From: Dehalococcoidia bacterium
GTDB taxonomy: Bacteria; Chloroflexota; Dehalococcoidia; GIF9; AB-539-J10
Direction of reading: 5' to 3'
NCBI GenBank assembly: GCA_030612025.1
Contig: JAUWOR010000001.1
Coordinates: 32,001 to 96,000, forward strand
DNA: 64,000 nucleotides
Part shown: positions 1 to 64,000 of the stretch, piece by piece
Layout: every line of letters begins with the position of its first letter
Numbering within the stretch: the stretch's first letter is position 1
Notes under the pieces: generated by a model
Database searches by the model: none
Told to the model about the DNA's origin: nothing
The model's input: the letters and a program-made list of their open reading frames with translations, nothing else
Translations under genes and position numbers: made by a program

Positions 1-41
1 TTCGGAACCGGGGGTCGTGGGTTCAAATCCCTCTAGGCGCG
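1..41 (+). tRNA. tRNA-Arg(TCG), 3' half (truncated by window start)
   Basis: T-TCG-GA anticodon loop, ACCGG stem half, GGGTC variable loop, GTGGG-TTCAAAT-CCCTC T-arm, TAGGCGC-G acceptor strand. Confidence 0.8.
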
Positions 42-42
42 C

Positions 43-672
43 TTAAAAATCGCTAAGCGATTTTCGCATTCCTTTCAAATATGAAGTGTCATTATGCTTA
101 GTCAGGATGAAACAACCATCTATATAGTCAAAAGTTGTGATTCCGCCCACATCCTGCCTAATATGCCAAAAGTGCGAGTTATCCAGCCTCAATAGGGAAC
201 ATATCAAAACTTTGTTCACCACCCGATGAGATATCAATGCTACGCTCCCCTTGTATTTAGAAACTACCTCGTTAACTACAGCAAGGACTCTTTTCCTTAC
301 ATCACCTAGACTCTCACCACCAGGCATTTTTACCAGATGGGGATTAGTATGCCACTCACTATGAAGAGCCGAATATAATTTCTTCACTTCCTTATCAGGT
401 AAGCCTTGCCATTCCCCATAATCAAAATCTATAAGACCATCGCTAACTTGCGCACCGACACCTTGGTATCGAGCTACAATATTCGCCGTATCCAATGCCC
501 GCCTTAGCGGGCTAGAATAAATAGCGTCTAATTTTAAATCGCTCAAATATTTGCCCAGCAATTCTGCTTGTTTAATGCCCATCTCGTCTAGAGCTACATC
601 AGCTCTTCCCCTATATATTTCACCCACATTCCACTCAGTCTCCCCATGCCTTACCAAAATAATTTCTGCCAT
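43..672 (-). CDS. Histidine phosphatase family protein (phosphoglycerate mutase/CobC-like)
   Basis: LVRHGETEWN, SSPLRRA, PGGES and SH motifs; likely start MAEII at 672. Confidence 0.9.
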   Translation of the reverse strand: MAEIILVRHGETEWNVGEIYRGRADVALDEMGIKQAELLGKYLSDLKLDAIYSSPLRRALDTANIVARYQGVGAQVSDGLIDFDYGEWQGLPDKEVKKLYSALHSEWHTNPHLVKMPGGESLGDVRKRVLAVVNEVVSKYKGSVALISHRVVNKVLICSLLRLDNSHFWHIRQDVGGITTFDYIDGCFILTKHNDTSYLKGMRKSLSDF

Positions 673-811
673 AAGCCCATCCAATATGTTCCCTTAGCTT
701 CCCTGCCATAAACTTTCGTTCAAAAAGGGAACAAAGGTATACTCGTTCATCTGATTAGCGACACGCATAAGCTCCTTCTATATTGGATTTATTTTTACTT
801 TCGAACAGCCT

Positions 812-1201
812 CTAGGGCTGCGACGGCTCAATCCGTTCCGGGTTTACTACCTTTTTCCAAGCCTCAAGACCATTCACAAAGGCAGGTACACCGGCAGCCG
901 ACAAGCATATCTCAAGGGCCTCTAAAATCTCTTTTTTGGTGCAGCCATACTTCAAGGCCAGCTTGACGTGGTTAGCGATATAGTCTACATTCGCCTTAAC
1001 CGCTGTTAAGCTGACCGTGTAGATAAGCTCTTTGGTTTTGGCGTCCAGTGTACGCGGATTAGTATATTCCGCTTGGATGAGCGTGTTATAGGCTTTAAGA
1101 AACTCGAAATCCTCAGCACACATGACTTTGTGAAAGTCTAAGACATAACCTCGCTCCTTGTACATCTTGTCAATGTAGGTCTGCTTTTCGGTGTCTGTCA
1201 T
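812..1201 (-). CDS. Carboxymuconolactone decarboxylase (CMD/AhpD-like) family protein
   Basis: LDAKTKELI...HVKLALKYGCTKKEILEAL...AGVP pattern. Confidence 0.8.
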   Translation of the reverse strand: MTDTEKQTYIDKMYKERGYVLDFHKVMCAEDFEFLKAYNTLIQAEYTNPRTLDAKTKELIYTVSLTAVKANVDYIANHVKLALKYGCTKKEILEALEICLSAAGVPAFVNGLEAWKKVVNPERIEPSQP

Positions 1202-2126
1202 GATTAGCTACCCCCTTTTTCTTACTATATTTTTGGCCGCGTACCTTTACACCACAACATTCCTCGATAAACTTCACTATACTGGTGTGGCACATATCGC
1301 TGCCGCCTTTGGCCACAGCGTAATTGTACACCTGCTGAACAATAGTCCCAAGGAACATCGGCACATGGAGTTCCTCTCCCAACCGTACTGCCATCCCTAC
1401 ATCCTTGTGCATCAGACTGACGGTAAAGCCGGAGTTAAAAGCGCCATTCAGCACGAAAGTAGGAAACTTATACTCGCTAGAGTAGCTGCGCCCGCTGCTG
1501 TTGTTGATGGCAGCAAGTACCAGCTCAGGGTTAAGTCCAAGCTTTGCAGCAGCTACTAGAGCCTCTGAGGTAATAATCATAGTGCATGCTGAGCACATAT
1601 TATTCAGACACTTTACTGCATGTCCTGCGCCGATATTCCCTACATGCGTGATTTTGCTTCCCATAGCTTCAAGTATAGAGCGGCATTCTTTAAGGACCTT
1701 CTCGTCGCCGCCTACCATGATAGCCAAGGTTCCTTCCCTAGCACCCCTAACACCGCCGCTGACCGGCGCGTCAAGCATGCGAGCACCTTTCTTCGCCAGC
1801 TTCTTGCTTAACATCCTAGTACTATATGCGTAGGAGCTACTCATATCGATAAGAATACTGCTCGGTGTCACTCCCTCTATAACTCCGTCCGGGCCCAGGA
1901 CCGTAGCCTCTACCTCAGCAGAAGAGGGGAGCATAGTAATCACTACCGGGCATTGCCTGGCTACATCCTTAGGAGATGAAGCCTGCTCTACACCTTCAAG
2001 CGCCAGCGCCTCCATGGCTTCCTTCCTGATGTCATATATGGTGACAGCGTATCCGGCTTTTATCAGATCGCACACCATAGGTGTTCCCATCGCACCAACA
2101 CCTATAAAACCGACCTTTAGCTTCAT
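1170..2126 (-). CDS. NAD(P)-dependent oxidoreductase, 3-hydroxyisobutyrate dehydrogenase family
   Basis: GFIGVGAMG Rossmann motif, DAPVSGG, GAGHAVKCLNN; AGGAGG RBS. Confidence 0.9.
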   Translation of the reverse strand: MKLKVGFIGVGAMGTPMVCDLIKAGYAVTIYDIRKEAMEALALEGVEQASSPKDVARQCPVVITMLPSSAEVEATVLGPDGVIEGVTPSSILIDMSSSYAYSTRMLSKKLAKKGARMLDAPVSGGVRGAREGTLAIMVGGDEKVLKECRSILEAMGSKITHVGNIGAGHAVKCLNNMCSACTMIITSEALVAAAKLGLNPELVLAAINNSSGRSYSSEYKFPTFVLNGAFNSGFTVSLMHKDVGMAVRLGEELHVPMFLGTIVQQVYNYAVAKGGSDMCHTSIVKFIEECCGVKVRGQKYSKKKGVANHDRHRKADLH

Positions 2127-2277
2127 TGTCCCTCCTTTCTTTCATTCAATAATTTAATATGATTGGTGAGATATCGCTTCCTTTTTTCAAATTTTTGGTA
2201 GCACGTCAAAGAGCTGCCTTTCGCCCATCATACTCCTTGCCGAGGGAGAGCCAAAGGCATCACAGTAATCATAGTTT

Positions 2278-2379
2278 TCATAAAATGCCAATTATCTCTA
2301 CCTCAGCAAAATACTTTGAAAATACCTCTTCTGCCACTTCTAACTTCACCGGGTTTCGTGAACCAAGCAACACTTTCAC
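2278..2379 (-). pseudogene. N-terminal fragment of a YjjX/DUF84-like inosine/xanthosine triphosphatase
   Basis: Manual translation MKVLLGSRNPVKLEVAEEVFSKYFAEVEIIGIL* resembles the GSxNPVK N-terminus of DUF84 proteins; stops after 33 aa. Confidence 0.6.
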
Positions 2380-2596
2380 CTTACTAATTCTTCTCTATGA
2401 TAACCCACTAACGGCCCACCTTCAAAACCTGTGCCCTATTAAACAAAGTGTCAGAATGTTTAGGAGTATTTACGGCATGCAAGCAATAGTTTCCACACCC
2501 TAGAAGAGCAGCGCTATTTGCCTTATAATTATGCAAGCCTAAGCAATATATTCGGGCCCTCAGTATCGTAATGAGTTTGCCCAGAGGTTTGCTGAC

Positions 2597-2971
2597 GTGG
2601 TAAGAAAAATTCGGATAAAAGCTGGCTCAATTGAAGCAATAGCTGAGTTAAATGATACCAAGATAGCTCAAGTGATTTGGGAAACATTACCCATCAAAGG
2701 CCATGTCAATCTCTGGGGAGAGGAAATATACTTCTCAATTCCTCTTAACCTTGAGTTAGAAGATGGGAGGGAATTGGTAAGCACCGGGGATTTGGGTTAC
2801 TGGCCTCAAGGTACCGCCTTTTGCATCTTCTTCGGACCAACTCCAATTAGTCGAGGAGACAAAATTCGCCCGGCAAGTCCGGTTACCGTGTTTGGCAAGG
2901 TCATCAGCAAGCTTGCCGTGTTTAAGCAAGTAATCTCAGGAACTGAAATCACTATCGAGAAGGGGGAGTAA
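2597..2971 (+). CDS. Cyclophilin-like fold protein (TM1367-like)
   Basis: WGEEIYF, GDLGYWPQGTAFCIFFGPTP motifs. Confidence 0.85.
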   Translation: MVRKIRIKAGSIEAIAELNDTKIAQVIWETLPIKGHVNLWGEEIYFSIPLNLELEDGRELVSTGDLGYWPQGTAFCIFFGPTPISRGDKIRPASPVTVFGKVISKLAVFKQVISGTEITIEKGE

Positions 2972-4344
2972 TGGCTAAAATGGTTAAAAGAGAAGTTTAC
3001 TATTTCGATGAACCGGGAGAAAGAAATACTCAGTTAGTACTCGAAGCTGTCTCTCATCGGCTGGAGGCCGGTGGAATCAGAAAGGTCATTATTGCCAGCA
3101 CCTCTGGCGAGACTGCCGCTAAATTTGCCCGTAAGCTCAAGGATAAGGCTGAGTTGATTTGTGTCTCAGAGGCACCATACCGGCGGGAATGGGATGAAGA
3201 ATGGCCCTGTCTGAAACAGGAATTTAGAGAGGAGCTGGAGAGACTCAGAGTTGCCATTGTCGATAGAGCACCCTACGTTTTCCATGATTCAGTATTAGAG
3301 GCTGCCCGCTGGACCAGTATCTTTCCTGAGCGGCTGGTGAAGGAAACACTATACTGCTTTGGACAGGGAATGAAGGTAGCTGTGGAGGTTGCTTTGATGG
3401 CGGCTTCTTGCGGCTACGCAATCCCTTATGAAGATGTGATAGGTGTTGGTGGGTCGGGGAAGGGAGCAGATACAGCTATTGTACTTCGAGCTACTTATCC
3501 TGCTTCCCTGTTTGACAAAGACTCGGGGAAAAGGCTAGAGATAAAAGAAGTAATTGCTCTATGCCTACTTCCAAGAAGTGGTGGGAATAGGCCCGAACTT
3601 GTAGTGACACAGAGGCAATGGAGGCAAAACATAACTCATCGTTACTGGAATTATCTATTTAGTCTAGTCATAGTTCTGGCAATCTTTTGTTGTAGCTGCG
3701 CCAAGCCAGCTACCATACCAGCACCAATACCTTCTCCAGAACAAGAAAACACCGTAAAGCTACCTGAACCGAGATATGACAGCGATGTATCTCTTGAGCA
3801 AAGTCTGCTTCAGAGAAGGTCAATCAGAACCTACACAGGCGAGCCGCTAACACTTCAAGAGGTATCTCAACTTCTATGGGCAGCCCAAGGGATAACCGAT
3901 CCGAGGGGTTTCAGGACTGCTCCATCTGCAGGAGCTCTCTATCCACTCGAGGTGTATGTGGTGGCTGGCGATGTTCAGGGTTTGACCCTGGGTGTTTACA
4001 GATATGAACCTGAGCAACATCAACTCATTAGAGTCATAGATGGTGACAAGAGAGACAGCCTAGCTGATGCTGCCCTAACGCAGCCCTGGGTGAAGGAGGG
4101 CGCTGTGGTCTTCGTATTCACTGCCGTTTATGAGAGAACAACAGCTAAATATGATGACAGGGGCATAAGGTATGTGCATATCGAAGTGGGACATGCTGCT
4201 CAGAACTTGTGCCTCCAGGCAACAGCAATGGGCTTGGGAGCAGTCACTGTAGGTGCGTTTCACGATGAAGCAGTAGCCGAACTCCTGAATCTACCACAGG
4301 ATGAACAGCCTCTGTATATAATTCCTGTAGGCCGCAAACAGTGA
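2971..4344 (+). CDS. Apparent frameshift fusion: pyruvate-kinase alpha/beta-domain (MTH1675-like) protein plus lipoprotein SagB/ThcOx-type nitroreductase
   Basis: N-half YFDEPGERNT, ASTSGET, GMKVAVE, GADTA; C-half RRSIR, RTAPSAGALYP, EVGHAAQN; natural end MPTSKKWWE* lies in another frame at 3561-3590. Confidence 0.75.
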   Translation: MAKMVKREVYYFDEPGERNTQLVLEAVSHRLEAGGIRKVIIASTSGETAAKFARKLKDKAELICVSEAPYRREWDEEWPCLKQEFREELERLRVAIVDRAPYVFHDSVLEAARWTSIFPERLVKETLYCFGQGMKVAVEVALMAASCGYAIPYEDVIGVGGSGKGADTAIVLRATYPASLFDKDSGKRLEIKEVIALCLLPRSGGNRPELVVTQRQWRQNITHRYWNYLFSLVIVLAIFCCSCAKPATIPAPIPSPEQENTVKLPEPRYDSDVSLEQSLLQRRSIRTYTGEPLTLQEVSQLLWAAQGITDPRGFRTAPSAGALYPLEVYVVAGDVQGLTLGVYRYEPEQHQLIRVIDGDKRDSLADAALTQPWVKEGAVVFVFTAVYERTTAKYDDRGIRYVHIEVGHAAQNLCLQATAMGLGAVTVGAFHDEAVAELLNLPQDEQPLYIIPVGRKQ

Positions 4345-4577
4345 AAAGTGATACCCGCCCTTAATATCCAATACCCCGAGTAACATCATTCTCCCGTCCT
4401 TTGCCTAGATTAGGCCCAAGTCCTTCAGTCTTACCCTGCCTTAACTGACTTTTGACTCTATCTTACACAGTCGGGGGAAATGAGTTAGCAAACAATACAT
4501 TGGTTTGTTACCTCAGTGAGCCTGGAAGAAGAAGGATACCGACCAGCTTTGAAATGACCTTCGGAGTTTTCCAGCTC

Positions 4578-4663
4578 CCTCAAAGTCTATAGCTATCTCG
4601 ATAATATACTAACAAATATAGCTCTCTAAGCAAGTCGGACTCGTTGTGGCGAATAATCTGTTG
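4578..4663 (-). repeat. Displaced copy of the 3' end of the RNase H-like gene (direct repeat of 9147-9232)
   Basis: Encodes QQIIRHNESDLLRELYLLVYYRDSYRL* versus ...YRF* in the intact gene; differences almost all synonymous. Confidence 0.95.
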
Positions 4664-4782
4664 TTGAGCAATCTTGCTCCCCTGTGGATACCACTTACAA
4701 ACTTCTCGGCCTATCTTCTAGCTTCCTATATACCACATTCGCTTGTGGATACTTCGAAGAGATGACACTAAATACATCTTAC

Positions 4783-4848
4783 GGACTTTAGTCCTAATGA
4801 AACCTAGGACTAAGTTCCCATTGACCTTTTTTGGGGGGGGGCTAAAAT
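4783..4848 (+). promoter_or_regulatory. Promoter TTGACC-16-TAAAAT with T6G9 spacer and upstream inverted operator pair
   Basis: GGACTTTAGTCCTA (4783-4796) and TAGGACTAAGTTCC (4805-4818) are inverted copies; -35 at 4821, -10 at 4843. Confidence 0.6.
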
Positions 4849-4975
4849 TAGCCTAGAAAACGGCGATAGCTAGCCGGAAAAGGGGGGTGGTAGCTTTGAA
4901 CGCCAGAGATAGCCCATGAGTCGCCGGGGAAAAGGTTTTTAGACTGTGTGTAACAAATAATCTAAGGAGGTAAAC

Positions 4976-6097
4976 ATGAAAAGGAAACTATCAATAGTCT
5001 TAGCTATTGCATTGACCTTAATTTTGTCATTATCGAGTGTAGCTTTTGCTGCTGGAGACAAGGTAACTGAAGAGGAGGTTGATGTAGCTCAGGACGCAGG
5101 ACAGGCCTGGCTGGATAGAATAGCTGCCCTCACCGGCGAGCCTTCAGAATGGATTGGTGCTCATCTAACAGCACCGCAGGTTTATTATGACCTGAAGGGA
5201 CAACCAAATGCCTACATGTTTGCCATGGAGAATGACGGCATGGTTGTCGGGCATATTATCGTTGGCAGTTCGGCCTATGGTTATCCCGTATTCCAAGCTG
5301 GAGAATCTGCCCCTCCTTCAATTCCGACTGCCGATGAAGTGAAATCTAGCATAGAAAGGGATTTAGGATTAAAGATAGCCAAGGAAAGTATTGGCGAGCC
5401 AAGTTGTTTGCTATATTTGGGCATTGATAAACTATACGCTATATATGAAGTTGAAGGGCAAACAATAGGAGTAAATCTCATTTCGGAGCGCGCCACATTG
5501 GCATCAAACCTGAAATCCTATATGCCTTCTCCAGAGGAATATAAAGCCGCTAAGAAAGAAGCCAAGGGGTCGAAACCCCTATCACTGAGAAGCTCTGGTT
5601 ACTATTGGCTGGTGATGGAGTACTACAGGGAGGGAGAGCGCAAGTGGTGTGGTCCTTGCTCAGGAGTGTCAATCGGGCGGTACTACCGAACAGAGCATGA
5701 GCCTAGCTATGACGATTTACCCTCTCCTGATTCGTACATGTACGATTGGCTTCGGTTTGAGATGGGTGTTCCAACTACGCCGGGAAACTATGGGCCCGCA
5801 TTCATAGCGATGACCGAGGACTGCTCCGGTCACTATGATAATTTCAGCTATGTTAACAACTATCATCTGGAGGATAGCGACTATTGGACTGTAGTAGATG
5901 ATATAGATAGCAGCTGGCCACTAGGACTAGAGATAACGGATGAATGGCATTGGAGAGCCATAAAAGGCTATTCTTACAATACAGATACCGATAGATATGA
6001 AGTAATTTGCACTAACTCAGCGACGCCTTCCGATTGGGAACGTATTGACTGGCTTCTCCTGGGGTGGTGGGATTTTACGTGTTGCATTAAAGACTAG
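4976..6097 (+). CDS. Secreted papain-fold (C39/C10-like) cysteine peptidase with probable prodomain
   Basis: Signal peptide ending AFA; candidate triad WCGPC, HWRAIKGY, CTNS; AAGGAGG RBS. Confidence 0.65.
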   Translation: MKRKLSIVLAIALTLILSLSSVAFAAGDKVTEEEVDVAQDAGQAWLDRIAALTGEPSEWIGAHLTAPQVYYDLKGQPNAYMFAMENDGMVVGHIIVGSSAYGYPVFQAGESAPPSIPTADEVKSSIERDLGLKIAKESIGEPSCLLYLGIDKLYAIYEVEGQTIGVNLISERATLASNLKSYMPSPEEYKAAKKEAKGSKPLSLRSSGYYWLVMEYYREGERKWCGPCSGVSIGRYYRTEHEPSYDDLPSPDSYMYDWLRFEMGVPTTPGNYGPAFIAMTEDCSGHYDNFSYVNNYHLEDSDYWTVVDDIDSSWPLGLEITDEWHWRAIKGYSYNTDTDRYEVICTNSATPSDWERIDWLLLGWWDFTCCIKD

Positions 6098-6114
6098 CCG
6101 GATAAGCATAGCTA

Positions 6115-6158
6115 AAAGCAGGCGTCTCTTCCTGTAAGACTTGAGAGACGCTTGCTTT
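6115..6158 (+). terminator. Stem-loop after the peptidase gene
   Basis: AAAGCAGGCGTCTCT ... AGAGACGCTTGCTTT. Confidence 0.6.
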
Positions 6159-6208
6159 ACTATTATACGCTTTGGAGCTAAGATACTTCGACAGGGCAGG
6201 AAAGTTTC

Positions 6209-7597
6209 ATGTTACGACGGATCGTGGTATTAGCATTGATTGTTGGCATGCTTTTTAGCACAAGCTGTATTTGTCTCTTTTACGCATCGTCTGTTGAATG
6301 CCCCGGTGTAACAGGTGACAATTCAGGTGGTGCTATCGTGGCCTACGAAGTCTATAAAGGTAATAGCCGAAATGTTTATGTCCAAAGAATAGGCCCTGGG
6401 GGGAAAATCTTATGGGGTGAGAAAGGTGTGCCGCTATACATCGCCCAAGGTTGCACTGAGGGCGGCGGCAAGACCGCTCTAGCAGTGGCTGATGGCTATG
6501 GTGGTGTCATCTTAGTTTGGTGGGAGGAACAGGGCCTTTTCGCCCAAAAGATGGATTCCGAGGGCTATGCCTTGTGGCAGGAAGGGGGGATATTAGCCTC
6601 CACCGGTTATGTTGGGAACTACAAGATGGTAAGCGATAGCCTGGGCGGAGCCATCATCTCATGGTCTGATGATTGGGGCAAGTTGTATCTTCAAAGGGTA
6701 GATTCTGAAGGTAGCCTTTTGTGGATGAAGGCTGGTGCTCCGATACACCTTAGAACACATCCTATGCCAGCTAGTCACGCATTCGATATAGCCAGTGATG
6801 ATTCGGGCGGCACCATTACTGTCTGGAAGAGTAAAGAAGGCAACATCTTTGCTCAGAAGATAGACTCTGAGGGCAACATTTTATGGCGTCAGGGTGGATT
6901 ATTGGTATCTGCCCCACATCAAGAAAGCCCTCAGGTAGTGAGCGATGGCTCAGGTGGAGCCATAATTGTTTGGATGCATCACGTACTATCAGAGAATGGC
7001 CATGGCTACAGCGGTTCAGATATTTATGCTCAGAGAATAGATGCCGAGGGCAATATTTTGTGGGAGCCAGATGGTGTGCCCATCTGTATTGGGTCGAAGG
7101 AGGCAGCTGTCCCTCATATCATAAGCGATGGCTTAGGCGGTGCCATCGTTACTTGGAGGGCTCCTTGCTCCATCTACGCTCAGAGAATAGATTCCAAAGG
7201 CAACATTTTATGGCCTGAAGATGGCATACAAGTTTGGGAGGCTGAAGGTCCCCAAAGCCCTCATTACTGTATAACAAGCGACGGTTTCAACGGAGCCATC
7301 ATTGTTTGGTGGTATGTTGAAGAAGGTAAATCGGTAGACCAAGGGGGCGTGCTCCGTGCTCAGCGGTTAGATCCTAGCGGGAGAAAACTATGGGAAACCA
7401 ATGGAACGCTAGTATCAACTGACCCTTCTTGGGGCTATTCCTACGGTCCAATAATCTCGGGAGATGGCCATGGTGGGGTCATTGTCTCCTGGACAGCTGG
7501 TAAACGCATGCATGCCTCAAACTTGTCTTATGTTCAGAGAATAGATGCTCAAGGCAACCGCTTATGGGGAGAAAAGGGGATCTTGCTAAATGGCTAG
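6209..7597 (+). CDS. Exported repeat (beta-propeller-like) protein
   Basis: About 8 repeats of SDGxGGAIIxW...YAQRIDxxGNILW; N-terminal signal/lipobox-like segment. Confidence 0.8.
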   Translation: MLRRIVVLALIVGMLFSTSCICLFYASSVECPGVTGDNSGGAIVAYEVYKGNSRNVYVQRIGPGGKILWGEKGVPLYIAQGCTEGGGKTALAVADGYGGVILVWWEEQGLFAQKMDSEGYALWQEGGILASTGYVGNYKMVSDSLGGAIISWSDDWGKLYLQRVDSEGSLLWMKAGAPIHLRTHPMPASHAFDIASDDSGGTITVWKSKEGNIFAQKIDSEGNILWRQGGLLVSAPHQESPQVVSDGSGGAIIVWMHHVLSENGHGYSGSDIYAQRIDAEGNILWEPDGVPICIGSKEAAVPHIISDGLGGAIVTWRAPCSIYAQRIDSKGNILWPEDGIQVWEAEGPQSPHYCITSDGFNGAIIVWWYVEEGKSVDQGGVLRAQRLDPSGRKLWETNGTLVSTDPSWGYSYGPIISGDGHGGVIVSWTAGKRMHASNLSYVQRIDAQGNRLWGEKGILLNG

Positions 7598-7647
7598 GAT
7601 TTACAGCCTTCCTCAAAGCCCATAGCTATTGCGGTAGTACACAGGCA

Positions 7648-7884
7648 GATGACATAGATAATGACTGGCCAACGGCACTAATGGGGCCTGACTTCAAATA
7701 CCTACCGGGAGATGAACCCCACTGGATCGCAATAAGGGGATACGAATATCCTTACCCTGGGTATGAGCACGAGCACGCAATAATGTGCACGGACTCAGCC
7801 ACGTGTACTAGCTACTTGCACCTCGACTGGGATAACTTAAGTATCCCTTTCCCGCCAGTTGAGACTGTCCTTATTATGGATTAA
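7648..7884 (+). pseudogene. Orphan C-terminal fragment of a paralogous papain-fold peptidase
   Basis: DDIDNDWP...HWIAIRGY...MCTDSAT...LDW...IMD* aligns with DDIDSSWP...HWRAIKGY...ICTNSAT...IDW...IKD* of 4976-6097; lacks catalytic Cys and a credible start. Confidence 0.8.
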
Positions 7885-7970
7885 GGTTAGTAAGTGTAAG
7901 GGAAACTTAATGTGGCAGGCATTAATTCTAAACTTTTATACGCCTGCCACGTTATTATTAAAAAGGGTAA

Positions 7971-9089
7971 ATGAGGAAATTTATGGGACGCTTTGTTATC
8001 GTCGCAGCAGTGTTACTGCTGTCCTTGTCGGGCGCTGGCTGCGATGTGACCTCCCCAGAGGCTAATGACGTGGTGGTGGACAAAATTGCCTTCGGCTCGG
8101 ATTTCGAAGATCCTGGCCAACATTTCTTTGTTTATACCATCAACCCCGACGGCAGTGACCTGACAAAGATAGGTGAAGCTGGGATTGCCTCTTTCAAATG
8201 GTCGCCTGACGGTACAAGAATTGCCTTCATTGGATATGACGGAGAGCTGTGGGTTGCCGATGCCAAGGGCATGAATGCCTCCAGGGTGGAGCTGGCTAAC
8301 ATGGAGCGTCTGCAACCCTGGATTGGATATACGCTTTCTTGGTCTCCCGATGGCACAGAGATTGTCGCTTCATGTGTATTTTACCTGTCAGCGGATGATT
8401 ACATAACCGAACTTTGTACCATAAATGTTGAAACCGGCGTGGTGGAAAAGTTAACGGACGCCCCTGATGACTATAAATACGCGCCATCATGGTCGCCCGA
8501 CGGCAGCCAAATCACCTTCACTGTTCCGGGTCCTCCCGACTCTATCTACCTGATTGATCCCGATGGCAGCAATCAAAGGCTCTTGGCCACCGTCCCACAA
8601 CTAGCTGGGCCAATTAGCTGGTCGCCCGACGGGAAACAGATAATGTATGCCGCCAGGGGGGAGGAGGGGTGTGGAGATGACGTATACCTAGATGACATAT
8701 ACCTGATGGATGTTGAACAGGGCACCAGTGTTAATTTAACCAACAGCCCTGATATGGATGACCAAGCTCCTGTCTGGTCACCTGATGGCACAAGGATTGC
8801 TTTCAGCTCCCAGAAACGTATGGGTACGGAGCAGATTTATGTGATGGATGCCGATGGCAGCAATGTAGTACAACTGACCGATGGAAAGGATGAAAAGCTT
8901 AATTTCTACTGGCCTTCGTGGTCACCCGATGGCAAAAGAATCGCTTTCACAGGCGAGTTAGTGCGTCTTGGCCCTGAGAGTGAACAATGGTGCGGCATTT
9001 TCGTTATGGATATCGACAGCCACAGCATGACCGAGCTCATTGGTTCTAAGGATGCTGATTATGGGCCCCCTGTCTGGTCACCTCGATAG
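7971..9089 (+). CDS. TolB-like PD40 beta-propeller lipoprotein
   Basis: Repeated WSPDG motifs; signal peptide with GAGC lipobox. Confidence 0.9.
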   Translation: MRKFMGRFVIVAAVLLLSLSGAGCDVTSPEANDVVVDKIAFGSDFEDPGQHFFVYTINPDGSDLTKIGEAGIASFKWSPDGTRIAFIGYDGELWVADAKGMNASRVELANMERLQPWIGYTLSWSPDGTEIVASCVFYLSADDYITELCTINVETGVVEKLTDAPDDYKYAPSWSPDGSQITFTVPGPPDSIYLIDPDGSNQRLLATVPQLAGPISWSPDGKQIMYAARGEEGCGDDVYLDDIYLMDVEQGTSVNLTNSPDMDDQAPVWSPDGTRIAFSSQKRMGTEQIYVMDADGSNVVQLTDGKDEKLNFYWPSWSPDGKRIAFTGELVRLGPESEQWCGIFVMDIDSHSMTELIGSKDADYGPPVWSPR

Positions 9090-9148
9090 GGAACAAGGCA
9101 GCAACGCAGGTTTCTAGCGACCAGCGACTTGCCAAATATTAATATGCC

Positions 9149-9685
9149 TCAAAACCTGTAGCTATCTCGGTAATATACTAACAAATATAGCTCTCTAAGC
9201 AGGTCGGACTCGTTGTGGCGAATAATCTGCTGCAAATAATCCCTATCCCCGGTCTTAAGAAACTTTTCCCATAATAAAGGGATATCCTTGCCACTTATCA
9301 CTGGCTCGCTAAAATAATGCTCTGCGTGGGTGAACAACTCATCCAATTTGGGCCATTTAAGACCAAGCTTTTCCGCTTTTTCCCTCCAGGGCTGGAATAA
9401 GTCTATCCCTTCTATATTCATTCCCCTGGCTTTAAGAAATTCTTTCTCAAAAGAGAGGTTGTAGGCATAGAATGGCTTGGGCAACTTGGGAATGAGTCCA
9501 GCAATCTGAGTGATAAAAGGCTCTTCGTCCTTTGAAGTGCGGCATATTATTTCGAGGCGACTCCCTTGAACATAGCCAAAAACCACTATCTCATCATGAA
9601 TTCTATCCAGCCCGGTAGTCTCTATATCAATTAAGGTTCCCTGTGGAATGCTTACCATTAACTCCCGACTATATGAGGTAATCAT
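9149..9685 (-). CDS. RNase H-like (YprB/MrfB-type DEDD) exonuclease domain protein
   Basis: IDIETTGL, YNLSFE, HNESD motifs. Confidence 0.85.
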   Translation of the reverse strand: MITSYSRELMVSIPQGTLIDIETTGLDRIHDEIVVFGYVQGSRLEIICRTSKDEEPFITQIAGLIPKLPKPFYAYNLSFEKEFLKARGMNIEGIDLFQPWREKAEKLGLKWPKLDELFTHAEHYFSEPVISGKDIPLLWEKFLKTGDRDYLQQIIRHNESDLLRELYLLVYYRDSYRF

Positions 9686-9860
9686 ATTTTCCCTCTCTTT
9701 CGCTAAGCATTATACGAGCTAGACTACACCAAAGATAGCACAATGAGCTAAAATTATAACCTCCCACACAACGTCTTATAAAACTCCTCTCATGTAATGA
9801 ATTTTTTCTTCCTTACAAGAGAGGTTAGGTGAGGGTGACTTTCCCCCTCCTTCTAACTCC

Positions 9861-9981
9861 GAGGCTGTTTAATTTTGCCTCATCCAGTTTTAATACCCGT
9901 TCACCCCCAAGATCCTCGTAGTGCGACCCTTTAGGGTCGTGCACGAGGCTAAAGCCTCGCACTACACTTTTAAACACCCTC
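9861..9981 (-). mobile_element. MITE-like element with REPIN core A
   Basis: Terminal inverted repeats GAGG(C/G)TGTTTAA; core GTAGTGCGAGGCTTTAGCCTCG-TGCA-CGACCCTAAAGGGTCGCACTAC. Confidence 0.85.
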
Positions 9982-10050
9982 GCTCCTCCCACTAGGGGAG
10001 GGAGAATTGTAAGGAATTTTGCAATTGAGTATAGTATCAAGCGATTTGCT

Positions 10051-10277
10051 ATGTAGCTTCAAGGCATAGGCAAGATTCTAATTCTAGTCGGGGCTTTCCT
10101 CGCCTTCTTTGGCTTGCTTCTGGTCTTCTGGCAGAAGCTTCCCTTCCTGGGAAAGCTCCCCGGTGACATATTCATGCAAAAAGGAAACTTTCAATTCTTC
10201 TTCCCCATAGTGACTTGCCCATAATTAGCATCCTGCTTACCATCATTTTGAACTTCGTCATCCATTTATTCAGATAA
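10051..10277 (+). pseudogene. DUF2905 family membrane protein pseudogene
   Basis: M*LQGIGKILIL...LPFLGKLPGDI...FFFPIVTC, then frameshift to IISILLTIILNF; stop at codon 2. Confidence 0.8.
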
Positions 10278-10281
10278 AACT

Positions 10282-10309
10282 AAGTGAGCCTCCGTCTGGA
10301 GGCTCACTT
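10282..10309. terminator. Hairpin, likely bidirectional terminator
   Basis: AAGTGAGCCTCC-GTCT-GGAGGCTCACTT. Confidence 0.75.
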
Positions 10310-10575
10310 GTGAATATCGCTATTCAATTCTTAACCCCTACTCCTCCTTTTAGTTTCGGACTAAATATCCTTTGCCCCTAATTATTTAGGGCCCACTATA
10401 ACAAGCGAGAAGCTCGGGGCTTCCCAATGCTCCCCGCCAGTGCATCTCAGTTAGTATCAGCTACCTCCCCCTAGCACTAGCGGGGAGCTATTATCGGGAA
10501 AAATCCAGGTGCACAATAGCGCTTGCCGCATCATGCTCACCTCCTTCGCTAAGCAGAATCAAGCTTTTGCCTAGC
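10282..10575 (-). ncRNA. Candidate stand-alone structured small transcript containing a 25-aa ORF
   Basis: TTGACT-17-TAATAT promoter at 10610-10582, AAGGAGGTGA RBS, 15-bp internal stem, terminal hairpin. Confidence 0.35.
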
Positions 10576-10621
10576 ATTAATATATTAACAAATATGAGCG
10601 GATAAGTCAAATCAACATAGC

Positions 10622-10821
10622 GAGAGTGTTTATTAATTGGCAAAGAATGTCACTCTGAGCCCTTCGCTTCCTGTCATTCTGAGAGGGAGAGCCGAAGCCT
10701 TGAGCATAGCGAAAGGGTCAGCGACCGAAGAATCTCGCTCAGGACAGGCTCCGTGAAGAGTCTAAAAGAGATTCTTCGCCCGTAGGGCTCAGAATGACAA
10801 ATAGGATTACTAAACAGTCCC
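10622..10821. mobile_element. MITE-like element with nested TGTCA-type REP core (family C)
   Basis: TIRs GAGAGTGTTTATTAAT / GGGACTGTTTAGTAAT enclosing TGTCACTCTGAG...CTCAGAATGACA; inner part recurs near 51137-51230. Confidence 0.7.
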
Positions 10822-10893
10822 CTCCCCTTTTCTGGCACCCCCCAAGCTAACGCTAAAATGCTAAAATGAACTATTAAGAGCGATTAGTTTATT

Positions 10894-11862
10894 ATGGATA
10901 TCTGTGAAGAATTAAGGAGCAAGCTTAAAGAAGCTACCAAGAAGAACAGAGCCGATGCTATTCTCCTCTCAGGAGGACTTGATACCAGCATTTTGGCCTT
11001 CATAGCGAAGCCAGCCATAGCCTTCACAGTAGCTTTGAAAGATTCCCAAGCATCCGACCTAATCTACTCAGAAAAAGTGTCGAGACTTCTGGGAATAGCG
11101 CACAAAAAAATGGAGTTCAGTGTGGAAGAGGCACTAAATGCACTCCCTGAGGTTATCAGAATATTGAAAACCTTCGACCTCGCTTTACCCAACGACCTTT
11201 CCTTATACTTTGCCCTCAAACTTGTCCAGGAAAACAATGTTTGTTCCATCATGACCGGCGACGGAGCCGATGAACTTTTTGCCGGCTACTCTTACATGGC
11301 ATCACTCCCACCCAAAGCTCTTAAAAAGTATATAAGCCACCTTTCAAAAAGCTGGCACTTCTCAGCCAATGAGCTCGGCGAGGCTTTAGGCATTGAGGTA
11401 AAGCAACCTTTTCTCGATAAGGATTTCATTCGTTTCGCTCTGGAAATAAGCCCTGAACTCAAGGTCAAAAATGGCATCGGTAAACATATTCTGAGAAAGA
11501 GCTTTGGGGACTTAATTCCACCAGAGATAGTGTGGCGGAAAAAAGAGCCTATAGAATATGGCTCAGGTTCTAGTAGGCTTCGCAAAATAATAGAGAATAT
11601 GGTCTCTGAGGAAGAGTTCCGGGCAGTAAAAGAGAAAACTGGCATAAAATTCATCAATAAGGAACACTCTTTTTATTACCGTATCTATAGCGAAGTCGTT
11701 GGGGAAATACCTCAAACCTCACCATCGGCTCCCTCTCCATTTACTGGAGAGGGACGGGGTGAGGTAGAAAGATGTCCCTGCTGCGGAGCAAGCATGGGTA
11801 AATGGCATTGCAGGATTTGCGGCTTTTCACGACCTCTTAAGGAATACCTAACCAGTTCTTAA
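10894..11862 (+). CDS. Asparagine synthase-like ATP pyrophosphatase domain protein with C-terminal Zn ribbon (no glutaminase domain)
   Basis: LSGGLDTS, TGDGADELFAGY, PFLD, CPCC...CRIC. Confidence 0.85.
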   Translation: MDICEELRSKLKEATKKNRADAILLSGGLDTSILAFIAKPAIAFTVALKDSQASDLIYSEKVSRLLGIAHKKMEFSVEEALNALPEVIRILKTFDLALPNDLSLYFALKLVQENNVCSIMTGDGADELFAGYSYMASLPPKALKKYISHLSKSWHFSANELGEALGIEVKQPFLDKDFIRFALEISPELKVKNGIGKHILRKSFGDLIPPEIVWRKKEPIEYGSGSSRLRKIIENMVSEEEFRAVKEKTGIKFINKEHSFYYRIYSEVVGEIPQTSPSAPSPFTGEGRGEVERCPCCGASMGKWHCRICGFSRPLKEYLTSS

Positions 11863-12064
11863 CTCAGGTCAGAGACAACCCTAGTACCTACGCCAACCAT
11901 AATGACCTAGCAGTCAGTCTGAGTAACGTATGCCGTAGCCTTGGAACAGATGAAATGCAGCCATCAGCCAGCTTCAAAAAACTTGATCCTGGATTACTCA
12001 GACGAGCCCCTACGGTTCAGCCTTTTCATGTTATAATGTAGTCATCACGGAGGAGGTTCGTAAT

Positions 12065-12304
12065 ATGGAGGATTGGAAAGGACGCATCTCTATAGACCCG
12101 AATGTCTGTCATGGCAAGCCCTGCATTAAGGGCACACGAATCATGGTATGGATTATTGTAAGCTGCTTGGCTAACGGCGATTCTGTTGAAGATATCCTGG
12201 AGGCCTACCCAGGACTCAAGCGAGAAGATATCCACGCTGCCTTGGCTTACGCCGCAGAGATGACGCGCGAGAAGGTGCTGCCAGTAGAGGTAGCAAATGC
12301 CTGA
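12065..12304 (+). CDS. DUF433 antitoxin
   Basis: DPNVCHGKPCIKGTRI, YPGL..EDI.AAL.YAA. Confidence 0.9.
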   Translation: MEDWKGRISIDPNVCHGKPCIKGTRIMVWIIVSCLANGDSVEDILEAYPGLKREDIHAALAYAAEMTREKVLPVEVANA

Positions 12305-12672
12305 TGAAGCTCAAACTGGATGAAAACATTGATCCACGAGCCAAAGACATCCTAACGCAGGCAGGCCATGATGTTCTTACTGCGCAAGAGGAGGCACTCG
12401 GTGGGGTTCTGGATGACGCCGTTGCGGCAGCCGCGAGTCGTGAAGGACGTTGTTTGCTCACTTTAGACCTGGATTTCGCTAACATTTTCGCTTACCCCCC
12501 AGAAAGGTATGCGGGGCTAGTGGTGCTGCGCCATCCTTATCCGACAGTAAAAGGTTTACTGGATCTTGTTCACCAGTTCACTATTTCCCTATGTTCCCAT
12601 AACCCGCACCGACATCTCTGGATTGTGGAACCAGGTCGCCTTCGCATTCACGAGGAGACAGAGAGTGAATAA
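12304..12672 (+). CDS. DUF5615 PIN-like toxin
   Basis: KLDENI, GHDV, LLTLDLDF; coupled to DUF433. Confidence 0.9.
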   Translation: MKLKLDENIDPRAKDILTQAGHDVLTAQEEALGGVLDDAVAAAASREGRCLLTLDLDFANIFAYPPERYAGLVVLRHPYPTVKGLLDLVHQFTISLCSHNPHRHLWIVEPGRLRIHEETESE

Positions 12673-12694
12673 TCACTCATAGTGGGAGAAATAT

Positions 12695-12793
12695 ATGGCA
12701 AAGATTAAAATCACCAAGACCGAGCTCGTCTGGCCAGGCAAGTATGACGAGAATGGTCAGCGTAAGGAGGTGGAGAGGGCTGGGGTGAGGTAG
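12695..12793 (+). pseudogene. N-terminal fragment resembling a site-specific DNA methyltransferase (Mod-like)
   Basis: MAKIKITKTELVWPGKYDENGQRKEVER; runs directly into the displaced asparagine-synthase 3' end. Confidence 0.55.
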
Positions 12794-12870
12794 AAAGGTG
12801 CCCTTGCTGCGGAGCAGGCATGGGTAAATGGCATTGCAGTGTTTGCGGCTTTTCACGACTTGTAATATAA
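12771..12870 (+). repeat. Displaced copy of the asparagine synthase-like gene 3' end (repeat of 11745-11833)
   Basis: GEGWGEVERCPCCGAGMGKWHCSVCGFSRLVI* versus GEGRGEVERCPCCGASMGKWHCRICGFSRP. Confidence 0.95.
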
Positions 12871-12907
12871 AGTTTCTTTGCTTACTTCTTTTTCAAGCAG
12901 GGTAAGC

Positions 12908-13504
12908 TTACGCCTTTATCTTTACTGGAATGCCGGAAGCCATGAAGTAAACCTCATCGGCATGTTGGGCTAGAAGCTGATTGGCTTTGCCCAGGAGGTC
13001 TCGATAAACTCGACCCAGCTTGTTCTCCGGCACCAAGCCCAAACCTACTTCGTTGGAAACCACGATAAAAGTACCTTTATGTTTATTGATGCACTCAATT
13101 AGCTCTTTTACCTCGGTCATGACTTGTTTTTCTGCCTCAGAGATTGCTTCGCCGTTTTCACCCTCACCTTCGTCCTCTCCCGTCGAGGGAGAGGAAAAGG
13201 GTTCCCTACCTTCTCTAGTTAGAATATTGGAAACGAGCAAAGTTAAGCAATCAAGCAGCACTACATCGGCATCTTTAATCTGCCCTTTTAACTGTTGACC
13301 TAGTTTGATATCAATTTCTAAAGTCCGCCAGTTCTTGGGGCGCATTCTCTTATGCTCTTCAATCCGTGAAGCCATCTCCTCATCAAGAGGCTGTCCAGTG
13401 GCGACAAAGAGAACTTTCTCCCCGAGTTTTGTTGCCATGCTCTGAGCAAACCCGCTCTTGCCGCTGCGTGCCCCACCCAGAATGAGAATAAAACTTTTAG
13501 ACAA
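12908..13504 (-). CDS. cobU: Adenosylcobinamide kinase / adenosylcobinamide-phosphate guanylyltransferase
   Basis: GGARSGKS, RIEEH, DCLTL, VSNEVGLG; likely TTG start after GGAGG. Confidence 0.95.
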   Translation of the reverse strand: MSKSFILILGGARSGKSGFAQSMATKLGEKVLFVATGQPLDEEMASRIEEHKRMRPKNWRTLEIDIKLGQQLKGQIKDADVVLLDCLTLLVSNILTREGREPFSSPSTGEDEGEGENGEAISEAEKQVMTEVKELIECINKHKGTFIVVSNEVGLGLVPENKLGRVYRDLLGKANQLLAQHADEVYFMASGIPVKIKA

Positions 13505-13523
13505 TCTACCTCCAAATGTCATT

Positions 13524-13643
13524 GGGGCCGTTTAATTTTGCCTCATCCAGTTTTAATACCCGTTCACCCCAAGATCCTCGTAGTGTGACCCTTTAGGGTC
13601 GTGCACGAGGCTAAAGCCTCGCACTACATTTTTAAACACCCTC
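13524..13643 (-). mobile_element. MITE-like element with REPIN core A
   Basis: Near-identical to 9861-9981. Confidence 0.85.
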
Positions 13644-13726
13644 GTCGTTGGGAACCCCAAGATGAAGAATCTTTTGTAGACTCTTCGCTTCGCTCGCAAT
13701 GACAGGGAGAATCTGCTGGCTCAAAC

Positions 13727-14485
13727 TTAACTTAGCCAACTAGCTCCTCCCAATTCACCAATCAGTAACGTTAGAATGAGTGCGACCACTTCAGCAAATT
13801 CATTTATGGCACCATAAGTATCCCCGGTAAGCCCTCCAAATCTGGAGCAAAGATATTTTGAAACCACCAGGAGGATAAGGCCAAGCGCTGCCAAGAGCAC
13901 TGCCCCCCACCACTTCAACAAAACCAACACCACAATGAAGGAAAATAGAGTTGCCACAACCATACCCCAAAAACTTGCCCCACGCTTGATAGCCCACCCC
14001 ATACCTTCCTTTTTAGCCAGAGGGAAGAAGGAAATAGCATAGACCATCCCCCAGCGACTCAAGATAGGCATAAGTATCAGGGCACTTGCCCTCAATTGTT
14101 GCGGCAAGGCAACCAAAGAGGCAAACTTGGCGAGAATTAGACAACATCCCCCGACCACCCCAAACCCACCAACTCGACTATCAGACATAACTTTCAACCT
14201 ATCTAAAGTTGAGCTTTTTATGGCGAACCCATCACAGGTATCAATAAAGCCATCGAGGTGTAAAGCCCCGGTGAGAATAACAAGAACAATGACGAGCAAG
14301 ACATTAATTAGAATCGAGGGCAGAAATAACCCCAGCAAGTAATCAAGCCCGAATAGCACCAGGCCCAAGAACAAGCCTACTACAGGGAAGAAACCTATTG
14401 ACTTCCCTAAGTCCTCAGCGCCATACTCCCGACGACAAGGAGAAGGTATTATGGTAAGAAATTGCCAGGCAATCCAGAATCTCAT
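13727..14485 (-). CDS. cobS: Adenosylcobinamide-GDP ribazoletransferase (cobalamin synthase)
   Basis: FLTIIP, TGALHLDGFIDTCDG, GGLTGDTYGA. Confidence 0.95.
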   Translation of the reverse strand: MRFWIAWQFLTIIPSPCRREYGAEDLGKSIGFFPVVGLFLGLVLFGLDYLLGLFLPSILINVLLVIVLVILTGALHLDGFIDTCDGFAIKSSTLDRLKVMSDSRVGGFGVVGGCCLILAKFASLVALPQQLRASALILMPILSRWGMVYAISFFPLAKKEGMGWAIKRGASFWGMVVATLFSFIVVLVLLKWWGAVLLAALGLILLVVSKYLCSRFGGLTGDTYGAINEFAEVVALILTLLIGELGGASWLS

Positions 14486-14492
14486 TTAAGTT

Positions 14493-14615
14493 AAATCCAA
14501 AATTCTAATCAGAAAATTAAAAATCAAAGGTCAAAAGTCACAATGGCAATTCAAAAAGCAAACTTTTTAACTTTTGCTCTGTCATTTTGCATTTTTATTT
14601 TTGCCTTTTGCACTT
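14493..14615. repeat. Degenerate heptamer repeats (AAAATCA-like followed by TTTTGCA-like) forming an imperfect inverted repeat
   Basis: A-rich 7-mers followed by complementary T-rich 7-mers. Confidence 0.6.
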
Positions 14616-14617
14616 CC

Positions 14618-14762
14618 GAGAGCGTTTAATTTTGCCCCAGCTTTGATTTTAGCTTCATCTTGATTAAATCCAAGAATCTTCACCCCCGCGATTTTCGTAG
14701 TGCGACCCTTTAGGGTCGTGCGCACGAGGCTAAAGCCTCGCACTACATTTTTAAACGTCCTC
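14618..14762 (-). mobile_element. MITE-like element with REPIN core A
   Basis: GAGAGCGTTTAA...TTAAACGTCCTC ends, core A. Confidence 0.85.
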
Positions 14763-14789
14763 CATTTCAAATTATGTTGGCTATAATAT

Positions 14790-15851
14790 TTAATGCTTCT
14801 CCTTGGTGACACCAGCTTCAGCGAAGGTTGCCATCTCAGCCAAGGTCTTCACTGCTGCCTCGACGATTGCCATGCCTAATGCCGCACCTGTCCCCTCGCC
14901 AAGGCGCATCCTCAGATCCAGGAGCGGCGTCAATCCCAAGTATTGCAGCAACGCCTTATGCCCACTCTCAGCCGAGAGGTGAGCAGCGATAAGGTAATCC
15001 TTTAATCTGGGCGAGAGTTTGGCAGCGATGAGTGCAGCAGCCCCAGAAATAAAGCCATCAACGACTACAGGGACACGATGTGCTGCCGCTCCAAGCATAA
15101 CTCCGGCCAATCCTCCGATTTCAAAACCACCAACTTTGGCCAGCACATCAATAGGGTCTCGAGGGTCGGGTTTATTAAGCTCTAAAGCTTCTTGAATCAC
15201 CTCGGCTTTATGAGCGAGTTGCTTATTGGCCAACCCTGTGCCTCGTCCGGTGAGCTCTTCTACCGGTTCGCCCATAATAGCAGCACATATAGCACTACTG
15301 GCAGTGGTATTGCCAATGCCCATGTCTCCGGTACCTACAATGTCAAGCCCTTTAGCTATCTCATCTTCTACAATTTCAATCCCAGCTTCTATTGATTTCA
15401 TAGCTTCGCTGTGGCTCATCGCTGCCTCCCGAGCCATATTCTTCGTTCCATAAGCTATTTTCTTACAAATGAGGTTAGGATGTGGTGGGAGATCAGCCAC
15501 TGTTCCCATATCAACTACGACAACACGGGCATCAATAAAGCGGGCAAGAATATTTATGCCAGCACCACCACTGAGGAAGTTGCATACCATCTGTCCTGTG
15601 ACTCCTTGAGGGTAAGCGCTCACTCCCTCACTTACCACCCCATGGTCAGCAGCCATAGTCACAATAGCTTTGTGCTCAAGGCTATGAATTACCTTGCCCT
15701 TAATACCGGCTACTTGTATAGAAAGCTCCTCCAGCCGTCCTAGGCTCCCCTTAGGTTTGGTCAATTTATCCTGACGAACCTTAGCTGCCTCCATGGCCCT
15801 CTTATCCAGAGGCTTTATTTCTGTTAGTATTCGGGATAGAAAATCACTCAT
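14790..15851 (-). CDS. cobT: Nicotinate-nucleotide--dimethylbenzimidazole phosphoribosyltransferase
   Basis: [35 protein letters not shown]; start MSDF. Confidence 0.95.
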
Positions 15852-15859
15852 TAATGCTG

Positions 15860-16963
15860 CTAACTCCTTACCTCCTTTATGGCAGCCACCAAGCTTTGGC
15901 ACTCGGGCAAGGTACGTGGTGCAACACGGATATATTGGGGAAGACCGAAGGAGCTACAGTCACGCACCAGCATTTTGCGTTTAAGCAGCTCGTGGCGAAA
16001 CTTTGAAGCATCGCCTACCTTAACTAGAAAGAAATTTGCCTCCGAAGGGAGCGGTGGCAAACCAAGGCTGGAAAGCTCAGCTATAAGATATTTTTTCGCC
16101 TCTCTAAGCTCAATTTGACAGCGCTTCAAATACCCTTCCTCATTCATAGCGATAATCCCTGCTTTCTGGGCTAGAGCATTAACATTCCATGGTGGGCAGA
16201 TACGACGTAAGGTGACAATAATCTCTTCCCTGGCTACTCCGTAGCCTAAGCGAAGTCCGGCCAAGGCATAGTCCTTAGTCATGGAGCGCAAAACGAGCAG
16301 GTTATTCCCTTCGATCATATCCAGTGAGGACCAGTGGCTACCTACAAAGCTGATATAAGCCTCATCCAAGACCACCAAAGAATCCTTACTGGCATCCAAA
16401 ATTCTCTTGAAATCTGCTTGTGAAAGATACCTCCCTGTAGGGTTATTAGGATTGCAAATAAAGATACCTTTAGGGCGATGCTGCTTAATTAAGCCAATAG
16501 TCTCATCTATGTTTAACAGGAAGGCATTTTCTGCTGATAGCTGCTGCTTTATAAGAGATGCCCCGGCAATTTGGCAGGCAACTTGGTATTCACCAAAGGT
16601 GGGCTCAATGATGAGAACTTTATCGCCTCGACCAAAGTAGGCCAGAGCAGTAAGGCGTATAAGCTCAGTGGAGCCGTTACCAACCAATATATTCTCTGCC
16701 TTTATTCCTAGCTTCCCAGCTAAAGCGTATCTTAGATGACAAGCCCCGGAATCAGGATAATGGGAAATTGCTTCGCTTAACTCATAACTAACACAGCTTA
16801 GCGCTTCCATCACTCCAGGTGGTGGACCAAGGGGGTTTAGATTAGCACTAAAATCGAGAACCTCCTGAGGAGCAATGCCTAGCGTTTCCAACTCAGCGTA
16901 GTCGATACCCCCGTGTGGACAGACTGTTACTCCTTGTATTTCCAGCCTAGGTAACAAAGACAA
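15860..16963 (-). CDS. cobD: Threonine-phosphate decarboxylase (PLP class I/II)
   Basis: [38 protein letters not shown]; operon context. Confidence 0.85.
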
Positions 16964-17879
16964 GATGCGTCACCTCCATGGTTAAACAAAACAAAACCCA
17001 AAGTAGAGCAGCCACCTCGAGTAGCTTTATCCCAGAGGCAATGAGGTCGGGAGACAGGGGGTTATTAGGATTGCCCAAGCTATAGCAATCAGCCTTTTCC
17101 AGCCGAACCTTGAGTGCTCCTGCCGCGGCACTCATTGGCCAGCCAGCGTTGGGACTTTCAGTCTTGTCATGGTGGCGAAGCATAATCTGCCAGGCACCCC
17201 CACCATCCTTCCGGCATAGATAGGCAGCTATCACCAGCAGCAGCCCTGAGATTCGTGCTGGGATAAAGTTTAAAATGTCATCCAATTTAGCGGCGAATCT
17301 GCCTAAATGTTCGTATTTCCCATGATAGCCAATCATGGCATCCAGAGTGTTTACCATTCGATAGGCCACAGCGCCGGGGACACCGAAAAGCAAGAAATAG
17401 AATAGAGGGGCAACAAAGCTATCAGCCACATTCTCCGCCACAGACTCCACTGTTGCTGAGACCAGTTCTGGCTTTCCCAGGCTTTGGGTATCACGGCTGA
17501 CCAGACAGGACATCTCGGCTCGGGCTTTCCCTAGATTACCCCTGGCTAAAAGCACTTTAATCTCAAGAGCAGTCTGGCGCAATTCCCTAAAGGCAAAGGT
17601 TGGTTTTAGCAGCAAAGCGCCGGTGATTATGTAGCCTATTGGGCTAATCTCATTCACATAAAGTAAAAGAAAATAAACAGGTGAAGTGAAAATGAAAATA
17701 GTAAGCAAAACCATACCAGCGCCATAAATCAACTGAGCCCGTGTTCCCTGAGTAGGAGCGAACCTCTCCAAAAAGGAGATTACCTTCCCCATCCACACCA
17801 CTGGATGCATAACTCGAGGTGGCTCCCCAAGTAGCACATCAATGACCAAAGCCAGCAGCAGAATGAATAAACCTTCCAT
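16947..17879 (-). CDS. cbiB: Adenosylcobinamide-phosphate synthase
   Basis: GEPP..HPV, LVSRDT, ESVAEN..D, NTLDAMIGY, SPNAGWP. Confidence 0.95.
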   Translation of the reverse strand: MEGLFILLLALVIDVLLGEPPRVMHPVVWMGKVISFLERFAPTQGTRAQLIYGAGMVLLTIFIFTSPVYFLLLYVNEISPIGYIITGALLLKPTFAFRELRQTALEIKVLLARGNLGKARAEMSCLVSRDTQSLGKPELVSATVESVAENVADSFVAPLFYFLLFGVPGAVAYRMVNTLDAMIGYHGKYEHLGRFAAKLDDILNFIPARISGLLLVIAAYLCRKDGGGAWQIMLRHHDKTESPNAGWPMSAAAGALKVRLEKADCYSLGNPNNPLSPDLIASGIKLLEVAALLWVLFCLTMEVTHLVFVT

Positions 17880-17887
17880 CGCTTCCC

Positions 17888-18694
17888 CTACCGCTGAATA
17901 TAAGTTCTTTCCCTTTTACCTTCACCAGCCATGATAAGAGTAGCCGGCAACTTATTAACCGGGTGAGGATAAACGCATACTTCAGCACCATAGACCTCCT
18001 TAATATTCTGGGCTGTAAGCACCTCTTGTGGTATCCCCTTAGTATAAATCTGCCCTCCATCTAGCATAACCAACCAATCACAATATTGAGCGGCTAAATT
18101 CAAATCATGTAGGGCAGCAATGACAGTTAAGTTCTGCTCGAGGCAAAGGTTCTTAACCAAATCTAGAATCTCTACCTGATGATTTATATCCAGCTGTGCC
18201 GTTGGCTCATCAAGGAGGAGCACCTTTGGCTGCTGGGTTAAGGCTCGAGCGATAACAACCCCCTGCCTTTCCCCTCCAGAAAGCTCCCCTACCCTACGCT
18301 CAGCAAAGAGTTCGGTCTTCGTCGCTTCCATTGCTTGCCAAGCAATAGCCATATCCCTTTCTCCTTCGTAACGAAGAAACCCAAGATGGGGTGTCCGTCC
18401 CATAAGCACCACTTCAAAGGCAGTAAAGGCTTCAGGTAAAACAGGATTTTGTGGCACCACGGCAATAAGGCGAGCCAGTTCTTCTCTTTTGATATTTTTT
18501 ATATCCCGACCATCAACGAAGATATGCCCCGAAAAGATGCTGATTAGCCGAGTCATTCCCTTGATCAATGTAGATTTCCCTGAGCCATTAGGTCCAATGA
18601 GCCCCAACATCTCACCTGGCACCGCCTTCAGATTTATGTTACTCAAGATTGCTCGGTGGTCGTAGCCTAAACTAACGTCCTTTAGCTCAACCAT
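17888..18694 (-). CDS. btuD: Cobalamin/heme-type ABC transporter ATP-binding subunit
   Basis: GPNGSGKST, LSGGERQ, LLLDEPT. Confidence 0.85.
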   Translation of the reverse strand: MVELKDVSLGYDHRAILSNINLKAVPGEMLGLIGPNGSGKSTLIKGMTRLISIFSGHIFVDGRDIKNIKREELARLIAVVPQNPVLPEAFTAFEVVLMGRTPHLGFLRYEGERDMAIAWQAMEATKTELFAERRVGELSGGERQGVVIARALTQQPKVLLLDEPTAQLDINHQVEILDLVKNLCLEQNLTVIAALHDLNLAAQYCDWLVMLDGGQIYTKGIPQEVLTAQNIKEVYGAEVCVYPHPVNKLPATLIMAGEGKRERTYIQR

Positions 18695-18695
18695 G

Positions 18696-19424
18696 TCACT
18701 TTATCCCGTTTTGCTTAAATATAGCCTCCTTCACTGCTGAAGTCACTGCCCTGGCCACAAGCTCCCCCATCTTGCTATGTCCACCTAGATAATTTATCCT
18801 CGCTCCTTGCCCAGATACTATTATGGCATTATCGGTTCCTGTGCCTGTGGCTCGAATTTCAGGATTGTAAGAGCTTCTGATATCCAAATCTTCAAGGGCT
18901 ACTACCTTTGCCTCAGTTAAGGTAATCATCCCTCGAGCCATTGCCCCTTCCGAGAACGAGGCATTAGTTAAGACTATCACGTTAATAGTGCCCAAAGTCT
19001 CAAACTTTCCCTCTCTTTCCAAGCTTCTTGCCATATCAACTCCTATCCTTTGGGCATTGGATTTTGTTCCTGCGGTAACTAAAGCAAAGACCTTGAAATC
19101 TTGGTATTCTTCCTTCTTGAGGGCAAAATTATCCATATCTGCTCCGGTGAGTAACATAGCTGTCTTGGCTGAAGAAAGGTTTAAATCGCTAAGAAGCTTG
19201 TTCATATAGCCATCGTAATTTTGATGCACAAATTCCCATAAAGGAGGAGGATTATAGTTATTAGCCACTACTTTTACCTTCTTGAATCCTTCCCTAGTGG
19301 ATAAACATCTTCTTTCTTTGGCAAAGGAGGCTAAGAAGGTCTTCACCTCTACCCCTTGAAATTGGTGATAAATTATTTGGGCTCTTGTCCCTTCTAAATC
19401 GATTTCGATTTCTTTTTCTCTCAT
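18696..19424 (-). CDS. cbiZ: Adenosylcobinamide amidohydrolase
   Basis: LTGADM, VTAG..SNA, GTIN, TEAK, ATGTGTD. Confidence 0.9.
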   Translation of the reverse strand: MREKEIEIDLEGTRAQIIYHQFQGVEVKTFLASFAKERRCLSTREGFKKVKVVANNYNPPPLWEFVHQNYDGYMNKLLSDLNLSSAKTAMLLTGADMDNFALKKEEYQDFKVFALVTAGTKSNAQRIGVDMARSLEREGKFETLGTINVIVLTNASFSEGAMARGMITLTEAKVVALEDLDIRSSYNPEIRATGTGTDNAIIVSGQGARINYLGGHSKMGELVARAVTSAVKEAIFKQNGIK

Positions 19425-19436
19425 TGGGCAAGCCTT

Positions 19437-20534
19437 TTAGAAGAAAGCAAGCCCTTTCTTCCTTCGCAATAGATAAAGAAAGAAAGGAGCCCCGCAAAAA
19501 GCAGTGATTACCCCTACTGGAATCTCTGTGGGAGGAAGTAGAGTGTGGGCAAGGGTGTCAGCTAAGATGAGGAATATGCCGCCGACCAAGGTAGATAAAG
19601 GAAGCAAGAAACGATGGTCTGGACCCCAGATAAGTCTCACCGCATGGGGAACTAGGATGCCCACAAAACCGATAAGGCCAGTAAAACAGACTGCCACAGA
19701 GGTAATCAAGGTGGCAGCACCCAGCAATATAAGCTTAACCCTTTCCACATTGATGCCTAATTGCTGTGCCTGCTCCTCATCAAGCTGCATCACATTAAGG
19801 GGTCGAGCATGAAGCCAGATAATTATAACTCCTACCATCACGCAAGGAAGGACTGTCCATACTTCAGCCCATTTAGTTAAGGAAAGCCCACCCAGCAGCC
19901 AAAATACAATCCCATGTAATTCCTCACCGCAAATGGTCATAAGATAAGACGTAATAGAAGATAAGAAAGCACCCAAAGCCACCCCAGCTAGGATGAGGGT
20001 AGTCGCCGGTAAGGTCTTGCCCGCACGAGCCACTGAATAGACCACGGCGACAGCACCTAGACCACCAGCAAAGGCAAATATAGGGATGGCTCCAAAATTC
20101 ATCCATTGCAAGGGGAAAGGGATTAGAAAACCAACAGTAGCTCCCAAACCAGCTCCTGAGGCAATACCGAGGAGGTAAGGGTCAGCCAGGGGATTGCGGA
20201 ACAACCCTTGATAGGTGGCTCCAGCCACCGCTAAGGCTGCCCCCACTAAACCTGCTAGAAGGATGCGAGGAAGCCTTATATCTAGGATTATAGTGTTAAA
20301 AGTTTCAGGCCAGGATGGGGCGATATGGAGAAAGGACAATTTGGAAGCCAGAACTTCAAAGCAGGTAGAAAAGGGTATATGAACGCTTCCCAAAGTAGTG
20401 GCAAATACAATTGCCGCTAAAAGCAGCCCAGCAAGCCCCACTAAAGCATAAACCTTGCCCTGCCAGCGAAGGGAGCAAGGTACGATAGAGTCAATAGCAG
20501 GTTTGTTAATTGACTGATAGATGTTAGTATTCAA
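19437..20534 (-). CDS. btuC: Cobalamin ABC transporter permease (FecCD family)
   Basis: IRLPR, RNPLADP, GLIGFVG..VPH, PVGVIT. Confidence 0.9.
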   Translation of the reverse strand: MNTNIYQSINKPAIDSIVPCSLRWQGKVYALVGLAGLLLAAIVFATTLGSVHIPFSTCFEVLASKLSFLHIAPSWPETFNTIILDIRLPRILLAGLVGAALAVAGATYQGLFRNPLADPYLLGIASGAGLGATVGFLIPFPLQWMNFGAIPIFAFAGGLGAVAVVYSVARAGKTLPATTLILAGVALGAFLSSITSYLMTICGEELHGIVFWLLGGLSLTKWAEVWTVLPCVMVGVIIIWLHARPLNVMQLDEEQAQQLGINVERVKLILLGAATLITSVAVCFTGLIGFVGILVPHAVRLIWGPDHRFLLPLSTLVGGIFLILADTLAHTLLPPTEIPVGVITAFCGAPFFLYLLRRKKGLAFF

Positions 20535-21054
20535 TGCCTTCCCTGCCTCCTATTCCTTGTTCATAGGGATGCTTTACTTCTTTAATCTCGCTAACCAGAT
20601 CTGCCTTCCCTATAATCCTCCCTGTTGCTCCGCGACCAGTTAGAATGAGTTCTAGCTTTTGCGGCTTTAACTCTAAAAGGGAGAGGACTTCCTCCTCCTT
20701 CAAAAAGCCCTCACGCATAGCAATGTTTATCTCGTCCAAAATCAGCATATCCCAAGTTTCATCGGCAAAAAGCCCCTTGATAAACTCTAAGCCCCTTAAA
20801 CATTCCCTCCTCACCTCATCAAAGCTTAAATCCTTATAGAAATGGGGGTGTCTTCTAGCAAAAAAGGAGGTTTTTATCCCTAGCTTTTGCAAAGGTTCAT
20901 ATTCCCCACATCCAAATGTCTCGGGATCCTTAAAGAAGGAGACGAAGCCTACCTTAAAACCATGACCAGCAGCTCGAACTGCCTGACCGATAGCAGCAGT
21001 GGACTTTCCCTTGCCATCTCCAGTATATACTTGAATTAATCCTCTTTCCTTCAC
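20524..21054 (-). CDS. cobO: Cob(I)yrinic acid a,c-diamide adenosyltransferase (CobA/CobO/BtuR)
   Basis: YTGDGKGKSTAA, ILDEI, LTGR, KHPY. Confidence 0.9.
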   Translation of the reverse strand: MKERGLIQVYTGDGKGKSTAAIGQAVRAAGHGFKVGFVSFFKDPETFGCGEYEPLQKLGIKTSFFARRHPHFYKDLSFDEVRRECLRGLEFIKGLFADETWDMLILDEINIAMREGFLKEEEVLSLLELKPQKLELILTGRGATGRIIGKADLVSEIKEVKHPYEQGIGGREGIEY

Positions 21055-21084
21055 TTTAGCTTCCCTTTACGAAGAATATTTATT

Positions 21085-21164
21085 TGTCACCCTGAACGAA
21101 GTGAAGGGTCTCTAGACGCTGTCCTGAGCAACGCGAAGGATTCTTCGCTGCGCTCAGAATGACA
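21085..21164. repeat. TGTCA-type REP (family C)
   Basis: TGTCACCCTGAACGAAG...TTCTTCGCTGCGCTCAGAATGACA. Confidence 0.75.
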
Positions 21165-21194
21165 AACTGAATTGTTAAGCACTCTACCTTTATA

Positions 21195-21833
21195 CTATCG
21201 GACAGAAATCTCCAGAAACCAAACATTGTCTCTCTTCTCCTTCTTGCCTGGGATAACCTCGAGCGGCGTCTTAAAAATGGGACCATCGAACACAAAAGTA
21301 TGATATTCTCCAGATTCCCCACAGGGATGACAACCAAATTTCCCAATTTCATTCAAAGAAGCCTTATCCAAGTTTCTGCCAAGCAAGCTTTGGTCTAATT
21401 TAGTCGCTACTACTATTGCCTTAAATCCAAGGCTCCAAAAATCAGCAAGGAGTTCCTCAGATCCAATCCCCCAAAGAGGCAAAATAGGCTTTATTCCAAG
21501 TTCCCCACAAACCCTCTCTACCCACTCCCTATGCTCCTCTAAATCCATATCGCCAAAAACTCCTCCCTCTATCCCCTTCTCCTTAAGCTCCGTCACAACC
21601 CTCTTAAAGTTCTCCTCATAATCTTCCCAGGATGTTTTAACCTGAACCATGGGAATCCCTATAGCCCTTGACTGCGATTCCAAAACGTCAGCTTTAATAC
21701 CATGAGACCTTGATTTATCCCCATCTTTGGAGACAAAGTTGACCAGATACAAAACCTCATGGCCTTGTGAAATTGCCTTATAGGTTGCCAGGGCAGATTC
21801 CTTCCCCCCACTCCAGGAAGCAAAGACCTTCAT
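21195..21833 (-). CDS. Diphthine--ammonia ligase-like (Dph6/DUF71) ATP-binding protein
   Basis: SWSGGKES, SHG, FGD, PLW, CGESGEYHTFVFDGP. Confidence 0.9.
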   Translation of the reverse strand: MKVFASWSGGKESALATYKAISQGHEVLYLVNFVSKDGDKSRSHGIKADVLESQSRAIGIPMVQVKTSWEDYEENFKRVVTELKEKGIEGGVFGDMDLEEHREWVERVCGELGIKPILPLWGIGSEELLADFWSLGFKAIVVATKLDQSLLGRNLDKASLNEIGKFGCHPCGESGEYHTFVFDGPIFKTPLEVIPGKKEKRDNVWFLEISVR

Positions 21834-21855
21834 TTAATCACCTCCCTTCAGCTTA

Positions 21856-21999
21856 GAGGCTGTTTAATTTTGCCTCAAATTCAAAACTAGATTTGCCTCA
21901 TCCAGTTTTAATACCCGTTCACCCTCAAGATCCTCGTAGTGCGACCCTTTAGGGTCGTGCACGAGGCTAAAGCCTCGCACTACATTTTTAAACACGCTC
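21856..21999 (-). mobile_element. MITE-like element with REPIN core A; supplies the btuF stop codon
   Basis: Same shell and core; BtuF ends RACLKM* inside it. Confidence 0.85.
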
Positions 22000-22906
22000 G
22001 CTTGCCGAAAATGTCCGGGTGAATAAAGTAAGCAAACCACTCTAAAGCGTCCACTATCCTCGGCCCATCACGGCTAACTAGGTCGGCATCAATCTGATAC
22101 ACTCTATTGTTCTTACGAGCCTCGGTGACCCCGAGCCTTGGCTCTTCATTTGCCCACTCAAACGGCTTGCCTTTAGCTTCCCCGTGTCCAGTGCAAGCAA
22201 TAATTACCTCAGGGTTGCGAGCAATAACCTCTTCAAGGTTAACCATTTTATGCCCTATAACATCCTGGAAAATATTCACTCCACCAGCTTTCTCAATCAA
22301 TTCCTGCGTTGTAATTCCCGAACCTACGCTCCATAATGGCTCGTGCCAGGTGATATAAAAGACCCTTGGCTTTCCATCCGGGTTCTGGGTTTTATCTGTT
22401 ATCGCTTTAATCCTGGTTTCCATTTGAGCCACAAGCTTAGATGCCTCATCCTCTTCTCCAGTTATTTTTCCTACCACCTCAATATCTTTAAGTATTCCGT
22501 CTAAATTTTCTGGCGCCAAGGCAAATACCGTGAGACCCCACTCCTCTAGAGCGGGAATAACCTCCTTGGCATGAATGCTGCCAGCTAATATCAAGTCTGG
22601 TTGCAGGGCGATTATCTTTTCTATATCGGGTGTGGAAAATCCTCCTACCTTTTCCTTATCAAAAACTTCCGCTGGGTAGTTACAGAATTCCGTCACTCCC
22701 ACCACCTTGTCTCCCAAACCCAGGGCAAATAGAATCTCAGTATTAGAAGGGACTAAGGAGATGATTCTTTGAGGTATTTCCTTAATGCTGACTGACCTTC
22801 CTAAATCATCAACTATGGCACCAGGAGATACAGGTTCGGTAGGAGTACAGCCTGCCAGGATAAGTACAATGCCCAAAAGGGCAAAAAACTTCAACCACAC
22901 TTTCAT
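21980..22906 (-). CDS. btuF: Cobalamin-binding lipoprotein (ABC substrate-binding protein)
   Basis: LAGC lipobox, PQRIISLVPSNTEILFALG, R.GPR. Confidence 0.9.
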   Translation of the reverse strand: MKVWLKFFALLGIVLILAGCTPTEPVSPGAIVDDLGRSVSIKEIPQRIISLVPSNTEILFALGLGDKVVGVTEFCNYPAEVFDKEKVGGFSTPDIEKIIALQPDLILAGSIHAKEVIPALEEWGLTVFALAPENLDGILKDIEVVGKITGEEDEASKLVAQMETRIKAITDKTQNPDGKPRVFYITWHEPLWSVGSGITTQELIEKAGGVNIFQDVIGHKMVNLEEVIARNPEVIIACTGHGEAKGKPFEWANEEPRLGVTEARKNNRVYQIDADLVSRDGPRIVDALEWFAYFIHPDIFGKRACLKM

Positions 22907-22929
22907 ATATGTAAATTAAGTTGATTAAA

Positions 22930-22958
22930 ATTATAAAAGGCTATAGTTAAGATGTCAA
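22930..22958 (-). promoter_or_regulatory. Perfect sigma70 promoter of the cob operon
   Basis: TTGACA-17 bp-TATAAT on the minus strand. Confidence 0.85.
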
Positions 22959-23061
22959 TGGATCAAGCAATTTTGAGGCAATATTGCCCTAATAGGATTT
23001 CAGAGTGCTTTTTCTCTAGCAGTTAAAGAAGATAAAAGGGTAATGGCACCATTTGGTGAAA

Positions 23062-23868
23062 CTACATGTTGGTAGATTCTCTAGCCTTCATTAGATCAAC
23101 AATTCTATAATCCAGGTTTTCTTCCTCCAATCTCTGCACTAATGTTGAAATTCCATCTTCAGCACAAACCACTAAGAAAGGCAAGCCACAATAAGCTGCT
23201 TCTATCGCTGCTTCCCTGACACCATAAATATAATCAGGCTTTATACTCACTTGCTTCAGTACCACTAAAGCTTCAACCCCAATAGCTCCTACCAGCTTGG
23301 CTTTGTCTAACTCTCCTTTCAATCTGATAAGATCGGTATTCCTGGACCCCCCCGCTTGCACGTTGGGCACTTCAGCTATAGTCACCTTGCCTGTCTTTAG
23401 CTTTATCACCCCCTCCACCTTGGAAACACCAACATCTTCCCCTTTCTTAGCCTCAGAGACAGTTACCCCCCTGGCTCCTTCATCACTTACAATATCAGAG
23501 GCAAACAGCAAGCCGCCCTTCATATAAAGCGAGACTGCCTGCCCTGCAGATAAGTCGCCATCAGCTATGGCAGTGGAAGTTGATATATCGCTTACCACCC
23601 GGCTCACAAAGGAAGAGTAGCTTTGCAATTGCCTTGCCATCCTTAGAATCCAATCTACACCCTCTCTAGTCACTTTATACCTGGAACGACCTTGTGAGCT
23701 AAGCCAACCATCCTTGATCAATTCCTTGACATACTCGGAGACAGCCTGAGAGGTTATATTTAGCTTTTTGGCAATGTCCTTTTGCTGTATATTCGGTTGA
23801 TTCGCCGCTATCTCCAGCAATATCTGAAACTTAGTAGCCAGATTTTTACTCTGTAATATTTGTGCCAT
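23062..23868 (-). CDS. Winged-helix transcriptional regulator (archaeal-type)
   Basis: QQKDIAKKLNITSQAVSEYVKEL HTH, GRSRY.VT.EG wing. Confidence 0.8.
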   Translation of the reverse strand: MAQILQSKNLATKFQILLEIAANQPNIQQKDIAKKLNITSQAVSEYVKELIKDGWLSSQGRSRYKVTREGVDWILRMARQLQSYSSFVSRVVSDISTSTAIADGDLSAGQAVSLYMKGGLLFASDIVSDEGARGVTVSEAKKGEDVGVSKVEGVIKLKTGKVTIAEVPNVQAGGSRNTDLIRLKGELDKAKLVGAIGVEALVVLKQVSIKPDYIYGVREAAIEAAYCGLPFLVVCAEDGISTLVQRLEEENLDYRIVDLMKARESTNM

Positions 23869-23931
23869 GTCAAAAACATTATACCATTTACTAGCCAAGG
23901 CTACAGCTAATAGTTTGGCAACCTCAACTAG

Positions 23932-24597
23932 CTAAGACTTGGCAACTTTCTGAAGGGCAAGCGAACTAGGACACCCATTTTTCAATACGCACTCAGCGCA
24001 GCAAGGCTGTCGAGCATGGCACACTCGCCGGCCATGCTCTATCAGATGAAGATGAAATTGATATACCTTTGAAGGCAGGATTTGCTCTTGCAGCAAGTTA
24101 GGCGCTTTTTCTATTGAAACTTTGGAGTCAATTAAACCTAGTCGTTTGGTCACCCGAAAAACATGGGTATCCACCGGCAAGGATGGCTTCCCTAACCCAA
24201 AAAGCAGCACGCAGCTAGCTGTTTTGGGACCCACCCCAGGCAAATGCATCAAATAATCCTTAGCTTCAGATATACTCATCGATTTAAGAAAATCAAGGCT
24301 AAGGGAGTCTTGCTCCTCCTCAATCTTATTAAGTATCTGCTTTATTCTTACCGCCTTAATCCAAGATAATCCCCCGGATTTGATAGCCTGAGCGATACGC
24401 TCCACTGGAGCAGAAGCCACATCCTCCCAGCTACCAAAGGTAGATAAAAGCGATTCAAAGGCTCTCTTTGAATTTACATCTGAGGTGTTCTGAGAAAGGA
24501 TAGTTCCTATAAGCACAGCAATAGGTTGTTTGCCTGGCTGCCACTCTAAAGGTCCATATTCTTGCTCCAATGACTTGATGACTTCTTCGATGGTCAT
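23932..24597 (-). CDS. nth: Endonuclease III-like HhH-GPD glycosylase
   Basis: LSQNT, LPGVGPKTA, PVDTH, C-x6-C-x2-C-x5-C. Confidence 0.85.
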   Translation of the reverse strand: MTIEEVIKSLEQEYGPLEWQPGKQPIAVLIGTILSQNTSDVNSKRAFESLLSTFGSWEDVASAPVERIAQAIKSGGLSWIKAVRIKQILNKIEEEQDSLSLDFLKSMSISEAKDYLMHLPGVGPKTASCVLLFGLGKPSLPVDTHVFRVTKRLGLIDSKVSIEKAPNLLQEQILPSKVYQFHLHLIEHGRRVCHARQPCCAECVLKNGCPSSLALQKVAKS

Positions 24598-24657
24598 TTT
24601 CTTTGCTTCACAAAGGAATTTTCCTAAAATTTATGATAGTGTATCGTATTAACACTC

Positions 24658-25599
24658 ATGCGGAAAGTCATTTTGGATATGGATCCTGGCATTGATGATG
24701 CTCTAGCTTTGCTCCTGGCCTTAAGGTCGCCTGAGATCCAAGTCCTTGGCATCACTACAGTGGCTGGTAATGCTCCAGTAGAGATGACCAGCGCCAATGC
24801 CCGCCGAGTATTGGAATACCTGGGTGTAACTGATATTCCAGTGGCAATGGGGGCAGCAAAACCCTTAAAACACACTCTTGTCAATGCCTTGGACTATCAT
24901 GGCCCAGATGGACTAGGCCAATGCAGCTTGCCTCCTCCCAGACTTCCACTGCACCCAGCAAAGGCCTGGGATTTCCTGGCCGAGTTAGTATTAAATGCAC
25001 CAGGTGAGATTACACTAGTGGCAACAGGACCTCTAACCAATGTAGCTCTTGCTTTTCAACACCATCCCGAACTACCCAAACTTCTAGCCGGACTAGTTCT
25101 CATGGGAGGGGCGTATAGTCTCACACCTTATGGTAAAGGAAACCAAACCCCGTTTGCCGAATTCAACATCTGGCAGGACCCAGAGGCGGCCCATATGGTG
25201 TTTAGCTCTGAAGTGGATATCATCGCTATAGGGCTGGACATATCTATGAATCCTGCCACCTGCTTGACTAGCCAACATTTAGAGCAAATTAAAGCCAGCC
25301 ACACACCCGCTGCTCGCTTAGCAGCCAAACTAGTGGAATATGCTATAAAACATCATGGGCGCTGTGAACTTCACGATCCCTTAGCTCTGGCAACATTGCT
25401 AGATGCTTCCCTATTTGATTTCATATCAGCGCCCGTGGAAGTGATTTCAGGAAATGGATGGGACCGAGGAGTTACTCGTATCTTGCCCTCTGATAGCTGT
25501 CAGCTATCAGTTGATAGCTCTCAGTTAATGCATATAGCCGCTGGCATAGATGGGCCCCGCTTTCTGAAGCTATTTCTATCGCGCATACTAGAGAAGTAA
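24658..25599 (+). CDS. Inosine/uridine-preferring nucleoside hydrolase
   Basis: DMDPGIDDA, HGPDGLG, GPLTN, AEFNIWQDPEAA, HDP. Confidence 0.92.
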   Translation: MRKVILDMDPGIDDALALLLALRSPEIQVLGITTVAGNAPVEMTSANARRVLEYLGVTDIPVAMGAAKPLKHTLVNALDYHGPDGLGQCSLPPPRLPLHPAKAWDFLAELVLNAPGEITLVATGPLTNVALAFQHHPELPKLLAGLVLMGGAYSLTPYGKGNQTPFAEFNIWQDPEAAHMVFSSEVDIIAIGLDISMNPATCLTSQHLEQIKASHTPAARLAAKLVEYAIKHHGRCELHDPLALATLLDASLFDFISAPVEVISGNGWDRGVTRILPSDSCQLSVDSSQLMHIAAGIDGPRFLKLFLSRILEK

Positions 25600-25600
25600 G

Positions 25601-26593
25601 ATGGTTAAACTGGTAGTATGTGGCGCTATAAATTGGGATGTCAGTTGTTTCGTGGAGCATTTACCCACGCCTGGAGAGGAAGTTACCGTAAAGCATATTA
25701 CGCGGGTGCCCGGAGGAACAGGAGCCAATGTAGCGGTAGCCGCAGCGCGTATTTTAGGACCTAAACAAGTTGCCTTAATCGGCGCTCTCGGAGAGGATAA
25801 CATTGCTCAGCAACAAGTAGCCGCCTTAGCTACCGAAGGGGTCATTACCGAGGGAATCAACTATGTGCCGGGAGAAGAATCAGGACAAGCTTATATTTTG
25901 GTTGACCAAGAGGGGCAAAATGTCATCGCCAGCTGCTTGGGAGCGAATGCCAGGCTATGCCCCGAACATTTAAACAACCCACCAGTTAGACGCTTATTGC
26001 AGGAATGCCGAGGCATAGTCCTCACTGATCCTCCGTTAGATGTAACAGTAAAACTGCTAGACCTAATAAAACAGCGCGGAATCCCCTTGTTATGGGACCC
26101 CGGAATCCTGATAAGCCAAGGATGGGAGATGCTCGAGCCTCTTGCCAAGCAAGCAGACGTTCTTTTCCTGAACGAAACGGAAGCGATTGCCCTTTTCGGA
26201 ACCGCAGAAGTAGATATGAGCTTGAAGCATCTGCAAGGGCTGGGACTCCACAACCATACAGTGCTCAAACTCGGTGCTCAAGGGGCAGCAATGCTTGAAC
26301 CAGCTACGGGCATAGCGGTCGAAGTCCCTGCTCTACCCCTTAAAGACCTAGGTTTAAAGGTAATTAACACCGTAGGTTGCGGAGATGTCTTTGTGGGGGC
26401 CTTTGCCGCCTACCATGTTCTAGGAGCTAGTCTGCAAAGGTCGCTTATCATGGCTAGTGTAGCAGCAGGTCTTAACGCCACCCGTCCTGAAACTCGAGGC
26501 AGCCCAGAACGAGCAACCTTAGAGGCAACAGAACAAGGCAGCCGCGATTTTGGCTTCATAATTCAGGAATATAAGCGCTCTAAAAAATGCTGA
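25601..26593 (+). CDS. PfkB/ribokinase family kinase
   Basis: GGTGANVA, NETE, NTVGCGDVF. Confidence 0.9.
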   Translation: MVKLVVCGAINWDVSCFVEHLPTPGEEVTVKHITRVPGGTGANVAVAAARILGPKQVALIGALGEDNIAQQQVAALATEGVITEGINYVPGEESGQAYILVDQEGQNVIASCLGANARLCPEHLNNPPVRRLLQECRGIVLTDPPLDVTVKLLDLIKQRGIPLLWDPGILISQGWEMLEPLAKQADVLFLNETEAIALFGTAEVDMSLKHLQGLGLHNHTVLKLGAQGAAMLEPATGIAVEVPALPLKDLGLKVINTVGCGDVFVGAFAAYHVLGASLQRSLIMASVAAGLNATRPETRGSPERATLEATEQGSRDFGFIIQEYKRSKKC

Positions 26594-26611
26594 GTAACCT
26601 CTCTCAATAAG

Positions 26612-27550
26612 ATGTCTGATTTTCGGACTCAATTAAAAAGTGGCCTCTACACGGGAATTAAAAGGGGGTGGAGTAGTTTCGTTTGGATATGCAAAATCGT
26701 TGTCCCTGTCTCCTTTCTCGTAGCTCTTATTCAGTGGAGTGGTTGGCTAAATCAACTAGATTTCCTATTACACCCCTTAATGAGCCTGATCAATCTGCCT
26801 GCCGCGGCAGCGTTACCAATCATTACCGCAATGGTAGTAAACTTTTACGCAGCCATCGCCATCATGGCAGTCCTTCCCTTTACCATCGGACAGATGACAT
26901 TGATTGCCCTATTCATAATGATGGCCCACATGCTTATTATGGAAGGAATGATCCAACACAAATCTGGTTTTAACATCATCAAAGCAACCCTGGTTCGTAT
27001 TACCGCAGCTATTTTAACTGTACTCATTGTCTCCCAATTTCTTGGTGATACTAGCCAGAGCATCGTTTTACCAGCCGCTCTTACAGTTCATACTCCATTT
27101 ATTGAGGCTCTAAAGAGTTGGACTATTAACATACTGGGCTTGTCCGTCAAAATTTTCGTAATCATCATGCTAGTTATGATGCTACTGGAGTCTTTACAAT
27201 CTCTGGGATGGATCAAATATCTGCACAAGTTTTTCAAGCCTTTCATGAGAATTCTTGGACTTTCAAACCAAGCAGTAACGATGTGGGTAGCCGGCGCTGG
27301 TTTTGGCCTGTTATATGGAGGAGCCGTTATTACTGAAGAAGCTAAAAAGGGGGCTTTGACAAAGGAAGAATTGGAGCATCTTCATATTTCTATTGGTATC
27401 AACCATGCTATAGTGGAAGAGACTGCCTTATTCCTAGCATTAGGATTAAATGCGTTCTGGTTGTTGATACCCCGATTTGTCACAGCCGCTATAGCAGTTC
27501 ACACTTGTCGCGCTATACAATATCTTAAGAACAAATCACTTCCCAAGTGA
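26612..27550 (+). CDS. Nucleoside-recognition (gate) domain membrane protein
   Basis: Two hydrophobic repeats with H...E motifs (HMLIME, HAIVEE), GLLYGG. Confidence 0.7.
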   Translation: MSDFRTQLKSGLYTGIKRGWSSFVWICKIVVPVSFLVALIQWSGWLNQLDFLLHPLMSLINLPAAAALPIITAMVVNFYAAIAIMAVLPFTIGQMTLIALFIMMAHMLIMEGMIQHKSGFNIIKATLVRITAAILTVLIVSQFLGDTSQSIVLPAALTVHTPFIEALKSWTINILGLSVKIFVIIMLVMMLLESLQSLGWIKYLHKFFKPFMRILGLSNQAVTMWVAGAGFGLLYGGAVITEEAKKGALTKEELEHLHISIGINHAIVEETALFLALGLNAFWLLIPRFVTAAIAVHTCRAIQYLKNKSLPK

Positions 27551-27664
27551 CTCTTCGTGGCATGGTGCTCAAGCATAACCCGCCTGCGCACACCTCTTCA
27601 TCGAAGATGGAGTACTGCTAGGAAAGCAAAAATGACCCTACATTAACAACTCTTAAATCTTTAT

Positions 27665-28582
27665 CTATCGCCCGACTACCTGATAGAGTTTAGTATCCGC
27701 TTCACCGCGAGCATAAGCTTCATGCCACCCTTTGGGCACGGGCATTTTCTTATACCAACTAACTCGCTCTGCCTCAAGTAAATTACGGCGGCATCCCATG
27801 AAATCGGCAGCACAGATAACCTTGTGTTCAATAATAGAAGAGATCCAATCCAGCCATTTCTCCCCTTCCTCGGAGCGCAGTAAATGATGATCTAAAATCA
27901 AGGTATTAACTTCTCTGGCCAATCTTAAAGCCCTACGCAGTGCGTCCTCCCGGTTTTCCTGAGTCAGGCTTGGCAAATAAATAGGTGGCCCGGATGCCAG
28001 CACCACGGTTGGCTGCCATCTAAGGATTTGCTCAATTGCCTCGTCAGCTAAGCATTGAATATCTGAGGCATGTATGAAAACTTCGTTTCCTTCTTCAATC
28101 CTAGTCATCATCATTGTCCCACCTCTGCCCTCACCATGGGGAACAGGAGGAGAAAAGCTCAAGCATCCATCGCTTAGCCCTTCCGAAGCTGGAAGGACTC
28201 GATTGATCTTTTGGGCTAAAGCTTCAGCTCGATGAACTTGGTTGGGGGAGAGATCCTGCGTTCCCTTTGTCCACAACCTGAGGTGCCTCAAGGATTCAGC
28301 AACTCGATCTGCTGAAAGCTGATAGGGGTTGGCATCAACCATGGGATGATGCTCACCGTGATAATGACTAATTACCGCATCTGTGGCATCTTTTAGTGCC
28401 TTTTCAATGGCATCTTTCACTCTCTCAGCCATGGCAACCTGAACCGGATGTGGCAGCAAGCCATGCCGCCTATATCCCAATGCCACCCCTGGATCAATGA
28501 CTATTTTGCGATCTTTGGTCTCGACTACGCAGCACAAGCCACGAACACCCAAAGATTCCGCACCAATTATCTCTATCCGCAC
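27665..28582 (-). CDS. UPF0282-like metallo-beta-lactamase fold hydrolase
   Basis: ESLGVR, IDPGVALG, SHYHGEH, HASD, DHHLLR. Confidence 0.8.
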   Translation of the reverse strand: MRIEIIGAESLGVRGLCCVVETKDRKIVIDPGVALGYRRHGLLPHPVQVAMAERVKDAIEKALKDATDAVISHYHGEHHPMVDANPYQLSADRVAESLRHLRLWTKGTQDLSPNQVHRAEALAQKINRVLPASEGLSDGCLSFSPPVPHGEGRGGTMMMTRIEEGNEVFIHASDIQCLADEAIEQILRWQPTVVLASGPPIYLPSLTQENREDALRRALRLAREVNTLILDHHLLRSEEGEKWLDWISSIIEHKVICAADFMGCRRNLLEAERVSWYKKMPVPKGWHEAYARGEADTKLYQVVGR

Positions 28583-28698
28583 TCTAAAGTCAATATTACC
28601 ACTAATCTCCTCTGGCCATAAGAGTTTAAATCTACCTTCCCTTTAGTCTTAGTAGAAATTATAATACCCACTAGATAACGAGCGTATTTAGAAAAGCA

Positions 28699-28953
28699 AT
28701 GAGGACACAGAAAAGGGAAAGGTATTGGATAAGAATTAAGAGAGTTGAAGCTGATTTGCTTAAGTTTGGCATCAGCGCCGGCTCAGTTAGAAGGCTTATT
28801 CCCTCTTACCCCCTTAGAGTCTTGGAAAGACTTATCAAAGCCACTGAGAAACGCCAACCTAAAGAGCCAGTTACTTACTTTCTAAATGGCCTGAAAAAAT
28901 CCAGAATGAAACATAGGCCTCAACGTAATCTAATCAGAGATGAGGACACATAA
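28699..28953 (+). CDS. Hypothetical basic protein
   Basis: ORF co-directional with two downstream genes. Confidence 0.55.
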   Translation: MRTQKRERYWIRIKRVEADLLKFGISAGSVRRLIPSYPLRVLERLIKATEKRQPKEPVTYFLNGLKKSRMKHRPQRNLIRDEDT

Positions 28954-28959
28954 ATTGAA

Positions 28960-29190
28960 ATGATAGTAATAAAGTGCGCTAAATGCCGGGCTAAAATCTT
29001 TAAATACTTGAAGGTTGGAAGGGGACGAATATTACACTGCTGGAAAGAGCGAATAATAGAAGACCATAGTGTTCGAGATGAAAATGAAATTAGATGTCAG
29101 TGCGGCAATTTAATTGGGATTGATCAGGGAAAGTGGATCAAAATGAAACAACGCTCCTTTATTTATTCCGGAACAAGAACAAAGGGATAG
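28960..29190 (+). CDS. Small zinc-ribbon-like protein
   Basis: CxxC...CxC..G. Confidence 0.7.
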   Translation: MIVIKCAKCRAKIFKYLKVGRGRILHCWKERIIEDHSVRDENEIRCQCGNLIGIDQGKWIKMKQRSFIYSGTRTKG

Positions 29191-29199
29191 AATGTTTCC

Positions 29200-29646
29200 A
29201 TGAAACTTATAAGTGCCTGCCTATTGGGAATAAGGTGTACCTGGGACAGTAAAGATAATTACAAGAGCGATAAGGCAATCGAGCTTTTAAACTCTGAGAC
29301 GCTAATCCCCGTTTGCCCAGAACAATTAGGAGGATTAAAGACCCCCAGGATACCTCAGGAAATTCAGGGAGGCACCGGTGAGGATGTCCTTGATAGGAAA
29401 TGCAAGGTGCTAAATAGAAATGGAGAAGATGTTACTGTGGAATTTATTACCGGAGCAGAAGAAACCTTAAAACTTGCCAAGCTATTCCATGTTGAAGAAT
29501 TTATAGGGAAATCTAAAAGCCCCTCATGTGGCTGTGGGCAAATATATGATGGCACATTTTCTCAAAAATTGATTGACGGCGATGGCGTTACCACGGCATT
29601 ATTGAAAGGAAATGGAATCAGAGTTATAAGCGAAGAAGATTTGTAG
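29200..29646 (+). CDS. DUF523 (2-thiouracil desulfurase-like) protein
   Basis: ISACLLG, PVCPEQLGGL, KSKSPSCG, GDGVT. Confidence 0.9.
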   Translation: MKLISACLLGIRCTWDSKDNYKSDKAIELLNSETLIPVCPEQLGGLKTPRIPQEIQGGTGEDVLDRKCKVLNRNGEDVTVEFITGAEETLKLAKLFHVEEFIGKSKSPSCGCGQIYDGTFSQKLIDGDGVTTALLKGNGIRVISEEDL

Positions 29647-29732
29647 CTTGCTAAGAAACCCACACAATTTCCCGTGAGTTCAGTGAGGTCGAAGCCTGAT
29701 GAATCAGGACTTATGTGAAATACCTAGGTCGC

Positions 29733-30368
29733 TTAATCCTTGGGAGACAGCTTGTCACTAACCTCCTGGAGTGACACTCTGCCAGCAGATACAACCATCT
29801 TTAGAGCATCATCAACCGAAATGTTGGTCCGAATAACTTTATCTTCCGTCACTATCTCCAGGAAGCCCGATGTCGGATTAGGAGAAGTGGGTATAAAGAC
29901 GTTGAGCAATCTTTCGCCGGACTTGTCATACGATTCATTAGTGATAAAGCCTATTGCCCTCATACCTTCTTTAGGGAACTCTACAAGCACTACCTGCATA
30001 AAGCCAGTTTTGCCCGGCTTAGAGAAGCCTTCCAGGATTTGTTTGATACCGGCATAGAGTTGTCGCGCTGCTGGGACTTTCGCCAACAAGGATTCACCAT
30101 AATGAATCACCCTCCTTCCCACAATGTTGCTGGCTATGACTCCAGCCAAGTAAATTATTACTATCGTTACGCCAAAGCCTACTCCAGGAACTGTGCGACC
30201 CCATATAGACCTGATTACAGGCTGCAGTATATTGTCGAGGACAACAAAGATCCAGACAAATATTAATATGGTGACACCAATTGGCACGACAACAAGAATG
30301 CCCGTGGCGAATTGTGCCCTTAATTTCTTACCTAGCCAACCCCAGGATACTCTCCGAGTGTGCTTCAT
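29733..30368 (-). CDS. DUF502 membrane protein
   Basis: VLVEFP, IGFIT, FIPTSPNPTSGF. Confidence 0.9.
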   Translation of the reverse strand: MKHTRRVSWGWLGKKLRAQFATGILVVVPIGVTILIFVWIFVVLDNILQPVIRSIWGRTVPGVGFGVTIVIIYLAGVIASNIVGRRVIHYGESLLAKVPAARQLYAGIKQILEGFSKPGKTGFMQVVLVEFPKEGMRAIGFITNESYDKSGERLLNVFIPTSPNPTSGFLEIVTEDKVIRTNISVDDALKMVVSAGRVSLQEVSDKLSPKD

Positions 30369-30621
30369 TCCCTTATCCTCCTTATTGCGCCAAGTACACT
30401 AATACTTTCAAGCAACCAATTGATAGCTATTCTAACATTGTAAATTGTCAACGAGAAATGAAACACAATGAGTCCGAACTGACCGAAAGCCAGTTAAAAG
30501 ATGACACCTCAAATTTTGGGAAATCTATTCTTCGCCTTAAATATAAACAAACTGGCTAATTGTTTGCCAAACTGTTGGTCGCCAACCACTACTTCTTGAA
30601 TTCTGAGTAATCTCATTCTAT

Positions 30622-31452
30622 TTAGTCTTTCTTGAATATGCGCCCGTCATAGGTGAATGGTAACGGCATCTTCATTATGGGGTCTACAGCCTTGTCGAGA
30701 TTCGTTACTATTGAATCTAGCCGTTCTTGCCATGAGACTACGTTTGGTTTTTCGAAGTCAAGTTGTCTTGCAAGAGCGAAGCTCTTAATAGCCTCTGTAA
30801 CTCGAAGCATCGTTACACACAATATAAAGGCTTTACTCGGTAGGTCCTCTATTCTGGTATCTGGCGCAGCCATTACTATATATTCCTCTCCCGTTAACGA
30901 TACCGAGAATGCGTCATGTAGTGCAGATGGAATGGTCGGGTGTTTCACCTGACACAGCCACCTATATTGCGAATATAATAGCTCCCAGTAGTTCTCATCC
31001 TTGACATCGACCAAAGTGCTTCCTGACCTACTACTTATTTCCTTCAGTCGTCGTGTGTGCATCTTGCATAGGTCTGCAACAGACCATGGTAAACCAGTTT
31101 TCGAATTCAAGAACTGTTCTGCTCTCTTAACGCTACCCGCTATACAACTAGTGGCAAGAGCATTCTCGAATGCTGCAGCAGCTACCGACCCAGCTTGAGA
31201 TGTGTAGCCCATTAAGAGTAGATTCCAAGTAGCCCGTAGGTCGTTTAACGAGCGTTTCAAAAACAAGGCGGCAACACCAATATCCTCCGTTTTTTCACGC
31301 TTGCAGTCCAAGGTTGGTGCTTCTACTCCACACTCGTAGCAATCAGTAATCGGTTTCGAGAAAGGTTTCAGCATCTCTGCCATCTTCGGACTGCTGGCTA
31401 TTTCTAACTTTGCTAGAACATTCCAAAGACCGTGTGAGTTTCGCATTTCCAT
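30622..31452 (-). CDS. Hypothetical helical protein, possibly HEPN-like (DUF5677-type)
   Basis: Y..LC..KH motif and helical pattern; weak. Confidence 0.55.
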   Translation of the reverse strand: MEMRNSHGLWNVLAKLEIASSPKMAEMLKPFSKPITDCYECGVEAPTLDCKREKTEDIGVAALFLKRSLNDLRATWNLLLMGYTSQAGSVAAAAFENALATSCIAGSVKRAEQFLNSKTGLPWSVADLCKMHTRRLKEISSRSGSTLVDVKDENYWELLYSQYRWLCQVKHPTIPSALHDAFSVSLTGEEYIVMAAPDTRIEDLPSKAFILCVTMLRVTEAIKSFALARQLDFEKPNVVSWQERLDSIVTNLDKAVDPIMKMPLPFTYDGRIFKKD

Positions 31453-31631
31453 TACTAACTTCCCTGTCGGTATCGGGGTATATATTCAGCTTTCTGCCGA
31501 TAATTATACTACTTTTCGAATCACAGGATGAGCAGGAAGAACCCTAAGAGATATTCTAGGAAGTATGTGGGAAAACCAGCCTTAACGATGCTGTCCACCT
31601 ACCCTGCAAGCCGAGGGAATTCGTATGTACA

Positions 31632-32100
31632 GTTGCTTGCGCGTTTTGACGAAATGTTAAATCGTCCCTTCTTAATACTGGTAGGGGCAACGATTCCGCG
31701 CCAACTGCCTCCATCCATACCCGTGAGTCCTCTCAGCTTACTTGAAGATCACTCTGTAAAGGCGGGTTCTTCGAGAGCTCCACAATGTAGTGGGCAAATA
31801 TACGATGGCACATTTTCCCAAAAATTGATTGTTGGCGATGGTGTTACCATCGCATTATTGAAGAGAAATGGCATCAGAGCCATAAGCGAAGAAGATTTGT
31901 AGCTTACTAAGAGAATTGCACCATTTCCTTAGAGCAATATCTACTTTGCGACCTTTGGTTTTGACCACACAACGCAGACAATGATCCTGCATCTATGTGG
32001 GAAGCTGTGCACATCTTTCAAAGTGCTACTGCTCTACACTTGGACCTTGTAGAGCAATTCTCTGACTTCCTCTTTCACCAAGCTTTCGACTGAACAAGAC
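31632..32100 (+). repeat. Repeat unit copy 1 (segment X + displaced DUF523 3' end + segment Y)
   Basis: Aligns with 34215-34675; 31790-31929 aligns with 29534-29672. Confidence 0.9.
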
Positions 32101-32177
32101 GATGAAGTGTGCAACTTTTGCGAGACCCACCAAATCAAAACTCTTTAACTAAAGCTGTGACTACTATGCGATTGGCT

Positions 32178-33002
32178 TTAAACCCTATTATTGTGAAAAT
32201 AGTCTATTATTTGATTAGCCATTCTACAATAACTAGGGAATACTCTTAAATTCACATAGGCACCCTCTAGGGAAACATTAGGTGGACTGTCCTGAGGGTG
32301 CCCAAGATTGTTTCTTTGACAACGGATGAAGTCGAATATAGTGCCCAACATTATGTTGACATTATCCGGTAATGGGCGCGGTGAAACTTGCTGCAGGCTC
32401 TGAATCTTGCTAAAAACCCAGTCCATTTTGGGCCTTATTGCATTTCGGTCAATAATCTTTTCGAACTCACTTTTTTCGTTGGAATCAGATAGCGAGTTAA
32501 GCAGTGCCTCACATAGGAGAAGAAACATTCTTTCTGACGCAATACCAAGCATGACAACAGATGCAACCAGATTCCCCCGAGAGAAACATTCTAAACTTTC
32601 AGACAAGTAGCTCATAACCACAGGATCTGGACTTGTAACTTCTTTTCGAAAACGATCTAAATATCCAGTAGGATCATGGGGGAGATATTTGCCTTCCGAG
32701 ATGACCTTTCTACCATATTCTGTAATATGAAAAAAAGGTAAGTTCGGATTATTGACATTCAAACCTGGAGCCACAACACCCTGTATCATTAACTCCCATA
32801 GGATATCTTGAGCCAAGGAGATCAACTTATGTCTTCCTGCATCCGCGTCACCAACGTATTCAACATATCTGTCAAACCCTCCACCAGAGTGGTCATATTG
32901 ATTCCAGTTCTTATCCTCTTTTAGGCGTTGAAGAATTATCGCTCTAGCTAATTCAAGACCACCTTTTTCATTAGGATCAAATCTGATTTTGCCCATTTTC
33001 AA
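32178..33002 (-). CDS. Hypothetical protein with C-terminal HEPN-like RxxxxH motif
   Basis: ESLECF...ASVVMLG.ASE and RNNLGH; putative defence nuclease. Confidence 0.6.
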   Translation of the reverse strand: MKMGKIRFDPNEKGGLELARAIILQRLKEDKNWNQYDHSGGGFDRYVEYVGDADAGRHKLISLAQDILWELMIQGVVAPGLNVNNPNLPFFHITEYGRKVISEGKYLPHDPTGYLDRFRKEVTSPDPVVMSYLSESLECFSRGNLVASVVMLGIASERMFLLLCEALLNSLSDSNEKSEFEKIIDRNAIRPKMDWVFSKIQSLQQVSPRPLPDNVNIMLGTIFDFIRCQRNNLGHPQDSPPNVSLEGAYVNLRVFPSYCRMANQIIDYFHNNRV

Positions 33003-33414
33003 AGCTTTGCTACAAAAGGACTACTGGCAAAAACACTCGAAATCACCAAACCACTAGATTGCATCTCCTAAGGTTCTCAACTTATTATAAGCTTTCCTCG
33101 AGCAAGCCTCAATGGGCAAAACGGTATAGCCTTACACATGCTCCGCATCATCTAAAACCAACTGGCACTCTTGCCATAGAGGGTATGGATATTTAGCGAT
33201 GAATCTTAACAAACATGAGTGCCCATGATGGATGAAGTTTTTGGGAGAGATTTAGGAGCTACCGGGAATCTCATTTTGGCTTTTTGTTACCGCTGGAACC
33301 TATTGCCAGGACATTTGCTAATCGAATGTTTGAGGCTCGGTTCGCAAGATACAGGTTCTCAGCAATACTAAGGACCGAAATGTCCATGGCTACCAGTGGC
33401 GGAAGAAGATACCA

Positions 33415-34053
33415 CTATGTTTTTTGAAATTCCAGTTTCAGTGAGTTTTCTTGGTGGTCTCCCCAGTCACCAAAGATTGTGTATGCAATCCTTAGGTTTT
33501 GTGAGGGCAACTTGAGTTCATCAGTCACCTTAAGCCTAACTTTACCTATCAGCACATATTTACCTACGAAACACGTATACTCGGGTTGGTTGTAGCTATA
33601 GAAAGAGATTGTAAATCTATCAGGTTCACCAGTTTGTTTTCCATCCAGCCTGTCACCTTCTCGCGCACGAACCAAGTACTTTTCAAACACATTTGGTATC
33701 TTCAATTCTATTTGATACGTAGTAGCCACTCTGTCCCCTTTATTGTATGCATAGATGGGTATATCTAACTGCTTGACCTGGGACAATCCAATGTGCTTCC
33801 GCTTGTTGCCCATTTCATCAAAGGCTAACTCTATGACGGGTCTGGCAAGCGACCTCCGAAATTGATGGGTGGCATATAGTAGTGAGAAGAGCACAGCTAT
33901 AATCGCTACTGCAGTAAATACCAGCTGGGCTTCGGCATATTGAAGTGAAGGTTCGCTTGGCTTGTATGGTCCAAAGAAACTCCCATATATTGTTGAACCG
34001 ATGACCAGTAATGCAACGATTGTGGCTCCCACATATACGCGCCAAAATCGCAT
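33415..34053 (-). CDS. Hypothetical membrane-anchored protein
   Basis: Two N-terminal TM segments, beta-rich C-terminus, GAGGGAG RBS. Confidence 0.65.
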   Translation of the reverse strand: MRFWRVYVGATIVALLVIGSTIYGSFFGPYKPSEPSLQYAEAQLVFTAVAIIAVLFSLLYATHQFRRSLARPVIELAFDEMGNKRKHIGLSQVKQLDIPIYAYNKGDRVATTYQIELKIPNVFEKYLVRAREGDRLDGKQTGEPDRFTISFYSYNQPEYTCFVGKYVLIGKVRLKVTDELKLPSQNLRIAYTIFGDWGDHQENSLKLEFQKT

Positions 34054-34214
34054 CTAGTTTCTCCCTCAATCCTGCATTGTATCACATTCTTGTGCCTGCA
34101 AGCTTATTCCGAACCAACTTAGGATAGAAGACGGACAGACAATGCGGCAGCATAATCATCTGAATCGCGTATTCATGTTTGCATCGACGGTCATAAGCGA
34201 CTAAAATCGGTTAA

Positions 34215-34675
34215 GGTGCTGCACTTTTTGACGGGTTGCTAAATCCTCCTTTTTAATACTGGTATGGGCAGCGATTCCGCGCTAATCATCCCCATCCATA
34301 CCTGCGAGTTCTCTCAGCTTACTGGAAGATAACTTTGTAAAGGCGGGGTCTTCGAGAGCTCCACAGTGTGATGGGTAAATATACGATGGCACATTCTCCC
34401 AAACATTGATTGACGGTGATGGCGTTACCACCACATTATTGAAGAGAAATGGAATTAAAGTTGTAAATGAAGAAGATTTCTAGCTTTCTAAGAAACTCGT
34501 GCAATTTCCTTAGAGCGATAACTATTTTGCAACCTTTAGTTTCGCCCACATAAGATGAGCAATGAATCATCATCCATGTAGAAAGCTGCTCACATCTTTA
34601 GAAGTACTGCTACCCTACACTTGAGCCTTGTAGGGCAATTTTCTGACTTCCTCCTCCATCAAGCTTCAAACTGTG
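34215..34675 (+). repeat. Repeat unit copy 2 (X + displaced DUF523 3' end + Y)
   Basis: Diverged direct repeat of 31632-32100. Confidence 0.9.
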
Positions 34676-34792
34676 CGAAACGATGGATTGTTAGATCGTA
34701 GGTAAGTAGGTAGGATAATCCTGAGGGGCGCCGTTGTAACTGCACGAATAGGATTCAAGCTAGCCAGCAAAGTTAACTAGATGGAACATGCC

Positions 34793-35413
34793 TTACCACG
34801 GTTTACTAAACCCCCCATGGTCACCTTGAAAACGATCAATATTATTCAGAGCCTCTCTCGCAACCTTGCTACCAGGGTCAATCTGCACCGCTGTTTCAGC
34901 ATATTCGCGCGCTTTATGAAATTGAAGGTCAGACAGGTAAGCGGCTGCCAAGTCAGTAAGAATGTTCACATTGGTTGGCGCGAGATCGATTGCCCTATGA
35001 AGATATGCTAAGCCTTTTGCTTTATCACCAGCACAATAGATAGCCCATCCTAATCCACGTAGATATTCACTATTATTCGGTTCTTTATCAACAGCCACCT
35101 CAAATTCACCAATTGCCTTGCCCCATTGGCTTTGTATGGAATAGGTGAAGCCAAGAAGGTAGTGGTAACCAGGGTTGTCTGGCCTACAATTAATAGCCTT
35201 CTTGAGGTGATTCGCTGCCAGGCTAAGCCGCCTTAGCGTGAGGTAAATGTCACCGAGATAAGCATTTGCGTACTCAACGGCAATATCGTTGTCGCTATAT
35301 CTAATCAGGACGTACTTGTATATTTCGATAGCTTTATCGTAATCGCCCTGTTCAATGTGGGTTTTTGCTTCGCTCCATATAGTATAAAGCTCCGGGGCGG
35401 TATCGTTATCCAT
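34793..35413 (-). CDS. Tetratricopeptide repeat protein
   Basis: Several TPR-like repeats; GGAGG RBS before MDNDT. Confidence 0.85.
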   Translation of the reverse strand: MDNDTAPELYTIWSEAKTHIEQGDYDKAIEIYKYVLIRYSDNDIAVEYANAYLGDIYLTLRRLSLAANHLKKAINCRPDNPGYHYLLGFTYSIQSQWGKAIGEFEVAVDKEPNNSEYLRGLGWAIYCAGDKAKGLAYLHRAIDLAPTNVNILTDLAAAYLSDLQFHKAREYAETAVQIDPGSKVAREALNNIDRFQGDHGGFSKPW

Positions 35414-35646
35414 ATGGCCTCCCTGTGAGCAATCGCGCTTGCTTATACACCAAATGGTACCACATCCGAGAAGAAGAGTTGTGGGTGTAGACATGGAATT
35501 ACTACTGCAGCATTGTCTTGCTACATTTTCCGGCTGAATGTGCAATTTTTGGCAGTCAATTAAGCATGATGCTCAGGGGTAAAACAAAGGTAGACTTTAG
35601 CTTCTTAGCTGCTGTATACTTGTTTTGGTAACAAGGAGGCCATGGC

Positions 35647-35865
35647 ATGGAGCGGACATTTGAAGCTACCATTGAGAAGCGCGATAAATGGTATATCGCA
35701 TGGGTGGACGCAGTTCCAGGGGCTTTCAGTCAGGGAAGGACGATTAAAGAGGTCCAAGAAAACCTGAAAGAGGCAGTGCAGCTCATACTAGAAAGTCAGC
35801 AGGAACTGAGAGCCAAAGGGATGGCTGGGAAAATACTGAAGAGAAAGATCCAAGTTCAAGTGTAG
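35647..35865 (+). CDS. hicB: HicB family antitoxin
   Basis: YIA...VPGAFSQGRTIKEVQENLKEA. Confidence 0.88.
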   Translation: MERTFEATIEKRDKWYIAWVDAVPGAFSQGRTIKEVQENLKEAVQLILESQQELRAKGMAGKILKRKIQVQV

Positions 35866-35869
35866 CCTT

Positions 35870-36082
35870 GTGAAACGCCGCGAGCTTATCAACCACCTGA
35901 GGAAAGAAGGTTGTGTTCTCCATCGGGAGGGTGCTAAGCATTCAGTTTTCCTGAATCCAGAAAATGGGCACACTGCTACTGTTCCGCGTCATCGAGAAGT
36001 AGAAGGTCTCCTAGCCAGGAAAATATGTCGTCAGTTGGACATCCCAATCCCTAGAACGGGAGCTCAAGTTTGGCCTCGGTAA
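35870..36082 (+). CDS. hicA: HicA family toxin
   Basis: REGAKH, TVPRH, ICRQL. Confidence 0.88.
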   Translation: MKRRELINHLRKEGCVLHREGAKHSVFLNPENGHTATVPRHREVEGLLARKICRQLDIPIPRTGAQVWPR

Positions 36083-36097
36083 CGGGTAACAAAAAGC

Positions 36098-36200
36098 GGT
36101 GCTTTACAATATGACAAAAAGTTAAATCCTCCTTTTTCAATACTGCAATGGGCAACGATTCCGCACTAAAGGGGTTTCTTGGAGAGCGCCACAATGTGAT
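36098..36200 (+). repeat. Partial third copy of segment X
   Basis: GTTAAATCCTCC...ATACTG...GGGCAACGATTCCGC...GAGAGCGCCACAATGTG with internal deletion. Confidence 0.8.
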
Positions 36201-36242
36201 TTTGCCAGCTTGGAAGATGCATCCTGATTACATCAACCAGCT

Positions 36243-36458
36243 TCACACAACCTCAATAACCTTATTCTTGCTCTTGAAGCCGCTTAAAATCCTGACTTGA
36301 CCCTGAGAAACACCAAAATGCTTTGCCAGTAATTTGATGACTGCCTGGTTAGCTTTGCCTTCCTTGGGTGGTTCTTTGACCTTCACTACAAAGTTATCGC
36401 CTTCTTGATTGATTTCCTCGGTTTTTGAGTTAGGCTTTACCTTAACCTTAACTTTCAA
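36243..36458 (-). CDS. DUF167 (YggU) protein
   Basis: VKPNS, PPKEGKAN, G.KS.NK. Confidence 0.9.
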   Translation of the reverse strand: MKVKVKVKPNSKTEEINQEGDNFVVKVKEPPKEGKANQAVIKLLAKHFGVSQGQVRILSGFKSKNKVIEVV

Positions 36459-36550
36459 CTAATTCTCCCCACATTCCCTGGTTATGAAATCTCACTAGCT
36501 TAACCGGCGCTATTTTATTAGTTAAGGGCCTCTGACTCTAAGTAAATACC
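36453..36550 (-). repeat. Displaced copy of the mtaB 3' end (repeat of 37105-37202)
   Basis: VFT*SQRPLTNKIAPVKLVRFHNQGMWGELVES* versus VFTPSHEHLTNKIAPVKLAGFHNQGMWGELVEILS*. Confidence 0.95.
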
Positions 36551-36561
36551 GGCGCCCGCAT

Positions 36562-36796
36562 CTAGTCTCTGAGTAATCTTAAGAACTCCTCCACTGAGAG
36601 GTCAGCCTGTTTTAAAATCCTCTTCAATGTTCCCTTTGGAATATCCTTAGAGTGGATGGGAACTGTTATTTTCAAGTCAGGCTTCGTCTTATGAAATAAT
36701 CGAGCATGGCTCCCAAGTTTGGTGATGAATATAGAAGCCAGCTTTGAGAAGAGCTTTAAGAACCTCTTCACCTTTTATGATAGGGAGCTTTGCCAT
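36562..36796 (-). pseudogene. hicA: HicA toxin, frameshifted
   Basis: MAKLPIIKGEEVLKALLKAGFYIHHQT, one extra base near 36715, then GSHARLFH...TVPIH. Confidence 0.85.
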
Positions 36797-36798
36797 CT

Positions 36799-37026
36799 CT
36801 AGACAGTCACTGCTATGCGCTCAATGGCTGGCTCCCTGTCTTCCGGAATCACCCCTTTTTCTTCAAGGACGCTCTCAAGATAACACTTTAAGGCATCCTC
36901 AGCCATCCTCTTTGCTTCCTCAATCGTTTCCCCAAAGGTGCAAATCTCAGGGATTGCTGGAAAGATAACATTGTAGCCCCCTTCCCTAAGGGGCTCAAAA
37001 ATAACCGTATAGTGATAACTTTTCAT
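36799..37026 (-). CDS. hicB: HicB family antitoxin
   Basis: EGGY.V.FP..P...TFGETIEEA. Confidence 0.9.
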   Translation of the reverse strand: MKSYHYTVIFEPLREGGYNVIFPAIPEICTFGETIEEAKRMAEDALKCYLESVLEEKGVIPEDREPAIERIAVTV

Positions 37027-37093
37027 TCTGCCACTTTATATGCCTTTTCAGATATCATGTCAAGGCAAGGCAGTTTTTAGGTTTAATATCAGC

Positions 37094-38464
37094 TTAACTT
37101 AGAATTTCAACTAATTCTCCCCACATTCCCTGGTTATGAAATCCCGCTAGCTTAACCGGCGCTATTTTGTTGGTTAAGTGCTCATGGCTTGGGGTAAATA
37201 CCCTGATATAGTTATCAGTTAGCCCAGAATGTATGCCGCTACCAAGACTTGTCTCCTTTTCCCACAAGACAGGCATGACTTGCCCTAAAAACTGCTCGTA
37301 AAAACTATGCCGGCATTTTTGGGCTAACTCTAACATTCGCTGCTTGCGCTCCTTCTTTACTCTCTCATCTATTTGCTGGGGCATCCTAGCTGCCAGAGTC
37401 CCGGGACGAGGAGAGAAGGGAAAAACATGGATATTGGCAAAGCCAGCTTGCTGGCAAAAGTGGCAGCTTTGCTCAAACTCTTCATCGCTCTCCCCAGGGA
37501 AACCAACCATGACATCCGTGGTAATAGCTACTCCGGGTATTGTCTCCTTGATCAGATTCACTGCCTGTTGATAATCATCCAAAGAGTAACACCGCTTCAT
37601 CCTCTGAAGAATCCCGTCACTCCCACTCTGGAGAGCCAAATGAAGGTGGCGACATAGCCGCTTGTCCTGCCACAAGGCAAGAAATTGAGCAGAAATCTCC
37701 TGCGGCTGCAGTGAAGAGAGACGCAGCCTTCCAATACCTGTGTCATGAAGAATGCGCTCTATTAAACCTCTGAGGTCAATGCTAGATCCTTCGCTATCGC
37801 TCAGGACGGCGTCTTTATAACAGCCAATCTTAGTCCCGGTGAGAACAACCTCCTTATAGCCCAGAGCCACTTTCAGCTTAACTTCATCAATTATCTGGGA
37901 GGCAGGCAAAGAATACTCATAAGCCCTTACTCGAGGCACGATGCAATAAGCGCAAGGACTACGACAGCCGTCTTGAATTTTTATCAAGCTGCGAATCCTA
38001 CTGATGCCATTAAGCGGGATAAAGGAGCCCCTCCCTACATCACCCCTTACTTGGCAGGGGGCGTGAGATTGCCTCATTTCACCCTCACCCCTTCCCTCTC
38101 CCTTCAAGGGAGAGGGGATTTGTGCTCGCAACGACAAGCCTCCAACAATCTCAAGCAAGTGCTCTTTCTCTTCGTTGTCAATGACAGAATCAGCAATTGG
38201 AGCTAGTTCCTGAGGAGCCCTTTGAGCATAGCAGCCACTAGCAATAATGAAAGCCCGAGGATTTCTTCGCCTAGCTAGCCTGAGCCAGTGGCGTGACTTG
38301 CGATCAGCGACATGAGTTACTGTACAGGTATTGGTAATATAAATGTCAGCTACATCATCAGGAGTTACAAGCTGATATCCTGCTTCCCTGAATTGATTTG
38401 CTAGGGATTCCGTTTCTGCCTGGTTGAGCTTGCACCCCAATGTATAGAAAGCTACCCTCACCAC
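37094..38464 (-). CDS. mtaB: tRNA t6A37 methylthiotransferase (radical SAM)
   Basis: TLGCKLNQAE, NTCTVT, QDGCxxxCxYC, TDVMVGFPGE, GLTDNY. Confidence 0.93.
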   Translation of the reverse strand: MVRVAFYTLGCKLNQAETESLANQFREAGYQLVTPDDVADIYITNTCTVTHVADRKSRHWLRLARRRNPRAFIIASGCYAQRAPQELAPIADSVIDNEEKEHLLEIVGGLSLRAQIPSPLKGEGRGEGEMRQSHAPCQVRGDVGRGSFIPLNGISRIRSLIKIQDGCRSPCAYCIVPRVRAYEYSLPASQIIDEVKLKVALGYKEVVLTGTKIGCYKDAVLSDSEGSSIDLRGLIERILHDTGIGRLRLSSLQPQEISAQFLALWQDKRLCRHLHLALQSGSDGILQRMKRCYSLDDYQQAVNLIKETIPGVAITTDVMVGFPGESDEEFEQSCHFCQQAGFANIHVFPFSPRPGTLAARMPQQIDERVKKERKQRMLELAQKCRHSFYEQFLGQVMPVLWEKETSLGSGIHSGLTDNYIRVFTPSHEHLTNKIAPVKLAGFHNQGMWGELVEILS

Positions 38465-38465
38465 T

Positions 38466-38543
38466 CTAAAACCCTAATATCTAATCCCTAAATCCTAAAC
38501 AAACTCTAAATATTTGGAATTTAGTGTTTAGTGCTTAGTATTT
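38466..38543. repeat. Heptamer-based imperfect inverted repeat (CTAAATC-like / TTTAG-like)
   Basis: Tandem CTAA-containing 7-mers followed by TTAG-containing 7-mers. Confidence 0.6.
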
Positions 38544-38600
38544 CTACTCAATTATGCTATAGTTAACGACTTTAATCAAAAAATTATTAACGGATAAGAC

Positions 38601-40310
38601 ATGGGAAATCAGCAAGTTCGATGGCAACTTTTACCCCAGGCACCAGACGAATATCTGCGTGCTGCCAATCTTCCTCCCATAATTGCCCAACTTCTTTACA
38701 ATCGTGGTGTCCACCTAGGTGAAATCGAGCCATTTTTACTCGCTGACCACCGCCTTGGAGGCAATCCCTTTCTGCTCCCTGACATGTCACAAGCGGTAAA
38801 CAGGATTTATAAAGCCTTGCTTACAGGAGAAAAAATCGCTATCTGTGGCGACTTTGATGTTGATGGCATCACAGCCACAGCTAGTCTTACTGAGGGACTA
38901 TCATGGCTCGGTGGCAAAGTTACCCCCTATATCCCTCACCGCCTTCGCGAAGGTCATGGGTTAAAATTGCCAGCTCTAGAAAAGCTTCATAGCCAAGGGG
39001 TGGGATTAATTATCACTGTCGATTGCGGCGTCACCAGCATCACGGAAGCAAAACAAGCTCAAGAAATGGGGCTGGATGTGATTATCACCGACCACCACGT
39101 TCCATCGGTAACCCTACCCCGAGCTATAGCCGTAATTGACGCCAAACGAAAAGATTCACAATATCCCTTCTCGGAATTAGCCGGGGTGGGTGTCGCCTTT
39201 AAGCTTTTGCAGGCGCTGCTTTATAAAGATGGCAGGGAAAAACGGCTTGTTGAATTATTAGACCTGGTAGCCTTAGGCACAGTGACTGACTTAGTTCCCC
39301 TAGTAGGCGAAAATCGCTATTTGGTGAAGGAAGGGCTAAAGGTGCTTAACAATACTCAGCGCATCGGACTCCAAGAGCTTATTAAGCTGGCCAGGCTAAA
39401 ATTAGGTGAACTCAATACTAAACACATCTCCAAGGCTCTAGGGCCTAGATTAAACGCTGCCAGCAGGATGGATGATGCCACCACCAGCTATCGACTGGTC
39501 ACTACCCGCTCTCCGGAAGAAGTCCATGCTTTAGCTCAAGAATTAGACGCAAGGAATGTTGAACGTCAGAGACTAACCGATGAGGTGTTACGCAAAGCAA
39601 AAGAAAGGTTAGCTCACAGGCTTTACCCCCCTTTGCTTATAGAAGGCCATGAAGGCTATCCTGTTGGAGTTATTGGTCTTGTTGCTGGCAAGCTAGTAGA
39701 TGAATTTCATAAACCTGCTATCATCCTCAACCTTGGACCTGAGCTATGTCGAGGCAGCGCCCGAAGCATCTCCGAATTCAATGTCGCCGAAGCTTTAGAA
39801 GAATGCCAGGATTTGCTTATCACCTTCGGCGGCCATCCCTTAGCCGCCGGCTTCACCGTAAAACAGCAAAATTTGGCTCGGTTAGAAGAAAGGCTTATGA
39901 GCTTAGCCAAAACCCAGCTATCGCATCTAGACCTCTGTCCCCAATTAGTCATTGATGCCGAGGTTCCTTTATCTGCTTTGGCAGGCGACGCCTTCAACTT
40001 AATCCAACAACTGGAACCCTTCGGACAAGGCAATTCAAATCCCACCTTTCTCACTCGCCAGGTTGAAGTAATCGAATGCCGCAACTTCGGCAATCAAGAT
40101 AAGCATCTAGAACTAAAACTTAAACAAGGGAATATAACCTGGAGGGCTGTAGATTTTAATTCGCAGAAAACGCAAGAGGAAATCCCCTCTTACCTAGATA
40201 TTGTGTATACCATAGAGAAAAGTTTCTGGAATGGCGAACAGGTGCTACGGCTTAATCTTCGTGACTTTGCCCCATACAAAGCAACTATCAGCTATCAGCC
40301 ATCAGATTGA
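38601..40310 (+). CDS. recJ: Single-stranded-DNA-specific exonuclease RecJ
   Basis: GDFDVDG, TVDCG, TDHH, PRLNA, GSARS, GGH..AAG, PFGQGN. Confidence 0.97.
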   Translation: MGNQQVRWQLLPQAPDEYLRAANLPPIIAQLLYNRGVHLGEIEPFLLADHRLGGNPFLLPDMSQAVNRIYKALLTGEKIAICGDFDVDGITATASLTEGLSWLGGKVTPYIPHRLREGHGLKLPALEKLHSQGVGLIITVDCGVTSITEAKQAQEMGLDVIITDHHVPSVTLPRAIAVIDAKRKDSQYPFSELAGVGVAFKLLQALLYKDGREKRLVELLDLVALGTVTDLVPLVGENRYLVKEGLKVLNNTQRIGLQELIKLARLKLGELNTKHISKALGPRLNAASRMDDATTSYRLVTTRSPEEVHALAQELDARNVERQRLTDEVLRKAKERLAHRLYPPLLIEGHEGYPVGVIGLVAGKLVDEFHKPAIILNLGPELCRGSARSISEFNVAEALEECQDLLITFGGHPLAAGFTVKQQNLARLEERLMSLAKTQLSHLDLCPQLVIDAEVPLSALAGDAFNLIQQLEPFGQGNSNPTFLTRQVEVIECRNFGNQDKHLELKLKQGNITWRAVDFNSQKTQEEIPSYLDIVYTIEKSFWNGEQVLRLNLRDFAPYKATISYQPSD

Positions 40311-41128
40311 TGCTGAATGCTGTCTGCTGAGTGCTGACTACTCCTCTGAAATCTGCGCATTCTGATGATTAGCCAGGGCACAGCTATCACTAATATTGCC
40401 AAACTGATGACCTGCCCTTGGTGAAGCCCCATTAAAAATGGCTCGTTCACGCGGAAAAACCTTAAACCGAAATCACCGGCAGCATAGAGGCAAAGATAAA
40501 GGAAGAATAGGGAGCCTTGGGGCTTGAGCCGATCACGCAATTGCCAGACTATGGCAAAAACTATCAGGTTCCACAATAAAAAATAAATTTGCGCCGGGTA
40601 AAGCGGCACACCCCAGTATTGAACTGGAATAACATCACGAGGAGTATAAAGCACTGCACCCGGGAAAGATTGAAAGGGACTGAGCTTACCATGGCAGCAA
40701 CCATTTATAGCGCAGCCAACTCTGCCTATGGCTTGAGCCAAGGGTGCTCCCACGGCAATGGCATCGCCCACACCAGCCAGACTTGAGAAAGGAATCCTCC
40801 TCACTCCCATGTAGACCCACACTGCCAGAAGGGCACCAATAATAGCTCCATAGAGACTTAGCCCAGCAAAGCCAACGATAGCCCCAGGGTTAGCCATATA
40901 ATAGTCCCACTGGTCAATAACATGAACCAGCCTGGATACTATGAAACCGCCGATGATACCCCAGAGAAAGAGGTTGTAAATAATATCCCGGGAAATGCCC
41001 AGCCTTCTCGTTTCTCGCAAGGTCATAGCTAGCAATGCTATGACTGCCAGAGCTACCGTAATTCCGTACCACCTCACAGTGAGGGAACCAATGGTAAAAG
41101 CAATAGGGTTTATGCTAATAGTGAGCAT
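40295..41128 (-). CDS. lgt: Prolipoprotein diacylglyceryl transferase
   Basis: VRWYG, SRL.HV, AQAIGRVGC..NG, YPAQIY. Confidence 0.9.
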   Translation of the reverse strand: MLTISINPIAFTIGSLTVRWYGITVALAVIALLAMTLRETRRLGISRDIIYNLFLWGIIGGFIVSRLVHVIDQWDYYMANPGAIVGFAGLSLYGAIIGALLAVWVYMGVRRIPFSSLAGVGDAIAVGAPLAQAIGRVGCAINGCCHGKLSPFQSFPGAVLYTPRDVIPVQYWGVPLYPAQIYFLLWNLIVFAIVWQLRDRLKPQGSLFFLYLCLYAAGDFGLRFFRVNEPFLMGLHQGQVISLAILVIAVPWLIIRMRRFQRSSQHSADSIQHQSDG

Positions 41129-42532
41129 TTATCCTCTTTTGCTGAGCTTGAACCAGGGGTGATAACTGATTATAGAGTCCTTATCTAACTCGTCATTTAT
41201 GAAATAGTTGGCAATCCTCAAATAGTCTGCCACCCTATCAGGCATCAGAAAGTGCTCTTTGACATATTCATGGGCTTCTCTTCCTACGGATTCCGCCTCC
41301 TCTGGATTTCTTAATAATCGTATTATCCTTTTTGCCGCCTTTTTCGCTGTAGTGATAAAGAAGCCAGTCTCCCCAGCCCTAACTTGAATGGGAATTGCCC
41401 CCACCTCTCTGGTTATCACCGGCTTCCTTTTCCACATAGCCTCGGTGATAACTAGCCCAAATCCTTCCTTGGTAGAAGGTTGCAAAATTATCCTGGCAGC
41501 TCTTTGCAAAGCATTCACTTCCAGAGCATTAACTGCCAAATCATCTGGGAGCCTGATGACATGGATGCCCGAGTCGCTTCTTGTCTCCTCACAGACGTAG
41601 TTAAAGATTCTTTCCCCTTCAGGGTCATCGGAGGCCATATTACCAGCTACTACAAGCTGGCACTTCTCTTCCTTTCGAGCAATCTTATAAGCTTTAATTG
41701 TCGTATCAATTCCCTTCCAGGGATCAAATCTACCTATCTGAACCAATAAGGGTATGCCCTGGTCTACTCCATATTTCTCCAATACCTTAGCGATTTCGTC
41801 AGGCTTTAGCTCCTTATTCTTGATAGAAAGAGGATCGATAAAGGGAGGGCTGATATATTTCCGCAAAGGCCAGTGGTCTACTACATAATGAGCCCCGGAG
41901 AACATAACAGCATCATAAAAACTGGTCCAAAATGTGATAAATTGCCACAATACAGGATTGTCTTCCAAAGTATCTCCCTCTACATCAATGTGGAACCTCC
42001 ATAGCCATTTTTCATTCTTTCCCTTCAAATAGCGAGCTAAGCCAAGTGGCTGCGGGTCATGCACAATCACCATATCAGGCTTATACCTTTCATGGTTTTT
42101 GGCATAGATATCAGCATTTTCCTTAAGAGTGCGATAATATCTCCTCACCATCTCTGGGGTAAGGGTTCCTTTCTTGCCTTGCAGAAGATTGTGAATGTTT
42201 TTTGTCACCAAATAAAATGCTTCCGTGCCATGCATGACTTTCCATTCATCCTCTATCCCCAGCTCATTCAGGAATGGCACCTGTGAATAAAGCATTTCAG
42301 CCACACCCCCACCTACCATAGTAGAATTAACCTCCATTATTCTTATACCCTTAAGCTTTCGAGCAAGTTTTTCTAGTTTTTCTATCTTTTCCTCGCCCAC
42401 TATCGGGATATAGTCCTGCAGAGGGGATACAGAAAAAGGCTGGATCCCCCTTCTGCGACTATATACAGTCCCATCCTCTAAAGGTAATTTCCTCCTCTCT
42501 TCCTCAACAAAGTTCTTTATCTTGCTTTTCAT
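41129..42532 (-). CDS. treT: TreT-like glycosyltransferase (trehalose synthase, GT4)
   Basis: NST..GGGVAEML, TKNIHNLLQG, HDPQP, WRFHID, RFDPWKG, EGFGLVITEAMWK. Confidence 0.85.
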   Translation of the reverse strand: MKSKIKNFVEEERRKLPLEDGTVYSRRRGIQPFSVSPLQDYIPIVGEEKIEKLEKLARKLKGIRIMEVNSTMVGGGVAEMLYSQVPFLNELGIEDEWKVMHGTEAFYLVTKNIHNLLQGKKGTLTPEMVRRYYRTLKENADIYAKNHERYKPDMVIVHDPQPLGLARYLKGKNEKWLWRFHIDVEGDTLEDNPVLWQFITFWTSFYDAVMFSGAHYVVDHWPLRKYISPPFIDPLSIKNKELKPDEIAKVLEKYGVDQGIPLLVQIGRFDPWKGIDTTIKAYKIARKEEKCQLVVAGNMASDDPEGERIFNYVCEETRSDSGIHVIRLPDDLAVNALEVNALQRAARIILQPSTKEGFGLVITEAMWKRKPVITREVGAIPIQVRAGETGFFITTAKKAAKRIIRLLRNPEEAESVGREAHEYVKEHFLMPDRVADYLRIANYFINDELDKDSIISYHPWFKLSKRG

Positions 42533-42705
42533 ATTAGCTGCCTCCTTCTGAACCACAAGTGAGAATCTGAGGTTCTCCATTAGCATATAATAACATAGCA
42601 GTCAGAGTTAGTTGATAACTAATAACTGAAGGCTGATAGCTACTAAGATGACCGCGCTATCAGGTTAAGGCATTGCCCAGTTAAAACTCATCAGGGATGA
42701 TGCTA

Positions 42706-42912
42706 TTACCGGCTATCATATTCTTCAGCGGCGAATTCCCCACAGCGCCACAACTTACAGTGATGACGACCACAACCAAGGCACCTCCAACAAATGGTGC
42801 CATCTTCAAGAACCTCATCTATCGCTAATACACTAAATTGGCAAAAGGGGCATCCCAGTCGCTGGGGCATAACCACTACCGGCTTTCTCTCACGTCCTGG
42901 CGCTAAATTCAT
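42706..42912 (-). CDS. Small Cys-rich hypothetical protein
   Basis: CPFC, C..C motifs; GGAGG upstream. Confidence 0.35.
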   Translation of the reverse strand: MNLAPGRERKPVVVMPQRLGCPFCQFSVLAIDEVLEDGTICWRCLGCGRHHCKLWRCGEFAAEEYDSR

Positions 42913-42940
42913 CCCTACTTGATTTCCTCCCCAAGGATAA

Positions 42941-43567
42941 CTACTCTGGAACCTCTCTTACAAAGAGAAGAGGATATACTATATCGCTGGTGCAGCATGG
43001 AACCCAAACTGCCAGGAATAGAAACAGGAAGATAAAAGGGAGCAAAGGGATCCAGTTGGCTATCCCAAATGCTGTAAAGTAGAACAACGATGCCCAGGTA
43101 CTTAACAGTACGTGCCCAAAATGCGGGATCCTGCTTACTTGTTTCCAATACCCAATTACAATGCCAATAAGTGCGGCAGAATTTACCACCTTCCACTTTT
43201 CAACTCCAATAACGGGCATTTCTGTGACCTCGATAAAGGGCACTTCGAATTCCATCGGAACGTGAAGTAAGGTCCCTCCTAGATAAGGAATTATGGCATC
43301 GCTTATCGTAGCTATACCAATCGACCCCGTCCAGCCAATTAAAATTGCCACCCAGATTTTGCCTTTCCTATATCTCATATACATCGCCGTAGTTACCAGT
43401 GCGCTTAATACAACGTGGATTGGATGTAAAGTGTAAAAAATAGTGTGAGAAATCCCTGAGGAAACGTGGCCCAAAACTATTATAACCATGATAACAATGC
43501 CTGTGATAGCCCCCAAAGCAGTGAAAGGAGCGTGCCTCTTGAGTTCTTTTGCTATTCGCTTGAACAT
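42941..43567 (-). CDS. Conserved His-containing membrane protein (possible metal homeostasis)
   Basis: HAPFT, HPIHV, PHFGHV, PCCTSD; downstream of a Fur-family gene. Confidence 0.75.
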   Translation of the reverse strand: MFKRIAKELKRHAPFTALGAITGIVIMVIIVLGHVSSGISHTIFYTLHPIHVVLSALVTTAMYMRYRKGKIWVAILIGWTGSIGIATISDAIIPYLGGTLLHVPMEFEVPFIEVTEMPVIGVEKWKVVNSAALIGIVIGYWKQVSRIPHFGHVLLSTWASLFYFTAFGIANWIPLLPFIFLFLFLAVWVPCCTSDIVYPLLFVREVPE

Positions 43568-43619
43568 TTTTCCTCACTGTAGGGGAGGAGGCTTGTCCCC
43601 TACCTCACCAGTGGCCTTT

Positions 43620-44054
43620 CTATTCTCCAAAGCGCTTTCGATAGCATTCAGAACAGAGTCCAGAAGACTCGGAAAGGTGGTATTCGGTATGAAAGCCAAG
43701 ATTCACGGCAGACTTACTTTCCTTCTTACATAATTCCTCATCAACGAACTCCCGAAGGACTCCACAGCGGCGGCAGACTATAAACCGATGACACCCTTCT
43801 TTACTGCCCAAGGTGCACTTAACGAATCCACCACTCGACAAAACCTTGTGAGCCAGATTGAGGCGGCAAAACAAATCAAGTATGCGGTAGATGGTAACGT
43901 GATTTAGATATTTACCTTGCTGCCTCAGAAGCCTTTGTATGTCATAGGGAGAAACCGGCTCTTTAGCTTCCTTGAGAACTTCGAGCACCATTCTTCGAGG
44001 CTTGGTTACCTTATACCCCTGAGCCTGCAAAATCTGTATTGAATCCCGAACCAC
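43620..44054 (-). CDS. Fur/Zur family transcriptional regulator
   Basis: T.PR, TIYRIL, H...CxxC, CxxC; likely leaderless GTG start. Confidence 0.9.
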   Translation of the reverse strand: MVRDSIQILQAQGYKVTKPRRMVLEVLKEAKEPVSPYDIQRLLRQQGKYLNHVTIYRILDLFCRLNLAHKVLSSGGFVKCTLGSKEGCHRFIVCRRCGVLREFVDEELCKKESKSAVNLGFHTEYHLSESSGLCSECYRKRFGE

Positions 44055-44061
44055 GAGCGCT

Positions 44062-44103
44062 ACTATACCAGAGCAGAAGACCAAATGCAACATTGTTGCA
44101 ATT
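44062..44103 (-). promoter_or_regulatory. Promoter with overlapping 7-1-7 Fur/Zur-type operator
   Basis: TGCAACA-T-TGTTGCA (44086-44100) over TTGCAT-17-TATAGT. Confidence 0.7.
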
Positions 44104-44224
44104 AGCTTTAGGAATAACTACTCAGTTCCTCTTAAAAATGTAGGGTAACAGCACAGGATGATATATCTTAAGCGGTGCTATAACCTAGGATATGAGATGC
44201 CCTGAAAGAGATGTAAGAGCTTGA

Positions 44225-44786
44225 TTACTTTATTATCTTCTTAGTTCTCTCAATAAATTCAGGATATAAATTCGCAGCTTCTCTGATGAAATTTTTGATT
44301 TTGACCCATTTAATCTTCCAGGGATAAAGATTTTGCCCTTTCCCTTATTTGCCAAAAATCGTATACGCATTCCCAAAAATCAATCGCCTCGTAGCTTGTC
44401 TTGCACAAAAGTCTCAAATATAACTTCCTGTCTTTTATAACCAAAGGGAAACCAGAATTCATAACACTAAAAACAAGTGAAGGGCGGGCTCTATTCAAAA
44501 CCAAAAAATCAACGTCAGTTTTCAACATATCTACCAAATCAGACCAAATCTTGTTTTCATTGGGATAATCGCCTTCTTTTTCCAATTCCAAATAGTCCTT
44601 AGGTTTGAAATAAACTCCGATATCCCAATCTGAACTATCCCGGGCTAAACTTTTTGCTTGGGAACCAAAAAGAAAAGCCATTAAGCCCTCTGCCTCTCTT
44701 TCAAAATACTCTTGAAGGAGTTTAATCTTTCCTAAATCAGGTTGAGAAACATTAAGTGCCTTTTCCATCTCCTCTCTGTATATCAT
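44225..44786 (-). pseudogene. MNT nucleotidyltransferase, apparently an MNT-HEPN fusion with the HEPN core deleted
   Basis: FLFGS...SDWDIGV MNT ORF 44310-44786; out-of-frame tail IKWVKIKNFIREAANLYPEFIERTKKIIK* resembles a DUF86/HEPN C-terminus. Confidence 0.65.
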
Positions 44787-45264
44787 TAGCCTTTGAACAA
44801 GCGCTTTCTAAAACCTCCCTCATGACAACGATCTCGATTTCCTTGACCTTCTTCAGAGACTCGTCATTGGTAACAAATGTCTGAGCACCTTTCAGAATCG
44901 AGGTAGCAAGCTGTATAGCATCTGGAGTCCTGAGTTTATATTTGGCTCTAATGGCTGAGGCTAAATCCGCCACCTCAACATCAACCGGAATAACTTCAAG
45001 ATGTGGGAAATTCTCTAGTATAAGCCTGTACTCGTCCGCCAGAAGTTCATTACCCTCCTCGTTAGGCTTTACCAGAATTTCAAGTCGGGTGATAACCGAG
45101 GTTTTGCCTTCTATCCTTCCATCCTCAATCATTTCAAAAAGGGCTCTGGTAAAGGGAAGATAATCCTTATTCTCCTCGAAATGATAGATAAAGGGCATTG
45201 TATCCAGACCCAAAATAGAATAGCGCCCCAAGAATGCTCGACACCTCTTCTCTATTTCTCCCAC
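44752..45264 (-). CDS. VapC/PIN toxin
   Basis: LDTMPFIY, EIL.KP, LRTPDAIQLAT, TND. Confidence 0.9.
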   Translation of the reverse strand: MGEIEKRCRAFLGRYSILGLDTMPFIYHFEENKDYLPFTRALFEMIEDGRIEGKTSVITRLEILVKPNEEGNELLADEYRLILENFPHLEVIPVDVEVADLASAIRAKYKLRTPDAIQLATSILKGAQTFVTNDESLKKVKEIEIVVMREVLESACSKANDIQRGDGKGT

Positions 45265-45491
45265 GCTTCCCTTTCCCTCTTCACATATTCAGTGGCCTCA
45301 ATTCCTCCCCAAACCTCCTTCCCCAACCCCTGCATGTATTCGCTATATCTTCGTGGCCTGGGCTGCATGATAATCCGAGCATCTCGAACACCCACAATAA
45401 GCTCGTCTTCGATGTTAACCCCGAGTTGCTCTCTGACCTTCTTTGGGATAACTATTTGATATCTTTTACCTACTTTCACAATATTGTTCAT
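45252..45491 (-). CDS. AbrB/MazE-type antitoxin
   Basis: KVGKRYQIVIPKKVREQLG. Confidence 0.9.
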   Translation of the reverse strand: MNNIVKVGKRYQIVIPKKVREQLGVNIEDELIVGVRDARIIMQPRPRRYSEYMQGLGKEVWGGIEATEYVKREREAWEK

Positions 45492-45557
45492 ACCTAACCC
45501 CCAGTTTTCATACAAAATACTATTATATCATATTCTAGGCGCCACGCCATAATCTGT

Positions 45558-45636
45558 CAAGTGACTATGAGCGAAGCAATCTAGTCGGCTCGAGCATTCC
45601 CCGAGATTGCTTCGTCGCTCCGCTCCTCGCAATGAC
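45558..45636. repeat. TGTCA-type REP (family C)
   Basis: GCGAAGCAATCT...AGATTGCTTCG...CCTCGCAATGAC. Confidence 0.75.
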
Positions 45637-45680
45637 TCGGTGAAGTTATTTCCGCAAGATACTATGATACAAGGCAAAGT

Positions 45681-48017
45681 TTAACCTACTAGCTCCTCAA
45701 GCAGTATTAACGCTGCCTGCTTATCCAGAGGCTGGTTATTGTTGCCGCACTTGGGCGATTGGACACAGCCAGGACAGCCTTCCTGGCAAGGACATTCCTG
45801 AATCAGCTTCAAAGTGGCTTGCCAGAGCTTTTCCACTATCTCAAATCCCTTCTCAGCAATGCCGATGCCTCCGGGATAGGCATCATAGATGAAGATTTGC
45901 GCTTTACCTGTATCAAGATGAAAGGGAGTGGAAACGCCACCAATATCATTTCTATCACAGAGGGCAAATAAGGGAAGTATGCCAATAGCAGCATGCTCAC
46001 AGGCATGTAGGCCTCCATGAAAATCAAGCCCGGCACCAGCTATCCTAGCAATCGCCTTTTGAGGCAAGTCAAACCACAAAGCCTTAGTGAAGAAACTCAG
46101 AGGTGGTAAATCAAGCGGCTCCTCGCCAATAACTTCCTCAGTGAACTGCCTTTTCTTTTTAAAGCCGCTCACTGTAGTGGTGACATCAACATCCCCTAAA
46201 TAAACCTTTACTCCATGGCAATCTTTCACCCTCACCTTGCCCTCACCCTGACCCTCTCCATCAAGTGGAGAGGGAATCACCCTTGAAGGGGGAGGATAGG
46301 TGAAGGTGGCGACCCTTATGTCAGTGATTTCTTTAGCCTGAGTATAGTAGCCAACAGAAGTCAGCATCGCCGCAGCAGTATGCCTAGCTAAATCAAGCTC
46401 AGTTATGAGATAAGATTCGCCTTGGTGAAGATAGATAGCACCGGGATGTATCTGAGAGAAGGCAAAACTGGCTTCCACAGTCTCCAACAAGCAGCCTTGG
46501 GAGACATCAATAATGGCATATTGCCCTGATGTCGCCCTTATACTTACATCTTGAGCAGGATAGGTGATAGCCGGGGATGGATACCACTTCTCCTGGCGTT
46601 TCCTTAACTTGCCTTCTTGCTCTAATTCAGCTACTGTGGCATCACTATTAGCGCCAAAGAATTCCTTATCCTCATCACTTAGCGGTTTCTCCCAGGCAGC
46701 GCAAAGAAGGTGAGGTTTTAAGATATAAGGGTTGTCAGGATTGATTAAGGCGTTATCAAAGTTCTTACCAAAGAAGAAATCGGGATTACGCATCAAGTAT
46801 TGGTCAAGCGGATTATCCTGAGCGATAAGAAAACTCAATGAGCTACCGCTACTTCGCCCACTACGCCCTGCCTGCTGCCAGGCACTGGCGATGCTCCCAG
46901 GGTATCCGGTAAGCACCGTTGAATCCAAATCACCAATATCTATACCCAATTCCAAAGCAGTCGTGGCCACTAATCCAAGAAGCTCGCCATCAAAGAACTG
47001 ACGCTCAATTTGACGCCTGTCTTCAGGAAGATAGCCTGCTCTATAAGGGCTGATTCTGTCAGATAGCGAAGCAGGTAATTGCTCCCGAGCATAAAGGTAA
47101 ATAAGCTCAGTTACCTTACGAGTGCGGGCAAAAACGAGGCTACGTATATCGTTCTGGATTAGCTCAATAAGAAGGAAAGTAGCCTCGCTGTTAGGGCTGC
47201 GTCGACTTGCCTTAGCTTCATCAATTATCGGCGGATTCCAAAAGGCAAAATGCTTTTCACCGTGTGGCGAGCCATCCCTGGCAACTGCCTCAAACTTCAA
47301 ACCAACTAAATTTTGGGCATGTTCTTTGGGATTGGCAATAGTTGCCGAGCAACAAATAAACTGAGGATTAGAGCCATATAAGGCACAAAGCCTCCGTAAC
47401 CTCCGTAGCACATTAGCCATATGCGAGCCAAAGACGCCTCGATAAACATGAGCCTCATCAATCACCACATACTTAAGCTGGCGCAACAATCTGGACCATG
47501 ACCGATGGTTAGGTAAAACACCAAGATGGAGCATGTCTGGGTTGGTAAGCACTACCCTGGCTCGTTTCTTTATGTTAGCCCTTTCAGCCTGTGGGGTATC
47601 ACCATCAAAAGTAGCTACCGCCCTTTCAGAAAGAAGCTCAGGACAAGCAATTTCTTTCAGGCTACGTAGCTGGTCTTGGGCCAAAGCTTTGGTGGGGAAA
47701 ATATAAACAGCACGGCTACCTTTGTCACCCAAAATTGCCTCAAGCGTTGCCAGGTGATAGCACAAGGTCTTGCCACTGGCACTGGGTGTAGCTACTATAA
47801 CATTCTTCCCGGCAAAAATAGCATTCAGTGCCTCCGCCTGATGGCTATAAAGAGCCGACAGGCCCAAAGATTCAAGGCGTGCCTTAAGAACAGGATGAAG
47901 AGGCTTATCTAGCTTGCCAAGGGTAGCATTCTGCGCCGGGATATGCTCAATGTGAACGATCTGCTGTCTATAATTAGGTAAAGCGGCCAGGTAATGAAGA
48001 AAGGCAGCAACACCCAT
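45681..48017 (-). CDS. DEAD/DEAH helicase with DUF1998 (MrfA/YprA/Hrq1-like)
   Basis: ASGKT, DEAH, SAT, QQAGRSGR, HACEH, CPCQEGCPGC. Confidence 0.93.
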   Translation of the reverse strand: MGVAAFLHYLAALPNYRQQIVHIEHIPAQNATLGKLDKPLHPVLKARLESLGLSALYSHQAEALNAIFAGKNVIVATPSASGKTLCYHLATLEAILGDKGSRAVYIFPTKALAQDQLRSLKEIACPELLSERAVATFDGDTPQAERANIKKRARVVLTNPDMLHLGVLPNHRSWSRLLRQLKYVVIDEAHVYRGVFGSHMANVLRRLRRLCALYGSNPQFICCSATIANPKEHAQNLVGLKFEAVARDGSPHGEKHFAFWNPPIIDEAKASRRSPNSEATFLLIELIQNDIRSLVFARTRKVTELIYLYAREQLPASLSDRISPYRAGYLPEDRRQIERQFFDGELLGLVATTALELGIDIGDLDSTVLTGYPGSIASAWQQAGRSGRSSGSSLSFLIAQDNPLDQYLMRNPDFFFGKNFDNALINPDNPYILKPHLLCAAWEKPLSDEDKEFFGANSDATVAELEQEGKLRKRQEKWYPSPAITYPAQDVSIRATSGQYAIIDVSQGCLLETVEASFAFSQIHPGAIYLHQGESYLITELDLARHTAAAMLTSVGYYTQAKEITDIRVATFTYPPPSRVIPSPLDGEGQGEGKVRVKDCHGVKVYLGDVDVTTTVSGFKKKRQFTEEVIGEEPLDLPPLSFFTKALWFDLPQKAIARIAGAGLDFHGGLHACEHAAIGILPLFALCDRNDIGGVSTPFHLDTGKAQIFIYDAYPGGIGIAEKGFEIVEKLWQATLKLIQECPCQEGCPGCVQSPKCGNNNQPLDKQAALILLEELVG

Positions 48018-48024
48018 GGAACAT

Positions 48025-48318
48025 TCAAAAGGCTGGGAAGACCTCTGTTTCCGAATTCAGCAATTCCAGTTGGGGGTAGTTCTCCAGAATAAACTTAACT
48101 ACGTTTGCTAAAGTTTCATCAGCGTGTCTTCTGTGATTGTTAACGCAAGCTACGCCCAAGGTGGCTAGCTGCCATAAATCTTGATTATCAATTTCAGCTA
48201 CAGAAACGTTATAGTTATTTTGCAGCCGTGTAATGATAGATTTAATTACTCGCCGCTTGCCCTTAAGGGACTGATTCTCAGGAAGACGAAGCTCTATCCG
48301 GCATACACCGACGTTCAT
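48025..48318 (-). CDS. DUF503 protein
   Basis: SLKGKR, NVSVAE...QDLWQ. Confidence 0.9.
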   Translation of the reverse strand: MNVGVCRIELRLPENQSLKGKRRVIKSIITRLQNNYNVSVAEIDNQDLWQLATLGVACVNNHRRHADETLANVVKFILENYPQLELLNSETEVFPAF

Positions 48319-48329
48319 CCCGCTACCAA

Positions 48330-48617
48330 TCAGGCTTGCTGTTCTTTAGTCTTGGTATAACACTCACCGCAGTAGACTGGTCGCCCCTCTCTAGGCTCAA
48401 AGGGCACTTCGCATTCCTTACCACAATCGGCGCATATTGCCTTGTACATTACCCTTGGGCCGGATCTACCATCCCTTTTCTTAGCTGCGCGACATTCCGG
48501 GCAACGACTAGGTTCATGTTGTAAACCCCGCGAGCGATAAAACTCTTGCTCACCTACAGTAAAAACGAAAGTCTTATCACAGTCCCGACAGGTCAAGTTC
48601 TTGTCCGCTGGAGCCAC
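48330..48617 (-). CDS. Zinc-ribbon / CxxC-x17-CxxC domain protein
   Basis: LTCRDC..F.FT.GEQEFY, CPEC, CADC...VPFEP...RPVYC. Confidence 0.9.
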   Translation of the reverse strand: MAPADKNLTCRDCDKTFVFTVGEQEFYRSRGLQHEPSRCPECRAAKKRDGRSGPRVMYKAICADCGKECEVPFEPREGRPVYCGECYTKTKEQQA

Positions 48618-48974
48618 TGCACACCTCCTTTAGCTATGGATAATCTTACCTTGTTTGGTTACAGTCTCCACCAGCTCAAGCCCTTTACCAAATAGTTACC
48701 TGAGACTATCAAGAGCAGCAACACTATATACAAGGTTTTACCTTGGCTACTATACACCGAAAAAATATTTTAATCAATTTCAGTGCTAAAAACACTTGTA
48801 TAGCAAACAATATCTATCTCGAAGTAGCCCGATGAGCATGCTCTATGGGGAAAATGCTTCGTTCTGGGTCGCCCCATAGGTCTGGCAAACATCAAGGCAA
48901 AGACCACACCCATCACAAGAATCTATCTGGGCGATTGCTTCCTTCGCTTCCATGTTTCCACTATACTATCAACC

Positions 48975-50006
48975 ATGGCACTTAAGGCGATAGAATGGCT
49001 TGATGACAAGCTGAGAATACTAGACCAGAGCAAGCTCCCTTGGGAGCAAAGCTTTGTTGACCTGGCCAATTACCAGGACGTGGCTCTGGCTATCAAGGAG
49101 ATGCGAATTCGTGGGGCGCCAGCCATTGGAGTTGCTGCTGCTTATGGAATTGCCCTCGGGGCACAAGATATAAAAACGACTGATAAAGATAACTTTCTAA
49201 ACCAATTAAATCAAGTTATGCAAACTTTGGCCACTACCAGACCTACTGCTGTCAATCTTTTCCAAGCTATCAATAGGATGAGGAAGATAACTACCATAGG
49301 CGGCAATATCCCTGAAATAAAGGAGGCTCTTATAGCCCAGGCAAAGCAAATTCACCAAGAAGAAATAGAAGCAACTAAACGACTCAGCCAACTGGGAGCC
49401 GAACTTATCCCAGATGGCTTCACCATCCTTACTCATTGTAATGCTGGCTCTTTAGCCACCGCTGGCTATGGCACTGCCCTGGGGGTAATCAAAACCGCTA
49501 AGGAGCAAGGAAAGAGAGTAAGCGTTATCGTCACAGAAACTCGCCCCCTTCTCCAGGGAGCCAGACTCACCACCTGGGAATTGAAGCAAGAAGGTATCCC
49601 GGTAACCTTGATCACTGATTCCATGGCTGGCTATTTTATGCACCAGAACAAAATAGACTGCGTCATTGTCGGAGCTGACAGAATTGCCGCCAACGGCGAT
49701 GTCGCCAATAAGATCGGCACCTACACCCTGGCTGTGCTAGCTAAAGAGAACGATCTCCCATTTTATGTCGCTGCCCCGACCTCTACCATCGACCTCTCCC
49801 TACCTTCAGGAGCAGAAATCCCCATTGAAGAGCGCGAGCCTGACGAGGTAACTCATATCCAGGGAGTGCCCATTGCCCCGAAAGGAATAAAGGTGGCCAA
49901 CCCCGCCTTTGATGTAACGCCCCATAATTATATAACCCTCATCATCACCGAAAGGGGTATAATAAAAGAGCCTTATATAGAGCGGCTGAGGGAAATAGCC
50001 ACTTAA
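48975..50006 (+). CDS. mtnA: S-methyl-5-thioribose-1-phosphate isomerase
   Basis: RGAPAIG, RPTAVNL, THCNAGSLAT, ETRP.LQGARLT, ANKIGT, NPAFDVTP. Confidence 0.96.
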   Translation: MALKAIEWLDDKLRILDQSKLPWEQSFVDLANYQDVALAIKEMRIRGAPAIGVAAAYGIALGAQDIKTTDKDNFLNQLNQVMQTLATTRPTAVNLFQAINRMRKITTIGGNIPEIKEALIAQAKQIHQEEIEATKRLSQLGAELIPDGFTILTHCNAGSLATAGYGTALGVIKTAKEQGKRVSVIVTETRPLLQGARLTTWELKQEGIPVTLITDSMAGYFMHQNKIDCVIVGADRIAANGDVANKIGTYTLAVLAKENDLPFYVAAPTSTIDLSLPSGAEIPIEEREPDEVTHIQGVPIAPKGIKVANPAFDVTPHNYITLIITERGIIKEPYIERLREIAT

Positions 50007-50015
50007 AGTAGTCTC

Positions 50016-50148
50016 GAGGGTGTTTAAAAACGTAGTTGCCCAATTTATTGGGCGACTGTGCCTGATAAATCAGGCAACTACAAACGTTTGGGGGTGAAAC
50101 ACCTCCGAGATGGCTGAAATTGAACGGGGAATCGAAATTAAACGGCCT
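50016..50148 (+). mobile_element. MITE-like element with REPIN core B
   Basis: GAGGGTGTTTAA...TTAAACGGCCT ends; core GTAGTTGCCCAATTTATTGGGC-GACTGT-GCCTGATAAATCAGGCAACTAC. Confidence 0.85.
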
Positions 50149-50171
50149 GAAGATAGTGAGGAGGTAGTAAA

Positions 50172-50384
50172 ATGCCCACATATGAGTATTGGTGTCCAAA
50201 ATGCCAGAAGGAGTTTGAGGTTAAAAGACCGATAGCTGATTTTGACAAGCCTGCTCCTTGCCCCGATTGCGGCACCAAGGGAGAAAAACTGATTTCCACC
50301 TTCGCCTCGAAAACTGGCTATACCTTGCAAGTGCCGGCGAAGCCGCCTTTCCGAAAGAAGGGCAGCGGCAGTTTTAAAATGTAG
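50172..50384 (+). CDS. FmdB family zinc-ribbon protein
   Basis: MPTYEYWCPKC...CPDCG. Confidence 0.9.
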   Translation: MPTYEYWCPKCQKEFEVKRPIADFDKPAPCPDCGTKGEKLISTFASKTGYTLQVPAKPPFRKKGSGSFKM

Positions 50385-50449
50385 TGCGAGGCTTTAGCCT
50401 CGTGCACGACCCTAAAGGGTCGCACTACTGGGGCAAAATTAAACGGCCT
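50365..50449 (+). mobile_element. Short MITE-like element with REPIN core A; supplies the FmdB stop codon
   Basis: TTTTAAAAT-core A-GGCAAAATTAAACGGCCT. Confidence 0.8.
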
Positions 50450-50466
50450 AAGGGCAGCTAAAGGGG

Positions 50467-51063
50467 GTGACAGATATGGAGCTTTCTCCGCTGGCAAGGG
50501 AAAGACTGGCTAGGATAGGTGCTCTATCGCCAGAGGAAAAAGAGAGGATGAGGCGGTCAAGCGAACTTGACTCTTTGCTCTCCCAATACTTCAAAGGCGA
50601 TGTAAGCTCCGAGGACCTATGGATAGAGCTGAAATCCCTTAAGGAGCAGTGCAGTGAATCTATCGTAAAAGAGGCCCAGATCAAGCTGGTAGATACGCTT
50701 CGTTTGCAAATGAGTCAGGAGGATTTTGAGCAACGCCGCAGCGCTATTCTAGCTATAGAGACGATGAAACATGAAGGAAAATACTCCAGCCTAGAGCTGG
50801 TCCTGAATTCGATTGAAGCCCTGCGTCAGAAATACACCCAGACCAAAGAGCAAGCATACGAGCAGCTCAAAGCAAGCATAGAACCTCAGTTCAAGGCAAT
50901 AACTGAACAGGCGATAAAGCAAGGTTTGAAGATTGACATTGAGAGCTCATTGGAGGCCAACATCAAAAACAGCCCGCAATGGAAGGACTTCATCTCCAAG
51001 CACGAGAGAACCGCTGGGGGAATGTTTAATAGCTATGCGAACAGGCTACGGGAGCTTATTTAA
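50467..51063 (+). CDS. Hypothetical helical protein
   Basis: 198-aa ORF with RBS-like AAAGGGGG. Confidence 0.7.
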   Translation: MTDMELSPLARERLARIGALSPEEKERMRRSSELDSLLSQYFKGDVSSEDLWIELKSLKEQCSESIVKEAQIKLVDTLRLQMSQEDFEQRRSAILAIETMKHEGKYSSLELVLNSIEALRQKYTQTKEQAYEQLKASIEPQFKAITEQAIKQGLKIDIESSLEANIKNSPQWKDFISKHERTAGGMFNSYANRLRELI

Positions 51064-51127
51064 ACAGGCGTGATGGAACTCAGATGCAAGCAACATTTTT
51101 GAATTGCCACAGTTCGCCACTCGATAT

Positions 51128-51243
51128 CGTCATTGCGAGCCCTTCGCTTCTTGTCATTCTGAGGGGTGAGCCGAAGCCTTGAGTATAGCGAAGGGAAAGC
51201 GACCGAAGAATCTCGCTCAGGACAGGCTCCGCAAAGCAATCTC
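51128..51243. repeat. Nested TGTCA-type REP (family C)
   Basis: Inner part nearly identical to about 10657-10753. Confidence 0.8.
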
Positions 51244-51367
51244 GGAATCAAGGACAAGAGGATTAGCTTATCTCGCCAAGACTAAAGTCCTCAGCACACT
51301 TTCACCATAAAGCCTCCTGTAAGTATTTGATAAGTCAACATTAATCCAGTATAATCTTTATAAACCA

Positions 51368-51500
51368 GAGCCTGTTTAAAAATGTAGTTGCCCAATTTAT
51401 TGGGCTATTGTGCCTGATGAATCAGGCAACTACGAAAATTTGGGGGTGAAAACTCTCCAAAATGCCCAAAATTGAACGAGCAATCAAAATTAAACAGCCT
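51368..51500 (+). mobile_element. MITE-like element with REPIN core B
   Basis: GAGCCTGTTTAA...TTAAACAGCCT. Confidence 0.85.
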
Positions 51501-51525
51501 AAAGAACAATAAAGGGGGGTGAGTA

Positions 51526-51804
51526 ATGGACAAGCTGTTAACTGTGGATGAAGTTGCTGAATACCTCAGGCTTAACCGAGAGACTGTTCTGCGCAAAGCT
51601 AGAAAGGGTGAAATCCCGGCAATTAAGATGGGCTATAGAAGCTATCGATTTCACCGAAACCAGATTGATGAATGGTTAAAGGCGAAGGCAGAAACAAAAA
51701 AAGTTAAGCCTCAATCCAAGGAAGTTAAGAAGATTAATTTGAAGACTTACCCTCTGGGGATTATAGGCGGATTAAGTCGAAGAGATATTTATGAAGGCAG
51801 ATGA
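51526..51804 (+). CDS. Excisionase-like HTH protein, probable antitoxin
   Basis: LLTVDEVAEYL...GEIPAIKMG; C-terminal LSRRDIYE antitoxin-like tail; overlaps the PIN gene. Confidence 0.8.
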   Translation: MDKLLTVDEVAEYLRLNRETVLRKARKGEIPAIKMGYRSYRFHRNQIDEWLKAKAETKKVKPQSKEVKKINLKTYPLGIIGGLSRRDIYEGR

Positions 51805-52246
51805 AATAGCCTTTATAGACACCAATATCCTAGTTTATGCATTAGATACGGAAAGTCCTTTCCACCTTAAAGCAATAGATTTTGTGAATAGAACTACCCA
51901 TGGCGAGTTGAAGATGGGAATTTGCCCTCAGGTGGTGGGGGAGTTATACGCCACGATAACAAATCCAAAGAAGGCATCTCACCCCCTATCACCAAGTGAA
52001 GCAATAGATGCCATCACACCCATCTGGGAAGCAGCAAACACTCAAAGAATATTTCCCAAGCAGGAGACCCTTGAGCTAACCCTCGACCTGGTCAAACGTT
52101 ACCAGTTGAAATCCCTGGACTTCTTTGATGCTCAGATAGTAGCCACCATGCTGGATAACGGGATAAGCACCATTTATACTGTGAATGAGCAAGACTTTGC
52201 TATATTTGAGGAGATAAAAGCAGTCAATCCATTTAAGCAGGCATAA
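51791..52246 (+). CDS. PIN/VapC toxin
   Basis: FIDTNILVYA, E, FDAQIVATM, N..DF. Confidence 0.9.
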   Translation: MKADEIAFIDTNILVYALDTESPFHLKAIDFVNRTTHGELKMGICPQVVGELYATITNPKKASHPLSPSEAIDAITPIWEAANTQRIFPKQETLELTLDLVKRYQLKSLDFFDAQIVATMLDNGISTIYTVNEQDFAIFEEIKAVNPFKQA

Positions 52247-52381
52247 CGAAACCCGCTTGGAGTAATGCCTTTTGAATTGCTCTAGATTGCGACCTAGTAC
52301 TGTCATTGCGAGCGGAGCGAAGCAATCTCGTGATTAAAGGGCAAGATAATATCTCTGTGTGGTGATAAAATATCCTCAAGG

Positions 52382-52690
52382 ATGAATAGCAAATCTCAAA
52401 GGTGGCAGCACCCCGGTGGTAAACTCCGCGAGCTTGGTGCAGAAAGTCTCTCCGACGCTGAGCTTTTAGCCTGCTTAATTTCTACCGGCATCCCGGGCAA
52501 GCCAGCGGAAAAGATTGCTGAGGAGATTTTGCAAAGGTTCGGCGGCTTCAAAGGAATGGCAAACCAGCCCTTAGAAAAGCTCCTGGATATCAAGGGACTT
52601 GGTGATACTAAGATCATCCGCATTGCCGCTGCCTTCGAAATCGCCCGACGCATTGTGAATGAGGTATTAAAGGAGCATGAGAACACTTAA
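52382..52690 (+). CDS. RadC/UPF0758 N-terminal HhH domain protein (no JAB domain)
   Basis: P..KL...GAESLSDAELLA, IKGLG..K...I.AAFEIARR. Confidence 0.85.
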   Translation: MNSKSQRWQHPGGKLRELGAESLSDAELLACLISTGIPGKPAEKIAEEILQRFGGFKGMANQPLEKLLDIKGLGDTKIIRIAAAFEIARRIVNEVLKEHENT

Positions 52691-53063
52691 TATAACCGAA
52701 CACGAACCTGGCAAGGACCTTGAAACAATTGCTTTAACAAAGCGAGAAAGGGAAGCCTTGAGAAACTTTGTGAAAAGGGTTCGCCAGAGCTTAGGAGAAA
52801 ACCTCGTCAACATCATCCTCTTTGGTTCTAAAGCAAGAGGAGAGGCGAAAAGGGGCTCCGACATTGACCTACTGGTGATAGTGCAGGAACGAAATCTGCC
52901 TACAGAAAAAATGGTTATAGCGCAGATTACTGAAACTGAACTCCACTACAATATTTACCGCCTTTCTCCCATAATCTATTCCGTCCGGGATTATGAGGAA
53001 CGCAAGAAGATAGGGACTCCCTTCATTTCAGAAATAGAAAGCGCTGGTGTGACGTTGGAATGA
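52677..53063 (+). CDS. Minimal nucleotidyltransferase (MNT)
   Basis: LFGSKARG...SDIDLL. Confidence 0.9.
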   Translation: MRTLNITEHEPGKDLETIALTKREREALRNFVKRVRQSLGENLVNIILFGSKARGEAKRGSDIDLLVIVQERNLPTEKMVIAQITETELHYNIYRLSPIIYSVRDYEERKKIGTPFISEIESAGVTLE

Positions 53064-53461
53064 ACACGAAAGAACTTATAACCAGGCGACTCAGCAGAGC
53101 CTATAAAAACTTGGAGGTGGCGAGGTCACTCCTTGCCGATGAGTTTTACGAGGATTCTGTTTCCAAGTCCTATTATGCCATCTTTTTCGCCGCAAAGGCT
53201 CTTCTCCTTACTAAAAATTTAGATCCTAAGAGACACTCAGGGGTTATTTCCTTCTTTAGCCAGTATTTTGTCAAAACCGGAGAGCTAGAAAAAGAGCTTG
53301 CTGCTATTCTTAAATTTGCGCAAAAGGAAAGGATAAGTGCCGATTACGACGAATTCTATTCTGCTTCAGTTGAAGAAGCAAAGATCCAATTGGAAAACGC
53401 CGAGAGGTTTCTACAACGGGTGAAAGAGATACTGCAAGAAAAAGGTTTTCCATACCCATGA
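53060..53461 (+). CDS. HEPN domain protein
   Basis: YYAIF, RHSG, RISADY. Confidence 0.9.
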   Translation: MNTKELITRRLSRAYKNLEVARSLLADEFYEDSVSKSYYAIFFAAKALLLTKNLDPKRHSGVISFFSQYFVKTGELEKELAAILKFAQKERISADYDEFYSASVEEAKIQLENAERFLQRVKEILQEKGFPYP

Positions 53462-56400
53462 AAAAGTCTAAGCTTAGTGAAAAACCATCACGAACCCCTG
53501 ACCTCTTTGAAGCCCAAAGAGTCTCAATCCTTAAGGATTACACTGAAGAGGTTTCTCGCTTGGGCTCAGAGTCAGCCAAAACCCAGAGGTTTCTCATACT
53601 CCTGAAAGACATATTTGGAGATGTGAACACCCGGTTCGTTGAGGATTACCTCCGCGGTGTCGAGAAATATGTGAAGAGCAAGGGAAAAGATATCGTGCTA
53701 AAAGGAAAAGTGGATAACCTCTATGGAAATCTCGTGATTGAATTTGAGAGGGATTTGAATAAGACACTCCCGGAAGCCAAAGAGCAGCTTCAAAGATATA
53801 TCGCTTGTCTTTGGTCTGAGGAAGCGGAAAGGAAGATAAACTACCTCTGCCTGGCAGCAGATGGGATAAACTTCCAAGTTTTCTCCCCTAAAACCGAAAA
53901 ACCTTTAACTGAGCCCTTACTCCCAAAAGACATCCTGCTGGAAAAGATTGACGAGCTCAAACTACCAACCCCAGAGCCTTACCAGGCATATTTCTGGCTG
54001 GATAGGTATCTCTTTAGAGAAAGAATCCTCCCGCCACGAACTGAGGAATTTGAACGAGACTTCGGCATGCGCAGCCCTGCCTTCCTCTTCTCCTTCCGAT
54101 TACTGAAGGAAGCGCTAAAGCAGGTGGAAGATAGAAGCGATTTCCAGGTCATCTATGAAAACTGGGAGAGATACCTCCGTGTTACCTACGGAAGCGTCAT
54201 TGGAAGTAAAGACCTCTTCCTCAGGCATACCTATTTGGCAACACTGGCAAAGTTGATTGCCTGGGCGCGACTTACTGAAAAGAGCCTAACTCCTCCAAGC
54301 GAGGAAATACTAAGCATACTGAACGGAGAGTTCTTCCGAGGACAGCGCATCGCCAATTTCCTTGAGGAAGATTTCTTCTCCTGGGTCACCCGGGAAGGTG
54401 CTGAGGCTATCGGGCTTGATATATCTAAAAAGCTCCTGAGCCTGCTCTTAAGATACAACCTGAAGGAGCTTTCCGAAGATGTCCTCAAGGCACTCTATCA
54501 GGAACTAGTTGACCCTGAAGCGCGTCACGATTTGGGAGAATATTACACTCCAGACTGGCTTGCCCATCGCATGGTGGAGAAGATCCTAGCTGAGAATCCC
54601 CGATACTCTGTTCTTGACCCTGCCTGTGGCTCGGGAACTTTCCTTTATATGACCATAAAGCAAAAGAGGAATATTTTGGGGAATTCCAGGGAAACGTTGG
54701 AGCATATCCTGGAAAATGTAGTAGGCATAGATATTCATCCCTTGGCAGTAATCATCTCCAAAACAAATTACCTGCTTGCCTTAGGCGACCTCTTCAAGAA
54801 GAGAAGAAAAGCCATCTCGCTTCCCCTCTATCTTGCCGATTCCATAAAACTTCCCCAAATGCAGGGGCAAATGGAGATGGGCGCATTGCTGCCCGGCTTC
54901 AAGTTAGAGATTGACGGCAAGCGAATCATAATCCCTGAAGTCCTCATCCATGACCCTCAGCTTTACGATGAAGCCATCGAGGTATCAAAGGAGTTCGCCC
55001 GGGATTTTGCTGGCAGGAAGGGAGAAGACAAGATCACATTTCTCAACTTTTTGGGGAAAGCATCCCCAAAAATAGCTTCCGATAAGGCTCTTTCCCTCGC
55101 CCTTTATAGTCTGGCTGTGGCAATGAAAGAACTCATAGAAGAAAGGCGAGACACCATCTGGGCTTTCATTCTCAAGAACCTGTATAAACCTTTGTTTCTC
55201 AAGGGAAATTTCGATGTGGTCTTGGGCAATCCTCCCTGGCTCTCTTACCGTTATGTGGAGAAGGGTGAATACCAGAAATTTCTCAAGCGGCAAATTGTGG
55301 AGGAATATACACTTCTCTCTGGCAAAGCAGAACTAATAACGCATATGGAACTGGCAACGCTTTTCTTCCTTAGAGCCGCTGACCTTTACCTTAAAGAGGG
55401 GGGAACTATCGGTTTCATTTTGCCCAGAAGCGTGTTCTCTGCTGACCAGCATTATAATTTCCGCCGTTCCTATTTTTCTCTCGACCTTGGCTTTGACAAT
55501 GTTTGGGACTTGGAAGAGGTAGAACCGTTGTTCAACGTTCCCGCCTGTGTCTTCTTCGGCAAAAAAGGAATTAAGACGAGATCCCCTTTGAAATGCCAGC
55601 GCTTCTCTGGAAAGATGGAACGTAAAAATTCTTCTTTGGAAGAGGCGGAACAGGCACTTACCGTTACTCCAGAGGAACTCTTTGTCACCCAGGTGGGGAA
55701 GCGGAGCTTTTTCACCACCTCCAAGAGAAAGCCCACCATCTCTGTGAGAAGTTTTTACCAACCTTATTTCAAGCAAGGTGCAACTATTGTTCCGCGCTCT
55801 CTCTGGTTTGTAGATGTAAAGTCACACCCTGTTTTTGGTTTCGACCCCTCGTTGCCTTATGTTTCCACCACAGAAAGAGCTCAAAAAGAGGCTAAGACAG
55901 CATATAAGGGTTTGAGGTTAGAAGGGAACATCGAGAAAGATTTTCTTTATGCCACTTTGTTATCCACTGACATTGTTCCCTTCGGCCATCTGGATTTCAG
56001 GCTGGTAGTTTTACCCCTCTTGCTTTCAGGCAAGCATTTCAAAGTTCTTAGTGCTGACGAAGCCCGTAACCAGGGATTTCTAAACCTGGCGAACTGGCTG
56101 GAAGAAGCTCAGTCCGAATGGAAGGAACGCCGGGGAGAAAAAGCAGAGAGAATGGATGTTCAAGAGTGGCTTGATTATAGAAGAAAGTTATCAGGTCAGA
56201 AAAGAGCACAATATAAAGTCCTTTATCCTACCTCTGCTACCTATCTGTGTGGCTGCGTGGTGGAGGACAAACCCATCAGCATTGAGGTGGAGGGACAGAG
56301 CGTTGAAATACAGGGGTTTGTGGCTGAATCGAAAGAGTACTATTTTGATACCGATATTAAGGAAGAAGCCCACTATTTAGCCGCAGTTCTCAACTCCCCC

Positions 56401-56727
56401 CTCGTGGACAAACTCTTGAAACCTATGCAGAGCCGTGGATTGTGGGGGCCCAGGGATATTCACAAAAAAGTTTTAGAAATTCCTATCCCTCAATACAATT
56501 CATCGGATGAAAATCACAAGGCGCTCTCCCAACTTGGCGAGCAATGCACCCAAAAGGTGGAGCACCTGCTCCCACAACTGGCAAAATCCCGCAGCATCGG
56601 CCACACCCGCAGACTAATAAAAGCCGAGTTAAAAGAGGAGCTCGCACAGATAGACAAGCTTGCGAAGCAAATCCTCCGTTCCAGCGAGGGTAGCAGGCAT
56701 GCTGCAAGTCAAAGGAGGGAGGTGTAA
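53458..56727 (+). CDS. Type IIG restriction-modification enzyme (fused nuclease, N6-adenine methyltransferase, TRD)
   Basis: N-terminal D...IEFE nuclease-like motif, GEYYTP, VLDPACGSGTF, GNPPW. Confidence 0.88.
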   Translation: MKKSKLSEKPSRTPDLFEAQRVSILKDYTEEVSRLGSESAKTQRFLILLKDIFGDVNTRFVEDYLRGVEKYVKSKGKDIVLKGKVDNLYGNLVIEFERDLNKTLPEAKEQLQRYIACLWSEEAERKINYLCLAADGINFQVFSPKTEKPLTEPLLPKDILLEKIDELKLPTPEPYQAYFWLDRYLFRERILPPRTEEFERDFGMRSPAFLFSFRLLKEALKQVEDRSDFQVIYENWERYLRVTYGSVIGSKDLFLRHTYLATLAKLIAWARLTEKSLTPPSEEILSILNGEFFRGQRIANFLEEDFFSWVTREGAEAIGLDISKKLLSLLLRYNLKELSEDVLKALYQELVDPEARHDLGEYYTPDWLAHRMVEKILAENPRYSVLDPACGSGTFLYMTIKQKRNILGNSRETLEHILENVVGIDIHPLAVIISKTNYLLALGDLFKKRRKAISLPLYLADSIKLPQMQGQMEMGALLPGFKLEIDGKRIIIPEVLIHDPQLYDEAIEVSKEFARDFAGRKGEDKITFLNFLGKASPKIASDKALSLALYSLAVAMKELIEERRDTIWAFILKNLYKPLFLKGNFDVVLGNPPWLSYRYVEKGEYQKFLKRQIVEEYTLLSGKAELITHMELATLFFLRAADLYLKEGGTIGFILPRSVFSADQHYNFRRSYFSLDLGFDNVWDLEEVEPLFNVPACVFFGKKGIKTRSPLKCQRFSGKMERKNSSLEEAEQALTVTPEELFVTQVGKRSFFTTSKRKPTISVRSFYQPYFKQGATIVPRSLWFVDVKSHPVFGFDPSLPYVSTTERAQKEAKTAYKGLRLEGNIEKDFLYATLLSTDIVPFGHLDFRLVVLPLLLSGKHFKVLSADEARNQGFLNLANWLEEAQSEWKERRGEKAERMDVQEWLDYRRKLSGQKRAQYKVLYPTSATYLCGCVVEDKPISIEVEGQSVEIQGFVAESKEYYFDTDIKEEAHYLAAVLNSPLVDKLLKPMQSRGLWGPRDIHKKVLEIPIPQYNSSDENHKALSQLGEQCTQKVEHLLPQLAKSRSIGHTRRLIKAELKEELAQIDKLAKQILRSSEGSRHAASQRREV

Positions 56728-56730
56728 GTT

Positions 56731-56970
56731 ATGGATATTATTCAAACCATCCGGGAGGGCGGAAGGACCCTGACTACTGTCCAAATTCAATATATTGACT
56801 CGAAGAGACAAACGACCATTAGAGAAACAGAACCCTACGAAATCAAAGAAGGAAAGTACTGGGGCTATTGCTATGTTCGCGGGGAAATCAGACAATTCAA
56901 GTTAGAGAATATTATTTCAGCGAGTTTGACCAGTCGAAAGTATAGCCCGCGTTTCCCGGTAAAACTGTGA
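56731..56970 (+). CDS. Stand-alone WYL domain protein
   Basis: IQY...T.R..EPY, WGYC..R.EIRQFKL..I. Confidence 0.8.
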   Translation: MDIIQTIREGGRTLTTVQIQYIDSKRQTTIRETEPYEIKEGKYWGYCYVRGEIRQFKLENIISASLTSRKYSPRFPVKL

Positions 56971-56985
56971 TGAGAGTCTGCTAGG

Positions 56986-58968
56986 ATGATTATCAAAAAT
57001 GTCAGGGTCAGAAATTTCCGCTGTATTCGGGACGAGACTCTTGAGTGTGAGGACTTAACAGTGCTAGTTGGGCCAAATGGGTCGGGAAAATCCTCATTTT
57101 TGCGTGCTATTGACCTCTTTTACACGCTAGCAGCAAAGATAAGCGGAGAGGATTTCTATGCAAGAAACACGTCGCAGCCAATCATCATAACGGTTACCTT
57201 TATAGATTTGACAGACGCGGAGAAGCGTTTTTATAAGCCCTACTTGGAAAATGGCAGTTTAACCGTTGAAAAAGAAATTAGCTTTCCCGGGGGTAAGGGA
57301 AATGAAAAGTATTTTGGGTCGAGAATGTGTAATCCAGATTTTCGAGGGGTCCGAAGTGCAGACTCTGCTATCAGCAAGCGTGATGCTTACAATGAACTTC
57401 GCCAACAAGAACAGTATTCAGAACTTCCTACTGTCAGGAGGGCTGATGACATAGAACCTATCTTGGAAGAGTGGGAACGAAACCATCCTGATAAATGCCG
57501 AAGAATGCCTGACCCCAGACAGTTCTTTGGTTTTCGGGAGGTAGGGAGCGCAAGATTGGAGAGATTTACTGACTTCATCTTTGTTCCAGCTGTAAAGGAT
57601 GCAGCGGAAGATGCCTCAGAGGGGAGGAATAGCCCCCTAACACAGTTGATAGACCGAGTTGTGAGACAAGTTCTCCAGCAGAAGCCTGAATTAGAACAGT
57701 TCAGAACAGGTGCGCGAGAGAAATATAAGGAACTGATGGATGAGAAAAATCTACCTGAATTGCCTCAATTGGCTGACGACTTAACCAAGACTCTTCAAAC
57801 ATATGTGGCAGAGGCTCAAGTAAATCTTCGGTGGGAGGTTAGCGAACTTGATGTTCCTATCCCCCTTGCCTCTGCTATGCTAGTTGAAGATGATTTTGAG
57901 GGTGATGTTTCAAGGAAAGGCCATGGACTTCAGAGGGCTTTTATTTTAACTCTGCTACAGCATTTAGCTGTCATCAAAGGAATGGGGGAAATTGAGACGC
58001 AAGAAGGCGCTACTGGGCTAGCTGAGGACAATATGAAGGGGAAAGGCGGATTAGGTACAGCTCCCATTACTCCTAACCTGGTTATCGCAATAGAAGAGCC
58101 AGAACTCTATCAGCACCCCAATCGTCAGCGCCATCTTGCTAAGGTATTCCTTCAATTGTCTCATCCTGGATCAGACTTGGAGAGAGGCGGACGTATTCAG
58201 GTGATTTATTCAACGCACTCCCCCATTTTTGTCGGGAGCGAAAGAGTTGGTCAAATCCGACTTTTGCGAAAAGAGAGGTGTGAAGATAACCTACCTAAGG
58301 AAACAAGAGTTAAGTTCACGACAATGGCTCATATTGCCAAGAAGCTTGGGGAAGCTACAGCTAAACTTGCCACAGTGGCAAGTACCCAATCTAGGCTAGT
58401 AAGCATAATGAGCCCCTGGGTAAACGAAGGATTCTTTGCTGATATAGCTGTTTTAGTCGAAGGGGAGAGTGACAGGGCTGTCATCATGGAAGTGGCTAAG
58501 CAGATCGATGTGGATTTTGAAAAAATCGGAATATCTGTGATCCCAGTAATGGGGAAAACTAAATTGGATCGTCCTCATTTGATCTTCACCGAACTCGGTA
58601 TCTCAACCTATATCGTCTTTGATTGTGACAGGAGCAAGGGGGGAAATGGGAAGCCAGAGACCAATAAACTATTGCTAAAGCTATGCGGTCACCCCGAGGA
58701 GGAATTTCCAAAAACCAGTGTGAGAGAAAATATTGCTTGCTTTGAGGAAAATTTGCCGGCTACTTTGAGAGAAGAAATAGGTGATCAGCTTTACGAGCAG
58801 CTTCTTGGGCAATACAGCTTCGAATTAGGCTACAGTCCTCCTAAAGAAGGGGAGAAAAATCCTCTCGTTCTTAGCAACATCGTGGAGGAGGCCTATAAAA
58901 GGGGTAAAAAGACAAAGACACTAGAGGATATAGTGAAAACAATAGTTGCGCTTAAACGCGGTGGGTGA
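56986..58968 (+). CDS. OLD-family ATP-dependent endonuclease (ABC ATPase + TOPRIM)
   Basis: NFRCI, GPNGSGKSS, GHGLQR, IEEPELYQHP, STHSP, LVEGESD, FDCD. Confidence 0.9.
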   Translation: MIIKNVRVRNFRCIRDETLECEDLTVLVGPNGSGKSSFLRAIDLFYTLAAKISGEDFYARNTSQPIIITVTFIDLTDAEKRFYKPYLENGSLTVEKEISFPGGKGNEKYFGSRMCNPDFRGVRSADSAISKRDAYNELRQQEQYSELPTVRRADDIEPILEEWERNHPDKCRRMPDPRQFFGFREVGSARLERFTDFIFVPAVKDAAEDASEGRNSPLTQLIDRVVRQVLQQKPELEQFRTGAREKYKELMDEKNLPELPQLADDLTKTLQTYVAEAQVNLRWEVSELDVPIPLASAMLVEDDFEGDVSRKGHGLQRAFILTLLQHLAVIKGMGEIETQEGATGLAEDNMKGKGGLGTAPITPNLVIAIEEPELYQHPNRQRHLAKVFLQLSHPGSDLERGGRIQVIYSTHSPIFVGSERVGQIRLLRKERCEDNLPKETRVKFTTMAHIAKKLGEATAKLATVASTQSRLVSIMSPWVNEGFFADIAVLVEGESDRAVIMEVAKQIDVDFEKIGISVIPVMGKTKLDRPHLIFTELGISTYIVFDCDRSKGGNGKPETNKLLLKLCGHPEEEFPKTSVRENIACFEENLPATLREEIGDQLYEQLLGQYSFELGYSPPKEGEKNPLVLSNIVEEAYKRGKKTKTLEDIVKTIVALKRGG

Positions 58969-59115
58969 AGTGAAATACAATTGTATGGACTATACTGAAG
59001 TTGCCCTTTGCAAAGAAACCCTGGCGATGTGGGCAAAGCAAGAAGCAATTGACAAATAATAGATAAATTGGTAGATTTATAGAAATTCTAACTTTTGGAT
59101 ATATGGGCTTTTAAA

Positions 59116-59391
59116 ATGGCAAGACGGGTGAGCAAGGTTGTACGACCTCTGGCTAAGGGACAAATCACCATCCCTGCTGAATTCAGGCAAAAACTAGGCA
59201 TAGATGCCAATACGCTCCTGGATATCAGCTTGGTAGAAGGCAAGCTGGAAATCATCCCTATCAGAATAAGAAGAGCGGAACCTTTGCGTGAGTACACCGA
59301 TGATGATATCCAGCAGTTCCTGGAAGCTGACAAGATTGATGCACAGACGGCTGGTAAGGTAAAAGAGCTTTTATCCCAAGGAAAGATTTAG
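59116..59391 (+). CDS. AbrB-type antitoxin
   Basis: KGQITIPAEFRQKLGI. Confidence 0.9.
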   Translation: MARRVSKVVRPLAKGQITIPAEFRQKLGIDANTLLDISLVEGKLEIIPIRIRRAEPLREYTDDDIQQFLEADKIDAQTAGKVKELLSQGKI

Positions 59392-59397
59392 CAAAGG

Positions 59398-59862
59398 TTG
59401 TTAAAAGAACAGGCTAAAGTATTTTTAGACGCTAGCATTTTCATGGCAGCAGTAAGATCTCCAAGCGGTGGTTCTGCTTTGGTGTTAGAGGTTTGCCGGG
59501 GTGGGAAATTCCGAGCCATAAGCACTAGGAAGGTCCTCTTAGAAGCTCAAAGGAATATTAAAAGGAAATTTTCCGAAGAGGAACTTATTAAGTTTTACCG
59601 AGAGATCGTGACCCTGAAACTGGAAACGACGGAACCGGCGATTGAAGAAGAGATTGCAGAATATTCCCAGCTCATTGAACAAAAGGATGCTCATGTTCTG
59701 GCTGCTGCTATTAAAAGTGGTGCAGCCTTCTTGATAACTTTAGGTCAAAAGCATTTTATGACCTATGTAATCAAACAGGCAAAATTACCAATCAGTATTC
59801 TAACTCCGGGGGAATTTTTGCGGGCATCTGCAAGATATGAGAAACAGGACGACCACTCCTGA
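59398..59862 (+). CDS. PIN domain toxin
   Basis: FLDAS, E, KDAHVLAAA, TPGEF. Confidence 0.85.
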   Translation: MLKEQAKVFLDASIFMAAVRSPSGGSALVLEVCRGGKFRAISTRKVLLEAQRNIKRKFSEEELIKFYREIVTLKLETTEPAIEEEIAEYSQLIEQKDAHVLAAAIKSGAAFLITLGQKHFMTYVIKQAKLPISILTPGEFLRASARYEKQDDHS

Positions 59863-59925
59863 GAAATAGGGTAAACTACCCAGGAAAATTAATAATCTTT
59901 ATAGCCTAAGTGAGGAGAAAGCCTA

Positions 59926-60789
59926 ATGCCTGAAGCAAAAGTAGGAATTATAGGCGGAACTGGCCTTTATAAGGTGGAGGGGATGACCGAAGTGAAGGAG
60001 GTGAAGCTGACCACACCGTTTGGTGAGCCCAGCGACGCCATCGTCCTGGGTAAGATTGAAGGGATAAGGGTCGCTTTTCTGCCCAGACATGGTAAAGGGC
60101 ATCGCCTAGGCCCTAGTGAGATGCCAGTTAAGGCCAATATTTATGCCTTAAAATCTTTAGGCGTCGAAAGGATTATCTCTGTGACCGCCGTGGGCAGCCT
60201 CAAGGAGGAAATCCTACCTCCGGATTTAGTTATCCCCGACCAGCTTATTGACCGCACCAAGGGCAGAGATAGCACTTTCTTCACTCATGGTGTAGTAGCT
60301 CACATCGCCTTTGCTGAGCCCTTCTGTCCGGTTTTGAGTCAAGTTTTGTTTGAGGCGGGCATTAAAGCAGAGGCGAAGGTACATAAAGGTGGCACATTTC
60401 TGGCTATGGAAGGGCCACAATTTTCCACCAAGGCTGAGTCACAGCTTTACCGCTCCTGGGGTGCTTGTATCATTAGCATGACTGCTTTGCCTGAAGCTAA
60501 ACTGGCCAGGGAAGCCGAAATATGCTATGCCGTACTTGCCATGGTCACCGACTGTGATTGCTGGCATCCAAGCTATGAATCAGTAACTACGGAGATGATT
60601 CTGGCTAATTTGCAAAAGGGCGTTGATACCGCCAAGGAAATCCTGAGGCTAACAATACCTGGTATCCCCCAGAAGCGAGATTGCATTTGTGCCGCTGCCC
60701 TTAAGGATGCTATTGCTACTGCGCCGGAATATATCCCAGAGAAGGCGAAAGAGGATTTAGCGTTACTGATTAAAAAATATATAAAATAG
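59926..60789 (+). CDS. mtnP: S-methyl-5'-thioadenosine phosphorylase
   Basis: GIIGGTG, TPFG.PS, PRHG.GH, EGPQFSTKAES, MT..PEAKLAREAE, D.DCW. Confidence 0.95.
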   Translation: MPEAKVGIIGGTGLYKVEGMTEVKEVKLTTPFGEPSDAIVLGKIEGIRVAFLPRHGKGHRLGPSEMPVKANIYALKSLGVERIISVTAVGSLKEEILPPDLVIPDQLIDRTKGRDSTFFTHGVVAHIAFAEPFCPVLSQVLFEAGIKAEAKVHKGGTFLAMEGPQFSTKAESQLYRSWGACIISMTALPEAKLAREAEICYAVLAMVTDCDCWHPSYESVTTEMILANLQKGVDTAKEILRLTIPGIPQKRDCICAAALKDAIATAPEYIPEKAKEDLALLIKKYIK

Positions 60790-60921
60790 AGGCCGTTTAA
60801 AAATGTAGTTGCCCAATTTATTGGGCGACTGTGCCTGATAAATCAGGCAACTACAAAAATTTGGGGGTGAAACACCTCTGAGATGGCTGAAATTGAACGG
60901 GGAATCAAAATTAAACGGCCT
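60789..60921 (+). mobile_element. MITE-like element with REPIN core B
   Basis: Near-identical to 50016-50148. Confidence 0.85.
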
Positions 60922-60942
60922 GAAAATAAAAAAGGAGGGATG

Positions 60943-61149
60943 ATGAAAAACTTTCGGGTTAGAGGGTCTATTTATTTTGCCGAGCATGTTAATTTCAATG
61001 CACTTGCCCATATTTTTGCTGGATTAGGGATAGCGTGGCTTGTATCCTTATCCTGGCACTATGCCATACCCCCTTTGGTAGCAGGGGCAATATTCCTCGT
61101 TGCCAGTATTGCCATGCATATCCATGCTTATACGCATGGTGAATTTTGA
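60943..61149 (+). CDS. Small two-TM membrane protein
   Basis: AAAGGAGG RBS; hydrophobic helices with several His. Confidence 0.65.
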   Translation: MKNFRVRGSIYFAEHVNFNALAHIFAGLGIAWLVSLSWHYAIPPLVAGAIFLVASIAMHIHAYTHGEF

Positions 61150-61173
61150 TAGAGCCTTTAAGTAAGCGAAAAA

Positions 61174-62199
61174 ATGGCAAAATTTGAGTTTGCTTGCTTG
61201 CCTACAGCTATCGGCAGCATGCCTCACACCGAGCCTGAAAAGGCTTGCTCTATTGTCATGAAATATCTTCCCGCCATCCCCGCCTGGCCTCAGTTGCCAA
61301 AGCGCTCCCCAAAGGAAAATATGTCTATCCAATTCAGCGAGGGTTTCCCGGGAATAGTTATAGCCAAGGATAAAATCCATATCGAGCCGTGGGCAAATTT
61401 TGAAACCGAGCTAGGGCAAATTTATGCTGACTGTGAGCAAGATAATCCCAGTAAATATGGCATTTCTGCGAAATACGCTGCTGGACTTCATGCCTTCCTG
61501 TCACAGGTAAAAAAGACAGGAATAGTCAAGGGGCAGATAACAGGTCCTATCACCTGGGGGCTGACGGTTACTCGTCAGGATGGCTTAGCCATCCTTTATG
61601 ACGATACCTTGGCTGAAGTCGCCGCTAAGTTCTTACGACTAAAAGCCGCCTGGCAAGAAAATGCTTTAAGGAAAATATCACACCATACTATCATCTTTGT
61701 TGATGAGCCATATTTAGTCTCTTTAGGCTCGGTTTTTACTCCCATCCCTGAAGATAAAGTGGCTGCCTTACTAGAGGAAGTTTTCCAGGGAATCAAAGGG
61801 ATAAAAGGATTGCATTGCTGTGGCAATACTGATTGGCCAGTTCTTTTGGGCACCACGACTGACATCCTTAGCTTCGATGCTTACAATTACGCTTCCTCCC
61901 TTAGTAGTTATCCCAATGAAGTAAAATCTTTTCTCCAGCGTGGAGGCAATATTGCCTGGGGAATCGTGCCCAACGATGAAGAAGCTTTAGCTAAGGAATC
62001 GCTATCCAGCCTCCGTGACCGCTTAGAAGAGGCTATGGCTCCCTTCACCCAAAATGGCATCAGTTTTAAGCAAATTTTAAGGCAAAGCTTGCTAACTCCT
62101 TCTTGCGGACTGACAGCCCTATCACCTGAAGCAGCATGTCAGGCTCTGGAATTAGTAGCCAAGTTATCCCATGATTTAAGGAGGCGATATACTTTATAA
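61174..62199 (+). CDS. Core (single-domain MetE-like) methionine synthase
   Basis: TAIGSMPH, WPQLP, KGQITGP, DEP, HCC, TPSCG. Confidence 0.8.
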   Translation: MAKFEFACLPTAIGSMPHTEPEKACSIVMKYLPAIPAWPQLPKRSPKENMSIQFSEGFPGIVIAKDKIHIEPWANFETELGQIYADCEQDNPSKYGISAKYAAGLHAFLSQVKKTGIVKGQITGPITWGLTVTRQDGLAILYDDTLAEVAAKFLRLKAAWQENALRKISHHTIIFVDEPYLVSLGSVFTPIPEDKVAALLEEVFQGIKGIKGLHCCGNTDWPVLLGTTTDILSFDAYNYASSLSSYPNEVKSFLQRGGNIAWGIVPNDEEALAKESLSSLRDRLEEAMAPFTQNGISFKQILRQSLLTPSCGLTALSPEAACQALELVAKLSHDLRRRYTL

Positions 62200-62213
62200 T
62201 AGGAGCATAAGAA

Positions 62214-62409
62214 ATGGAGTGTCAGATTGAGGTCAACAAATCCAGGTGTAGCTGCACTTATGAGCCATGTGACAGAAAGGGTAAATGCTGTGAGTGCATA
62301 CGCTACCATTGGGAACATGGTGAGCTCTCTGGCTGCCTAGGGCAAGCCGGAAGTAGAAAGGACTTATGACCGCTCATTGGCTAAGTTCATTGCTGTTTAT
62401 TCCAAGTAG
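62214..62409 (+). pseudogene. Cys-rich DUF6485-like protein, frameshifted
   Basis: MEC...[21 protein letters not shown]...GEL.GC, then out-of-frame [15 protein letters not shown]. Confidence 0.7.
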
Positions 62410-62435
62410 TTGCCTGATTTATCAGGCTTAAGGGT

Positions 62436-62534
62436 ATGAATAAGAAGAAAAGAATGGCTGCCCTAAAACAGCGTCGGCGCCAGAAAAAGCTCAAGGAAAA
62501 GAAGAAACCTATGGCTTTAGCTAAGGAGCAATGA
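62436..62534 (+). CDS. Small, highly basic 32-aa protein
   Basis: MNKKKRMAALKQRRRQKKLKEKKKPMALAKEQ*; ATGA overlap with the next gene. Confidence 0.45.
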   Translation: MNKKKRMAALKQRRRQKKLKEKKKPMALAKEQ

Positions 62535-63055
62535 AAAGGGTCCTCCTGCTAACCGGCAAGCCGGGCACTGGCAAAACTGCTCTCATCAAGGAAGCCATAG
62601 CTAAGGCAAAAATTAGAGCTGGCGGCTTTTACACCGAAGAAATACGAAGTGGCGGGATAAGGCAAGGATTCAGAATAATCACCCTCGATGGGCAAAATGG
62701 TATATTGGCGCATATCAATATCCCTAGCCCCTATCAGGTAAGCAAATACAAAGTTGATATTAATAGTTTGAACGAGGTTGGCGTTTCTGCTATCCATCAA
62801 GCGCTGAAGGAATGTGATTTGGTAGTCATCGATGAAATTGGCAAGATGGAGCTTTTATCGCCGCGGTTTAAGGAAGCCGTGCAGCAAGCAATAGACAGCG
62901 GGAAAAAGTTCCTGGGTACTATCATGCTTAGCCCTAATCCCTTTGCCGACGAAATCAAGCACCATCCGGAAGTTAAATTACTTGTGGTAACCAAGAGTAA
63001 CCGTAACCAAGTGTTGAAAGAAATCTTAAATTGGCTGGAGATAGTTGCCAGGTGA
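62531..63055 (+). CDS. THEP1/NTPase_1 family nucleoside triphosphatase
   Basis: TGKPGTGKT, GGFYTEEIR, IDEIGKMEL. Confidence 0.92.
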   Translation: MKRVLLLTGKPGTGKTALIKEAIAKAKIRAGGFYTEEIRSGGIRQGFRIITLDGQNGILAHINIPSPYQVSKYKVDINSLNEVGVSAIHQALKECDLVVIDEIGKMELLSPRFKEAVQQAIDSGKKFLGTIMLSPNPFADEIKHHPEVKLLVVTKSNRNQVLKEILNWLEIVAR

Positions 63056-63579
63056 AAATCACTCTTAAACCATTGGGCGAGGTAGACAATCAAATAGTTA
63101 AAGAACTTGGGGAAGAGGTCTATCGCGTCTTCCAGTGCCCGGTAGAAGTAAAAAAGGGCTTCAGCTACCTGGCTCACGCCTATAATCCTGAAAGACGACA
63201 ATACCTTTCCTCAAGCTTGCTAGCCACATTGAATACCTCGGAAAGGGAAAGAGATGAGAAAATCGTGGGCATAGTTGATGTTGACCTTTACGTTCCAAGA
63301 CTTAATTTCGCTTTTGGTGAAGCTGACATTAGCTCTGGCACAGCGATTGTATCCTTATGCCGATTGAGGCAGGAATATTATGGCTCGCCACCCGATAAGA
63401 GGTTATTCATGGAAAGAGCCACCAAGGAAATAGTTCATGAACTAGGACATACCTTCGGCCTAGGGCATTGCCCTAATGCCAAATGCGTTATGCACTTCTC
63501 CAATTGCTTGGCAGATACCGACTGGAAGGAAGCAAATTTTTGCCCCGGATGTCATCCCAAAATAATGCCCTTGATATAG
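63052..63579 (+). CDS. Archaemetzincin (peptidase M54)
   Basis: HELGHTFGLGHC...CVM.FS, FC..C. Confidence 0.92.
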   Translation: MKITLKPLGEVDNQIVKELGEEVYRVFQCPVEVKKGFSYLAHAYNPERRQYLSSSLLATLNTSERERDEKIVGIVDVDLYVPRLNFAFGEADISSGTAIVSLCRLRQEYYGSPPDKRLFMERATKEIVHELGHTFGLGHCPNAKCVMHFSNCLADTDWKEANFCPGCHPKIMPLI

Positions 63580-63598
63580 TTTCGTGGGCAAGAAAAAA

Positions 63599-63717
63599 GA
63601 GGGTGTTTAAAAATGTAGTTGCCCAATTTATTGGGCGACTGTGCCTGATAAATCAGGCAACTACGAAAATCTTGGGGGAAAGATTATTAAAACTGAATGA
63701 GGCAAAATTAAACAGCT
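63599..63717 (+). mobile_element. MITE-like element with REPIN core B in a core-A-type shell
   Basis: Shell matches the reverse complement of 9861-9981 outside the core. Confidence 0.85.
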
Positions 63718-63742
63718 AAGAAAAAAGAAAGGGAGGTTAAAC

Positions 63743-64000
63743 ATGGCAAAAGTGTATGACATAAAGAGGCTAAAGGATTTAAACGAAGAGGAGAAAGGTC
63801 AACTGCTAAAGGATGCTTATGACCTGGGCTTCAAGTATGAGCATGACTACCATGGATGCTCGCAATCAGCCTTTGGTGCTTTGCAGGAATTGTTTGGCAT
63901 TTCCAATGACATTGCTTTTAAGGCTGCTTGCGGACTCGCTGGAGGTCTGGGAGGTTCTTCGCTGATGACCTGCGGTGCGCTTAGTGGCTCATGTATGTTC
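63743..64000 (+). CDS. C-GCAxxG-C-C family redox protein (partial)
   Basis: GCSQS, GLAGG, TCGALSG; runs off the window. Confidence 0.8.
   Translation, partial: MAKVYDIKRLKDLNEEEKGQLLKDAYDLGFKYEHDYHGCSQSAFGALQELFGISNDIAFKAACGLAGGLGGSSLMTCGALSGSCMF

Follow-up and report, generated by a model that had tools for sequence, protein, structure and literature searches.

Small accessory cassettes between diverged copies of housekeeping gene ends in an uncultured Dehalococcoidia genome

In the genome of an uncultured member of the Dehalococcoidia, small accessory cassettes are present at the ends of housekeeping genes, each lying between two diverged copies of the gene end. We put at roughly 0.55 the probability that these cassettes enter by host homologous recombination at the conserved gene end, without a dedicated integrase, and then spread. 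The genome examined is a 19-contig metagenome bin of 1.4 Mb, and all of the genomes compared (given here by handles such as G001) are incomplete metagenome bins. An initial annotation had reported gene-end repeats in four sets within the window, the whole stretch of 64,000 nucleotides that was analysed. The repeats are present in all four sets, with copies 80–93 % identical, and each is low-copy in the genome. The proposed layout of intact gene, cargo and displaced copy holds at loci 1, 2 and 4, where relatives have empty single-copy sites, and fails at locus 3. The features of the three supported loci are as follows.

4578..4663, reverse strand: locus 1 displaced copy, comprising the RNase_H_2 last 84 nt, stop codon and 2 nt, joined to the native downstream flank
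4664..9146, forward strand: locus 1 cargo, four ORFs, no mobility gene (Pfam)
4976-6097, 6209-7597 (seven ~50-aa repeats), 7564-7884 and 7971-9089 (PD40 beta-propeller): locus 1 cargo ORFs
9147..9232, reverse strand: locus 1 gene-attached copy, the RNase_H_2 3′ end (gene at 9149-9685)
10894..11862, forward strand: locus 2 host gene, asparagine-synthase-like, whose gene-attached copy (11745-11833) stops 29 nt short of the stop codon
12065..12672, forward strand: locus 2 cargo, DUF433 (12065-12304) and DUF5615/PIN-like (12304-12672), a toxin–antitoxin-type pair (Pfam)
12771..12859, forward strand: locus 2 displaced copy, which adjoins the cobU end and reaches an in-frame stop of its own four codons on
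36421..36550, reverse strand: locus 4 displaced copy, an mtaB 3′ fragment and the functional DUF167 start (gene at 36243-36458)
36562..37026, reverse strand: locus 4 cargo, HicB-like antitoxin (36799-37026) and HicA toxin (36562-36771) (Pfam)
37073..37202, reverse strand: locus 4 gene-attached copy, the 3′ end of mtaB (37094-38464) and a decayed DUF167 5′ fragment

Comparison with relatives indicates that loci 1, 2 and 4 are true insertions. The locus 1 cargo is missing from G003, G004, G001, G008 and G013, and that of locus 2 from G003, G001, G006 and G013. At locus 4, the cargo is missing from G002 and from the single-copy alleles of other genera, and is present in G003 and G004. The mtaB repeat there, first placed at 36453-36550 and 37105-37202, extends to 130 nt at 80 % identity (36421-36550 and 37073-37202).

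The DUF523 region, locus 3, had been misread as a fourth locus of this kind.

29200..29646, forward strand: DUF523/2-thiouracil desulfurase family gene, with repeat copy 1 at 29534-29672 (feature 29200..29672)
29733..30368, reverse strand: DUF502 gene, a native neighbour that adjoins DUF523 in G001
~30564..35531, no strand: variable block missing from G004, with a ~10-nt overlap at the junction
31638-32110 and 34220-34691: duplicated 474-nt units, each with one DUF523 3′ fragment
30622-31452, 32178-33002 and 33415-34053 (function unassigned) and TPR gene 34793-35545: ORFs of the block

DUF502 follows DUF523 in G001 to G004 and is therefore native rather than cargo, while copies 2 and 3 lie in the ~5-kb variable block that has no counterpart in G004; the gene–cargo–copy layout was rejected here. 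The three DUF523 copies are 84–86 % identical to each other, and no long repeat was found at the edges of the block (~30564-35531).

The pattern extends beyond the window. A genome-wide survey identified 57 low-copy local repeat pairs, each flanking a segment. Across events, the repeats are 60–720 nt in length, longer than the >30 bp used as a criterion for the Kobayashi-type insertions considered below, and the copies are 78–94 % identical. At least 20 different, unrelated target genes are used, and one host gene in the survey is an Eco57I-like methylase. A stop codon lies at a repeat copy in 26 of the 57 pairs against 13.8 expected, an approximately twofold enrichment that is limited to stop codons, since start codons (12 of 57) are at chance level. 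It had been claimed that the copies are always downstream of the gene; this is too narrow, as mirror-image cases at 5′ ends occur at other sites of the genome (DUF763, rtcA, pth, sucC, and an ORF of 1095 aa), though only stop codons are enriched. Nor do the repeats end at the stop codon, the gene-distal edge ranging from 29 nt before it to ~35 nt after it; in ligA this edge is 20 nt inside the coding sequence. Single-copy, cargo-free empty sites were found in same-genus genomes for nine events: loci 1, 2 and 4, rtcA, DUF763 5′, DUF763 3′, pth, ligA and HAD.

Among the 26 annotated events, 13 have cargo of toxin–antitoxin type, that is, adjacent small genes with a Pfam match to a toxin family, an antitoxin family or both, and hence putative modules. 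The families are HicA/HicB, ParE/RelB, HepT/MNT, PIN, DUF4258, MazF, DUF433/DUF5615 and HEPN. Probably, such cargo is over-represented because these modules resist loss. Other cargos contain genes without known function and metabolic genes or operons. As first reported, the window ORFs between repeats have no Pfam match to an integrase or transposase, and the cargo ORFs scanned genome-wide have no match to the integrase families PF00589 and PF00239. A DDE transposase gene is present in two of the 26 annotated cargos; the other 24 are below 20 kb and have no other mobile-element gene.

The sequence comparisons support the earlier proposal that the two copies differ in the manner of alleles, unlike those left by a fresh target-site duplication. 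At locus 1, 6 of 86 positions differ between 4578-4663 and 9147-9232, with five synonymous codon changes and one non-synonymous; at locus 2, 8 of 89 differ between 11745-11833 and 12771-12859. The description of the differences as mostly synonymous is borne out over 20 copy pairs, with 156 of 281 changed codons synonymous against 67.4 expected. Sixteen of the 20 pairs are free of indels, and three stops are present in displaced copies. In six of nine events, the divergence between the two copies equals or exceeds that between one of them and the single allele of a relative.

The ligA event, with native and foreign ends, also argues for different alleles. Compared with G003, identity is 97–100 % along the NUDIX flank as far as the displaced copy and 92–100 % in the 5′ part of ligA, whereas the 3′ 1.4 kb of the gene beside the cargo is only 50–87 % identical. 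The cargo is also present in the more distant G001, at 80–96 % identity. The displaced copy is chimeric: its cargo-side half is that of the G001 displaced copy and its flank-side half is the native G003/G004 allele. By these alignments, the gene-attached end and cargo are clearly an imported foreign tract, and the displaced copy, the remnant of the native end, is a native/foreign chimera. As the foreign tract is 1.4 kb long, this case shows spread by double crossover, not first entry. At locus 1, the flank-proximal side of the displaced copy has the allele of the genus, that of G003/G004/G001, and the gene-attached copy is 94–95 % identical to G003/G004, rising to ~98 % deeper inside the gene.

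Under entry by host recombination, DNA of a relative would bring a cassette beside its own allele of the gene end, and the incoming molecule would be circular, or re-circularised at entry. One crossover within 50–330 nt of shared gene end would insert it, giving the intact gene with a partly donor-type end, the cargo, and a second gene-end copy joined to the native flank. Afterwards, the gene and the displaced copy would serve as homology arms, through which ordinary recombination could spread the structure to related strains or remove it from them. One conserved gene end could be used repeatedly; the end of secA carries a ParE pair in G000 and an HTH and PIN pair in G002, with unrelated cargos and different left repeat boundaries, which points to independent hits. 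What we infer is that the intermediate is circular, how the DNA gets into the cell and what part addiction plays. Genes for ComEC and DprA are present, which supports entry by homologous recombination weakly, because both are widespread in control genomes.

A single crossover predicts reciprocal chimeric copies, and the positional test for this, pooled over nine events, gave 309 concordant and 151 discordant site pairs, a result reached in 13 of 5000 within-event permutations. Four events were concordant (locus 1, 9 : 0; locus 4, 104 : 16; ligA, 127 : 8; rtcA, 29 : 13), two discordant (pth, 0 : 42; DUF763-5′, 18 : 46) and three uninformative (locus 2, 7 : 5; DUF763-3′, 15 : 20; HAD, 0 : 1). 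At locus 4, constraint on the outer halves together with decay of the inner halves can, as an alternative source, produce the concordance. Loss of the cargo from the relatives, through a crossover joining the two repeats, would also produce the same three-sequence pattern, therefore the polarity comes from outgroup parsimony alone.

Campbell-type integration offers a precedent. In the experiments of Amarir-Bouhram et al. (2011; PMC3240628), as given in the sections of that paper used here, single crossover of a re-circularised molecule produced an anchor duplication of 109–950 bp in 56 of 60 clones, and homology-facilitated illegitimate recombination accounted for 4 of 60. As there, a copy of the homologous segment flanks the insert on each side, and only host recombination would be needed. 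The precedent is, however, a laboratory plasmid in E. coli, whereas here no circular junction (cargo end, repeat, cargo start) is seen among the contig joints listed for loci 1 and 2; the site pattern predicted for reciprocal chimeric copies is seen in only four of nine events. A donor arrangement was searched for and none was found.

The structures are best read as a toxin–antitoxin-rich version of the Kobayashi mode, 'insertion with long target duplication', reportedly described for restriction-modification genes by Nobusato and co-workers in 2000. Such insertions have no mobility genes. A direct repeat, tens to hundreds of bp long, bounds them on either side and is single where a related genome has an empty site; the target gene stays intact because the repeats often span its start or stop. 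Their cargo is an addiction-type module (Furuta, Abe and Kobayashi 2010, PMC2853133). The relevant passages of a 2013 review ascribe this mode to restriction-modification systems only (PMC3874152). The present insertions likewise lack mobility genes and have direct repeats, a single-copy empty site and addiction-type cargo. They differ in carrying toxin–antitoxin pairs, function-unassigned genes and metabolic operons instead of restriction-modification genes, in their high density (57 segments in 1.4 Mb) and in their repeats, which are less alike, and mainly synonymously different, than the 93–100 % of seven published pairs in the sections used.

That resemblance bears on a competing explanation, which we regard as unlikely, in which a staggered break or replication-linked repair copies 50–330 nt of recipient sequence to both sides of the cargo, the copies being identical at birth and diverging later with occasional gene conversion. 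The a-b-cargo-b-c architecture would be that of the published restriction-modification cases as far as these are set out in PMC2853133, and three events agree with it. The locus 4 copies have states in common that the G002 allele lacks, including a 3-nt deletion, and variant blocks are shuffled between the copies among G000, G003 and G004, which fits in-situ duplication or gene conversion; the DUF763-5′ copies share a 4–5 nt state missing from G004 and G001; and a 5-nt deletion in the pth displaced copy would be pseudogene decay. However, insertions without a counterpart in the closest relatives, with flanks 95–98 % identical, have copies only 90–93 % alike, further apart than the published pairs. 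The synonymous share of 56 % is also above the ~39–46 % that our own arithmetic estimates for one selected and one neutral copy, and the ligA gene-attached copy lies within the 1.4-kb foreign tract.

Homology-facilitated illegitimate recombination, reportedly studied in 2002 both by de Vries and Wackernagel and by Prudhomme and co-workers, was the route initially suggested. Its broader part, integrase-free and homology-linked acquisition at conserved gene ends, stands, and a one-sided anchor in a conserved gene that brings in adjacent foreign DNA is common to both. In its strict form, a linear donor anchored in the gene would join illegitimately, by its far end, just upstream of the recipient gene end; we consider this unlikely, and slightly less probable than target duplication. 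At ligA, and weakly at locus 1, the anchored gene side has the donor allele and the displaced side the native one, and homology is lost abruptly at the junctions of cargo and displaced copy. Comparable C-terminal displacement is said to have been described in Rhs loci by Jackson and co-workers in 2009. It is also described in type VI secretion effector–immunity loci, and the same idea was proposed for displaced 3′ ends in both settings in the parts of Kirchberger et al. (2017; PMC5361080) consulted. Those loci share the stepwise, integrase-free order of gene with new 3′ end, new cargo and displaced old 3′ end, but they are polymorphic toxin genes with functionally different 3′ ends, whereas here the ends are homologous housekeeping alleles, with cargo that has no relation to the host gene. 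The classical form fits less well because it gives deletions: the sections used of PMC3240628 describe a usual product with a deletion of about insert size and 3–10 bp microhomology at the joint, duplications arising from single crossover. Here, the recipient segment is duplicated, not deleted, and the displaced copies are not purely native, since at ligA and locus 1 their cargo-side halves are foreign or diverged.

Islands that carry an integrase and sit at the 3′ ends of genes or tRNAs leave an intact gene, the island and a displaced, partial 3′-end direct repeat, and they and their integrase-less derivatives resemble the present layout. A trans-acting site-specific recombinase, Xer-type or unrecognised, might integrate cassettes with an att-like gene-end copy, much as related integrative elements mobilise elements that lack an integrase; such a system, also raised initially, is disfavoured and very improbable. 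The stop-codon enrichment is typical of integrative elements, and cassettes are stacked in G003 and at locus 3. Unlike islands, the scanned cargo ORFs have no integrase match and there is no common core: in agreement with the reported absence of a shared att core, the best shared 6- to 8-mers were at null level in four junction classes over 20 events. The many unrelated targets and varying repeat boundaries, as in the two secA events, also count against it. Genome-wide there are two full tyrosine recombinase genes (PF00589; C16:15742-16257 and C8:63963-64478), both >15 kb away from any event listed for the same contig, one fragment, and no serine recombinase genes (PF00239). Within window positions 1-40000, no tRNA or tmRNA was found (Rfam).

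A strain-chimeric assembly artefact at the repeats can be set aside as highly improbable: although the bin consists of 19 contigs and those of Logan are interrupted within the repeats, X1 contigs (Logan) cross the locus 1 cargo into both copies with no differences (4611-9200), an X7 contig from a different study covers 11745-12797 at locus 2, in X5 and X7 contigs the locus 1 cargo continues into the displaced copy at ~96 % identity, and G003 and/or G004, which were assembled separately, have the locus 4, rtcA, panC and HAD structures as well. The second-study contigs, which confirm the contiguity of the insertions, also suggest that the cargo is polymorphic.

Beyond entry by homologous recombination, it is conceivable, if rather doubtful, that the cassettes are recombinase-free mobile elements whose sole mobility part is the portable copy of a conserved gene end. 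Host RecA recombination between the copies would free a circle of gene end and cargo, which would re-enter the same conserved gene in another cell by one crossover, even across species, and toxin–antitoxin addiction would then maintain the cassette. If true, this would be a general answer to how toxin–antitoxin systems move without transposases in streamlined genomes, and would extend the life cycle that Kobayashi proposed for restriction-modification genes.

The four repeat sets that the initial annotation had reported in the window are present where it placed them. The window corresponds to C4:32001-96000 in a 1.4-Mb bin of 19 contigs. The two copies of the gene end differ at 6 of 86 nt at locus 1 (RNase_H_2 gene) and at 8 of 89 nt at locus 2 (asparagine-synthase-like gene), the three copies of the DUF523 end (locus 3) show 84-86% identity, and the mtaB-end repeat (locus 4) is 130 nt long and 80% identical, with a nearly identical core of ~65 nt. 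Each of these repeats is low-copy in the genome, therefore chance is not an issue. The window ORFs between the repeats have no Pfam match to integrase or transposase families, as had been claimed, and no tRNA or tmRNA was found with Rfam in window positions 1-40000. Based on Pfam, the cargo at the three loci that proved to be insertions is as follows.

Locus 1 cargo: four ORFs, unknown or of beta-propeller type
Locus 2 cargo: a DUF433 and DUF5615/PIN-like pair
Locus 4 cargo: a HicB and HicA pair

True insertion at these loci is borne out by related genomes that have one repeat copy and no cargo. For locus 4, G002, which like G001, G003 and G004 belongs to the same genus as the genome studied (G000), has a single copy of the segment without HicAB, likewise the alleles aligned from other genera (G018, G013, G009, and G006); in the single-copy alleles, the start of DUF167 is overlapped by the mtaB stop codon. 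The locus 4 insertion is common to G003 and G004. At locus 1, there is one copy and no cargo in G003, G004, G001, G008, and G013, with flanks 95-98% identical in G003 and G004, and a foreign signal is seen only in the host gene's final 100-150 nt. Locus 2 is empty in G003, G001, G006, and G013; a foreign tract is not callable here, due to baseline identity to G003, G001, and G004 that is too uneven (78-99%).

When metagenomes were scanned for the first protein of the locus 1 cargo, two loci matched (47% identity), but their neighbours (HD/PAS and UvrA) are unrelated, therefore no donor arrangement was found for this cargo. The gene pair 4976-6097 and 6209-7597 is present in two metagenome contigs at 47% identity; the second of these ORFs encodes 462 aa, including seven tandem repeats of ~50 aa (6373-7581), and has no Pfam match.

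Other repeats are also present in the window. A palindromic dispersed element of ~58 nt (9918-9975, 13580-13637, and 21936-21993, direct; 50371-50428, inverted) and longer units of 110-200 nt (9861-9981 and 10622-10819) occur many times in G000 and the same-genus genomes and look MITE-like; the host genes of loci 1 and 2 have one such element between them. A 173-nt direct repeat family of four copies, 62-82% identical (49998-50170, 51350-51522, 60771-60943, and 63581-63753), occupies the window's right half, away from the gene-end insertion loci.

Locus 3 had been misread as a gene followed by cargo and a displaced copy. In each of the four same-genus genomes, DUF502 comes after DUF523 and is therefore native. 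The two extra DUF523 fragments lie within 474-nt duplicated units of a variable block (~30564-35531) that is absent from G004, the junction of which has only ~10 nt of overlap; long repeats were looked for at the block edges and none were found. A unit of ~150 nt includes a 58-nt element that is present at 31647-31704, 34228-34285, and 36112-36169. The first two copies are each ahead of a displaced DUF523 fragment, and the third is downstream of DUF167, which is its position in G002 and G003.

The layout is not an assembly artefact: in contigs from the probable source study, the locus 1 cargo runs into both copies with 0 differences, and in a second study a single contig runs through locus 2 from the gene copy across the toxin-antitoxin (TA) cargo into the beginning of the displaced copy. 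Other contigs there have a locus 1 cargo, ~96% identical, joined to the displaced copy. In two public contig sets of the second study, summed contig depth was far lower over the cargos than over the flanks; at locus 1 it was 45-122 for the cargo vs 257-600 for the flanks (X5), and 6-27 vs 135-266 (X7). This suggests that the cargo is polymorphic, although it is only a hint because the depth figures add up all contigs. None of the 15 joints listed for loci 1 and 2 is circular or empty-site; the unitigs break in the repeats, making this uninformative either way.

Self-alignment of the whole bin identified 57 low-copy direct-repeat pairs (at least 60 nt, at least 75% identical, and 150-15000 nt apart), extending the pattern beyond the window, as the initial annotation had anticipated. 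Counting ORFs of at least 100 aa, 26 of the 57 pairs have a copy at a stop codon, a number reached by none of 1000 rigid random shifts (mean 13.8, maximum 24). Copies at start codons are at chance level (12 out of 57 vs 14.0 in the null). The gene calls behind these counts are crude ORF picks and every genome is an incomplete bin. Host genes include secA, ligA, rmlD, panC, hisB, pth, rtcA, sucC, DUF763 (both ends), and a HAD hydrolase. Among 26 events with annotated cargo, 13 contain a TA-type pair or toxin-family gene and two a DDE transposase gene (one IS1595-type, one IS6/IS240-like); the other cargos are unknown or metabolic genes, the largest being a 7.5-kb operon of eight genes. Six more events have empty sites in same-genus genomes (rtcA, DUF763 5′, DUF763 3′, pth, ligA, and HAD), giving nine with loci 1, 2, and 4. 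This count leaves out rmlD, hisB, and sucC, for which the flanks in relatives are unconserved or the contigs end; the secA and panC sites have other fillers in the relatives.

Further arrangements of this kind are present outside the window. A 720-nt direct repeat, 94% identical (L055; C4:144177-144896 and 147849-148568), consists of acpP and the first 318 nt of fabF, with an AMP-binding ligase gene and an IS6/IS240-like DDE transposase gene between the copies. Repeats of 234 nt, direct and 97% identical (L054; C8:30589-30822 and 32210-32443), are on either side of the trigger factor gene, the second being just upstream of clpP. A 366-nt repeat, 82% identical (L042; C5:26260-26604 and 34104-34465), contains the start of a DUF6125 gene and brackets 7.5 kb with the Eco57I-like methylase event inside, possibly a larger, nested event. 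In G003 (L088; C113:1-8800), ~200 nt repeating the cargo start come after the displaced HAD copy, then 7.7 kb of transporter and aminotransferase genes not found in G000, and then sequence like C4:144074-144896 of G000, which looks like stacked cassettes within a larger variable region.

The differences between copies are mostly synonymous, in agreement with the initial annotation: 20 pairs together have 281 changed codons, of which 156 are synonymous, vs 67.4 predicted by random single-base change. The displaced copies contain only three stop codons and 16 of the 20 pairs have no indel. In six of nine events, divergence between the two copies equals or exceeds that between one of the copies and the single allele of a relative, on repeats that are short and with high within-genus polymorphism; divergence of this size holds also for insertions absent from the closest relatives. 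Based on these comparisons, much of the divergence dates from when both copies were working gene ends, and so from different lineages. In the short repeats (pth, DUF763 5′ and 3′), single sites are ambiguous in polarity at ~10% within-genus polymorphism.

The clearest case for the origin of the copies is ligA. Identity to G003 is 97-100% in the NUDIX flank as far as the displaced copy and 92-100% in the 5′ part of ligA, but only 50-87% over the last 1.4 kb of the gene. The cargo is also present in the more distant G001, at 80-96% identity. The displaced copy is a chimera of a cargo-side half that matches the displaced copy of G001 and a flank-side half identical to the native allele. The repeat junction is 20 nt inside the coding sequence, therefore the gene ends in NQKL* rather than the native NQNTSSF*. 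ligA also contains two stretches without alignment to G001, G003, or G004, one of ~270-300 nt and in frame (C18 ~55897-56197; L040 4398-4698), the other of ~110 nt (L040 4875-4981), the ORF being open throughout.

In the available text of one study, one-armed homology with the outcome of homology-facilitated illegitimate recombination (HFIR) gave insertion with deletion and microhomology, and a re-circularised molecule entering by single crossover duplicated the arm over 109-950 bp in 56 of 60 clones (PMC3240628). The layout is that of arm duplication, therefore the favoured reading is entry by a homologous single crossover and subsequent spread by ordinary recombination. Entry would be at a conserved gene end, both the circular form of the molecule and its route into the cell being inferred; in later spread the displaced copy would serve as one homology arm. 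Genes for ComEC and DprA, both common, are present; neither donor nor circle was found.

A single reciprocal crossover predicts an empty-site allele that corresponds to the first copy on the left and the second on the right. Pooled over nine events, 309 site pairs are concordant vs 151 discordant, a value reached by 13 of 5000 permutations. Locus 1 (9:0), locus 4 (104:16), ligA (127:8), and rtcA (29:13) fit the prediction, pth (0:42) and DUF763 5′ (18:46) are against it, and the remaining three are uninformative. The pattern expected from entry would also arise if cargo had been lost through crossover between the repeats, and, for locus 4, from constraint plus decay. The HFIR-like entry proposed initially stands in being integrase-free and homology-linked, but not in the layout, which is not HFIR insertion with deletion. 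The allele-like divergence of the copies argues against simple duplication of the recipient's own target. A site-specific or trans-acting integration system, also raised initially, is weighed against by the absence of a shared k-mer at any junction class, the unlike repeat boundaries of two independent secA cassettes, and recombinase genes limited to two full tyrosine genes and one fragment, with no serine recombinase.

The closest described phenomenon, on the accessible parts of the sources, is 'insertion with long target duplication' of restriction-modification (RM) genes, with repeats >30 bp and up to ~420 bp, often across a start or stop codon, without mobility genes and by a mechanism given as unknown, for which a life cycle of release and re-entry was proposed (PMC2853133); the accessible part of a 2013 review gives this mode for RM systems only (PMC3874152). 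The Dehalococcoidia events are unlike the RM insertions described there in cargo, event density, and allele-like divergence of the copies. The Rhs/T6SS 'C-terminal displacement' has the same outline, there with variable toxin tips, as far as the text seen describes it (PMC5361080). A full-text search of journals open without subscription found no paper on TA cassettes between long gene-end duplications, or on gene-end duplication of this pattern in Dehalococcoidia.

Movement of chromosomal TA modules and small cassettes between genomes without a transposase or integrase is a long-standing puzzle. This 1.4-Mb genome provides dozens of natural cases with empty-site relatives, and these favour a route by plain homologous recombination at the ends of conserved genes, with the displaced gene end as a homology arm. 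If general, this would account for hot spots beside housekeeping genes and would provide a simple signature of recent gene gain for bins without recognisable mobile elements, and the life cycle proposed for 'insertion with long target duplication' becomes testable by population metagenomics.
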